The notes below the pieces were generated by a model. The model saw nothing but the letters and a program-made list of their open reading frames with translations. It was not told the origin of the DNA and did not search any database. A DNA stretch of 64,000 nucleotides from Ramazzottius varieornatus (taxonomy: Eukaryota; Animalia; Tardigrada), in contig BDGG01000009.1 of assembly GCA_001949185.1 (NCBI GenBank), forward strand, positions 1,839,874 through 1,903,873, given 5' to 3'. How positions within the stretch are numbered: position 1 is the stretch's first letter; the number at the start of each line of letters is the position of its first letter. Positions 1-64,000 of this stretch are shown piece by piece. The translations under genes and the position numbers were made by a program.

Positions 1-1416
1 AGGGTGGGGACATGTATGCTGTACTTTCTCGATACTCACAATCTTGGCTGACTGGTTGTTTCCCTCTGTTAGTAACATATGCAGCAAGTTGGACGTCATC
101 GCCGAACTGAAGAAGCACGAGCTGGACTTTGACGTTCGTGGTTTGAAAGTGGGGGACTTTCTGTGGATTGCCCGCGAGAAGAGCGAATATGCTGGGGGAA
201 GGAAGCCTCGAGAGCTGGTACTGGACTTCATAGCAGAAAGGAAGAGAGGCGATGACCTGGCTATCAGTATCAAAGATGGTCGATATACCTGTCAAAAGGT
301 AGTATGCAAAGCCAAAGTTTATAGCTGGCAAAGCCTGTATATTTTGGCCGTCGGCAAATGAAGTAAACCTGATGGTTTCCCATGTGGCGTGCTCTTGCAG
401 TCACTAAGAATGGAAAGCTGCGCCACTTGATATAAGGTGCGATCTTATTTGCCGACGTGTCAAATTCCTTGATGAGTCTAACGGATGATGGTTGGTGCAT
501 TCAAAAATAGTTCCGAATGAAGATGGCGGGTTTGCGTCGGCTGATCTACATCATTGAGGACAGCCAGCGCTTTCAGCATAAAGGCCTGAAGGATGGCGCT
601 TTCGATCAGGCTGTGACCAATCTGGCAGTGCAAGACGGCTTCATAGTCAAGGAAACGGACAGTTTACGGAAAACCGCCGAGTACTTGTTGTCGATGACCA
701 TGTTCCTACAACGTAGCTACACGGTACAAACTGCCTTGCCTTTACCGCAAACTTTGGCATCTCCTCTTTTGACTGCTTTTGTCCTTTTGCAGACCAAGAC
801 TTTGAGAAGCCTGGCCTTTGCCGAAAGATGGGCAAAAAGCCAAGAGGAGTTTAATGTCAATCTGCCTGTCCACGGTCTGCTTACTTATAGCGCTTTTTCC
901 GCCGTAGCCAAAACCAACCAGGTTCGACTGTAGCCCTCTTTCTCTCTTCGAGATGAATCGATACCTTGTCCGACGGATGTCTGTCCACCGTCTGTGTCAT
1001 TTCTTTCAGACCAAGAATGTCTCTCAAGCATTCCTCCTTCAGTTGCTGGCTCTCGATGGAGTGTCGCCGGCCAAGGCTTCCGCCATTGTAACCAAGTATC
1101 CCACCCTCAAAAGGTAAGGTTGTGGACGACCTAGTGGTCGATGGCCATGGTTAGAAGCCAGGTAGATGTGACGGAAACCCACTGTTTTAGATTATTGAAT
1201 GCCTACGACGCTCTGGCTACGGAAGACGAAAAGAAAATGATGCTTCGGGACATTAAGTTTGGAAGCGGCATAACGTCAGTCTCTTCCCTTTGACCATCAA
1301 TGCCTCGCAGATCACAACTGCGTTTTATGGTGCTTTTCTGCTATTGCAGGAGTATTGGTCCCGCAATCAGCAAGCGACTGTACAAACTTTACTGCACCAA
1401 TGGACCTCTTCGATGA
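1..1416 (+). CDS. MUS81: Crossover junction endonuclease MUS81, 3' part (spliced; 5' end outside window)
   Basis: ERCC4 nuclease motifs LKVGDFLW..ERKRGDDLAISIKDGRY..QK. C-terminal HhH (QLLALDGVSPAKA) and terminal SIGPAISKRLYKLYCTNGPLR*, stop TGA 1414-1416. GT-AG introns join ORF fragments 44-361 and 517-933. Confidence 0.93.
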
Positions 1417-1728
1417 ATGAAACGGCAAAGAATTTGACTAGTAATCTTTCACAATATCCTTTACATCATTTTTGATCTGCTCGATCCGCACACAAGCTAG
1501 GTTTTTCACTTTGTTGTGTGCCAGATACCTCTTTTACAGAAGTTTTAACGGAAACAGACAATGCCCATCCCAAGATGAAAGTCTTCCACACATAACCGTC
1601 GGTCCAGCAAAGTTTATCCATCAAGATCTTCCTTCAACTTTTCGAAGCTTTTTGACAAAGAAAGAAGAATAAAATCAGCGTCTGAAGCAACAAATGCACT
1701 GTACACTTTCATAGCAAGGAATACTTTT

Positions 1729-3002
1729 CTAGCTCCAGTCCATCTGTTTGTCCTGATCGGCCATCTGACCTGCCAGTTGGCCCACCACATTGTCTTCAGC
1801 GTCTTCCTCCGACACAGCCGCCCTTTCCGCCATGCTGTCTTCCATCAGCGCCGCTTTCTCACTACTGTCATGTACTTTGGAAGAAGCTCCAGCAGGCTGA
1901 GTATTGGACGCCTCCGCAGCTGGTCCGCTTTCTCGGGCGACCTGACTGAAGGCACCTTCGCCATTGTCTTCTGCGGCCATCCCCTCCTGTTCCGGTGCCG
2001 AGACTTCTTCGCCGTTCTCGCCTCTCATCTTTCTCAGCTTGAGGCGCAAATCAGTAGTCTTGTCAACGTCTTCGCCCTCTTGGGATTCCGAGTCGTTTCG
2101 TTCTTCCCACTTGCGCTTGCCGAAGGAGCGCCGTTGGTTGGTTCCTCCTGCCATGGCAAAGTCGCCTGCTTGGATTCTCTCCATACGGTTCTGGATCATC
2201 TTGCCGAAGCCTCCTCGCCCACCGTCGTAGTCTGTACGGAACTCGTCGCGTACTTGCCCACCAGACTTGCCCCGACCGTACTGTCGTCCTTCGATAAAGC
2301 CAGCGTCCCAGTCACAGCGGATGACACGCTCGTCTAGCCGTGTCCCGTTCACGTATCGAAGTGCATCTTCGGCATCTGCACGTCTGTAGTACCTGCAAGA
2401 CATTTCCATCATCTTACTTCAACCTTTAAACAATCTAATTGGGCCTAAGTTAGGCAACTCAACTTGACAAGAAGGCATTACCCAGATGCGCCTAAGTGGC
2501 GCATACTTCCAGCCAAAACACCAAGCTGGCGCGCCACTCGGGGAAACAATCAAACCTGTCAAGATCGTTATTCCAAGCGGCGCACACTACCATCCAATAA
2601 CAATGGTAACGTGCGCCACTTTCGAAAACACTCTTGCACAGTTTCCATTAGTCCTTTATAAGGACGTTCATAGTCTTCGTACTCAACAAAGCAAAATCCG
2701 CAAGGTGTTTTGGTGAAGCGATCCAGCCCGATGATACATCGTTTGACGTCTCCACTCTTAGAGAACAAGTGATGAATTTGATCCTCTGTCGTAAAGAAGG
2801 ACAGGTTACCGACGTAGAGAGTGGTACTGGCCCGTAGCTTGTCTTCTTGCTCCTTCATCGACCCCTAAGAGCGAGACGGACAGCATGTCAGCCAGCCTGA
2901 AGATCGGCCGTGTGTCATGTGCAAGCCTAGCGATCGTTCTATTACCTGGAACTGCTGGTCTCGATAAGCGCTGAGTGAGCCATTCCTCTTTGAAGCGGAC
3001 AT
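1729..3002 (-). CDS. NCBP2: Nuclear cap-binding protein subunit 2 (CBP20) with long acidic C-terminal tail (3 exons)
   Basis: [44 protein letters not shown] and [26 protein letters not shown] are diagnostic for CBP20. ATG at 3002. Confidence 0.96.
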
Positions 3003-3759
3003 GCTGCTGCATCCGAGTGGATCGGACGATGTGGCTGCTGCCTTCAATGAGGCCTTCACTCCCAACGCACACACAACAACTTGACGTTACTGCTGGCGAT
3101 GGGATTCAATAATCCGATGATTCCCACCAACAGACTTCCGCAGTGAGAGTGATCCGCGATGGCAAAGTTCTGAAGTTATCACTTGCAAAAAAATCCCGTA
3201 TTAAACTGGAATATTCAGTACAGAAGTGGGCCAAGTGGCCACCCCGGTGGCGGTGGGGTCCCCGTGGGATATCCCTCTTTCCGTCAGCCCTCGGGGCAGG
3301 CCTGGTCCATAATTAAGGGCCTTCAAAGACAGACCCGGGTCTGGTGGTGTGATTATCCTGTCTGCTCTGGTGGATACCTCCATAAATCAAACAGACCAAC
3401 CACAGAGCCCCTCAATCTGCTGACTTCGAGCGCCCCGTTTCGCCACCGCACAGTAGTGCTGGCAAAAATACGATGAAATTCGATACAATATTTCTCCGTT
3501 ACCGTATTTTCGATATATCATATCATATCGCAGCGACATATCGATATTTCTGGAATTTTAGTTTTCCGGAATTTCACTGGTTCAAGCCCAAAACTTAAGA
3601 AGCCGATGGCCACATAAAGTATCAGTAAGATTGAAAGCGTCGGGTGCAGCGAAGACAGGATTATACCAAGACTTCGAACACATGAAAACTCGGAAAGAAT
3701 TAGTACCAGAACCGAATGGGCGGAATGTGCTCGGTAAACCATGGCCAGAAACAAGTTTT

Positions 3760-4688
3760 TGATACCCAAGGGACTCCGAATCGCAAACTCATTAGAGGAC
3801 GCTCGCGCTCCAGACAGCACGATCCTTTACGCAGGTTGATTCCCCGATATCTTCTGATTTTTCTGATTTTTTTGACGAATTGTTCCAAGTTTTCGATGAG
3901 TCATGAGTCGTGATTCCGGATTTAATCAATCAATTTTGCACTAATCATTCGAAGATGTTGGCGTATTGCTTAATACGGAATTGATAACCCGGTTGATAGT
4001 ACCACTTGACGGCACTGCACGATCAACAGTGTATAATAATGCCCTATGCCTGTACGTACAACAGATGACTCATGGTAGGGACACCTTTCGGTGCCAAGAA
4101 ATTTCTCTTTGATCTTCCGCCATAAGCTCAGGCTTGCCGTAGTTTGCTCCAATTCAAAGGCTTTAGAATAGAGCCCTGCAGCAGCAGCAGCTGAAACCAT
4201 TGCTGCTTCTGCACTGCATCCGGTTTCCACGAACTGCAACTGCACTGCAATTCTGCTGTTTTCTAAACTGCAACTGCACTGCACCTCATTCGAAAATTAA
4301 GAGTTTCTGCCCACCAACGGAAATGCATGTCAAACACAACGTAATCGTCGTTGTTTCACGGAGATTCAACCGAAAAACGGTAGGATCCGGCCAGAAAATG
4401 AAAAAAACCCGATCGTACTACTGTTTCTAAGCCCACATCAGTATACTGCGATGAACGGTGCTCACATTTCCAAAACTGCAACTGCACTGCAACTGCATTT
4501 TTTTACCATTTCGGCGACTGCGACTGCACTGCATTGCAGTAAAATGCAGTGCAGTGCAGAACGTGCTGCATGTTGCAGGGCTCCACTTTAGAATGCCTGA
4601 ACAGCTTTCTACAAAAACTCAAGTGGTCTATGGTTCATTCTTAAGTTCTGCTGGAAGGCCAGCCTTTTGGGCGGAGCTCTCGCAAAAC
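3760..4688 (-). repeat. Interspersed repeat, copy 1 (inverted relative to 31040-31527), interrupted by a hAT MITE
   Basis: ORF 3970-4284(-) and ORF 31107-31334(+) give near-identical translations (LWRKIKEKFLGTERC..GLSIPY). DNA similarity continues on both sides of the 4169-4585 insertion. Confidence 0.85.
4169..4585. mobile_element. hAT-type MITE with CTGCA-rich subterminal repeats
   Basis: TIR TAGAGCCCTGCA / TGCAGGGCTCCA. Perfect 8-bp TSD CTTTAGAA at 4161-4168 and 4586-4593. The empty site has a single copy, at 31136-31143 on the reverse strand. Confidence 0.92.
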
Positions 4689-6562
4689 CAACCTTGGTCT
4701 TCCGTCAACGAGATATCACTGGCGAGTTTGCCATTCAGCAGAATACCGATATATCGAAAATATATCGATATGGCGCGATACAATATCGCCGAATATTTTA
4801 TTGCGTTATTCGATACGAATTTCATATCGATATTTTCCATACGATATCTGCCGCATATTTTAGCGCAAAGATTCGATATATTTCGCTACCCTTCTCTTGA
4901 GAATCTGGATCTCAGAATGAAGTTGTCTCGTGTCGGTTTCCGTTTATTCGGCAAGTGGACGAACCCTGAAGTGTTTATTTAGCCGTGGAATAGAACATAG
5001 GAAGAAAAGCCTTTTCGAACAAGTAAATAACGTCTTTGATAAGAGACAAGCCTCGTTGAAAGTGTTTGGCAATCATACCCGAACTGGTTTTGATAAAGAC
5101 AGATCTGAAATCTTCGGCCGCGTCACAACCATCGTCTTCCCGATGGCGGTGCTAGACTTGGCACCGTGTCCGTCCACTTGCTGTTATCAGTGTCAATGGT
5201 TAGAAGTAATAGACGTTTCCGACAGGGACATATCCATCGACATTAGCTGGAAACAAGACACAGTATTCTAGACAGGTGAAAGGGAAAGTGGTGGAACTTG
5301 GATTTGTTAACGACGTGAGTCTAGAGGTGATGGAAAAATCTAACTTTCGTAACTTGACATTACCTACCAACAAACCAACTATCAACAACGAACAACCCTT
5401 TTTCAGTAGACAAGTTGATTGGCTGATGACACTTCCATAGGAAAGCCTGGTCAGTACCGCTTGGTCAGCTTGCTTACCATGGTGTTCAACGATCCTCCGC
5501 AGCACTGTCATCGTGGTGTCTTGGGCACCTCTGAATTTGCTAGTTCAGACCGAATAGGCAGTGAAGTAGAATCACTATTCGGCATCAGAAAGGAAAGTTA
5601 AGACTGAAGTAAAGAAGGGAAGATTTAGCCAGGGACGAGGTACACCGAGATGACTCTGGCAAAGCGAAATAGAAGCTGAAAATTTCATCAGCTGGTGGGA
5701 TTACGAGTCGGTCCCGAGTAGGTAGTAATTACACCGAAAAAACGGTGAATTTCGTTTTCGGTGGAACGAATAGCCCAATCGTGTCGTGAGGGTGGAGCCA
5801 ATTACACCAGTGCTGTAATCCCACCAGCGGTGTAATCAGTCTTTGAAGGCCCTTATTGATAAATCTTACTGGCCCATAACTAAATGATAACTTTCTGACA
5901 GAAAGTTTCTGTATCGCGTGTACAGTGTATGTGTGACGTCATCGCGGACGGTATCCTGGAAAGGTTCCTGAGACTCTCACAGTCCGGTACCTAAGAATCG
6001 GATATGTGCAAGTGCAGCATCAGCTAGCCATTGTACTGATTCTATACCAGAACGAGTATTCAGTGATATTATCTGGTCAGAAACCTAATGTCGAAGCGGG
6101 AAGGACTATGAACTGCAGAAAACAACTTGGCCAGAAATATCTCCCACACAGAATACAGGAATAAAAGCGTAGAAAAACGACTCGCTGACTATATACCAGA
6201 TCTGCAGCATTACCTAGAGGAAAAATTCCTTAAATCCAACCCTCGATGGGCTTCAACCAGACAAGTAAGATGCGAGGCAGCTATTGCCAAGTGGGGAAAT
6301 GTCGATATGGCCCCATTCAGCTGGTTGCTGCAGTTGGACAATAGGTGATTTCAAGATGGTTGGTGCTGGGGCCGGCGGTCAGCGCAGGCGAGCATTTTTC
6401 AATGGCCAATTGTTTCATAGACTGTAAGTTGTCGGCCAGAAGCAGTTGGTCGCATAACCTTTTGTCAAGAGAATCATCTTAACAGCGGATAAGCACATAA
6501 GAGATGCTGGAGGAGGCTGTAATTATGACAGCAAGTGTACACTGCGTACGTCGATTGGGCCC

Positions 6563-9500
6563 TTACCGTTTTCGGGCGGCAGAAACATCGAGGAGGGCCA
6601 GCTTTGCCTGTCGCTCAAGCCTTGCGGCTTTTGCTCTGACCGTCAGTCGCTGCTGGGTACTTGGCAGGACTTGGACCTTGCGACTCTCCAGTGCCTTCTG
6701 CATGCCCTGGCACAGACTGTTCAGCAGTGACAGGCGGACAGAAAGCTGAAAAAGGCGCTCTTCCATGGTGATCAGCATCTGGCTGAGCTAGAGGAGGGAC
6801 CACAAAGTTGAAAACCTTGGCGCCGACGAAAAGCTTCGTCAGTCTTACTGCACTAACCATTCCTTCCCTGTGTTGAAGGTCCGTCATGTTAAGGGTTGGA
6901 GACGTCAGTTTCTGCAAAGTTTCCTTCTTGCACTGCACGACCTGCCTGGTCAAGGCAAGGCGACGTTCCACGGCTTTGACCAGCTAAAGGACAAGAGCGA
7001 TGCATGACATGTCGACCAATAACTTGAATAATGCAGCAGATATTTGTACCTGCTTCCCTAGTTCTTTCCTGGTCTTGACATAGGTGGTTAGCAGAGAATC
7101 GTGCCACTTCAGTCGCTTATAAAGCAGCTTGATGTCCGTGTCGGCACTTTTGTGTAGCCATTCAACGTAAGAATCGAGAGCTCGATGTCGCAGCTCGATT
7201 TCGTGGCTGGCTTTTACTGCGACGAAAGAACAATCATTTCCATATTTTGTCGTCACAATTCCTCTCAGTAGAGCTCTGTCAGAGGTTGGTTGGTTAATGA
7301 TGATGAACCTACCGACTTGATTCTGTTCCACATGCTTCAGCATGTATTGAGTGGTGATATCGATCAGCAGCGACGCTCCACAAGCTCGAAGTTCCGATAC
7401 CAGCTCGAATGTTTCCGTGAAAGTTTCGCATTTCAGTAAGTAAACATCCAAATCTTTGCGCAACCTATACACATACTCAAGTCGACATCGACATCAAAAC
7501 CTACTTGAAATTAGAATTTGGCCAGATTCAAGGCCTTACATCAGAACTCGCGCAAATCCTCGCTCGTATTCTTCTTCGAGGTCTTTCATCTTTTGGCGCT
7601 CTTCAAAATGAGCTTTGCGAAGGCGCGATAACGACGTCCATAAACTTGATTTGCCATGCTGCGCGTTCTCCAATTGCCTGGCAAAAACATTGAATAAAGT
7701 TACACTTTTCCCCCGCAAAGTCAATGCTGTGGGGGTTTACAGGGAGACAATGGGCGAAACGGACCTGACTTTATGCCGATACTCTTCCTTCTTGCGCTTG
7801 AGCTGGTCGTTGAGGCAAGTCGTCCGGTCCCTGTGCTCATGCATCCCACCCTGGCTGAAACTAAGTAGCTTGCGCAGCTCTTGTCGATGACGATCCAAAG
7901 CGTAGTATTCAGATTGCATCTCCTCGACTTTCCTGCTCTTCTCCAACAGCTCGGCCGCGGCGTACCGGTGGGCAGCCTCATTCTGTTGACATTCCTCTTG
8001 CAGCTGCCGCTCTTTCTGTCGGACCTTCCTACGCTCCAGGCTCTGAGAGCGCTGCTCGACATGCTGAAGTAACACAGCAAGGTTATCGCTACAAAGCCTA
8101 CAAATTGTCACAATCGGGACGTCAGCAGATGGACTCATCCGTATCCTTCTTATCAAGCGACGCACGCTTCATGCAATGATCGATAGAAGCCTCCGCCTCT
8201 TAGGAAGGCGATCTGGATAAAATCAGCTGCCAAAGTCCCAGATGGCTTTCTTTGGTATCATGGATTGAGCTGTAGATTTTGTGCCAAAGCTTACCATACG
8301 CTCGACTTTTCCTTCGAGCTTTCTATATGCTTCAGCTCCCTTCCTCAGGCGCATGAATATGGAGAACCTTTCTTTGAACTTCTGCCTTGCTTGGCGATAC
8401 AGTACCGTGTTCTTGTCCCGCCGTTGGCTGCCTCGCGAACCGTAGGTGTTAATGAGCTTTCCCAGGGTGATAATCTGTTGGCGATGCTGATCTGCTTCGT
8501 ACTCGTACTCGGTTGCCTAAAGAACATTATCAATTCTCTACCGATGGTTGGACGAATGGGGGAGGCAGGTAGACGAAGCGTACAAGACAGATCTCTGAGT
8601 GGCGCATTTTTCCGTGGTTAGTGGTTGAAAGCGCGCGCCACTTCAGGCTATGAACTTGTATGTTTGGCTTGCCCGCCTGTCATCTTTCTCTCTCGAGGGC
8701 TATATGGTCAAAGACCTACCTGTTCGAGCAGTTTCTCGGTAAAGTCTCGGTCGCTCCTGTTCTGCCCCGTCACACGGCGGGTCTCCAGGTCCAGGTTCCT
8801 CTTGAGCGCGCTTAGTCGATCCCGCTCCCGCAGATGGCTCACTCGCTGGCACGAAGCTGCCCGCACAAGGGCTTCGGCCTCGCCCAGCTTCTGTTGTAGC
8901 GACAGTCTGAAATACAAACCGACATTTGAGAGGAAACGTTGCCAGAGCGGACGACCTTACTTTTCCTCTTTAGTCTGAACTTCCGCCTCCAGCTCGCTCC
9001 TCATACTTTGAGCTAGGCTCTTGTAGCTTTCAAACAAGGTTGCGAGCTCGCCTTCAGCCCTTTCTCGGTTCTGCAGGACTAGGCGTATGTCTTTGTCAAG
9101 CTCGTCGTTGGCGGCGCAGTTTGCCTGCCAATGTTGCTGAAGACGAGTAATAATGGCAGCCAACGCTTGAGCTTCTTCCGCACTTTTCCTACCAAAGCAA
9201 GGAAAGAGAAACTATAGCTCTAAGGCTAGCAGTACTTACCACGGTAAAGAGCCTTTTGATTACCCGTTGTCGATTTCCAGCTGTGCACACTCCCTTTGGA
9301 TACGCGGTATGCGATTGCTGATGGATAGCAGTTCCTGCTCTTCTGCCCGTATGTCCACTTGCGCGTTCCTTATACGATCGTGGATTTTGAGCATCATGAC
9401 TTCGTTCTCCTGCATATGCTTGGAGGTGTTGTCGATTGTTGTTTGGTAGTGCTCGGCTTGCTGGGAAAGAACTTGTCCTTCCAAGATCCAGCAAGTGACC

Positions 9501-10441
9501 AGATGTCGCAGCTCTGGCTCTGTTGGGATCTTTTCCAGTGTAGAGCAGAGCTGGTTCTTGTCGACCTCCAATCTGCACAAGCCAACTGAAACATATATCT
9601 ATCTCAAAACCTGTGCGTGGCAATCTCCAATAAATAGATACTCGGCACATCCAGATACAGTAAGGGAGACTGGCAGACGAAATGTCCAACATCTGTCTCA
9701 AGTGGCGCATATTTCCCTTATTAATAGCCAGAGGAGTGCGCCACTGGAAACGACGATCCTGGACGTCTCCTTTGCCGCATTCCTGCAGGCACTCTTGGTG
9801 GCGACCTACTTGTCGATTTCTTTATTCAGTCGTAGCAGATGGAAGCGGGATTTCTCCAGCTCGTCATTGAGTCTTCTGGCATCTCCTCGAAGGCCTTGCA
9901 ACTGCTGTTTGAGCTTCCTGGGTAGGGCATCAGCTTCGGCGACTTCTTCGGCATGATCCAGGCAGTAGCGAATCTGATCGACAACGAGGTCGTGCAGAGT
10001 TCGCTGCTGCTGGAACTTCTGGCTATACCTCTGGATAACTGATGTTATTCTCCGCCGTAGGTCGCTGGCTTGGCCGTATGTGACCACCTTGTGTTCAAAG
10101 GCGCTATCAAGGGCACTGTTGATCGGAAAAGTATCCAGTCGAGCTTCGATGCGGTGGAGGTCCTTGGAGAAGGATGACCGGTCTTCGGCCAACTCGGCCA
10201 GAACGCCGTTTATCGAATCCGGCTTCCAGTTGGATTGGTAGAAAATATCCAAGGCTACGTTTTTGAAGGTTGCAGTTTTCGTTCCATAGCCCTCTGTGAA
10301 GATGGGATTCTCCTTTTCCGAGCGACTCGCGGGAACATAGCTTTGTAGTTCGTCCAGCGGATCATGATCAGAACCGATCCTGTCGTGTTGGTGACAGCCG
10401 GTGCGGTCGGCAGCAGGAACCGGCAACGATACATACTCCAT
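6563..10441 (-). CDS. Large multi-exon coiled-coil protein, possibly cilia/flagella-associated (CFAP58/CCDC146-like)
   Basis: Chain of minus-strand heptad-rich ORFs (9806-10450, 9260-9580, 8957-9163, 8708-8917, 7737-8165, 6984-7472, 6563-6778) separated by GT-AG introns. DIKLLYKRLKWHDSLL and LTSPTLN loosely resemble the CFAP58 C-terminus. The family call is weak and the 3' end is approximate. Confidence 0.6.
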
Positions 10442-12154
10442 CACAAGCAAAATATGAAGAGTGTTATTTAGCCATCTAGATCTCCCAGAACTGAAACCAG
10501 CAAATCCTACAAGTTTACTTTACGTACGCTAGTTCCGCTAAGTCAGGTTCGTGCTGATGAGTTGCTGAGGATGGTTTGCCACGTGACCTTGTTCATCGGA
10601 TATCAGTGACGGCTCCGCATACCTTTTCCATCATCAAATTTATGGGATTCAAAGAAATTAAAAGCGATGAAGTCCAGAAACGGCACTGGGGCAGTAAGAA
10701 GAACGACGAACACTGCTGTGCTGCTGAAGCGCGCGTTGCTGGAAGGAAGGACACCGTAAAGTATCCTTGACGTCATGCGTCAAAGCATAATGCGGGGCAG
10801 ATTTTAGTCATGACGTAACCATTCTTTGACCTACAAGATTGTTAATGTGACCGAAAAGTAAGATCATTCAATGAACCTCCACCACAGCTTGGGTGAAAAA
10901 GAAACAAAACCGCACTTCGGTTGATTGACTGCACCTGTTAGCTCAATGTTTGAAAAAGCACTTCTACCGATATTCGATGCTAAGATTTCCTAGATACGAG
11001 ACCTGGCTCCGGTAAATTTATAGCCGACCATTTTGATTTTGCGCGTTTTCGCTTGCCATGCTCCAACAGACGCGCGCTTCAGAAGCACATCAGTGACGAC
11101 GAATAGAAACGCCAGCGGAAGAGATTGACAAGGGAATTATGCCTGTCCCTATCTGTCCAGGACCAAACTGTTCTGGCGACTTTAGAGCAGAGTCTCTTCT
11201 GGAAACTGAGCCAGAGAGTGAGATCGTGCGACGATTATGGAATGAGCCACAGGATTCGAAGCCGCCGACGTAAATTTCGGGTAAATTCGGGCGAAATTGA
11301 CCATTGCCCGAAGTCAATTGCCTTAGATTGCCTTGCCTGCTCCAAGCCTACTACAAAGTTCACGTACGAGTCCCCGTCTCGTAGTTTATCTAAGATCGTC
11401 GCCGGATCCAGCTTCCTGGCTCAATTTGTAGAAAAGACTGCACCTTATCGTAAATGAGTATCGTTTCGCCAGAACAGTTCGGTCGTGGAACGGTGGAAGA
11501 TGAGGATGGGCATAATTCCCTTGTGAGATTACTTCCGAATAATAACGCAGCGGTGCGGCACAAAAGTTCGGCATCGACCTGCGTCCACCAGTCCTCTCCG
11601 GGAAAACCATCAGCTGAGTCCTGTATTGATTGATTTATGTTAAAATATCGGTTATGGAGTGCATGGTGGGGCGCATGGGAAGAATACCCCGCTTTTCCTA
11701 TTTGTTAGCGGTAGTGCTACGACAGGAGGGGCCAGGTGTACGATGCGCATCGCCAAATCGTCAACGTTAGAAATTCTCAGCATCTGGGATTTTGACTCTT
11801 GGGGCATTTCTGAATCCTTTCTTGTTTCTTCTTGCTTCTTCCTTTAGATTGTGCTCGAGTAATGTATTTAACGAAAGGTAAGGATCGAGGTTCGTAAGGA
11901 CGGGGTAATGGGCCTGGTGATGGTTACCTGCGCATGTTTCCTGCTGGATGGTGGCCATTCACTTTCCGTTGACTCGATACTTTACGATAGTATCCTTGAA
12001 CGGTACGTACGAGTAATGATAACAGCATGTTCTTGCAGGCTTTGAAAGAGGGATGAGTCTGAACTGCATATAGTTGATCAGTTTGGCTGTAGAAAGCTGT
12101 CTGGATGTCCAGCTGAAAAGAAACTTCGCCCGTGGAGCAGAATAGGTTGCAACA

Positions 12155-15100
12155 ATGAGTGGGATCAGTAGCCCCTCGTCTTCTTCCGTAAACCAGCTGA
12201 GGTTCGATCTGAAACGTATGAGGGAAGACAAGGAGTTTTGGCAGGCGATGGCTAGTTCTCTGGAGCAAGATGTGCAGAACCTTAGTAAGTAAATAAATTA
12301 TCCACCAGCCTTTCGTTCGACGTATGGGAACTCGGCCAGAACGTTTCTCCAAGTGACGCATGCTCTCAGCCACTGTCACAGATATGTGCGCCACTTGGCA
12401 GATGATTGGCGGGCGTGGTATGTCAGCCGAGCTTCCAAATCTGACCGAAGGTAATTGGAAGACATTAACTATACCTAATTTGCTGCTTGATTTCAGCTAA
12501 AGATCTAGCCAAACTAGAAAAGCAGGACGATACACGAGACGCGGCTTTGGGTCGTCGTTTTGAGAGGGAAATTCTAGAATTGCGAGAAGCGAACGAGGGA
12601 CAGTCCCGTGAAATCCGTCGACTTCGGGGCGAACTCTCCGACCACACCAACGATGCCTTTCTTCTGGAAGAGAAAGAAAACGCCCACAGACGGTACGCGG
12701 ACCTGGAAAGCGAGTTAGCTGACAGTGAAGCTAGGCAGAAGAAGATGAAAGGAGAGAATGACGAGATGAAGCTGTTGATGCGCAACCTACAACGGGAAAG
12801 ACAAGATGGCCTGAACCATCTCAAGCGAGAGCTCGCTGAGCTGCGCGCTGCCGAGACTTCTTCTAAGCATACCATCGAGCTGTTACAGCGATCCGTTCGA
12901 GAGAGGATAGCCGAGGTCATCCAGACTGAGAACAGCAAGAATGAGGAAATTGCCAAACTCCTCAAGGACGTCGAAGAGAAGGAAGACATTATCAGGGCCA
13001 AGGAAGGACCGGAAATTCAACTAAGTATTCAAATGGCATGTCCGTCTCTGGTTATCTGTAGACGGAGGTCACATGTGTTTCTTGCAGGATTAGATTTCTC
13101 GAGACTGGAAGACGAGCACATGGCTCTCAGGCAACGACTTGAAGATCTTACTGCCAGTCTGCAAGTTGAAGAGGTAAAGTAATGCATTACTCGTATTATT
13201 TTCCTAGCTGTAAATGAAATGGTGGTAAGGTTCGATGAACGCAAACGAAAGAACGCACGTAAAAGGCAATGGATCTTGAACAGTCTTGAACGCTATTAGA
13301 AATTTCATACTTGTACGTGATGTTCGAGTACAAAATTGTTTGCCGAGAACAGAGAAAACTCTGTTCTCGGCAAACAAGCTCGACAATTGTGGTATCAAGT
13401 GGCGCACCCTTGCACTGTTATTGGCCGGGAGCGTGCGCGACTTGGAACGCGATCTTTTGAAGTTCGTTTGGCTATGTCCAAGTTTAGATGAGATTCTTTC
13501 GACCTTCCAGGTTGTCAGGCTGTCATCACAAACCGCAGTAGTCGGGCTTAGTTTTCTGCTTTCGTTTTAGGACGAACGAGCCAGGCTTGAGAGTGAAGTG
13601 GTTCGTCTTGAAACAGAAGCAGAGCAGAACGAGAAGGCTCGACAGACTTTACAGCAGTCCCTTGACGCGCAAAGCAAAGCGGCTCTCTCCACTTACGAAG
13701 AGCTAACCCAAATATCTGCCCAATGTCAGAAGAAAAGGGAAGAACTAGAGAGCACCGTGCTCGAGATTGCCGACTTGAAGGTGAGCAAAGGTTTCATTCA
13801 AGAAAAGACATACGGCACGTCGGCAAATGAATTGACCCAGATCATTTTTCCAAGCGGCGCATACTGTCAGCCAACAACAATGAAAGCGTGTGCCACTTGG
13901 AATAACGGTCTGGGTGAAATCGTTACCGGCGTTCCATGCTGAGTTTCAGATTTCCGGCTTTGCTATTCTCACTCATTCTTGTTAAAGGACAAAGTTGTAG
14001 CGTTTGAGGGAGAAGTCGTGCGGCTACAGGCTGAAATAAAGCAAAGCCTGGAAGCTCACCACAACTTGACAAAGTCTCACGAAGAACAAAGTGAGCTGCT
14101 GGCTAAGGTGCACGTGGAACTGGCCAAGCTGGTGTCGGTGTGCCAGCAGAACGAACAAGAGATGGCGGCTGCAGAAGCCAGCATCGAAGAGTTGAAAGGC
14201 GACAAGCAGCGCATGCAGGAGACGTACGAGAAGACAGTGCAGGCCATACAGTTGGAACACAGCTGCATGAAGGCCGCGCTGGCCCGGCGGGATGCCGAGA
14301 GGCTTCAGCGGGATGACCAGTTGAAGGAGCTGGAAAAGGCGCTGGACATGCTGAAGATGGAGAAGAATGCCGAGAAGGAGTTGAAGGAGAACGCCCTGTT
14401 GCGAGTCGAGGCTCAAGAGGAAGAGATAGCTGCGCTGAAACGCGAGCTGCTCTTGACGCACAACAGCCAAGATAGTACCGTCGGCCAACAAGGAGCAACT
14501 TGCCGACTGTCCAAGTGGTCGTCGCAACCAAGCGGTAAGTCCTCCTTCTTTTCTTCCGTTGTCTCAAACTGCTCTAACTGAAGTGTGTCTTCTTCAATAG
14601 AATTTGGCAGTACGGTCTTGCCTCAGTACGCCAGCCAGACGGAACTGGCATCTCCCAGCAGTCGATCCGAGAGTTCCTTTCGGGGGTAATGTCTCATGCA
14701 GTTAGTCTTTCAACCATCACCTAAGGAAATGGTGAGGCCGGCAACGAAAGATACAACAACGTTAATTCAAGTGGCGCAGGTCTCCATGGTCTCCATTAGT
14801 AGCTGGAAGAGAGTACTACTTCAGACAAAAAGCAAGATGGTCATTTGAAGTTGCGCTTTCTTTCAGTCAATAACAATGAAAACGTGCGCCACTTGTGATG
14901 GTCTGATACGATTCGTTTGCCGACCTGCCACGGTGTTGACGGTATACAGTGATTGTTTTTCGGTTCTCTTTACGCCGGCTTTCGTCGTCTAGGTCTAGGT
15001 CGCAGTTCTCACGTCTTTCCACTCTACACATCCCTAATCTGGACGAGGCCGACGTCATGGCAAGTGGCTCCATTCCCACCCGAAGTCTCGAGACCCAGTC

Positions 15101-15980
15101 TTCCCCCACCCCCAGAGCTCCAGCAGTTTCCAACTTTGAGCGAACGCGCACTGTTCGCTACAAATTCTTTCAGGATAGCCGTGAGATTTTGCCCAGTTTT
15201 TACTAACACTTGTTGGTCTAACAAAAGCTGAGCATCCCAATATATCCTTCCATCTGGATAGTTTGTCTTTTGTTGTAGAATTCCGCTATAACCAGGACAC
15301 GCCTACCCGTGCTCGAGAGCTTGCTAATCGCAACGCTCAACTTCCTCCCCACATGAAGTCAAGTTATCCCACGGAAATGACCACTTCCAACTGGCGCCAT
15401 TCCACTTCCAGCAACCAGCCAAAGGTAAAGTACATACGCAAGTTAACGAATCATCTGTATAGAAGGCTGTGAATGCTTATGTCAGATATCCTACACTAGA
15501 ATATGGCTAAATTGCATTTGCAGTTCGCCGAAGCAGTTCTGCAGGATCGTTTTCCAAGTGGCGCACTCTGTTGGCGGGAAGCAATGGGAATGTGCGCCAC
15601 TTGCTGAAAGCATACAACCTCGAGTTTTTTTTCCGAGGTCCTAGTCCATGGGTTTATTTACAGGTGGTACCCGAGACTCCGCCGAAGACTCCACCATCTT
15701 CCGGTACGGAGCTGATTAAGAAGACTTCTGCAGTGAAAGGCATTTTCCGTCGTTCCATCCACAAAAAGCGTCGCAAGGATGGTGAGAAAGGCCTAGCTAG
15801 TACTTCGAATGAGGGCTCGCCTGCACCGCGCCATGGTCCGCTGGTAAGTCTACCTTGGCGAATCGAGTAGTAGAAGAATAGACAAATGTGGAAACTGAAC
15901 TTCTGTTGCAGAAAGGCAAGCATAAACCAGCCGAAAGTTTTGAGATTTTGAATTCGCCCAAGAAGAAGAAGAAAATTTGA
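12155..15980 (+). CDS. NuMA/Mud-like coiled-coil spindle protein (spliced)
   Basis: Long coiled coil, then RARELANRNAQLPPHMKSSYPTE (compare NuMA RIAELQQRNRVCPPHLKTCYPLE) and terminal ESFEILNSPKKKKKI* (compare NuMA AFSILNTPKK). First clear ATG at 12155 (MSGISSPSSSS); upstream exons are possible. Confidence 0.75.
15556..15602. repeat. Intronic palindrome copy (NuMA-like gene), perfect 10-bp arms and 27-nt spacer
   Basis: AAGTGGCGCA ctctgttggcgggaagcaatgggaatg TGCGCCACTT. Confidence 0.9.
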
Positions 15981-16523
15981 ATGAATGACCACATCAATAA
16001 ATCTTCATCTGTTACAGAAGTGTCTTTTATAGTTTAAAGGCAATTTGGTTGTTTTTTTTGAAGTTCTAGATCTGTATCGAATGCGGAAGACAGCTGAGGA
16101 CTTTACATGACATTGTATCTTCCACGTATGAGACATATCATGGCTTTTAGTAGTTACTGTCTCTTACATTTGTAGGCCATCGATCACAGAGAAAAATATA
16201 GTAGTAGTTGACTAGGATGAAACTAGTTGAATTTCTCATGTAGTCTCAGTTTGGAGCGAGTGTTGTCTTGGAAATTCATGTTGCATTTATCCAGGACCAG
16301 TAGAAACCGTAGTTATTTACTTTCAGACCTACTTTGCCCGGCTTTAGCATAATATACTAATAATAGGTCTGAACCGATGTGGGTATCGTACTTACTAGTC
16401 GACCTTCTGTTTCCTTCCTGATGTAAGCCAGGATGGTTCTTCCTTTGTGCGAGGTACAAACGAATGCGAGAAGTGTTTGCGGTCATTTGCCTGTCGTAGT
16501 CGGAAGGTTGATGTAGGCCTAGC

Positions 16524-18352
16524 ATGCCCATGGAGCAGAGCTTGAGTGCTTCCTCCATAGCTTTACTTCTTGCGCGAGAAGAGAAGAAAAGGAACTGGAC
16601 GATAGCTGTCGTCATGTTGATGCTGGTTTCGGTCCTTGCCACCGTCTCCTCCCAGCTGAGCAACAAAGCGTTCACCGACAGTAGCATGAAGTTCCATGCG
16701 CCCTTTTTCTTCTTGATTATCAAAGAATGCTTTCGGATTTTCACATTTCCTGTTTACCTGCTGATCAGCACGTTTACGAGGAAGTGCCGGGGAAGACCCC
16801 TTCATCTACGTAAGACCGTACGGTATGAACAAGTCACTACTTCCCTGCTCAACTCTTTTGCTTGTGCAGACTTCCGCTGGACGATTGACACTGCTTTTTC
16901 CTGTGGTTTAGGCACTGCATGGACGTTGTCGGGGGAGAATGGACATGCAAGTCGGCCACTGTTACGTTCGTTCCCTCCGCCATCACTCTCTTACTGGCGC
17001 AGATCGGCTGGATTCTGGGCTTGGCCAACCTTCCTGTATCGATTGCCACCGCCATACTGTGTACTTCCGTTGCCATATCATACATATTCACCTGCTGTTT
17101 CCTGAAACAACCCTTCTTCCTTATCAAGGTTAGTGTTGATTCGAGCAAGGCTTTCTTTTTGGTCCTTCCGTCTTGGCACTTGGATCAATCGGCATACTGG
17201 GTTTTTTCATGGCCCGAGTTCTTTTCTGTTGCCATTTTAGGGAGCTTTTGTTTGTGTAGCTTTCGCCGGGATAGGATTGAACGCCTATGGACAGCTGGAG
17301 CATGACATGAACCGCAGCTCGGTTATCGGGATAAGCGCCACTGTGGTGGCAGCATTTGCCAACGCCCTCCATTTGGTAAGACTTGGTAAAGAAGCCAGCT
17401 TTTCTAACGGTGTCTATACTCCCCTAACAATGTCTAACTGGTCTTTTCGTAGTTAGCCTTCAAGAAGGCGTTCCCGCAGCTTGACCTTGGGCAGACATCT
17501 TTCGTCGTCTCCTGTCTTTTCCTGTTCAACTGCTTAATGCTATGGCCTGTACCTTTGGTACTCGAGCTGACGCGCATGGAGTCTTTCGATACCAACCTGA
17601 TGCCCTGGCCTATATTGATGGGAGCCTGGATATGCTCCTCATGTAAGTCATCGGTTCACTGGTAGTTCAAATTAATCGTCGGAGGTTGCGAATTAAGACA
17701 TTACGTGGATAAAGCAACAGAACCAGATCGTTAGCTGAAGTGGCGCGCGTTTCAGTGTTATTAACTGACAGTGTGCGCCACTTGGGAAAAGGATCTGGTG
17801 CAGTTCATTGGCCCACGTCTCAGTACGTATATTATTCTGCCCTTATACCGTAGTGGCAGCTGTGGCCACCGGATATGGACTAGTGGTCTCCACTCCGTTC
17901 TTCATGTCCATCGCGGAACTCTTGATTTTGATGGCAAACAGCGGTAAGTGTAGCCCTGTAGTCTTTGACGAACTATCGTACATTTTGGTGAAGTCCATAC
18001 AGTGCTTGAAGTCTTTGCTCCGTTGGCAGTGGTTGATGTTATGATTCGACAAGTGAAGACCCATTTGGCGCAAATAATCGGCATTGCACTCATCGGCGTG
18101 GCCTTTATTGTTCTAGTCGTCCCGGATGAGTACATGACGATGGGCAGACGCAAGAGTAAGGCGTCCGCCTCATCATCGCCTTCGCGGCCATCTGCTGCCG
18201 CGTCGGACGAGGAAGGCTCTTCCAAGCATTCAAACGATACGAACGGCTTCAAGGACGAACGGAATTTAAAACCGCCCGCTGCCAAAGTACGCCGAGCAAA
18301 GTCTGACCAAAACGTTCCTGGTAACGAGTCCATTGCCACACCACGGTACTAA
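16524..18352 (+). CDS. SLC35F3/F4-like EamA/DMT-superfamily membrane transporter, paralog 1
   Basis: Multiple hydrophobic TM segments. FHAPFFF..K and GLVVSTPFFMSIAELL..AVVD motifs. Homologous to 56281-58393. Confidence 0.78.
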
Positions 18353-18441
18353 ACCATCTCACGGCTTACCTGAAGGATCTTTTACGTTTCTAATGTCGAC
18401 ATAAACTATTGGCTAGAAAGTATCATCGTTTCAGTCAAGAC

Positions 18442-21420
18442 TCAAAAAGATCCACTTTGATCCACATGCGGATATTTTTCACAGAGGTTGAGGAAAATAT
18501 CGCTAGACTGTTCGCGCCTGACAATGTCACCGGCTTTATCGCACAAAAGTGCCATCCGACGTAGACAGCTCATCATCATTCTCACCGACGTGCAAACAGA
18601 AAAAGACTGAAGAGCTTGTTCGTAACAGTGCAGTGTACTCTTTGGTTCTTGAGCGATGACAGAGCCTTCTTCGGCAAGGAGCCCTCGCAGAAACCAAGCT
18701 CGTGCTTGGTCTGTCGGGTACTCACAGCCACAAAGGATGGGAAAGCAGACATCCAGGGCGTTTCTGGCTTGCTGTACTTGCTCTAGTCCCAGCCAGACGT
18801 AGGCCAGATGCAGCTGGACTTTGGCCTTCCATATCTCGTTCGGATGGTCCATCACTAGACCTGTACAGAACTCCAGTCAAAAACGCCAACAAGATGGCTG
18901 AGACAGCAGCAAATGAATAAAGCGAAGCCGTCATGTCAAGTGACGCACCGTGCCATTGTTGGTGGCTGGAAGCGTGCACCACTTATGATTAAACCATCTT
19001 GTCGAGTTTGACTGTTTTCCCCAGTGGTGCGCGTTTCCAGGGTTGTTGGCTGAGAATGTGCGCCACTTGAGAGAGCATTTTATAGGTTCAGTTAGTAGCA
19101 GATGTCACAGACCTCTACCAGTATCTGCTGAGCTTACTGTACCTAAGGCCTTCTGTAAGACTTGGAGGGCTTCCAGGAAACATGCAGTTTCTTGCAGGAT
19201 GGTAGCTTTAAGAAGGGAAATTCTTAGTTTGAGGAGCGTCGAAGTGGCAGGCAGACAGCGCAAATGCGCCGCACTACCCTCACAATTGTCCAGCATGCTC
19301 TGCAGCAGCTGCAGCGCCTTCTTCGGGCAGCACTCGTCCCAGAAGAGAAGTTCAGACTTTCTCAGAGAGGCTTCAACCAGGCTGATCTTGCTCATGTGAT
19401 CCACCAGAAGGTGACACAGCGCATAACCTTGCTGACCAAAGGCTCGGTCGTAGCGCCATACCAGTTCCGCCATTGCCCACACATGCCACTGGCCAAATTC
19501 CTCAATCGGAAGTACGTCAGTGCAGAAGTCTAGGAGAGACTGCAAGCTGCTTTCATCGTTAGTTCTGCAAGCCTGTTCGATCAAGACATTGGCGCTGACA
19601 GCCACGCCTTCCGTCACAACCGACAGTCCGTACACTTCGGCCCGAGCGAACAACTGAATACTGCCTTGAGCATAAATCGTTGCTATATCGTCGAAGCCGT
19701 ACATCTTCCACACGTTAGCTCGGTTGGCATACTGTTGGATGGTTATTCGATTGTCCAATTCAGGTGGGCTGACCTCGGCATATTCCAGATCTCTCAAGAC
19801 TTTGCTCAGCCCAGCTCCGACTAACGAGTCGAACTGAGCGGTCAAGGTAGCAAAGTCGGCGCTGATCTTTTGACCATCTCGAGCTATGTCAACGTTGTGG
19901 ACACCGCGAAAGAGCTTGTCGTACTGGTTGCTGTTGACTTCCACACAGGCTAGCCAGTACATGGCGCTGTTGAGCAGCTGTTTGTCGCCTCTCTCTTGGG
20001 CCAGGAAGATGCATTCTTTCAGGGACTGGACGGCCAGCTGGTGGTGACCGGCAGTGTAGTGCATGATGCAGAGGTGGAGACTACAGTCGCCAGACTGAAG
20101 TCCGCCGTTGCCCTCCACCAGCCACTTGCAATCGCTTTGGGCACTTTTAAGCAGGTCGTACTTACGGACCAGCTCTTCTCCCCGCACGTAATCTCGCTGC
20201 TGCATCGCTTGCAGGAATTCAACGTAAACACCTGCAAGACACTTTGTGAAACTTCCAAACAAAATATCAGAAACACCGTGCTTTGTTTATCGTACACTTA
20301 CATCCATGACATTTTCCGAAGAGAAGCTCGGGAAACAAACTCAACCAGACCACGTTCTCAAGTGGCGCACGCTTCCAACCAGAAGCACTGGAAACATGCG
20401 TCACTTGGGAAAACAGCCAAACTCGGTCGTATCATTTGCTCAAGTGGCGCACGAAACCAGTCTATAATACTGAAGAGGCACGCCGTCTGTGGAAACGATC
20501 TGGTTAAGTTGTTTGCAGAGCTCTAAAAGCTAAAAATAAACAGAACTGGATAGTGAGAAGGCTCACAAGTTTGTGAATTGATGCTTTACCGATAGCGGCG
20601 GAAGGTTCGGTCAGGGAGTCGTTGGTCTGTTTGTCCGTGACGCCGAGTAGATCGCTGGCAGCGATGGGATTCGACTGGAGCAGTTCCAGTTGCCACTCTC
20701 TAACATACTTGGTCTGAGCACCCGATGAGATGACCGGGACGGTATATGTATCCTCCAGCGCCTCAGTCTTTTCCATGAAGGAGGTGAAGTTACCGTACAT
20801 TTCATCCAGAGTCTGAACACCTCCGCTAAGGTACTCACTGAGGCAAGTACTGAATCGACACCAAGCGCCAAAGTCCATTTCGTCAAAGAGCAACTTGACT
20901 TTCCTCACGAACAATGCGCCGCTAGCATTCTCCATCTTCACAGACTCATTCACCTGTAAAGGCAGTAAAATTCCTATAATTCCACTTGATAGAATTTCGA
21001 AAGACTTTCCTTTACCTGAGAGAAATTCATCTCGGCATATCGTGAAATGTCATCGTGGTCCTCTCTTCGTAGCATCTCAATGACGCGTTTAACCAGGAGA
21101 AAATGTGGCTTGACAATGGCTAGTCGGATGAGACTCATCAAGGAGGTAAAGTCTCGTTGCGGAGATCGGCAGAGATGCTGCAGCGTCCGCAACGTGTCGA
21201 AGGTCTCCTTGGATGACATGCACCAGCAGAGCATGTCGATTCCATGACGGAGAAGGTAAGCTCGGCAGTCGTGCACCTCCTTGTCTTTGGCTGTCCCGCT
21301 CTTCGGTCCATCCCTGTCCTTCTGCAATTCTCGTCGACAGCGAAAGTACTCCGTAACTAAAACGGCTACTAGGAAGTTGTAGGGATGCAGCACCTCACCT
21401 TGTTCAGCGAAAGCATCCAT
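18442..21420 (-). CDS. ANAPC5: Anaphase-promoting complex subunit 5 (TPR-like)
   Basis: N-terminal LHPYNFLVAVLV, SGALFVRKVKLLFDEMDF, and APC5 domain LHLCIMHYTAGHHQLAVQSLKECIFLAQERGDKQLLNSAMYWL. Confidence 0.85.
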
Positions 21421-21643
21421 AGCCTGTTTCGGCCCCGCTCGACCGTCGGGATTCCACAGCCAGACTGAAAGGCTCTTACATCGACCAGTCTGCTTTCCGT
21501 TCACAGAACTCTCATGCCTCAGACCATGAGGAGTCCAGGACAGGGACAGAAATCTTGAGCAGAAATGGCGGAAACTTGGACTTCTGGAAGAGATCAGCGG
21601 TGGACGGGCAGTGCTCACTGCTCAGCTTGAAGGTTACGAGTAC

Positions 21644-22364
21644 TAGACCTGAGGAAGGTGTGGTGAAACCATACCACACCGAAAAAAACCACTCTTTTTG
21701 GTTTTGGTGTGCTTGAAACACCAAATCGAAAAATTGGTGTCCGAGTCACACCGAATTTGCCGTTTCGGTGTCTAGGAACACCGCATCACACCAAACCGAA
21801 AAACTTTTGGTGCACCAGATCTAATGAGCTATTCAGCTACCTTGGGCTAGATGAGTATCGCAAACTCGCTGTTTCGCCCCGTGGTTGATTCGACTAACTG
21901 TTGATTGTTTAAGCTGCGAAAATTCTATGTTTTAATGTAATGTTTTCCCTGACGTGATGTTTTCCCTGTCTTGTCAAAAATGGTGATTGACTTTATGTCT
22001 GTTTGCACTTCTTCGGTCCCCTCTGAGCGATGGTTTTCGCGTGCTGGTAAGGTCGTTACCAAGCCTAGAAGTTCACTAGATAGTACGACCGTGCAAGTTT
22101 CGATGTGTTTGAAATCTTGGTATTTTTTTGAATTTCCTACAGCGCAGTTCGATTTGTCGATGACGGATTAATAAATTGTGAATTCGCTCTTTGAAACTTT
22201 TTTCGGTTTTTCGATTCGGTTTGGTGTGGTGCCCCGAAAGAGTGGTGTCCGATCCACACCACACCGGTAAAAGTGGTGTGGCTTTCGCACCGAAAAACCA
22301 GTGTCGGTGTGGAGAAGCACCGAACCGAAAAACAGCACACTTAATCACACTTTTCTCAGGTCTA
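21644..22364 (+). mobile_element. Internally deleted hAT transposon retaining a hATC dimerization-domain remnant
   Basis: TIR TAGACCTGAGGAAGGTGTG / CACACTTTTCTCAGGTCTA. Perfect 8-bp TSD ACGAGTAC at 21636-21643 and 22365-22372. CACCG subterminal repeats. ORF 21971-22171 reads SSVPSERWFSRAGKVVTKPRSSL. Confidence 0.93.
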
Positions 22365-22741
22365 ACGAGTACTAATCATCGTTTGAGGAATCGATCAATC
22401 AACAGACAAATCCAATCAACCCATGTAATGGTTAGGTCGTCAGTCGTCACTGCACGTGACGACATCACATGGTGATTGCGTTATCGCTTAGTTCGGAAGA
22501 TTTTTTCTTCGGAAGACCCCTCTTCTTCCTCTGACGCCTCTCGTCTTCATGCAGACCGTGTCTGAGGCACTTACGTCGACTGTTAGGGGACACGGAGAGA
22601 AACCTCATCAGGTTTAAATGGTTTTCCGTATGTTGTAAGCCTGTATCAGCGCGGCACAACGTTAACAACCGCACTTCCGGTGTACGGTATGTTTGGATCG
22701 AGCACTGGCAGCTAGCGCCCAGCGCGAACTCTTCGTTGCAG

Positions 22742-25700
22742 ATGGGACTCTCTTTGCGTTTGTGGTACCATGCTACTGGGGCGTGGGGATCGGGACGGAA
22801 CCTCTTGACGACAATTCACCTGTTGGGAACAAGCAGTTCGGCTTGCCGAATGACGCGGATGAAAGGTAACTAACTTAGCGTGACCAGCTCGTGAATATGG
22901 TGTTTCTAATTCGGTCTGTTCATATATTACAGCAACGTCTAAATCGGCTTCAACACCGAAACCAGGACCTTTGGAAAGTGCTGCATCCGGTAAAAAGAAG
23001 CCCAACAAAAAGTCCTCTAGCGCGAAGCCAACATTGCCCAAGTCTTCCGTGCCCAGTGGAAAGAACAGCAACGAGTTCGATGACGTTCATCAGGAAATAA
23101 TCAAAAGTATGTTCAACTATAGAAACTTGGCTACAAATGCGGTTTACCGTAGCACGCCCAACTATTCTTTGCAGTCTTACAAGGTCGTCGGCACCAGTTG
23201 AAAGCAAAGATCAAGTTTCTGCGAGAGCAGGATGCTCTGCTGCAAAAGACTCGGCCTCGAGGGCGAAGCCCGGCCAGCAGTGGACCTCCGCACATGGATC
23301 GTCGCCTTGACGTGCTGGCTGCCCATCATGTCAAGGAAAACGCTCCGCTGGACCAAGATCACCTCAAGAATATCTCAGACTTTCGTATCCAGTCCGAGGA
23401 CACTTTGCGCCGATCGCAGAAAACGCCCCCGACCGCCCCGACTCCGGCCAAGAGGAGAAAGGAAGAGATCGATCGCGTGGAGAAGTGCAGGCTGGACGCC
23501 ACTCAACGCGAACTCACTCTGATGGACCTTAACTCCAGTCTTAAGTCGTACATCATAGCCTGTACCCAGACAGATATGGTAATATTACGTGGGACGTCCC
23601 TCATCGTCATCTCAAGTGGCGCACGTTTGCATTGCTCATCGTATGCGCCGCTGGGAAAATCATTCGGATGAATTCGTTTGCCGATTTCTCACATAAAGAC
23701 CCATCTTGAACAGAATCTTCGGTAATGAATGGGTTTGTCTATTTTAGATTGGTCCAGCTTTAAGCACCACTGCGTTCTATCGCGAGAAGTTCTCCCAGCC
23801 GTCATCGGACAAGAAGAAGATCCTAAGCGTTGAGGTGTACAACTTGATCATGAACATATTCGCGAAAAAGGTACTACTCAGTGATTTGGCTTAGCGCACC
23901 TCTGTGTGGCCAACGTTTCCCTGCCTAAATATCTGACCGAAAAGTCTGTATTGCAGGGGAAAATTTGTCAAGTCAAAGAAATCTTTCAGCTTATGATGAC
24001 TGAGAACGTGAAGCCAGATACACGGTCGTTTGCTCTCGCGCTGGAAACAGTAGCTCGCGTTCAACCTATCGATGTCAAAATGGCAAAAAGTATCGCTAAG
24101 CAGATGCAGGACAGGGTGAGTATTTATGTTTGAGATATCTGGGAGCTTGCTGTTGAAGTGGCGCACATTTGCAGTCATTGTCGCTGGCAACGTGCGCCAC
24201 TTGCAAAAACAATTTGGACGAAGTAGTTACCGAACTTCCTATCATCGCAAATTCTAGTAACTTGCTATTTTGGCAGAATATACCCCTCAACGACATATTC
24301 CTGCAATGCAGCTTGACGCCGGACGAAAAAGAGCGAATTCTAGAGGCCATCCATTGCTTCCGGCCCAACTTCCAACCTGCAATCCCGTACAACGAGGCGG
24401 CGTACCTCCCTCCAGTCATGCAGAGCCTAAATGCCAGCAACACTTGCGTCCTGAAGGAGACGCCGTATCGCGGAGTCATCAGCTATGACAAGCTGCTAGC
24501 GGCCTTTAGAGAACAGTTACAGCACGAGAAGAAGGGCGTCATCACCATCAAGTCTGTCGAAGCGGTGGCGGCAACTGAGGCAAAGGTGCTGCTCTATCGG
24601 CAGAAACTGGAGGGAATGAAGAAAGAGTGGGCGCGCTGCCTGCGTAGCGCATACGATCGAAACTTTGAGCTTTTAAAGCAACAGTTCCGCCAGCAGAAAG
24701 GAGTGTCGATATACCCCTACCTCTGTGCGCTCAACAGGGAAGAATGCGTCGAAGCCCTGATGGAGGTAGGCAAAGAAGTTCCCTAACCAACAAACTGCGT
24801 TTCGATGACAGTTCTTTCATTTCAGGAAATCATCCGTCTGGCTCAAGGCTCGGAAGGCTACAGTCCGACAACGCTGATCCTCTACATGCAAATGGGTAAC
24901 AAGATGATGAATCGCTACTTGATCAAGTGCAAGGAGAAGTATCAACTCATTGATAAGGTACCGTTACGCTGAGGAAAGACCCTAGAGCAAGCCAGCAGTC
25001 CTGCAGCCAAGGATACCACCTGTTGCCGGTATGACCATCCACTCTTCTGGCTTTTGTAGCTGGAAAAGACCTACACGGAATATCTCAAGTATTTCGGTGA
25101 CAAGCAGCTGGTCAGCAAGTACAACTGTCGTCAGTACTGGCAAAAGATTGAGCACGATATGAAGTTTGGAGTGCGTACCGTAAGTTCCTCTTCCTCCTCA
25201 TAACTGCAGCTTGTGCGCTACATCAGTAGTTGATGCTGTGCAGGATCTTGCTGATCATCTGTGGCCGCGATCGGTCATTGTTCGTGTTGGCAAGTTCCTG
25301 TATGACATGATCATCAATGAAATCAAAGTGGACACGACGGTACTGCGGCCTGTCAGTACCAAGCAGTTTGCGCCGGCCGTCTACAAGGTCTACCGACATT
25401 ACGGCGAGAAGCTCAAAGAGGAAGTAAAGGTACTGTACTGCTACTGTTATAACGGGAGAATCGGGCAGACAAACACAGCAAGGTTGTGCTTATGTTAAGT
25501 GGTGCACCCTGCCAGCAGCTATCAGTGGAAGAGTTTGCTGCAGTTTGCCTGCCCAGCTGCCCTTTGGACAGGGACTGACTGTAGGCAGGGCAGGAGCTGA
25601 ACTAAGATGTTGCTTTATTCAACAGCCCCATCCGGTGCTGGCAAAGCTCTACCGAAGCTCCATGCAGGACACGCTGACATTCGAGGCCAACATGGTACCG

Positions 25701-28700
25701 ACCGTCGTCCCACCTCACCCCTGGTTGTCTTCCAAAACCGGAGGCTACCTTGTACAAAACAGTCAGTTGTCTGCCAGGCAAATAACAGCATGAAGGCAAC
25801 TATCACATGATGCTTCTTTCAGCCGTTCTGTATCGTGTGCCGGAGACGGGCAGTTTCGGTGGTGACTTCGTAGTGGATAAGGTATCCAGCAGACAGCTTT
25901 ATCCAGTTCTGGATGCTCTCAACCAGCTGGCAGCTTCACCGTGGATGGTCAATCAAGCGGTCAGCACCACCACAATGTCTCTGTCATTGGCAAGGTTGGA
26001 CATGGTCGTCATTCTATACTGTTTTTGCAGATGCTGGACCTGATTATCGAGGTCTTCGGCAATAAAGGTATGGCGGACGTCGATATTCCTCAACCCATCT
26101 CCCAATGCCCACCGTTACCCAAAATCCGAAGGTAGGCAACTGCTCCTAGTTGCTCTTTCTGACCCTGCTCTTGTATGAGGCATTGCATGTATTGACACAG
26201 AGACATGACAGCGGAAGAACGTTCGGAAGCCTACCGTCAGAGGTTCCTGCTGAAGAAGAAGCGTAACGAGATGTTCAGTTTGTGGTGCGACGCATTATAC
26301 AAACTATCCATCGCTAATCACGTCAGTCAAGTTCATCTGTCGGAGTGGGCATAACTATATCATCTCTGTAATGAGTGTGGACACCTTGTCTTGTAGTTTC
26401 GGGATAGGGTCTTTTGGTTGCCGCAGAATATCGACTTTCGGGGGCGCGTCTATCCCGTTCCCCCGCACTTTCAACACTTGGGCGGCGACATGGCTCGTAG
26501 TATGCTCTTGTTGGCTAAGGGCATGGCGCTGGGCGACAAAGGCCTGAACTGGCTGAAGATTCACCTCATCAACCTCACTGGCCTGAAAAAGAAGTAGCTT
26601 CTCCACCTTGTGCTGATGTTGCAGCAAACTAATTGTCCTCTGTCAATGTTGCAGGCAGTCCTTGGAGGAGAGGCTGCAGTACGCCAATGAGATGATGAAG
26701 GATATCCTTGACTCGGCCGACAACCCACTCCATGTACGTCACCTTGTTCTCTGCTCATCTTGGCCGTCTTGTAGCGACTATGTGTCATAAAGACGTTGTG
26801 AGGGGGCTGTGATGCTTGTTGCAGGGTGGCCAATGGTGGAAAAAGTCGGATGATCCCTGGCAGACCTTGGCTTGTTGCAAAGAGATCGCCAAGGCCTCAC
26901 GCCATGCAGCGGGAGCGGCAGCCTTTGTCAGCCACTTTCCCATCCATCAAGACGGCTCTTGCAATGGCTTGCAACACTACGCGGCTCTTGGCCGTGACCA
27001 GAAGGGAGCGGAAGCCGTCAACCTGTACCCCTTTCAGACACCACAAGACGTCTACAGTGGCGTCGCCGCCTTGGTTGGCCCCTTGACCTTCCATACTCGG
27101 TCGCTTCACCATATGAATGAAGCGCTGTGGTCTTTTACAGGTGGAAGAGAGTCGCAAGACGGACGCCGATCACAAGCTGGAGATTGCTCAAGTTTTGGAC
27201 GGCTTCGTCAGCCGCAAGGTAGGCCTTCCCAAGACAAGGACAGACTCTGTCTATGACACATCCATCATCTCATGTTGTAGGTCGTCAAACAGACTGTTAT
27301 GACCATCGTATACGGCGTTACCCGCTATGGAGCCAAGGCTCAGATACAAGGACAGCTGGCCGACCTCAAAGACTTTCCCCACAATAAGACATGGCCTGCT
27401 GCCGCCTATCTGGCTGCCAAGACCTTCGACAGTATCGGACAAATGTTCACGGCCACCCGTCGTATTCAGGTAAGTCACAGAAAGTTTGCCTATCTTGCAA
27501 GCCTGCCAAGCTGCCAATGCTCCCTGTAGGATTGGTTCGTTGACTGCGCCCGCCTGATATCTACTGTCCGAGAAAAGCCCGTTGAATGGCTCACTCCTCT
27601 TGGCTTACCGGTGCTGCAGCCCTATTTTAAACAGAGCTCCACCGACCAAGCCAGGAGCAAAATGCATCTAACGCTTCATCCTGGGTAAGTTTTGCCACTA
27701 CTGTAATGCTTCATGAACTTCGCGAATTACGTCATAGTGAGCGTGTGCTGCATGCCTCATCATACCTGTTAACCCTACGCGCACCGTGACGTCACTTCGC
27801 GAAGTTCATGCAGCATTACAGTACTCTTTACGGACGATAATTATGCAGCTCGGCCAACAAAGTCGGCTAGATCCTTTCCCCCAAGCGGCGCACTCTTCCA
27901 GCTAATATCATCGAAGATGTGCGCCACTTGGCAAAGCGAGGTGGTCAAAGTTTGGCTGCCGCGTCCTAACCTTGCTTTATTCACCTTGCCTGACTAACTG
28001 ATGAGGATGAACTGGTTGGCAGAAAGGTGAACACGATGAAACAGAAGAATGCCTTCCCGCCCAACTTTATCCACTCATTGGATTCCAGTCACATGATGCT
28101 GACATGTCTGCACTGCGCAAGAGAAGGCATTAGTTTCGCGGCGGTGCACGACAGTTATTGGACCCATCCCGCCACTGTCGACATTATGAATAAGGTAAGG
28201 GCCATACAATCCATGACTGCAGATGCACGGCGCTGTAAGCTTGTGCCATTACAGCACTGTAGGCAACAGTTTGTTGCGCTACACCGTCTTCCCATACTGG
28301 AGGATCTGTCGGCTTACTTGACGCAGAGGTTCGCCTATGATAAGTCGTAAGTACCAGCTCCCTCCTTACATATTGATCATTGTGGATGGTAGGAAAGCAG
28401 GCAGAGTTGTGCAGAGCGCTCGTTTGTCGTAGTGAGTATGTCCCCGTAAGCGCCGATGACCCAAGAGCTGAACTGAACCGGGTCTTGGGCAATGTCCCCC
28501 CTAAAGGTAATTCACAGAGCTCATCGTAATAATTTGAAACAAGGATCTGGCATAGGGTGGGCGCCACCCGACCATGGTCACGCCACTATGCCACCATAGC
28601 AAGTGCCGTCGCCCTACTTTCCCTGGTCGCCTCACCATGGGTTGGCTGGCGCCCACCCTAATCCGACACAGCATCAATACTCAGTCTGCTTGCAGGAACC

Positions 28701-28745
28701 TTCGACCTCGAATCAGTCCTCATGTCCACCTTCTTCTTCAGCTGA
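22742..28745 (+). CDS. POLRMT: Mitochondrial DNA-directed RNA polymerase (T7-like), multi-exon
   Basis: NIDFRGRVYP, PWQTLACC, HQDGSCNGLQHYAALGRD, RKVVKQTVMTIVYGVT, FPPNFIHSLDSSHMM and VHDSYWTH motifs; terminal STFFFS*. PPR-like N-terminal region and an Arg/Ser-rich presequence. Confidence 0.97.
24156..24202. repeat. Intronic palindrome copy (POLRMT)
   Basis: AAGTGGCGCA catttgcagtcattgtcgctggcaacg TGCGCCACTT (27-nt spacer). Confidence 0.9.
27701..27821. mobile_element. Intronic MITE with ~45-bp TIRs and TA TSD (Tc1/mariner-like)
   Basis: TA|CTGTAATGCTTCATGAACTTCGCGAA ... TTCGCGAAGTTCATGCAGCATTACAG|TA in a POLRMT intron. Confidence 0.8.
28553..28660. mobile_element. Small intronic hAT-like MITE
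   Basis: TIR TAGGGTGGGCGCCA / TGGCGCCCACCCTA. Degenerate 8-bp TSD ATCTGGCA / ATCCGACA. Lies in the last POLRMT intron. Confidence 0.7.
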
Positions 28746-29075
28746 AGATGTGACTACATTTGATACCACACAGTCACCTTCATTCCCACTTTCCGCTTCT
28801 GCGCTCTTGCTTCTAATTTGGTCATCGCCTCCTTTCCTATGGCCAGCGAGGTTCAAGCTGGACGAAGGAATGTAATTTATCATGTTCTAATGCTTGCAGA
28901 GGATATGACAACTGTCAACACGCTGCCCGGGACGGCGCAAAAGATAGACTGATCTTTTTTGCTGTGATAAGTAAATGTGTTTGAACTGTTGTTAGGCATT
29001 CGCAAGACTTGAAACGCAATCTGCAATTTGACATGACACAGAGTATTATACAACGTTGGGTACTCATACTTGATA

Positions 29076-30676
29076 TCAGCGCTGAGGTTGTCCTATGAGT
29101 TTGGCATAAGCTACAATGTTTTCAGCTTGTAACAAAAGTGGGCGATCGATCATGGCGTTGCGAAAATTGAAGGCGCCCTGAAAAGCCAAAGTCTAACTCA
29201 GCCACCTCGGAGTCCATAGTATTGTCGACACGAGCGGCTTACCTTTCCTTCTTTTTGATGCCGTGTAAAAGCCTCGACGACTTCTTGAGCCCACTTCAGT
29301 TTGTCGGGGGCTGGCGAATAGGCTTGCTGTACAACATCCACCTGCGCAGGATGTATCACCTGTTTGCCCGTGAAGCCGAAGCGCGCGCCTTCCTCGGACT
29401 GCCGACGAAGATCGTCCAGGTCTATGGACCATAACCGACAAACATTACGCAAGTGATAAGTTCCTATGCCGTAGGGAAATCAGCTTTGACTGCATCAGTT
29501 GGGACGTGGGCAGATGATTTCGCCCAGATCGTTTTCACAAGTGGCGCACACTTGCAGCTACCCACCATAGAAACGTGCGCCACTTGGGTTAATGATATGG
29601 AAAAGTTCATTTGGCCACAGCCCAGTTAGCGCACCTTTAAAGTCGATGTGAACCAAGTCGATGGCCTGCAAGGAGCGCTGAAAGGACTTGACGACCGTCA
29701 AGAAGTACTGTCTTGCAAAGAGCACTTCCTTTGCCTCATTACTCCTGTTTGCGCCGATATCGGCGCAGTAGTCATCTGAGCCGAAGACGACGCCATCCAA
29801 AGCCAGCAAATTATGACTTTCATCTGCTACTTTCAAGGCCGTCTTGAGGAGCTTGCGCATTGAAAGAAGTGCCTTGGCGCTTTCTATGTAGAGGATCAAG
29901 CGCAATGGGTCTCGGCCTGCCCGGCCAGCCAGCTTCTCGGTAAGGATGTGGGCTGTGTGTCGAAGCTCCTCTTTTCCTTCGATCTTCGGAATGAGCAAGG
30001 TCGTTGGTAGAGTCTTTGCCGATAAAAGACTTTGTAGGTCTTGGTCAGCCAAGCCACTCTGAAAAGAGTTAATACGGACTGCAACATCCAGACCGCGCGT
30101 CTTCCGCTCCTTCACCCAGTCGGCAGTCTCCAGGGTTTTGTGTATCAGCTGTCGTGCCTCCTCCTGAAAAGAACAGAAGTCTCACAGAATCTTGTGGGCA
30201 GACTTTTAGATGGATGCACCTTTTGCGTCTTTACCTTTCTATTAAGAGCGACACCGTCTTCGCACTCCAGAACCGGACAGTCTACAATAAGCGTCGGGAT
30301 CTTGGCAATCTTCTTGGCGTCATCCCCGGGTATGTACATCATGGCTCGCCGCGGAATATAGGTATGCCTGTGTGTCAAGCAGATGAAGTTCAGTATAAGT
30401 TGACGGTAGGATAATTAAGAATTAATTAAGAAGACCAACCAAGCCGGAATTTCTTGTGCGCATGTACCGAGTTGATGTAGGATTCATGTCCGCCGCGCTC
30501 GACTTCGGACTCGTGTTCATGTCGTTGGCGTCCTGAGGTCCAGCAGCACTCCTTCCGGATGTCGTTGAACCATGTCGCGCCAGCAGGGCAGACCGTGAAG
30601 ACAGGCACGAGCTTCTCCCAGAGTTGATAATTAAGAACTCGGACGCTCTGCCCAGATATGGGGACAACTTCATCAT
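29076..30676 (-). CDS. CLYBL: Citramalyl-CoA lyase / citrate lyase beta-like, mitochondrial
   Basis: YIPRRAMMYIPGDD, LECEDGVALNRK, AVRINS, GVVFGSDDYCADIG, GFTGKQVIHPAQV, GAFNFRNAMIDRP. Confidence 0.95.
29539..29585. repeat. Intronic palindrome copy (CLYBL)
   Basis: AAGTGGCGCA cacttgcagctacccaccatagaaacg TGCGCCACTT (27-nt spacer), preceded by GGGACGTGGGCAGATGATTTCGCCCAGATCGTTTTCAC. Confidence 0.9.
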
Positions 30677-31039
30677 GAGGGATCCCAGATGTTTCAAAAT
30701 TCAGACTACTACAGCCCGTACGGATAGTTCTGACAATGATTGCTTATCAGGACGGAATCGTCGAATCATAGCTCCCTAAGAACATGCAAACCGAGGAGGA
30801 AGTAGTCAGAATCAGCGATGGAAGGGTGATTGGCTCAGCCTAATATTATACAGTACGGAACTGCCACACGCTACCTGCTGAGCACCGATCCGACGGGCAA
30901 TTTTGTCATCATTGCGCAACTCCTACCTCTGGCGAACAGGAGATCTAGTGTTTGAACGACATCGGGAATGGTACGACAAATACTGATCGACTGATTGCAG
31001 TTCCTAAGTTGGGCTGCACTTGATGTTGCGAAGCCGTTC

Positions 31040-31527
31040 TGTATTGCGACAGCTCCGCTCAAAAGGCTGGCCTCCCAGCGGAGCTTTAGAATGAATCATA
31101 GACCACTTGAGACATCGTGGAATTCTGTTCAGGCATTCTAAAGCCCTTGAATTGGGGCAAACTATGGCAAGCCTGCGCTTATGGCGGAAGATTAAAGAGA
31201 AATTTCTTGGCACCGAAAGGTGTCTCTACCATGAGTCATCTGTTGTACGTACAGGCATAGGGCATTATTATACACTGTTGATCGTGCAGTGCCGTCAAGC
31301 GGTACTATCAACCGGGTTATCAATTCCGTATTAAGCAATACGCCAACATCTTCGAATGATTAGTGCAGAATTGATTGATTAAATCCGAAATCACGACTCA
31401 TGACTCATCGAAAAATTTTTTAAAAAAATTAGACAAATCAGAAAAACTCGGGAATCATCCTGAGGATCGTGTTGTCTGGAGCTCAAGCTTCCTCGGATGA
31501 GTTTGCGATTCACGACCCCTTGGGTAT
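31040..31527 (+). repeat. Interspersed repeat, copy 2 (uninterrupted partner of 3760-4688)
   Basis: Reverse-complement similarity to 3760-4168 plus 4586-4688 over about 490 bp. Confidence 0.85.
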
Positions 31528-31550
31528 TTTGGATAATTCACCGACTACTT

Positions 31551-31748
31551 ATTACCTCTAAAGTTTCGCGCAGTCACGTGACAGGCCAGTAAATATTGCG
31601 TGGCGGAGATAAAAACTTTATTGCCCTCAATCAAAAATTCTTGGTCAATCCAGCGCAGTAATTTACAACAATCAAACAATCAGTGATGTGAAGCCCCGAA
31701 TGTAATTCACTGGTTTGTCACGTGACTGCGCGAAACCTTAGAGGTGAT
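31551..31748. mobile_element. MITE with ~35-bp TIRs
   Basis: ACCTCTAAAGTTTCGCGCAGTCACGTGACA ... TGTCACGTGACTGCGCGAAACCTTAGAGGT. TSD not clear. Confidence 0.7.
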
Positions 31749-31770
31749 GCAGTAAAGCAGCCGTCCATCG

Positions 31771-34700
31771 GGCTTGCTATGCTTTGCCTTCGCAGCTCTT
31801 TACCGTCGAAATGTCTTCAAGGGTTTGCGAACTTTGCCTTCAACGTGTCTTCGTTGCCTACTGACCAGAACTAGCTCAACCACATCCCACACCACTAAAC
31901 ACCGCACCCGCACTTCGCTGCTTGATTACTTGATCCCATCTCCCTCACAGTCAGCGGTAAGCGCTGACTGTGTGCGACATAACGTGAGATTTTCTGAGTT
32001 CTCCGCTTTTCCGTATCTTTTCGTTTGATGAATCTTCGAAAGTTCGACACTTGCCGTGACTTGCGACATCAAAAACTATCATACTCGTATTTACTAACTT
32101 GCTGCCTGGAACAACCCCTCTATTGTGCGGACGATCACTGTTTGTCGGTTGAGTGGACTAGCGTATCGCGCTGTTTTACAGCGCCATGGACAAGACATCG
32201 ACGTGCAGCGGTCCATCACACGGAGGCATCCCTTCCGCCGATCATCATCAACCCTGCTCCAAGCACACCAAACAAAAACATGAAGAAGAAGGAGCTAAAC
32301 GACCACACGGAAATGCGTCTCGAAGATTTCATGAAGAAAATCAACACAGGTACGTCTCTAGAAAACTTCCGATTGACGGTCACCCAGATTAAGTTGCGCG
32401 TAAATTCGAGCCACACGAAGTTGCGCAAAGGGGTCAACGGCTGGACATATCTTCGCACTTTCAGTGTCGGATCAGTTCTTTTTCCCGACTGTTTTTGCTG
32501 ATTACTGGGGCTTGTGTTGCAGGTGACGACGTATAGGTCATCAGCAAGGGACAGTGGCACGAGGCCAAGACCATTCTGATCGAAACGTACAAGTGTCCCG
32601 GAGATGAGACGACATCCGTGTCCATCTACAGAATCCATTACCCGGGTTAGGGAAAACGGTAAGCGCGCTCTCACATCCATCGGATTCAGCAGAAGGAAGA
32701 TGTCTGATGGTTTCTCCTCTTCAGGTATGACGAGTGGATGTATAGCGATTCGCTGATGTTGCAGACCACAGAAAACGACGCCAAGGCCTCGGCCGAAAAT
32801 GGCGCCTTGATGGAGGCCAGGTATAAGCTCCGCGGAGAAATTAATGTTGGTTTTTTGGGCGGAAATTCTTCTTGAATTTAAACCATTCCACCATCTGCGC
32901 CAAGTTTCCAGTCGCCGCGGTCACGGCAATGATATGTTTGCAAGCTGGGTCTTTATTCTGGGTGAATTGCAAACAACCGCACTTACTTTCCCCGGAAGTA
33001 GTGCGCATCTCGACGAAGTACCAGCAGGGCTTCTTCTTGTCAGTAGACCGAAGTTTCCGAACGACCGAGGAGTTCCATTTTCGTCTATACTGTGTCATTT
33101 CTTCCGCGGAAAGCTCAATCATCCAGCCTTCGTCAGCACGGCCACCCATAAGCTCCACGGCCTTGTCCCAGCTAGCGCGAAACATATCGGAAAGTCCGGT
33201 GGTAGCAAAGTCGGTCAGCACATTCGGCGGTCTTGTTTCATCTCCCGACAAATCGACCTACAAACATAATGTCACAGTTACAGACTAATAACATATACCT
33301 GTTTTGCCATTAGACTGACCAACACGAGTTCACCGGAACAAAGTGCGGCAGCTCTGGTGGCGTAGGCTGCGGCAACTCCGACGGCGGACAATGCAGCATC
33401 CTTGCCGACAAAACGTAGTAACACCACCGGCGTACTTGCAACAACTCCGCTTGTACTTACTTTGCGACTCGATGCAACGACAACCATGGCGTTCACGTTG
33501 CACTTGGGGAACAACCGTTGCACTTTGGACATTCTGTGGGTATTGTTGTGTGTTTTCTCTCGCGACAGGAGAAGGTCTTCTCTGTACTGCTCGGCTATTC
33601 TGTATCAGCCTTGATCTTTCAGGGCCTGGAACGTGAAGACAGTTTCGTCGGCGTACATCTTGAGCAACCTCTCAACCACTTCCCGGGGATCGTTGTGCGA
33701 ACCAAAAAAGGCTTTGAGCGTTTTGTTCATGGCCTCGGACAGAATGGTATTAGGGAGGTCGCGCGAGAGACGCATCTTTTCACGTGCCGGCAAGATTAGT
33801 TTCTCGACAAAGTTCTTCTGATGGTGCTTTTCAAACCAGTGCTGGAATTTTTCATCGCCCAAAGAAGCTCTTTATCTCTTCCCACTTCTCGAGATACTGC
33901 TCTTCCGAAACTGAATCCACCAGCCCTGGAACATGCTTCCTCACACCCGCTACGTTGCGATGGCACCCCAGTACACATGCGAAGAGGGTACGGGCTTTCC
34001 GAGGAAGTACCTCTTGATACCATCTCGAATGTGTAGAACGCAGAGCGTATGATTGTGTCGGGGGAAAGCTTCGCGGAATGCGTTGTACAGTGCTCGCTCG
34101 CCATCGGTGATGAAATCGATGCTAAAGTCTTTTGACATTCGACACCTGCTTTCATAAGACATTCTCGGAGGTAATAAGCGAATACCGACAACGAAGTTGG
34201 TCCGATCAGCAGAGCAGGCTTTCCTGTCTTCTCGTTTACGAGATAAAGATGCTGGATGACTATAACCACCAGATACATGTTGCACAGCTGGAAAGTCAAG
34301 TCGATCTGCAAGCGAAGCTTCACTGCAAACAGAAAACCGGAGAATTAAAACCCCATTCAAATGCGCATCAGTACAAGGCGAAAATCAGCTCAATCTACAG
34401 TGCCGGTTGATAAGGTCACTGACAGCATCACCGGCTTGTACATCAAGAATTCCAGGAATTCCATCGGATGTACACGGACAGCTTCACCAGCCTATAAACG
34501 AACCACTCCACTGGAGTGTAGATTACAAAAACCGCCGGTAAGTACAGCAGAAACATCGCTGGCGTGTACTTTATCAACATTGCCCGGATAGACAATTGCT
34601 CTAAACTTAATCGACTTACACTTTAGTTTTTGGTCGCCGTTCGTCGCTATCGGTCCTACATGGTACGGATCTGCCACGACGAAATTCTCAGAATTCGATC

Positions 34701-36912
34701 CATCTTCGTTCTGGTACTGACGAAAAACAACCCCTTCTTTCCTTCGCAGGTAGCTTTCGACGTCTTCTCCGTTTGTGTTCTTGTTGACCGTATTTCTGAT
34801 GGTCATGGCCTGCCGCATATCTTTCGGCCCATAATATGGGTTCACCCAGCGGTCGATTTCTGGTATGGTTGACGCAACTCGGAGAACGATGTCTCTAGGG
34901 CTCATGGGCTTGCCGCGTGCAACAGGTGACGCTAGCTGTAATAGCGCGGTTGGTGTAAGTTGTCCCAGGCGGGAATGGTGCGATCTTGCTTTCGTCGGAC
35001 CACACATACTGGATCACGAAGAAATTCTCGACTGGCTTGCTGCAGCCCTCTGACGCCACAATTGCAAGAAGACGTCGCTTGAAGCCATTGGGCTTCCCAT
35101 TAGGTCGACTGTACCAGTCCTTCTTCCTGAATAAGAACGGCGTCCGCTCGTCATCAAGCTTGCTACCACTACCAAACCGTTCATTCGATTCTCTCCAGCT
35201 GCCGTTCCCATCGTCAAGAATTAGTCCGTAGTTCCGTTCTCTTTGTTCGGGCCGGAAGGAAACGGCAAACCACGCTTGACCTTGGAAGCGCTTGGGTATT
35301 CTCTTATATTTGTACGCATCAAGGACTTCTGGGTTACATAGCCAGGCGTGAACCGACGCATCGCTTTCCACCGTTTGGAAACAACGATAAAGGTTATCTC
35401 TGCAAAAAAAATTTGATGTGAGTTAGATCTCACTACGTTGACAACTCTGCCGGCGTGCACACCAGTATCTTCATCGGCTCATACAACGGCATCTTCACCG
35501 GCTTTCACAGTAACAACTCTGCCGGCATGTATTGAAAAGAAGCAGCTTAACTTACATCTCATAGCATGGTCCCAGAGCGCTGTCCGCCACCGGAGCTCCT
35601 AAGGCAAGTCCAGCAAATGTAACCACTGGCTGAGACAATCGTTTTGGCTCATGGTTTGATACAGAAAACGACGTCTCCCTGCAACAAGGCAGGTGATCCA
35701 GTTGACGCTGGAATCATTTGTACGCTGCTGATAATCCCGGCTACTTACGGGGTAATGCACATGTGCACTGGCTCAGTAGTGTTGCTCCGCGTGGAGACGC
35801 CGGTGATGGCTGGTGCGTCATCGTCGTCGTCGTCGTCACTTTCCAACACATACACAACCGACCTGTCAGCATTCTTAACCGAAGAGTCCCCAAAGTTTGC
35901 AAAGTCTCTGAAATAACCAATCGATATATTGGTCGCAATAAATCTTGCATTGGTGTACTACATAGTGCAAACAAACCACACAAACGCCGTACATATCGAC
36001 ATCTCAACCGGCGAGTGCAGGTGCAACGCAACCGGCGAGTACGGCATGTACACGGATTTTGCCGGCGTCAGGAGTAACATCGCTGCCGGCGTGTGGACTG
36101 CCGTCTCCACCGGCGCGTACAATGACAACTGAAACGATATGATACTGACTTCGCCGGCTTGAGCCGTGGCATCTCCTGCCGGCGTGTAAAATGATAACTT
36201 CGACGGCTTATACGAAGACAACTCCGCCGGAGTGAACATTTGCAACTCCAATGGTTTATAAGTGTTCTTGAAATACGTTGACAAGTCTGAAAACGCACTT
36301 CCCAACTCTAGAAGAAGTGCTCGGAATATTGGGATCGTCGTCGAGGATGTCGAAGTTCATGGTCAGTTCGTTCGAGTCGTCTTGGTTGTCCCATTCCGCG
36401 TCGAAAGCGGGTGTAGAACGATCGGGGAGGATACCTTGACTGATGTTCTCAGTTTTCAAGCGTTTGACACCCCCCCCCCTACAGCCACTGCTGTTGGGCG
36501 AACCAGATGGGAAGATACCATCGAACACTATCTCGTTTTCGTCATCCTCATCCAAAATATACGATGAGTTTTCCATGGCGAGGTGGCAGCGAAAGTCAAA
36601 ACAGATCCAGGAAGGAAAAGACGAGGAAGGCGGAAACAAGTGAAAACTGTTTTCTTGCGTTGCAAACTCAAGCAACTGGCTTGGTCGGGGCCGCTATTTC
36701 TGGCTACGGCGTTTCCGTATGCTGAGCGTACGTCGTTGTGAGGGGTACGAGTTACGGTGCGGTATTACGATTGGTTTTCCAAATTGTGGTGTAGTACGGT
36801 TACGAGTTTAGTGGTTGTCTGGATACGCTAAAGGTTACACTGAAAACATAATTCTCAAACCCCCGAAGACATTTTGACGGTAAAGTGCTGCGAAGGCAAA
36901 GCATAGCAAGCC
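31771..36912 (-). mobile_element. Mutator-like (MULE) DNA transposon, 5.1 kb
   Basis: ~60-bp TIRs GGCTTGCTATGCTTTGCCTTCGCAGC(T/A)CTTTACCGTC. Perfect 9-bp TSD CGTCCATCG at 31762-31770 and 36913-36921. Internal transposase. Confidence 0.93.
32216..36576 (-). pseudogene. Frameshifted MULE transposase with SWIM zinc finger
   Basis: FITDGERALYNAF..FP..HTLCVLH (MULE D..CxxH), GLVDSVSEEQY and SWIM CGC..ACKHIIAV lie in different frames. Frameshifts near 33870-33950 and in the T6 run at about 32852. Ends approximate. Confidence 0.8.
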
Positions 36913-37245
36913 CGTCCATCGCTGTTTTTGAACCGTTTTTGTGCTAAAGGAAGATCTACGTAAGTGACATAGTTATATGTTCTCCAACTTTCCTACATTC
37001 CGTCATCACCATCATTGTGAACTGTGGAGCACAACTGTCGGATACGGTAGAACTTGCATCCACCACATGCATCACCCCACACACGAACCCAGAGAGGATA
37101 ATCTGCAGGTGGATCCGTGAGCGATAAGACCTGTCTCTTTGTTGTTGCAGGCCCACCGTCGACGTATACACTTCCATGTGCTTTGCCATTTTTGTGTAGG
37201 TTCTGTAAAGTTAAGGCCACACGGCTGAACGGAGAATAGGTCCGC

Positions 37246-39313
37246 ATGGCTGCGAGACTGAATGCTTGGGACGAGTCGGCGACTTCCGGTGGTCCAGGCG
37301 GTGGCGCCTCTTTGGCATTCGACAGCACATCCGACACGGGTTTCCCCAGTCTTTCGTCCCGCAAAGTTGATGGCCATCTGCAGCAGCATGCTGCTGTTCC
37401 ATCGGCGAAGACTGAAGCAAAACCACTGAGCTATCGGGACGTGGCCAACAGCATGCCCTCGCCAGCTGTACGGCAGATGAGTGATCCGAAGGATGTCGCA
37501 GTGGCCAAAGATTTCCCCTTCTTGTCGCATACTCTAACTCGGCAGTACCTCAAGCAGCCAGGTTCGAAGCTGATGCTGGTCCTGCGAGGTGTTTCTGGCA
37601 GCGGCAAGTCTACTTTGGTCCATCAGATCAAGACCCTACGCAACGTCGGCATTCACGTCGAGGTTGCTTCCGCTGATTACTTCTTCGAGCAGAATGGCAC
37701 CTATAAGTTCGACAAGGAGCGCTTGGCAGAGGCCCATGAATTTTCGAAAAGAGAGGCTGAAAAGTTTTGTGCGGACCCTGAGGCGCATATTGTAGGTCAC
37801 AGTCACGGCCGGTCCAAAACCAGGCAAAATTTCCAGGTGGCTGTACTAACTTTTTCTCGATATCTATAGTTGTCTCAATTGTTGCAGGTGGTGATTGACA
37901 ACACGAACATCAAGTACTGGGAGTTTCAGCCTTACCTGCGCATGGCCCATCGCTATCAGCTGGCAACTCTGCTAGGTCAGTTCTCCCCATCGAAGCTTGG
38001 CGCGAGGTTGCCTTGTGTTTTGCCGCTTGCTTGTGAGCTAGTCGTGCATAAACCTTGACCAAATCATCACCGGAAGCAATTTCATTGTGGCTTTGGGCCT
38101 TTTTAGTTGAGCCAAGAACAGCGTGGCGCTACGATGCGGACGAGCTGGCCAGACGGACCACTCACGGCGTGGAGCGCGACGTCCTCGTGGAGAAAGTGAG
38201 AGTGCTGCGTGGTAGTTTCGTCTTTCCCGCCTACTATGGATGGATCTTGTCTGCAAGAGACTCGGGTTTGCTGCGTCAGCTCGCAGCCAAGTACGCTATA
38301 GCCATGTTGCAGATCGACGATCTGCATCAGGTGGTTGACTTTGACCACGACCTCCTGGTCAACAACTTAATTCGTCGGTCCATCCATGACTTGCTACACT
38401 TAGGCCAGGGCGAAGACCTCTTCCACCTGACTGCCTTCTACACGGCTTTCGGCAAGAAACTCGGTGGGTGAAGCCATCAATAATAGTCAGAAGAACTTGA
38501 ACAAACCATGCAAGATCAAACTTCCATGAAACATTGTCTTTTAAGATTGTATTTTTCAGGGGTTCCCGAGTACGAAAGGTCAGATATCGTACAAGAAAAC
38601 CTGGGCAAATGTCATTTGCTCAAAATTTTAGGCTTACTCATCACGAAGCAGACCATATCTTTCCGAGTTGAGCTTAGCGCCGAGCAACTTCAACTGTGGA
38701 ACCAGGAAGAGACTTCTCACCCTACTGTCGCTCGTGGTTCTCGTGCTCATATCACGGTTGCAACTGCTAAAGGAATAGCAGCTAAGGTCGCTGGCCACGA
38801 CATGCTCGATTTGCGTAAGTGGCAAAACAGACTGCTCAAAGACGACGTCGCCAAAGGACTTCACCCAAATCGATATCCCAAGTGGCGCACATCTTCATTG
38901 CTTTGGGCCGGGAGGTTGCGCTACTTGGCATGCCGATCTAGAAGAAACCATTTGCTGGCGTCCCAATCAGTCTTGCGGTTCCTGGATGGAACTGTAGAGT
39001 ATGCAAAACAGGTTTTTTAGATGAACAGGAGCTGCACGGACGACCGGAACACGAGACGGCCATCTCTGCGGGTCGCGTTTTCAGATACGGTCCAGACTTC
39101 TGGTACCTCGAGCTGGAAAAGTCCAACCTCATTCCTTCCTTGTTCGCGCCTTTCTACACGCGAGGAGGGCATCCAGACAATCATGGCTCACCCGCAGCGC
39201 AGACGACAGACTACAGGTTGGAAGAAAGACCAGAACTGTCGTCTGATCAAGAAAGGGTGAAACCGGTATCCACCGAGAGCAAGTCAGAAGCCGGTCAACA
39301 AGACCAAGTATGA
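37246..39313 (+). CDS. CNP: 2',3'-cyclic-nucleotide 3'-phosphodiesterase (P-loop/PNK-like domain plus 2H phosphoesterase)
   Basis: DFPFL, LRGVSGSGKST, SADYF, VIDNTN, VEPRTAWRYD and PAYYGW. Two HxT motifs (FHLTAF, RGSRAHITV). WYLEL..LFAPFY near the end; stop TGA 39311-39313. Confidence 0.88.
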
Positions 39314-40140
39314 GTACTCGCGCCAAGGAAAGAATACTCTTTTGTTGCTGCGGACCAGTGCCGCTTTCGCATTATCGAATGTACGATAGGCTAGTTGTTC
39401 GTTGGCTGTGCCTTCCTTCTTCACCGTGATTACGTTCAGGCTCAGCATTTTGTACAAAGTCTTCAATTACGACTGATGAAAGTGAGATTGCAGTCAGGCT
39501 GTACTGAGCACGTCGTAGTCGTAGTCAGTCTGAATTGGGTAGCTTCTTAAGCGTCGTAACACTGAGCGCGGTCCCAGACGTCACAGCGATATCCTTGAGG
39601 GAATCTGCTTCCACAGTACTGACGCACGGCGCACGCTCGAGCCACGCGGATAAAACCGCCAAAACCTCTCCTTGGAAGGGATGAAGTCGGTGACCAAGTC
39701 CGGCTGCGCGGGCACGCCTTTCCTCTTCCCGTGAACAATGCTAACGTCCATCCGATTTTCGACGATAATGGCATTTCGTGAACAGTCAGGAAGACAACCA
39801 AGCGCCACACTGATTTCAAAGGCCAAATCTTGATGACGTTTATCACGCCGATGCGGCACAACAAAGGACCTGAAAGGTAAGTCATTTATCCAGTTATCAA
39901 AACTTTACAGCACAGAAAGTACTGCCATGGATTTTTTTTTTAAAGCGTAAAGATTGATCTACGGTTATCGAGCCAACACTGAGTAAAACGAGAACATGGA
40001 CTATGATTATGATCTCAACCGAGTACGCGAGAAAATGAATCTGAAAGCCCAAACTTGGCGAAGCAACCTGTTCATCGAGCGGCATCATTGTCGGCCTGAA
40101 GACAATTTTTGGCCTTATGTCCGAGCTTGGAAAGAAAAGC

Positions 40141-41729
40141 TTAAAGTGCCGCGCCCATTACAACATCGTGCCCCGGCGGAAGTGGAGCGATCTGCACAGG
40201 GCGATCCCTCAAGCCATTCTGTTCCACACTGCGTTTGATCAGATCCAGCAGGTAGCTCTTCCAGAAGTACAAAATGAAGGAGCCCAGGACAATGCAGTAG
40301 GCTATCATGTACAAGGCGTCGCTGTGCTTCCGCAACCGGAAGTGGCTGACGATGCCGCTGTCCAAGTCCGTCAAGTTCAACCTTTCCGGAATGTACTTGA
40401 CATCTAAACCATCGACAAAAAAGTCACTTAGCTGTCCTTACATATCGACACGGAAAATGATGTGCATGGAGCTCGTACCGGTATAAGCCATGATGAAAGC
40501 GCGAATAGTGTCACGAGCATCCGGATAAGGAATCGTCCATCCAGTTATGAACTTCTTCTCATGGAAAAGCACAACCACTGGCACGCCCATTATTCCGTAA
40601 TGTCCCGCCACCCTGAAAAAACCCGAAAGAGAGTCAGGCTTTGCACGACTGGGAGCCCGGCAAACAGAGCTTTGACAGTGCTCTCAAATGAGGATTGAGC
40701 CATAAATGGATTTCTATAAATTACCCCGGAGATTTGTCAGTGTTGACGGCCACGAAACGGAGAATGGGGAAGTACACTGCTGCCGCCTGCATGAAGGGGG
40801 CAGCTCGTCGGCTATAAGGACACGATGGAGAAAAGAAAAAGACGACCGTGCAGGTCTTCGTTTCGGTCGTGTTGGCCAGCTGGCTCTGCAAGGTACTGCC
40901 ATCGATGACCGTCAACTGCGGTTCGCCACTATGCTCGTAGGGCATGCAGGAAACCGAGGTCTTGTTCGATCGATACAGGTACAGGATAGTCCGCTGTTCC
41001 CACCCTACAAATTGTCACAGATGGGAAATTAAAGGAGAATAGAAGAAAATCTTCTTGCCAAGTGGCGCACGCTTCTATTGTTATTGGCTTGAAACGTGCG
41101 CCACGCGGGGAAACGATCTGGTCAAGCTTGTTTGCGGAGCTCCCAGAAAAATACGCAGTTTCTATTTTCCTCGTACAAGAGTTTTACCGGCAGAGAAGTC
41201 TAGGTCAGTCTGGTTTTCTGCGAAGGCCGACAGCGGGCATGTTTGATAGGAACGAAGTCCGACTATCTTGAGAAAGCGGTCAACGCTCGAGAGGCCCAAG
41301 TTCTTTCTTGGGAAGAACGATCGAGCCCATTCCATGAAGTGATGTCCGCCATCATCTGCTTCTTGCTCTTTGGCTCCCTTGGCCAACTTCAGTATCCAGC
41401 CTTGATACTGCAGGGTTTCGTTGAGACTGGAGTTCAGGTTGTGTCTTGTTAACTGCACCACATCGTCCGGAACGAAGAATGTGGCATCCTCATCGTCCGC
41501 GCTTTTGATCAGCGATTCGTTCCTCGGCGAACGATGCAGTAGATCTCTGCTTCCTTCGACAAAGTCTTCCAACTTGTGAAGATGGTCTCGTTGTCCGAGA
41601 AGGAAGCCTACAAGCAAAATACCATTTTAGGCCGCGGAATGATTTCGGGGACACCAATCTCCGCTAGCTCGGAATGTTGTACTTACTAGCTTGTATCAGC
41701 ACCGTCAGCGAAAGTATCATCCAGTCCAT
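40141..41729 (-). CDS. TXNDC15: Thioredoxin domain-containing protein 15-like (signal peptide, Trx fold, C-terminal TM)
   Basis: MDWMILSLTVLIQA signal peptide. CTVVFFFSPSCPYS..AAP..YFPILRFVAVN, GIMGVPVVVLFH, C-terminal hydrophobic helix. Confidence 0.75.
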
Positions 41730-42277
41730 AGTACGCCACTGGATAACCACATGTCCAAAACGAACTCATACATGGAAGGTACCAAACTGGGAGTGGGGAT
41801 TTCAGAGAACTTCTGCGAAGTGCGAAGTGCGAACTGCGAACTCACTGAGTGTTATTTTAATCATTATAATGGGAAATCGATTTTGATAATTAAAATCGTT
41901 TTAATTGTGCGGGTTGGTTCTCGCTTGATTGATTGATCCACACAAAAAATTTTAATTTTTATTTTAATGATTGAAATTCGTCAGCGATAATTGATTTTAC
42001 TCACAGTCAGCTGATCACGTACACTTAACATTAGCACGTGACTGTTAATAATTTTAATTGCATAGTAAAAAAACAATCAGATTTTTGATATTCGGCTGGG
42101 TGAATCATTCGTCCATCGCAGTTCCCATCCCAAGTTGTGTTCCTACCGTGGAGTATGAGATTGACATGGGCTGTGCCACCTGAGCTTTGAAGGACTGACT
42201 TAGGACTGAATTTGGACTGACTATCAAGTGATTCGGCTGTAACTGATCGGGAGCATCGATACCACCAGGACAGCAGT

Positions 42278-43158
42278 ATGCTTCCTTTCACCTTACGACG
42301 TAAGTTTGCTGTTTCTGTTTCGTTCGTCAGTCTCGACCGCACGACTATAACCTCCTACAGCACTGATGCTTCACCTTGATAGAGCTCGCACATAGAGGAG
42401 CAACGCAGGGATGGCGCTGCATACGGCACGACTCCGGACGAATGATATTACCAAATACCATTCGTCCAGTTATCGTCGCTCACAGGAGCGCGGCTGGAGG
42501 TAAGTACGACTCCTGGCATTCTCGTCACTTTCAAGTATCCTGATCTGCCTTGGCTTGTGATTGTCGCAGGTCCACTTACAGCAACGCAGTCGTCCCCCAC
42601 CAGCCACGGCAGTCAGGTGCACCATGACCACGTTAATCACTGGAAGATGGACAGACTCGTCGACATTTCCCTCCTACCTATTGTGCCCTGGGCCTTCTTG
42701 ACAGACAGTGTCTTAGCAAACTACTTGCTGATCTTGACCGTTGGAGCACATACGCATTGGTAAGAAAGCTATCGTCATGGCTGCCTGACAGTTACTGTAT
42801 GGGAGCTCGGCATACAAGCTCGACAAGATTGTTATCCCAAGCGGCGCACGTTGCCAGTGATATCAGCTGGAAGCCTACGCCACTCGGTTGAACAATCCAG
42901 TCACATTTGTTGGCCGAGCTTTCACATACTGCGCTTTGGAAGGGAGCGGAGCTTATCAAGATGGTGATGTGATGTTTTAGGGGTATGGAGTCGGTGGTGG
43001 TGGATTACATGCGTCCTCGTGTGGTGGGAAAGTTTGGATACTACGCGTCGTTGGCGACTATGTACGTCCTCTCGTTTGCTACCTTCGCCGGTCTCTTATA
43101 TTTGAACTACTCGCAAATGCCACCGACCAAGGCCATCAAGAAGCTGTGGTCCCTTTAA
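42278..43158 (+). CDS. SDHD: Succinate dehydrogenase cytochrome b small subunit
   Basis: HWKMDRLVDISLLP, HTHWGMESVVVDYMRP, GLLYLNY, KAIKKLWSL*. Four exons with an N-terminal presequence. Confidence 0.93.
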
Positions 43159-43447
43159 GTTTCAACTGAGGGGTTATTTTATTGTGGGAAATTTAACACT
43201 TAGAAGCCACACGATGCGCTGGGCGAGTACCGTACACAGATTTTATTGCTGGTCAGAGTTTTGAGCATATCCTTCATGGCGGCATACTAGCAAGTATCAA
43301 TGTATCGTAAGTGTTGTTTCAATCCGAACACTTTACAGTTTACGGTCGCATGGCTCGCTGTTTAGCAGGTATTTAGACGAAGCACAGTGACAGCATGTTC
43401 TGTCGACTGAATGCTCTGTTGTATCGCGTTGTTGCTGGACTGAATCC

Positions 43448-44894
43448 TTATTCGACGAGGTTGGCGTAGATAGGCGGAAACGGGAGCTCTTTAGTGGGTT
43501 GCAGCCTGTAGAAAGGAACAAGTGGTTGTTGGCTTGACCAACACAGATTATGACGCAATTAGGAAGGCATAATGGAAAAGGAGAGGGAACGCCAGGAGCC
43601 GCAAGGATTTTCTTACCAGTTTTCCGGGCTGTATACGGCATTAGAAAAGTCCACTAGGTGGAAGGTATAGGCGTGGCGCGACTTGGCAGAGCTGTTCTTT
43701 TCGCTGCGGTGGATAACGTTGCCGTGGATGAGGACGAGTGATCCCTTGGTGACGGGAGCGGCCTTGAAATCACTCATCGGAACATTGAGCTCTTCTCCCC
43801 TCATGACGGTCGGATTGCCACCGACGGGGTCCGAATTTCGTACGAAGCGGTTTATTGGCTGGCCTTCAACAAAACAGAGGTCTGTGCTCTGTGCTCTGTG
43901 CAGCGTCGTAAAGTTCGCCATATAGGGGAGGCCAACCAACGAAACTTACAAGGCTGCTGTGTTAAGTGGCGCACACTCCTGGCGAATAACAATGGAAATG
44001 TGCGTTACTTGAGATATCGATCTGCTGCCTTACGTTTTTCGACCTCCCGTATACATAGACACTTACGATTCTGAGATCCCGGAACAAAGTACAGGCAGCC
44101 GTTTTCCTCGCTAGCATCCTCCAGCGCGAACCAGAACCCGAGCAAAGAGGAAGTGGGTTGGACGTAAAGAAATGTAGAGTCCTGATGGGTGTTCACTTTC
44201 TGCCCAATACCTACGGTAATATGAAAATACTGTAGTCAACGAGCAAGTCGGCAGTGGAATGTGAGCCTCCCTGTAATACCTGGGTTCTTGAAGATGTACA
44301 TGCTTTGAACCAGACGAGGGTCTTCAAGACCCAACGTACGGCAAACTTTGGCCACCTTCTGGCTAAAGGTGACCTTCTTGAAAGCCGGATCAATCCATGC
44401 GAGGGCGTGGCCTGCCAAATACCACAGTGGAAACTCATCACCATTTTCAAGTACTTATATTTGTTCTTTATAATAATTGAGCATCTTTTTCCCTGTTCAT
44501 GAACGATCTTCGATAAATTGAGCAGAGCATGATTGCCTATTTTGTTGACGGATATATCTTTTGGAACGAGCAATTTGCCCGTTTCGTCGACGGCGTCTGG
44601 CTCGAAGAAGAACCTAATTTTGTCTCCACTTGTCAGGAAATAATCGTCACGGCTTTTCGTGGCTTTCTCGCCGACGTGAAAGACGTGGGAGCTGTGCTCT
44701 TCAGGGTTCATCTCTTCCATTATCCGACCACATGCCGCTTTCAACGTCTGACACTCCTCTTCCGTCAAAAAGCTGGAAATAACAGCGTATCCGTCGCGGT
44801 TGAACTAGAAAAGATTCGCACACATTGACCAGTGACAGCTCGATCTTTTAGCAGGGGTCCTTACCGTTTCCAAGAGGCTTTTCGACGATTCCAT
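43448..44894 (-). CDS. PHYHD1: Phytanoyl-CoA dioxygenase domain-containing protein 1
   Basis: [77 protein letters not shown]. Confidence 0.94.
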
Positions 44895-45613
44895 CCTTGT
44901 TTCACAAGGCGGAATAGGTGTCTGCAAATCCAGCAAAGACTTCCCAACTATTGGTGAACGTCGACCGCTGCGAATCTTGATCGAACCGTTAGTTTCAAGA
45001 ATTCGGTGCAAATTAACCAACGAGCAGAGCCAGGCTAAAACCTGTTATATATATCGCTATAGGAAGATCTATTTGCCTATATATCTATACGGGGCGTTGC
45101 TGACCAGGAATTAAGTTAGATTTATCGTACACAGCTTCACTTTCTTTTCCTTATCGACGTTGATTGTTATCGCGTACATATCAGAGCGTAATCAGAGAAA
45201 CCCACTTCAGTCCACGTACTTTGTTCGTCAGACAAATACGTCCTTTCTCAAGGCGTGGAAGAATGTCGTTCTATTTCATTGTACACTTACTGACAAGGAT
45301 GTACCAAGTCTCCCAGTGTAAAACGGTCAAGTGAACGCTGGACATTGGGAAAGCCACCAAGACCTGACAAAGCAGACGAGTCATGCGTTCGCAGCGTCAT
45401 CTTAGCGTCTGTGACGGTAAGACACATCTGACCATACTCATCAAAAAACGACCATAAAAAAGGACTGAAAGGAACGCTTAGGACTAGTTTTGTGAAATTT
45501 GTCCAGTGTCGACAAAGATGTCGCCGTTTTGAGAAAGAAAGAGAAAAGTGGCTGGAACAGACTTGTAGCAGAGTAGCGACCATGAAGGGGTAGCGGAGCA
45601 CTGCTTCCACATT

Positions 45614-48600
45614 CTAATCGGAGTCGGTGTCTGGCGTCTTTCGTTTGGCCTCCTAATGCACAAGAGAGCCAGCTAACGTAAGACAAGTGTAGGCCCCATA
45701 CAGCAGACTTGAGCTCACTTCGTCAGCTTACCTTCTTTGAATCTTTTGCCTTTTCATCTTCGGAGGAGCTGGTATCTTCATCGGTGAGGATGAATTCAGC
45801 ACTCTTGGCCGCCTTCTGAGGGCTTCCTTTGGCCGTGGAGCTGCTCTTCCCACTCTTCGTACTCTTCTTTGCGTCATCTGCATCGTCCTTGGACTTTCGC
45901 TTCTGCTCGTAAACCTTCATCTTGGAGTCGTAGTCCTTCTTGGCTTCAGTTGCCATATCGTCATATTTCTTTTGAAAAACCGACAGGTTGTGATATTGAG
46001 TACGGGTTTCTGCAGGATGAATTTGCCCAGAAACAAGCAGCCTTCCGACATACCTTCTTGTCCTTGTCCGTCAAAGTCTTCCACAGCTCGCCGCCCTTCT
46101 TGGCGATATCGGTGACGCTGATGCCTGGGTTGTCCTTCTTAATCTGCTCGCGTCTATCATTCAGCCAGTACATGTAGGCCGACAGTGGTCGCTTGGGCAT
46201 ATCCGGATCCTTTTCCTTCTTCCCTTCCTGCACAACCAGCAAGACACACACTTCCTAATCGAAGATCATCAACAAAAGGCACCAGACAAACTCCACCACA
46301 TCGTTTCTGCCAGTGGCGCAACTTGCCGGTGCAACTGGCTGGAAGCGTGCGCCACTTGCAAGAAGGATTGGGCTGGCCTTCCGTTTGCCGAGCTTGCCCA
46401 TCACCAACGAGTCAATTGAAATTACTGACCTTTGACTTGTGGGATTTCTTCCTGGATTCTGCTCCGACCTCGTCGGCATAGTCCTTTGACTTTTTCTTCT
46501 TCTTCTTCTTCTTTTCCTTATCCTTCTTGGGTGAGTCAGGATCAGCGCCTTCCTCCTCTTCATCAGTCTCGCTGGCTTCGCTGTCAAACTCTTCGGCCAC
46601 ATCACTTTCTTCCCCTTCGGGCTTGAAGTCTTCGTCTAATCAGAGAGAAAACTATTGAAACGAACTGTCGGCAGCCTACGGCAGAGGATGGACAAGAGAG
46701 CAGATGGTGTGAAGCTGACCTTCTTCGTCTTCGTCGTCTCGGCTGTTGGCTTCGTTCTTGACTCGTTGCAGATAAGCGTCGTGCTCTGTATCCTCGTCGC
46801 TATCCACAAACTCCTCCATCTTCTGCCGTCCGCTAACTTCCTACAAAAGAAGAAACTTACTTCCAGACGCGCAGATACACATTTAGGCTAAGAAGGGGAG
46901 AATGCAACAGTATATGTACCTCTTTGTCACCGCGGTTCTTGACTTTGAGATCTTTGCCGTTGACAAAATCGAACAGCTTGTAATATTCCTCCCTGTCAAA
47001 GGCAATGTTGGTGATTATTCGACTGTCAGCCAAAAAGTGTGCTTGTCCAGCAGCATTTACTTCTGGATGCTGCTGAAGGTATGTACGAGGCCGTTCCTCG
47101 TTTCGATTTCAAAGTCGAAAGAGCGAGTGTTGCCTCCCCCTCGGGCAAAGTTGACGGCCGAGATCTCGTCAAAGCGAACGTAGATGGCAGGCTTGTGGAC
47201 GTAGATGAAACCTCTGTCCAGCGGATACAAAAGTCCAGCAGCTGAAAGAAGCACTCACATCATGTCAGGCCAACCTCAAGGGCCAACCACTTCCCTTATG
47301 GCTGAAAGACAACTCCGAAGAAACGTACGTTGTGCTTACCGGCTTTGTAGGAGCAGGCAACGCAACTGCCGCTGACACCTTTGAAAGAGCCCGGAACAGT
47401 AATCTTCCGATTGACCAAGCCCTTCATGACACGACCCAGCACTTCGTACGTCTGACCCGACAGATGCTTCTCCAGTCGACCGTCGTACTTGTCTTTCAAT
47501 TCCTTCCTACAAACAAAACAATGCCAATGAACAGCAAAAGAAACCTAAAAGATTTCCCTACGACGAGCAATCAGCTTACTCGGTGATTTCCAGTTCGACT
47601 TCAATGGGATCTTCGTCCTTCTTGAAGTTCAGTACCAGGAATGGATATCTTGTCTGGCCTTGCTTGATGGGAGGATCCAGACTCAACTGGCAAAAAGCAC
47701 ACACACATGGACACCGTCAGATTTGCATGCAGGGCCAGTGTCACGTTAACCTACCACGAAGAACATCTGCCTTCCATCGGAATGCGGAAGTATGAAGATA
47801 CGAAGGACAGAGCTGTAGGTAATCTTGTAATCGAAGGTCTTTCCGTGCAGCTGCAGGAAAGTGGGGTACACCTTCAGTTCGTAGCGACCTCTTGGCGTCA
47901 GGCACGGCACTTCGTTGAGGGACATAAGAGCATCACCAGTTGCTTGCACCATGTCGGCCTTCTCAATGACGTTTTGATGAAATGACTGCAAACAGAAACT
48001 TCTGATGGAGGGTATATTTGCCAGCTGGGCAAAATAATCTTGACAAGATTGTCTTTTCGCCAGTGGCGCACCCTTTTCAAGTATTCTTAGCTGACAGCGT
48101 GCGCAACTTGATGAAACACTCGCGTTCAGTTTCTTTGCCGAGATAAAAAAGCGTCGTAAAAAAAACTTACCTCCAGTGGATCGCCTTCGGCACCTTCTTG
48201 GGGAATGTAAAATCGCATTTCCATCAAGGCCACTGAAGCGTCTTCGTTTGGATGAAACTCCAAGACAGCTTCGTTTTTTCCGGTGGTACAGTTCTGCACA
48301 TACGACAGAGGTAGGTCGAAAGCTGTCTGTCTGTCAACCTGGAAACTCATCACGTCACCTAAAACCAATCGGACGTCAAATCCGGGCTATTCTCAACGAG
48401 AGGTCGCGCTTGGGAAGATGACTGCGCGAACTGATGTGGAAAGTACCATTGAACTTGATGCTTCCCCAGTTCCATCCTTTGATCGACTTGTCCTCTTCCT
48501 TCAGTTCTTTCTGGTAGTTCTTCTTCAGGAAACGGCTTAAACTCTCGAAATCCTACAAGAAGAATCTATGGTCAACATCGAGCGAGCAGCCCATCATAGC

Positions 48601-48988
48601 TGGATCGAGCGAGCGAGCGAGCGAACTTACACTATCCTTGAAGCCAGCGAAACGGTACATAGGGCCACTTTTGGTGAATATCTTCAAGCCATACGATCCG
48701 GCTATCCGCATCCAGATGGTCTTCTCCCACTCCGACGGAGGTACGATTATGCTTTTGCCTGTCTTGGAGTTACGGAAAACAAGTCCCTGATTGTTCAGCG
48801 AAAGTCTTCCGGGTACCTGCATGCATACAAAGTCAACATACGGCACTAGCACTGTAAACCAATACAGGTACCGCTTCGTTGGTTAGTAGACGGACGAAAT
48901 GTCTATGATGATCGCCGAAAGACAAACGTACCAAAACTCCCCGCGTTTCCACTGATGCACCAGAAAATTCCATGTTGTCGAGATTCAT
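45614..48988 (-). CDS. SSRP1: FACT complex subunit SSRP1
   Basis: [62 protein letters not shown], and HMG box DPDMPKRPLSAYMYWL. Confidence 0.97.
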
Positions 48989-50141
48989 CTTCAGGCAGTC
49001 TGTCGCATGGAAGGTCGGAATTAGTCGACGTTGAGTGAACAACGCAAGGCCAGACGGTCAGCAATAACCCTATCCTCTAACTCCTCTTCGCTGTCCCACC
49101 AGAACCCAGACGTACGCCCAGCAAATATGCTTCAGCTCCCTGAACAGTTACGAGCAGTATCAGCTTCTAAAGGATAGTGGCAGAGTCAGTAAGAAAACTT
49201 CCACCAGTAGATCCGATACAGAGTTCCAGACTTTAGATAAATCGCGGAGGAATTGATCACAACAGTGCTGGCCGTCAAAGAGGTCACACATTTCTGAAGT
49301 GATCTGAAAATTCACCCTAATTCTCCCGGGGTGACTAGAGGTTTGGATAGTCGCAAACTTCGTATTACAGTCCTACCTGTGAGATGTAAATCATGTGATA
49401 ATTGCTTCTTCTGCAAGTGAATGCATCCAAAGTATTTTGCCACCGAATCGGCACTTTATGACATCAGATTGTTTGAAAGGTTGAACTGTACCGCAGGCTC
49501 ATTTTGCCGTACTTTGCCGTGGTAACGAAGCCAGAACGAGTGGCTGAAAGATTTGACAACACCTTTCGAAAATCTCAGGGGTGTTAAGAGCCTATCTCAA
49601 CACGAGCAATGCGCACTAGCGAGCACTTCCGGTGCACGTCGTCTCTGCGCTGTCAGTGTATGGTTAATTGATTAGAATTACTGCGCACAGCCCATACAAC
49701 CGATCCGCGGGCTGATTATGCAGTAAACGGGAATTCGGTACTTCTACCTTGTTCTTCCTAACTTTCTAACCTGTGGTCAAAACTTTTAACATGGATTATC
49801 GTAGCATGACTTCCCACAACTTATTTGCCATTACAGGATTTTGCGTTTTCGGAAATGGTCTACAGTGCTGAAAAATGAAAATGCAATTCTTTCGGTGGTC
49901 ACGGGACGTGAGTTACCATTGATTAATGTTGTCAGACCACGTGACCGCCGGAAGGATTCAAAGGAATGCATTGTCACCACTGTATTAGAAATCGAAAAGA
50001 GTGAATCACCCGTCCATCGCTGATTCGCTGTTCAAAAACTCTTAACACCAACTTACAAAAACCCTTAAGGTGGATCACCCCTGGACATTTTGACCCGAGG
50101 GCCGAAAATGCCGCTTCGTTAGTGGATAGGGGCGAGCTTGA

Positions 50142-50150
50142 CCTCTTTCC
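50142..50150 (+). promoter_or_regulatory. Putative TCT/TOP-type initiator of EIF3A
   Basis: CCTCTTTCC followed about 15 nt later by a splice-donor-like GG|GTAACT. Upstream of a translation-factor gene. Confidence 0.45.
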
Positions 50151-50466
50151 GGGTCGTCGAAGGGTAACTATTGGGACATGCTGCTTACAAACACGCCTTG
50201 CGGTACCGAGATAGCAGGCCGACTCATGGTACCAACGAAGCTATCCGTAAACTAATGCTCGTATCGGAATCTGCTCGCGTAGTCGCTGTGCTAACGTTTC
50301 CGTATTGCCGATCCAAAAGTTCCAGACTCTAGATCTTCGTGAGAATCCAGCTTGCGGCAGATCAACCGTATCACCTCACCATCGTCATCCAGTCTGGGAG
50401 TACCAAGCCCTGTTATCGGTATTGAGTGTGAGTTATTGGAGAAAAGGACTGATAGCTGCCTCAACC

Positions 50467-53400
50467 ATGCCCGTCTACATGAACAAGCCAGAGTTCGCTT
50501 TGAAAAGAGCTGAAGGTCAGTCTCACTCATCAGCCATATGTTGCCAACATGAAGATTGACAAGTGAGCCCTTCATTGTTTCGTTTAGAATTCCTGGATGT
50601 CGGTAAGAAGTCGCGCGCTCTGGAGGCGCTGACCGAAGCCATCAAGAATAGGAAGCACCGAATATGGCAAAAGTCTCACGAGGATATTATGCGCAAGTTC
50701 ATCCACCTCTGTGTCGAACTGAAGCAGTCGCAAACCGCCAAAGAAGGTCTGCATCAGTACAAGAATCTGACTGCCAATGTCAATCCCAAGTCCCTGGAGG
50801 ATATCGTTCGATACTACTTGAAGCTAAGCGAGACAAAGTGCGACGAAGCTCGAGAGAAGGCCAACGTTCAAGCCGCGGCAGCTCCCAGTACGAATGTTGT
50901 CGACGTGGACGATTTGGACCTGGCCGAATCACCTGAAGGGTATGTGGACGAAACTTTGCCTGCTGCTCTGATCTGCCTAACCAGTGTGTACCGTTTGTTT
51001 CAGCATGCTGCTGAAAGTGGTGAGTACAGATACGTCTCAGGATCGAGCTGACCGAGTGGTGCTGCTTCCGTGGGTACGCTTCAACTGGGAAGCCTATCGT
51101 CACTGTCTGGACCTGCTGCGAAACTTGTCCAAGTTGGAAAGTTTGTACCACGATATCGCTTCACAAGCCTTCAAGTTCTGCTTGAAGTATGGCCGAAAGA
51201 CTGAGCTTCGCAAGCTTTGTGAAATGGTAAGACCATCATGCACATGTCGACTTCGTCTTATACACTCGTCTATGAGACTGTCAAAATCCGCCGCAAATTA
51301 CAAAATTATTATTATCACCCTTGTCCGCTTCCAGTTTTATGGTTGTACAGTAACAAGTTTTCCTCAAGGACTGTTGTATCACCTGTATGGTTTCGTGAAC
51401 GAGGCTTCGGTAGGTTGTTGGATATGATTGTTGTCTGTTGATAGTTGCGCAACCATATTGGACAAATTTCCAAGCGAGAAGTAGTGACACCCAATGCAAT
51501 CAACCTCAACAATCCGGAAACCCAAGAACTAAACCTGCGTACCAGATTGGTCCAACTGGACCATGCTATCGCAATGGAAATGTGGCAGGTGACTGGAGCC
51601 TTCGTATGCCTTGCCGGGACAGGTGGCACGTCGCTTACCGTGTTTTGATCAGTTGCTTCTTTCCTAGGAAGCTTTTCGAGCCATCGAGGATGTTCACGGA
51701 TTGATGTCGATGCTGAAGAAAGTACCGAAAGCTGCTCTGAAAGCCAACTACTTTGAGAAGTTGGCTCTGGTCTTCTTGCGTGCCGGTAACGCTGTCTTCC
51801 ACGCAGCAGCCCAACAGCAACTCTTCATCCTGTACCGTGGCTTCCGCAAGGAACAGAACCCGGAAGAACTGCGACGGTATGCTAATTCTCTCAAGGCGCG
51901 AAACAACTTGGCTCGGTCAATGGCACTGAACTGGGACCCCAGCGAACAAGGTCGAGGAGATCCTTGTCCAGGTGGCGCACGCTGGTAGCCTTTATGGATT
52001 ATAAGCATGCGCCACTGGAGCAAACGACCTTGCGGAGCTGCTTTGCTAAGCTGGCAAATGTGATTAGGACAGTAGATAGGCCATGATAGTTACAGGGCGG
52101 AGTTTTGCTAACGCGCCTTGCTGATTTTCCAGACTGGCCGTCTCTGTTCTGTTCGCTACGTTGGCTGTCCCTCTTCAGCCACCTCGAACGCAGCTGGAAT
52201 CATTGCTGGAGTACGACGACACGGCTGCATCCAAGATGAAGCAGCTGACTCTTTTGGTTGGATACAGCCAACCGCCCACGCGAAGCAAACTGGTGGAAGA
52301 TTTGGTAAGAGAGGCAGGCTCACTTTACATGACGAAGGCCAGCTGATGTGTCTTGTTCTTGTGGCAGCAAAAGCATGGGATCCTGCAGTATGTTCGACCA
52401 GAACTGCAGGCTTTGTACCAGCACCTCGAAGTCTCCTTCGATCCCCTGCATATGGGGCCCGTCATTGCCGACATCCTGACACTGGTCAACAACACGGACG
52501 AACTGGCTTCTGTTCGACATTATATCAGTGTCATTGAGCAGGTAGCCGTCGGAAAACATCTACGGCAGGTTAGTAAGAGGACAATAATGCAACTGAGTAG
52601 GAGATATGGAACTACAGTCCACGCGCTCGAAATGTGTACTACAGACGGTTGCCATTTCCAAACACCAATACCAATCATATTTGATCACCTTTCTCGTCAT
52701 GCCCACACAGCCTAATATCTGCGGCTAGATTACTGTGTAATGCATGTATCATGTAATTTTGGCCTGTAGCTTGGCATGCTGCCTGGTGAAGATTTAGCAG
52801 GCCCCAAATACTGGGTCAACATCAACTGGAACCGAAAACTTTTGTAATAGACATTTCGAGGGAGTGGACTGTGTTTCAGCTTCCTGATGCAGCTAGCCGG
52901 TACAGTAGGAAGTTTATGATTTCAGTTGTCGCAAGTATACGATTCGGTGGAGATTGATCGCGTCATCCAGATGATGCCCTACACCAACTGGCATACCATC
53001 GAACGAGTGGCCATCGAGACGGCGCGAAACACAGACTTGGAGGTAGGAGATGAGCTGCCTTGTGAATGGTCTAGATATGCTGCCTGCCATGATTTGTTGA
53101 TAGGTGCGCATTGACCATCGACGACCGGGACTGTTCAAGTTCGGCAGCGAAGTCTCCCTCGCACCGTACGAGACAGCGGCTGCAGGAACTTCGGAGGCTG
53201 GCCAGTCGCAAATTCCTGCTGACCGAGTCCGAAGTCAGTTGGTCATGCTGCTGACTGGTTTGACACGTGTCAGTCGCGAAGTCAAGGAGCAGCAAGACCA
53301 GGTATATCTTCCCATTTCACCACGTATTATTTCTCGCTGTGCTTGTTTCGCTTTGAGACATTTCTGAGCTAGCTGCACACAACGACCGTACACTGTACTC

Positions 53401-55959
53401 TACGTACCCTTTACGCGGGTATGCAGGTACATGACGAGGTGTTGGTCCCTTACCTGCATACTGTCGCAATTTGCTGTATCTGGACGGTTTGTTGTTGTTG
53501 CACGTAGGCGACGCCTTGAATGTGTGCTGCTTGTCATCGCTTGACACTGTGTACTGGGTCATATGTTCAACTTGCTGGTTTCAGGTCGACGAGAAGGAGC
53601 TGCGCAAGCACTTGTTCGACCTTTACCGGAAGAATGCCATGCGTGATCTTCTGAGTAACTTGACTCGCCCCCACAAGTCCGATTCGCGACAGAAAAGTCT
53701 GGAAGACCGCGAGCGGGAACGCGAACAGCAAGCTAAGGCTGCCAAGAAAAACAAGGACAAAGAGTCGGCTGCCGCTGAAGCGCAACGTATGCAGCGAGAC
53801 ACCAAACAGTTCGAAGAACAACGCAACAAACTGCGAGAAAAGGAGCTGGAGAAGCAAGTCATCAAGGAGAAGATCGAAAAGATGAAACAGACCGAGTTTG
53901 GCATGCGCGTTCTGAAAGAACTGGAGGTCAGTGACAGGTCTAGGTGATGTTTAGGTCAAATAAGAAGGGAAAGTAAAGGTAGAAAGCCGCCTAGAAAGCT
54001 CGGCCTGATCCTTGTCGCAGATGACGCAGGCTTCCAGCCGGTATCGTTGAGAGCATGCGCCACTTGGTAAAAGAATCTTGTCAAGTTGCTTTACCTTTGA
54101 GGCAGCTGCAAGTGCAGCTCATTGAGACGTTTGTGCGCTGCTCTTCGTACAGTTGATCCCATGCCGCCCTTATACGTGCCGTAGAATGAAGTGCTGGATT
54201 TTTTAGGACTGGGAAAATGTGGACGTGAAAGAGCTGGATCGGCTGGAACAGCGTCATCGAGAAGAGATGCGCCGCGAAGAGGAAGAGAATAATCAGCGAC
54301 TGAAGATTCAGGAGAAGAAGATCGATCATATCGTTCGGGCCAAGCATCTTGAGGAAGTGGAACTGCGACGACAGGATAACGAGGCCATGATTCAGAGCTT
54401 TTACGACATCTTCAACCGCGACGAAGACCGCAGAGTAAGTTATCCATATCGACGAGTTGGGCCGTTGGCAAATGAGTTGACGCTAGGCGGAGTGGCAGAC
54501 ACTTCCATTGTTGGTGACGGAAAAGTGCGCCACTTCGGAGGACTGAGGTCATTTGCCGACGTCGCCTTTCTGCCTTGGCTTTGGAAGGGGTTGGCGCATG
54601 TGTTGGGACTTGTGTCATTACAGATTCAACTGCTGAAGGATGATCGCGAGTTCTTGCTGAAGAAGCGCGACAAGATGATGGGCATGAAAGAAGACTACCA
54701 CAAGTTCATGCAAGAGCTGCAACAGCGCAAGCAGCAGTCCTACACGGAGAAAAAGGCGGCATGGGATCAACTGTACGAAGAGCAGCGCACCAAACGTCTC
54801 AATGATCGTCGCAAGAAGCGGGAAGAAGATCGCCGTGAGGCTTTCGAACGGCAACAGCAAGAAGAAGCGGAACAACGCCAAATGGAGGAAGCTCGAATTC
54901 GTACGTACCGCTCAATATCTGTATCTCTCTCTGGTCAAATATGGTTGGAAATTTAGGGCTTGAAGAGGAGACTGCTCGGAAGAGAGCCGAACAGGAAGCT
55001 CATCAGCGAAAGCTGGACGAGATGGCGCGCAAGCAGCAGGAGCGAATTCGAGAGATTGAGGAACGAGAGGAACGAGAACGCCAGGAACGAAGCACCCACC
55101 TCAACACAGCTCAACCGTATGTTACTGACCAGAACTTGCTTCTGCATGACAATTCAGTTGGTCTTGAAATAATCCTGCTAGGCGATTGGGACGTCGGCAA
55201 ATGATTTGGCCCAGATCGTTGTCTCAAGTGGCAAACGTCCGCAAACGTTGTCTCAAGTGGCGGACGTTTGGTTTGTTACTGGCTGAGAGCGTGCGCTACT
55301 TGGAAAAGCGACCTGGGTGAAATCGTTCTGGTCTAAAGACGTGGGTTGCGAGGAGGCATTATCCTGACTGTCTCTGTCTTTACAGTACTCAACGTGAACG
55401 TGAGGCCGAGCGTGAAGAGCGTCGTCAGACGGCTGTAGCTCCACCGCCTCCTACTCCGGGCAAGTACATCCCGCCTAGCCAACGTGGTGGAGGTGTGGCT
55501 GCAGCCGCTTCTGCGCCTTCCGCAGCGCTAAGTCAGCCGCGTGAACCGATGGTCATTACGCTCAATCGAGCAAGTGGGGAAAATGTCCTCGCTCCCTCAG
55601 GTTTGTGCTGGCGCTTTTCTTTCCCCTGTGGCTTGATGGATGAACATACGTCTTTGTCTTTTCAGTTGTCAATCTGGGCAATGTCAACGACCTTCGTAGA
55701 GATCGGGAGCAGGGTGAGTTTGTCCTCTTCTGTACGCCGATGATAAATGTTGGCTGCCCTTTTTGACAGCTTGGCCTTTCTAGGTCATGGACATCGACCC
55801 TCGGACGGACAGAGAGATCGTGACTTTGGCCAGCGTGGAATGGACGGTGGACCCGCAGGTAGCTTCGGTCGTCCGCGTGACACACGAGGAGACATGAACC
55901 GCGGACCAGACATCAGGAAACCGGCTGGTGGAGAAGCCGTGCCCGACAAGTGGCGCTAA
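50467..55959 (+). CDS. EIF3A: Eukaryotic translation initiation factor 3 subunit A
   Basis: [67 protein letters not shown]; PCI domain and a charged coiled-coil C-terminus. Confidence 0.97.
52615..52871. mobile_element. Intronic Tc1/mariner-like MITE in EIF3A
   Basis: TA|CAGTCCACGCGCTCGAAATGTGTACTACA ... TGTAATAGACATTTCGAGGGAGTGGACTG|TG: ~29-bp imperfect TIR with CAGT termini. Confidence 0.7.
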
Positions 55960-56280
55960 ACATCATCACCATCAGTATGCCCTAATATTCGCCATTCATT
56001 TCCTTCATCGCCCTTCAATTTTCTTCAGCTTGTCGTCCATTTCTTCGACTATTACTATATACACTTTCCTTCTTTTAAATCAAAATTATTTGTCTTGGCT
56101 TACTATCTGTTTCCTCTGTGTTTCTTTCGTCAATATCTGGCTACTACCTATATGAAAAATCAACAACGAAAACAGATGGTTCAAAGTTCAAACTAGTAAA
56201 GAAAACAGTTTAGTATGACACAAAAAAGCAAGTAGGAACTGAGGGCCAGCTAGAGAGAGAATTTGCAGGTCAAGAAGAAA

Positions 56281-58393
56281 CTACCTCACGACTGATACAG
56301 GGTGTGTCACGGGATTGAGCTCTTCGAGCTCTTCCGGGTTCTTTTTCGAACCATTCTCAAGTGCTATATTATCTACAGGAGACTTCGTTTTGAGCTTGAC
56401 GGATATCCACTGGTCCGGCATAACCATGAAGATGAAGGCTAGTGCTACGATAGCCACACCGGCAATCTGCAAGTCACTCAGACTAATTTGCCGCACTATC
56501 GCATCGATACCTGAAATTACACAAGACAAATGCAAAAGTGATGACAGATGCTACGATGAAAAGCCCGGAAATATGAGGGCATGGCAAACCAACTCCATAT
56601 TGTTTTCTCTAGTGACGCACTGTTTCAGTGACTTTGGCTGGAAGCGTGCGCCATCTGGGAAACGGTCTGGTCGAGCTTGTTTATCTGGCTCGCATATGCC
56701 AAAGATATCTTTGAAGGCTCGACTTACCGGTGCTTAGAGCGACAATGGCAACTTCTGCCACCGACATGAAGAACGGATTAGATAAGGCCAGTCCATATGC
56801 GTAAGAGACTGAGCTTACTGCAAAATGAGAAGAAAACATAAATAACAAGGTGATTTTGCGTACAATGTTCTTTTGTGCAGAAATGGACTAAAGGCTGTGT
56901 ACGTACTAAAGGCAAAACACCAGGAAATAAACATTATGCCCCAAGGCATCTTCGCGAACTCCCATCTCTCGTAGCCAACGGCGTTAATTATCAGCGGGAC
57001 AGGAAGGTACATAATGCAGATGAAGATGGACATGATGGACATGATCAGTGAGACTTGAATGAAGTCAGCCTGCTTGAACGCCTGCTTGAAAGTCAGCTGG
57101 TGGAGGGAGTAGAAGATGGCTGCTCCCAGACCACAGAACACACCCAGGTACACATTGGCCCCGGCGAAGCTCGTCGTCGAGAATGCCAGGGGAAGCTCCG
57201 TCGCGTTCACGACGGTTTCGTGTGATACGAAAGCTTCTCCGATTGGATCGGCTTGCGTGTCCGTAGACTTCTCCGCGGCGTACTTTGCTGTCGTGGAGGC
57301 GTATGAGATCAAACCAATGCCAACGAAGGCAACAATGACAAAAATCCCCTGAAGAAGAAAAAAAGCCCGAATGTCAGCCGGAGGCGAAGGGTTTCGTCTG
57401 AAATGGGACGTGGGCAATGAATTGAACCTGATGGTTTCCTAAGTGGCGCACACCGTCAGCTAATAATACTGACAGCGTGCGCGACTTGAGATAGCGATGT
57501 TGTGGTCGCGCACTGTTCCGGCTAGCAAAAATGGAAACGTGCGCCACTTGGGACAACGATCTTGTTCCTTTCGTCTGCCAACCTCCCAATTGTGGAAGTA
57601 CCTACCTTAATTAACAACATCTTATTCTTCAGGACCAGCCATGAAAGAAGGTAGGAGAAAGCGATAGTGCCAGCGCACAAGGCGGTAACGATGGAAGCCG
57701 GCGCATGGACCAAGCCGACGATCCAGCCTATCTGCATGAGCAACATAGTGATAGACATGGGGAAGAACTTCCACAGGATGATGCGCACTCCCACGCGACC
57801 TTGGCCCTCATCGACCCGCAGAGCCTTGGTGCAGTGTCTGTAAATAACACAGCAAACAGATCGAGGTACTGATCGAATTACCGTATAACAAATGGAATTA
57901 CCGCCACTGATCTCTCACAGCCACGGGATGACGCTGACATAGGCGAATGAGAGACTGTATGAGGAGCGCGAAAGGGAAGGCCAGCATGCGCATGGCGATC
58001 TTACACCAGATAAAGAGAAAAGGCGCTTTGTAGGGTTTGTACTGGACATCGTTGAAGGCCGAACTGGTCAGCTGAGAGGAAGTGACGACCAGCGTTATGT
58101 AGACGAGAAGCAGAAGTAAGGCTAGCAGCCAGTTCTTGTGAGCTTGTGCGGCGGAGATGGCGCCTTCGCCTTCCGGTGGCGCGGCCGGCACCACATTCAC
58201 CTTGTCTTCCTCCTCTGCAAGGTTAGTCTACATTTTACAGCATCGATTTTCAACCAGGGAAGATTACACGGATTTTTAACTCACCGTCGGACAAATCAGT
58301 GGCGATTTGGTCCAGATGGGTTGCCGAGCTCGGTGTTATTAAAATTTTGGGGAGAGCCGGCTGCTTGAGGAATTTGGCCGATTCTTCCTTCAT
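56281..58393 (-). CDS. SLC35F3/F4-like EamA/DMT-superfamily membrane transporter, paralog 2
   Basis: NWLLALLL..SSQL..YKAPFLF..K, QIGWIVGL, GLALSNPFFMSVAEV. Exon layout similar to 16524-18352. Confidence 0.78.
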
Positions 58394-58780
58394 CTTTCTT
58401 GAAGCAGGATGTCCAAGGTCGTATACTGTTCAGGAGCTACTTCGACTGCTGGAACCTGGATGAAAGGGATGTGGAAGGTAGGAGGGAAGACTGACTCCGC
58501 AATAGGGGAATTAGCGCCTGGTTCGAATCCACAACAAATAGTTCAATGATATGCCGGGAAGGCGCTAATGCTCCGCGATCATCCTGATGTACCCGAAGGA
58601 GAGAATGATAGCCCATTAAACACTGATAGCACGGGAGTGATTGGACGGCGTTATGGATGAACTACTTTGTGAAGTTACCTGTTTAATGGACTGGATCACT
58701 TTTATGGATAATACGGAATATCAAATAATGCTAACAAAAATTTATTTTACATGGTAGTTCACCAAAGCAATTGCGAATGT

Positions 58781-58959
58781 TTGAGTGATTGCGGAAACCC
58801 GTCAGGAACGAGACGTCAGGATCAGGAAGTTTATTCAAAAAAACGACAATATTGGCAAGTGATTCATTTGATTCTGTGCCAATGTTGTTGTTTTCTGGAA
58901 TGAACTTCCTGATCCTGATCTTAACGCCTCGTCCCTGACAGGTTTCCGCAATCCCTCAA
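58781..58959. repeat. Foldback/hairpin MITE-like element
   Basis: ~80-bp arms (TTGAG.GATTGCGGAAACC.GTCAGG.ACGAG..TCAGGATCAGGAAGTT.ATTC..) around a short loop. Confidence 0.8.
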
Positions 58960-58996
58960 TTGTGAATACGACAGACGTCATTATTCATTAGGGTGT

Positions 58997-59853
58997 TGTA
59001 GTGGTCTCATTCACAGCACTTTTACGATTCACAGCCACACGCCCCCTGGTTTTTAACTGGTAACTGCGTCTCACGATGCCACGCCCATCTCCAACGTGGT
59101 TCCTGTCCGGATCACAGCGATGAGTTGATTGTCTTGATTGGCCAAAATGTCGTCAAAACTGGCAAAACGAGCTTGTGACTTACAAACTGAAGTTTCCTCG
59201 TGCATGTTTCCTGTTGCTCCGTATAATCCTCATGACGATCATTTGTTCAGTATCGCAAAAATAAGTTCTTGTAGCGATTTTCAGGGTTTGCATGAACAAG
59301 CTGAACCATTACTGGTACATACGAAAAAATTGTTTACATGCATGAACTATTGCTTGATCGATTTCTGACAAGGTTGAGACTACCTGGGCGAACCTCATTT
59401 TCAGATGCCACTAGCTCTGTTTCATTTGTCCTCTTGGGTGCTGAACTTGGTTGCTGAGACCCACTTATCAGGCAGATACCACCGCTATTCTTAGAGGACT
59501 TTAACCTTGGAGTCGGCTTACCTTGCAATGCCTCTGTGCCAGTGTTCTGCGAGTTTGCAGAGACACTTGTAATGCATTTCTTAAGTAAATCTGGGTTTTG
59601 TGAAGAACCTGAACCTTGAAAGTGGTTCCTAGGACCTAGGTTGTCATTTCGAAAAGCGGATTAGGTTCTAGGAACTAGTCGTTTTGCCGGTTTTGAAACA
59701 GATTTTGGCCAATTAAGACAATCAACTCATCGCTGTGATCCTGACAGGAACCACCTTGGAAATAGGCGTGGCATCGTGATACGGGGTTACCAGTTAAAAA
59801 CCAGGGGGCGTGTAGCTGTGAATCGTAAAAGTGCTGTGAATGAGACCACTACA
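58997..59853. mobile_element. Non-autonomous long-TIR element with TGT..ACA ends and 5-bp TSD (Ginger2/TDD-like by termini)
   Basis: ~152-bp TIRs at 58997-59148 and 59702-59853. TSD GGTGT at 58992-58996 and 59854-59858. Confidence 0.85.
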
Positions 59854-60043
59854 GGTGTCAGTGCGCCGAGAGCGGTCTAAAACCAAACAGTTGACACAGA
59901 GCTCAGACTGTGGAGAGTACGTCATTGCGAGGCACCTGGTAAAAACCGTGGTCTTTTGATCTTCTTCAGACATTTTCAGGAACTTTTCCTCCGCACCATT
60001 TTGCGCCTGACAGGCTGATGTTGTGTTTTGGGTGTTGGCAGAC

Positions 60044-60484
60044 TAGAGCACTGGACCGCAGGTTCAAATTACGCAGCAACTGTGCTGCGCACGCTACCAG
60101 GTCGCTGTATGCTGCGCTGTGCTGCACAACTTTCATGCGCAGTGGCTTGGCAGCTGCGCTGCAGATGCACATGGACCTGTTGCAACTGCGCTGCACGCTG
60201 ATGTACTGACTTTTGTTTTGGTATTGTCGGCAAAATGGGTAATCTACCGGGAAAACTTGGCCATACGGTACGGCAAAACTCAGATGCCTGGAACTCGAAT
60301 GCCCAAAAGTACCAATTTTTGTTAAGTGTTGGTCCGTGGATCTGCGCGGCAGTCTTCGGCTACCTGTTGCATGCTGTGCTGTGCTGCACAAATTTCGTCG
60401 ATTTCCGTACTGTAACTGTGCTGCAACTGTGCTGCAGCACAGCTGCAGTACAGTGTAGTGCATGCGGCCAGATTCCGTGCTCTA
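60044..60484. mobile_element. hAT-type MITE with (G)CTGC-rich subterminal repeats
   Basis: TAGAGCAC ... GTGCTCTA termini. Perfect 8-bp TSD TGGCAGAC at 60036-60043 and 60485-60492. Confidence 0.9.
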
Positions 60485-61094
60485 TGGCAGACTGCGATAC
60501 TTACGGCATGCTTATGACATGGTTGTAGCCTGAGGGCTTGTGGGGTCTGTTTGTCGGATACTACAGTCTACAGCGTTGGCGCGGCAGGACACTTCATCGT
60601 AAAGCTAGCTGGTTGGTGATCTCAAGGTTGCTACCGTTTAGCCTGCCCATGTCGACCTTCTGAATTTCACGAAGGAGCTCGACGAGAAGATGTGCTTGCT
60701 GTCAGTCCACCGGATCACTGTCGACCAGGCATATCGGGGATAAAAATCGCTCTGACGCGAAAGACAAGGAGCATCCATCTAGATCGATCGACGCGAACTG
60801 GCTTCCTCCTCACGACGATCGTCTTCCCATATGTCCGTCTTGACTTGGCTGTATTTTGCTGTAGCACCAAAGGTATATTAATCCATGCCGGCCTGCTATA
60901 TCGCCAAACGCATATACTTATGTCGCGTATATTTATCGCATACTGATTGCATACTCATTGACGTCTGACTAGTAATCTATCTTCTCCAGGAACACATCAC
61001 ATGTACACTACATAAGAACGCCTATCCCATCTTTGTTCTCTGAGGAGAACCCGGAATATCGTCCTCCGAGTTACTGATAACACACTGGGCCAAG

Positions 61095-63843
61095 ATGACG
61101 AGGGGCAAGGTGTACTGCCGGTCGTTTACGTGGACAGTGTGTGTTTGTGTCGCTCTACTGACATCCAAGGTACGAAGAAGGTTCCAAGCAGAGTATAATA
61201 TTTACGGATAATACGTGATGTAATTGCTTTGGGGTTGTCATTTCACAGGCGTGTGGTGATGCTGCTATACTGAACATCAGCTACATAACCGAAAGCCAGA
61301 ATGCCGGCAGCAGACAGTATGTCTCCTATTGTGCAGCCTTCAATCCGGAATTGTCGTCATTGCCCGCAGCCACGACTAGGACAGCGGTTAATTATCTTAC
61401 ATAACATTCTCACATGTGTTTGGATACTCTCTACACCTGCCTACGTAAGCTTGCCTACTTGTTTACGTAAGCTTTCTTTGTAGGAGTGGAAGAAGCTTGA
61501 ATGGGATGGTGACAAAGATCTGTGCGATGATTACGGTCGAGAGTCCCGCCTCACACCGGGCGCGGTTCTTGCAGTCTCACGTCGAAACTGCAGTGCCTAC
61601 GATCAAGGCATGCAGGCTGAGAAAATGCAGGCTTCTGGCCTCATCATTGCCAGCCACAAAATGGTAAGCTGTTCGAGCATGATATCACGCGTGGCCAATT
61701 CTTGGCAGCTACCCGATATCACATAAGCTTGAATGGGAGCTCGGCAAAGGAAACTCGACAAGATTGTTTGCCCGAGTGGCGCACGCTTCTAGCCAAAATA
61801 ACTGAAAAGGGTGCGCCACCTTTTCAGAAGACGATTTTGTTTGCTTGCAATCATTGCCGAGCTCGGATTGACTGCCCGGAAGGGATTCTTACGAATGCGG
61901 GAGAAAATTCGCTCTGATGAAAGATGCATCTCTTTTGTAGTTCTTCCCCGGACAGCCTAACATAACATGGAAACATCCTTCCACTTTCCCCATACTGATA
62001 TTGAAGATGACAGACATGGCTCGCATCGAAGAACTACCCTTCAGAGAAAGCTGGTTGATATCGATGCAGGCACTGGTGGACACGTACGTTGTCGATGGAA
62101 GTGGCATCATTCTGATCCTGATGGCTGTGATCGTGATAGCGGTCGGCTCGTACCGATCTGGGCAACACCAGTAAGTACATAAGAAGGGCCAATGTTATAC
62201 TCCCAAGTGCTGTTTGGGCTGTTGCAGGTACTCGACCATACGCAACACCCATTTCGGCTTTGTGAATGCGGTGGAAGGCGGAAATGTCGTCAGTCCCTCC
62301 AACAAACCGGTTGAAGGAGCACAGGGCGCATCAGTCCACTTTGGTCCCGGCGCCGCCATTGTCTTCGCCATCTTCATGACCGGACTGCTTGTGTGTAATT
62401 CCTGGATTACTTCCCTCTGACCACACTCCTCAAAGTTTTCTGTTACAGGTACTGATGTATTTCTTCTATGATTTTCTCGGTAAGTCGTCCCTTATAGAAT
62501 CAGCACGTCGATTAAACAGTTTGGCATAAAATTCCTGATAACTCCTTACTTCCAGTGTACCTCTTCATTGCGCTGTTCGCCATTGGAGCCACTTCCGGCA
62601 TGTTCGAATGTTTCCGACCGATCCTGCAGTGGACTGAAGCCGGCCTGTGCCGGTAAGCTAATCTCCTCTGTTTCGTCAGGCTTTGTTGGTTTCATAAACC
62701 AGTATCTGTAAAAACTGGGAGCCCGACAAACGAAATGACTGTACGGGTACACTGTTGGCCTCTAAAGTGGCGCACTATCTCGTTGTCGCTGGCTGGAAAG
62801 GCGCGCCACTTTGACCGTTTGTTGGTGGCTTTTCAGTTATGTAACTCTTCCCTGTGACACTTGCAGAATTCCTCTTGGCACGGGGTTCGTCGGAAACTGT
62901 TGTGGAGGTTACTTGGATATACGTGCAGTACTCCTCTTGTTGATCAGCGCCGGTCTGTCTGTCTTTTGGGTCATTTCCCGCAACCAACCCTACGGTTGGA
63001 TTCTACTGGATATCCTCGGTAGCTTCCTGCTGATTAGCGTCCTTATTGGCATTTTGTTACCTAGTCTGAAAGCATGTACCATATTTCTGTGCTTGCTCTT
63101 CATCTACGACGTGTTTTTCGTCTTCATCACACCGTTCTTCACGAAGGATGGGCAAAGTGTTATGATCCAGGTCGCCACTGGTGGTTACGACCCCACACGG
63201 GATTCCGGTGGTGGTCAGAGGGAAGTCATCCCTGCCGCCTTCAAGATACCCCACATTCCTACCGGTGCGCTGTGTGAGAACCTGTTTGAGGATGCCAGTT
63301 ACTCCTTACTGGGCTTTGGTGATGTGATGGTTCCCGGCTTCCTCATCTCTTTTCTGCGTGGCTTCGAGCTCGTCTTGGGCATTCGCCCGGTCTATTCTGT
63401 CTCCGCATGCATAGGTAAGGTCTCATTCCGGATAATGCTTCCGTGTTCGCACCTTCCCAAGTTTTATTTCTGTCCTTTCCTCCTAGCATACTTCGTCAGT
63501 CTGATCGCTACTACCGCTGCCCTCATCTTTATGCGCACCGGTCAACCCGCCCTCTTGTATATTGTACCCATCCTTTTACTGACGATATACTTCATCGCCT
63601 GGAGAAGAAGAGAAATGTCTTTATTGTGGAGAGGAAATCTGGTATGTGTTGTGAAGACTTTGAAAACACACCTTCCGGAGTCTGACGTTTGACTGGTGCT
63701 GTTTTTAGACACAACTGTATGTGGAGCGTCAAAGAAGCTACGGGTCGGAAGTTCTATCCGACACAGAGAATGCGCCGCCAGCTTCACTTCCGGTAGCTAT
63801 CGTACCAAGCAGCACAACAAATAGTGACGCAGAAGTAATTTGA
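61095..63843 (+). CDS. SPPL2: Signal peptide peptidase-like 2 (PA domain plus GxGD aspartyl protease)
   Basis: Signal peptide, PA-domain VSRRNCSAYDQG, IYDVFFVFITP, LGFGDVMVPG, QPALLY; stop 63841-63843. Confidence 0.92.
61736..61864. repeat. Near full-length intronic palindrome copy showing the outer arms (SPPL2)
   Basis: GGGAGCTCGGCAA..AAACTCGACAAGATTGTTTGCCCGAGTGGCGCA-N28-TGCGCCACC..TTGCCGAGCTC. Confidence 0.85.
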
Positions 63844-64000
63844 TTGACAATCCTTTCTGCTTTACACTACAATAACAATTTTGTCTTGAGCACTTTTCGG
63901 TTTCCATTTGTAGATACAGTACTGCTTCAGATGTTAGTATTTCCTTGTCATATTTTGCCTTTATTGTGCCGCGTTGTTTCTTGCACTACCCTGAGAGTAG

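What the first reader, a model, noticed from the sequence alone, without database searches (positions are those of the whole stretch)
382..62811. An intron-restricted palindromic element (TGGCGCA-N27-TGCGCCA) present in every gene of the window
Seen: about 36 copies of a ~120-130-bp imperfect palindrome, roughly GGGA(G/C)(C/G)TCGGCAAA..CAGATCGTTTTCCCAAGTGGCGCA-N27-TGCGCCACTTGGGAAAACGATCTG..TTTGCCGA. Every copy I found is inside an intron. All 16 cellular genes carry at least one, including tiny ones (SDHD, NCBP2, TXNDC15, PHYHD1). I saw none in the intergenic stretches or the 5-kb MULE, although other MITEs cluster there. Most introns over about 150 nt contain it, while the rest are mostly 50-80 nt. 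Inference: this may be a MITE-derived element co-opted as a genome-wide gene-body mark, such as a chromatin, self-licensing, condensin/centromere-type recruitment or splicing signal. The alternative is a transposon with a strong preference for transcribed DNA.
Basis: partly seen in the sequence, partly recalled or inferred. Interest (0 to 1): 0.9.

Follow-up and report, generated by a model that had tools for sequence, protein, structure and literature searches.

The report
Old palindromic jumping element filling introns
This tardigrade genome holds roughly 18,000 decayed copies of a 120-base palindromic mobile element that sit almost only inside existing introns; it looks like an old, dead transposon family and not a signal the animal uses to mark its genes.

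Summary
A profile search finds 36 hits, which make 32 insertion sites, of a ~120-bp foldback element. All 32 lie inside GT..AG introns: 5 shown by RNA contigs, 4 read by hand, the rest from a self-trained gene model. None lies in the intergenic stretches, which do hold other, younger inverted-repeat elements.

Genome-wide (55.8 Mb, the assembly size published for Ramazzottius varieornatus) the exact core pair occurs 3,715 times against 2 for a reversed control. That implies about 18,000 copies, or about 2 Mb.

It is not an introner. The element sits 16-270 nt from either splice site, inside introns that were already there.

It is not a universal gene mark. In an unbiased 200-kb sample, 10 of 22 predicted intron-containing genes have no copy, and random insertion by intron length predicts 9.2. 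Orientation relative to the gene is random. The two arms decay independently, with no compensatory changes.

Introns are still favoured over other non-coding DNA: 32/32 here and at least 24/35 in the sample, against 36-39% expected.

The inner core and the termini are conserved about three times better than the rest, and this is not a detection artefact. I read them as transposition signals; host selection is not excluded.

128 other first-reader notes of this scan describe the same family on other DNA.

The parts
350..458 (.). element copy, near-complete
   Evidence: nhmmer 64 bits; only a best-intron model, + strand 149-510, close to the window edge
2548..2644 (.). element copy, ends truncated
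   Evidence: nhmmer 68 bits; predicted - strand intron 2376-2809
8120..8237 (.). element copy, full length
   Evidence: nhmmer 62 bits; best-intron model on the - strand, 8089-8294
8562..8673 (.). element copy
   Evidence: nhmmer 55 bits; predicted - strand intron 8517-8719
9666..9778 (.). element copy with exact core pair
   Evidence: predicted - strand intron 9573-9809
12328..12433 (.). element copy in an RNA-verified intron, 12285-12496
   Evidence: spliced out in RNA contigs; nhmmer 51 bits
13366..13477 (.). element copy in an RNA-verified intron, 13174-13570
13817..13931 (.). element copy in an RNA-verified intron, 13781-13987
   Evidence: 84 bits
14734..14926 (.). two adjacent copies (14734-14827 and 14831-14926) in an RNA-verified intron, 14686-14992
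15522..15639 (.). element copy with exact core pair in an RNA-verified intron, 15425-15663
17708..17819 (.). element copy in a + strand intron, 17643-17853
   Evidence: read by hand; the end of the next exon at 17943 is marked by an RNA contig loose end
18906..19014 (.). element copy in an ANAPC5 intron (- strand, 18861-19137)
20325..20523 (.). two adjacent copies in an ANAPC5 intron (- strand, 20232-20589)
23599..23685 (.). element copy, left end truncated; predicted + strand intron 23579-23747
24144..24233 (.). element copy with exact core pair; the intron starts with GTGAGT at 24116
25459..25534 (.). half copy (model positions 2-74); predicted + strand intron 25430-25625
27847..27960 (.). 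element copy in an intron of the mitochondrial-type RNA polymerase gene (+ strand, 27685-28022), next to a second, unrelated young MITE at 27699-27823
29503..29615 (.). element copy with exact core pair, in an intron of the HpcH/citrate-lyase-like gene (- strand, 29422-29634)
38846..38962 (.). element copy in a predicted + strand intron (38815-39020 or 38579-39084)
41037..41141 (.). element copy with exact core pair; predicted - strand intron 41005-41187
   Evidence: read by hand; 84 bits
43928..44044 (.). element copy; predicted - strand intron 43864-44066
46283..46394 (.). element copy with exact core pair; predicted - strand intron 46228-46429
48024..48142 (.). element copy; predicted - strand intron 47986-48170
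51935..52052 (.). element copy with exact core pair in an eIF3a intron (+ strand, 51877-52132)
53986..54095 (.). element copy in an eIF3a intron (53927-54206)
54464..54561 (.). element copy with a decayed left core in an eIF3a intron (54435-54623)
55190..55327 (.). partial copy plus an adjacent copy in an eIF3a intron (55117-55385)
56583..56691 (.). element copy; predicted - strand intron 56511-56727
57412..57585 (.). two adjacent or nested copies; predicted - strand intron 57349-57605
61737..61863 (.). element copy with exact core pair in a + strand intron, 61664-61940
   Evidence: read by hand
62719..62813 (.). copy with the right arm truncated; predicted + strand intron 62653-62947

Best explanation
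This is an old, now inactive, very high-copy foldback MITE: a non-autonomous DNA transposon made of two ~55-bp inverted arms and a ~10-nt centre.

Shown:
- The genome holds about 18,000 decayed copies.
- The copies lie inside introns that already existed, at variable distances from the splice sites.
- They take either orientation.
- Per-gene counts are as expected from random hits on intron DNA.

Inferred:
- The element inserted preferentially into transcribed gene bodies.
- Insertions in exons, or within about 16-24 nt of splice signals, were removed by selection.
- Insertions in the middle of an intron were harmless. The transcript of the element still folds into a long hairpin, so the element loops out and the intron stays short in effect.
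- The well-kept blocks are the termini (GGCAAA/TTTGCC) and the inner core (AAGTGGCGCA/TGCGCCACTT, about 38-47 nt from each end). I read them as the sites the transposase needed. On this reading they were kept by selection among transposing lineages and not by the host.
For: Repeat family and copy number:
- 36 hits in the window.
- 3,715 exact core pairs in the genome against 2 for the reversed control.
- 14 of 67 sampled loci match the exact pattern, which implies about 18,000 copies. The model search gave 35,823 first-look candidates on both strands.

Age:
- The best copy scores 95 bits. No copy seen is a perfect palindrome.
- Within-copy arm complementarity is 0.59 against 0.58 between copies.

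Transposon-like subfamilies:
- 47 column pairs exceed the 99.9% shuffle limit where 1.3 are expected.
- These include mirrored pairs 19/101, 20/100 and 23/97, which change together on both arms.

Pre-existing introns:
- The distance from the 5' splice site to the element is 19-273 nt, and from the element to the 3' splice site 24-172 nt. It never falls below 16 nt and 24 nt.
- Flanking sequences are not alike between copies.

Random hits on introns:
- 10 of 22 genes have no copy against 9.2 expected.
- Orientation is 14 against 20.

Intron bias:
- By the gene model, 28 of 32 window loci fall in introns against a 0.36 share (p=2e-9). In the sample it is 24 of 35 against 0.39 (p=4e-4).
- After hand correction all 32 window loci are intronic.
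- Of the 11 remaining sample copies, six loci lie 330-700 nt beyond a predicted start codon.

Against simple loss from intergenic DNA:
- No half copies or weak relics were found anywhere: 33 weak hits against 31 in the null, and no core 10-mer outside known copies.

Hairpin in RNA:
- Mean -41 kcal/mol and z of -3.8, against -0.3 for control non-coding DNA.

The core is not a detection artefact:
- A search with the outer arms alone found 42 copies, all already known, with core identity of 88%.
Against: - No autonomous partner and no clear target-site duplication were found. There is only a weak 3-bp A/T-rich signal (z=3.7 among 648 tests).
- Insertion preference is inferred from where old copies now lie. 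No new insertions were observed.
- Intron calls outside 12-18 kb rest on my own self-trained gene model. It merges neighbouring genes and missed 4 of the 32 true window introns.
- With 112 copies sampled, subfamily structure explains only part of the arm divergence. Leave-one-out identity rises from 0.72 to 0.77, against 0.90 in the core. Host selection on the core is therefore not excluded.
- Density differs fourfold between the two regions sampled, 2.0 against 0.46 copies per kb of intron. This is unexplained.
Confidence: 0.6

Rival explanations
1. Differential retention. The element once inserted everywhere. The genome then shrank by large deletions, which are tolerated between genes but not inside short introns, so only intronic copies survive. 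Intergenic DNA was later refilled by younger elements.
For: - The family is old.
- Other inverted-repeat elements with 87-96% arm complementarity, so younger, occupy the intergenic stretches. This family, at about 59-72%, does not.
- Yoshida et al. 2017 suggest that this species' genome may have been reduced in size (PMC5531438).
Against: - There is no excess of truncated or half copies, or of weak relics, in intergenic DNA.
- Copies labelled intergenic in the sample score the same as intronic ones, about 51 against 52 bits (my tally).
- The depletion would need to be tenfold or more while many intronic copies stay full length.
Confidence: 0.2
2. Host-selected cis-element. The paired core (AAGTGGCGCA, then 27 nt, then TGCGCCACTT), spread by the MITE, is kept by the animal as a protein-binding or RNA signal in gene bodies, for chromatin marking, licensing or splicing help.
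For: - The core is 87-97% identical to the consensus, while most other positions are 40-80%.
- This is not an ascertainment effect.
- The spacer length is mostly fixed at 27 nt.
- Subfamily structure in the 112 sampled copies does not fully explain the difference.
Against: - Ten of 22 predicted genes lack the element, as chance predicts.
- There is no orientation bias.
- Core pairing within a copy is no better than between copies, 76-87% against 74-87%, so pairing is not maintained.
- RNAalifold finds no compensatory pair.
- The termini are conserved as well (79-91%), which fits transposition signals.
- The core is equally well kept in copies outside predicted introns (my tally).
Confidence: 0.08
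3. Introner. Each insertion created a new spliceosomal intron in a former exon.
For: The element is seen only in introns, in many unrelated genes. Other first-reader notes suggest introner-like elements of other families in this genome (unchecked).
Against: - The splice sites lie 16-270 nt away from the element ends, at variable distances, in sequence that is not alike between copies.
- The element ends (TTGGGAG...CTCCCAA) carry no splice signals.
- Introns minus the element are still 82-280 nt, as long as ordinary introns or longer.
- Two copies can share one intron.
Confidence: 0.03

Closest known systems
MITEs with genic or intronic preference (plant Tourist and Stowaway families; a plant MITE review, PMC5172404, lists 'genic preference' as a family trait; from my own memory, gene-associated mosquito MITEs and zebrafish Angel)
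   Same: Small, non-coding, with terminal inverted repeats, very high copy number, subfamilies, and found in or near genes.
   Different: Here the arms cover almost the whole element (foldback form). In this window the confinement to introns is complete, not a mere enrichment near genes. The target-site duplication is unclear and no autonomous partner was identified.
Introner elements
   Same: A transposon family seen only in introns of many unrelated genes, in either orientation.
   Different: Introners are the intron, with splice sites supplied by the element and its target duplication. This element sits in the middle of introns that were already there and carries no splice sites.
Foldback elements (Drosophila FB, Galileo; root-knot nematode Tm1, PMC3169594, title seen but not read)
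   Same: Long inverted arms with a small centre, hairpin-forming.
   Different: Those are kilobase-sized and often have repeated subunits in the arms. This one is 120 bp with two short conserved blocks per arm.
PATC intronic signal of C. elegans (periodic A/T clusters that protect germline genes from silencing; recalled from memory)
   Same: An abundant non-coding feature of introns, proposed as a gene-level licence.
   Different: PATCs are a compositional periodicity enriched in a class of genes. This is a discrete transposon whose per-gene counts fit chance.

Membership tests
MITE (non-autonomous class II element) | Short (under ~800 bp) and without coding capacity | tested here: met
   Consensus of 118-125 bp
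MITE (non-autonomous class II element) | Terminal inverted repeats | tested here: met
   52 of 58 mirrored consensus positions are complementary. The termini read TTGGGAGCTCGGCAAAC...GTTTGCCGAGCTCCCAA.
MITE (non-autonomous class II element) | High copy number with subfamilies | tested here: met
   3,715 exact core pairs against 2 in the control, which implies about 18,000 copies. Linked column pairs define subfamilies.
MITE (non-autonomous class II element) | Target-site duplication of fixed length | tested here: inconclusive
   The best signal is a 3-bp A/T-rich duplication, 0.45 match against 0.30 in the null, z=3.7 among 648 offset and length combinations.
MITE (non-autonomous class II element) | An autonomous element with the same ends | tested here: inconclusive
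   No isolated arms in the 330 kb held. The 129 DDE_Tnp_4 loci in the genome could not be fetched.
PIF/Harbinger-derived (Tourist-like) MITE | 3-bp TWA duplication and a Harbinger transposase present in the genome | tested here: inconclusive
   The transposase domain is present 129 times, many with open frames of up to 471 aa. The duplication signal is weak and reads A-W-T, not TWA. No link between the two was shown.
Introner | The intron boundaries coincide with the element ends or its target duplication | tested here: not met
   The element lies 19-273 nt from the 5' splice site and 24-172 nt from the 3' splice site.
Introner | Element-bearing introns are absent at the same position in relatives | not testable with these tools
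Structured RNA element kept by selection | Compensatory changes that keep the pairs | tested here: not met
   RNAalifold keeps only 6 core pairs and none has a change on both sides. Within-copy pairing equals between-copy pairing. No Rfam family matched.
   Sample: 10 of 22 genes without a copy against 9.2 expected. Window: 0 of 12 against 2.6 expected, which reflects the local density.

The most novel reading that the evidence does not exclude
The two inner core motifs, at their fixed 27-nt spacing, are kept by the animal itself in thousands of introns as a binding site for a DNA- or RNA-binding protein. In that case a dead transposon would have seeded a genome-wide intronic cis-element. From memory, the core resembles the insect CTCF consensus in 11 of 12 positions; this was not tested.
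Probability: 0.08. Interest if true: 0.85.

Novelty: new member of a known kind. Interest (0 to 1): 0.42.

Why it matters
If the copy-number estimate is right, one family makes up about 2 Mb, or 3.5% of the genome. That is about a sixth of all intron DNA in this compact genome, which has 12.4 Mb of introns (PMC5531438).

The family would then account for much of the long-intron class. In this window 27 of the 42 predicted introns of 150 nt or more carry it. In the other region sampled the share is about 1 in 5.

Anyone who annotates genes or small RNAs, or who compares intron sizes between tardigrades, should mask it.

Complete confinement to introns without intron creation is an unusually clean case. 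It could be used to ask whether a DNA transposon can target transcribed gene bodies.

I found no paper on this family in four full-text searches.

Tried and rejected
- Codon-usage and 4th-order Markov coding scores alone were too weak to call small exons. A simple two-flank intron test missed true introns, such as 27847 and 42803. It was replaced by a self-trained exon-chaining gene model, which still merges neighbouring genes.
The Harbinger loci and the tandem array at the start of contig C1 could therefore not be read.
- The metagenome scan for the core pair gave 104 contigs. Most have a 25-nt spacer, many from one gut-bacterial locus, and match the full profile at 19 bits at most, so they are unrelated. 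I took none of them for human DNA, and none was used further.
- Rfam and Tandem Repeats Finder found nothing.
- Pfam on five ORFs of the supposed MULE gave nothing.
- Pfam names of sample genes with and without copies showed no split between housekeeping and tissue-specific genes.
- The joined (spliced) coding sequence of the 12037-16211 gene was built only inside a script, to find its frame. Exons were searched one by one, by reference.


Full report
**Source.** The window is C9:1839874-1903873 of a 55,842,812-base assembly in 200 contigs. Earlier notes of this scan call the animal a tardigrade. The size equals the 55.83 Mb given for Ramazzottius varieornatus by Yoshida et al. 2017 (PMC5531438). 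That paper's Table 2 gives 35.0% exon, 22.2% intron (12.38 Mb) and 42.8% intergenic.

**Observation.** The exact motif pair occurs 8 times against 0 expected. An iterated nhmmer profile finds 36 hits, which make 32 loci; four of them are adjacent or nested doublets. The consensus is a near-perfect palindrome of about 120 bp:
- ends TTGGGAGCTCGGCAAAC;
- an inner core AAGTGGCGCA about 38-47 nt from each end;
- a centre of about 10 nt.

**Intron location, RNA evidence.** RNA-derived contigs of public runs laid on 12001-18000 show one + strand mRNA (12037-16211, with a poly-A tail) and nine GT..AG introns.
- The five long introns (207-397 nt) hold all six hits of that gene.
- The four short ones (63-98 nt) hold none.

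**Intron location, other evidence.**
- Four copies that my first classifier could not place were read by hand. Each lies in a GT..AG intron between coding exons. One is in the mitochondrial-type RNA polymerase gene (PF00940, 4e-30).
- A self-trained exon-chaining gene model predicts exon, intron and intergenic shares of 34/27/39%, close to the published 35/22/43%. It recovers 8 of the 10 RNA-verified exons of the 12-16 kb gene.
- That model places 28 of the 32 loci in introns, where 36% is expected from the non-coding base share (p=2e-9).
- With the RNA-verified and hand-read cases, all 32 loci are intronic.
- No copy lies in the intergenic stretches. These do hold other inverted-repeat elements with 87-96% arm identity.

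**Not an introner.** The element lies 19-273 nt from the 5' splice site and 24-172 nt from the 3' splice site. It is never nearer than 16 nt and 24 nt. The intron sequence between the splice sites and the element is not alike between copies. Introns minus the element are as long as ordinary introns or longer. The introns were therefore there first.

**Genome-wide numbers.**
- The exact core pair occurs 3,715 times, against 2 for the reversed control.
- In the 264 kb I could inspect, 14 of 67 loci match that exact pattern. This implies about 18,000 copies, or about 2 Mb.
- The covariance-model search gave 35,823 first-look candidates on the two strands, which agrees.
- The best copy scores 95 bits, and none of the best copies is a perfect palindrome. 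I saw no sign of recent activity.

**Unbiased sample.** I took C1:3.0-3.2 Mb, chosen without looking at hits. It holds 36 hits, which make 35 loci, a third of the window's density.
- 24 of the 35 loci lie in predicted introns, against 39% expected (p=4e-4).
- Of the other 11, six loci lie 330-700 nt beyond a predicted start codon. There, missed first exons or 5'-UTR introns are likely. I cannot say whether any copy is truly intergenic.
- 10 of 22 predicted intron-containing genes have no copy, including a 34-exon gene with a VWD domain. Poisson insertion by intron length predicts 9.2.
- In the window, 0 of 12 models lack a copy where 2.6 are expected. So 'every gene' reflects a local density of 2.0 copies per kb of intron, against 0.46 in the sample.

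**Tests of a function for the host.**
- Orientation relative to the gene strand, read from the asymmetric centre, is 14 against 20.
- The two arms of a copy are no more complementary to each other than to arms of other copies: 0.70 against 0.705 by pairwise alignment, and 0.59 against 0.58 in profile coordinates.
- RNAalifold keeps only six core pairs and finds no compensatory change. The hairpin is not being maintained.
- It has not yet decayed away, however. Full-length copies fold as RNA at a mean of -41 kcal/mol with z of -3.8, against -0.3 for control non-coding DNA. This may be why a 120-nt insertion is tolerated in an organism with very short introns (inference).

**The conserved core.**
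- Identity to the consensus is 80-97% in the core and 79-91% in the terminal GGCAAA/TTTGCCGA blocks. At most other positions it is 40-80%.
- A search with the outer arms alone, which cannot see the core, found 42 copies, against 3 pairs in the reversed null. All 42 were already known, and their cores are 88% intact. The conservation is therefore not a detection artefact.
- Columns are linked: 47 pairs exceed the 99.9% shuffle limit against 1.3 expected. These include mirrored pairs that change on both arms together. Palindromic subfamilies therefore existed while the element was active.
- My reading: the arms diverged among transposing lineages, while the termini and core were needed for transposition. 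On that reading, the 10-12% core divergence is what has built up since insertion.
- With only 112 copies, clustering raises arm identity only from 0.72 to 0.77. Host selection on the core remains possible, and I give it 8%.
- The core is equally well kept in copies inside and outside predicted introns (my tally).

**Why introns.** Two explanations remain.
- Preferential insertion into transcribed gene bodies, followed by loss of exon-damaging and splice-damaging insertions. This is my preferred reading.
- Preferential survival in introns while intergenic DNA turned over.
- Neither intergenic nor intronic DNA shows an excess of half copies or weak relics: 33 weak hits against 31 in the null, and no core 10-mer outside known copies. 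That speaks against gradual loss but does not settle it.

**Classification.**
- The features of a foldback MITE are met, except for a clear target-site duplication and an autonomous partner. The duplication signal is only a weak 3-bp A/T-rich one.
- The genome has 129 matches to the PIF/Harbinger transposase domain, many with open frames. I could not read their ends.

**Prior knowledge.** Four full-text searches found no paper on this family or on introners or MITEs in tardigrades. Yoshida et al. report only bulk repeat content. Within this scan, 128 first-reader notes on other windows describe the same intronic palindrome. Those are unchecked notes and not independent evidence.

**Limits.**
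- Only one 6-kb stretch could be checked with RNA.

Noticed in passing
G000:C1:1481-1685 (outside the window): Three exact core pairs sit at a strict 82-bp spacing at the very start of contig C1. This looks like a tandem array built from part of the element at a contig end.
   Followed up: no
window 27699-27823: A different, younger MITE-like inverted repeat (28-nt arms, 96% complementary) lies in the same RNA-polymerase intron as copy 27847.
   Followed up: partly
window 58781-59853, 31551-31748, 10711-11524, 4758-4883: Other inverted-repeat elements, most with 85-96% arm identity, cluster in the intergenic stretches where the focal family is absent.
   Followed up: no
window 54130-54171 and 54752-54793: A 42-nt inverted repeat, 95% complementary, lies within the eIF3a gene. 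One arm is in an intron and the other in the next coding exon.
   Followed up: no
window 13778-13999: The element-bearing intron is spliced to acceptor 13985 in two runs and to 13999 in a third. The 13-nt difference would shift the reading frame, so this is an alternative or aberrant acceptor.
   Followed up: no
window 13386/15550, 17788/15548, 15566/14878: Low-depth RNA contigs jump from one element copy to another. These are probably assembly joins through the repeat. They show that unspliced element sequence is present in the RNA runs.
   Followed up: no
whole genome G000: There are 129 matches to the PIF/Harbinger transposase domain DDE_Tnp_4. Several have equal scores and 427-aa open frames, which suggests a recently active Harbinger family.
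   Followed up: no
L021:800-960: One copy is flanked by a further 15-18 nt of perfect inverted repeat beyond its ends. It is either nested in another palindrome or a longer variant.
   Followed up: no
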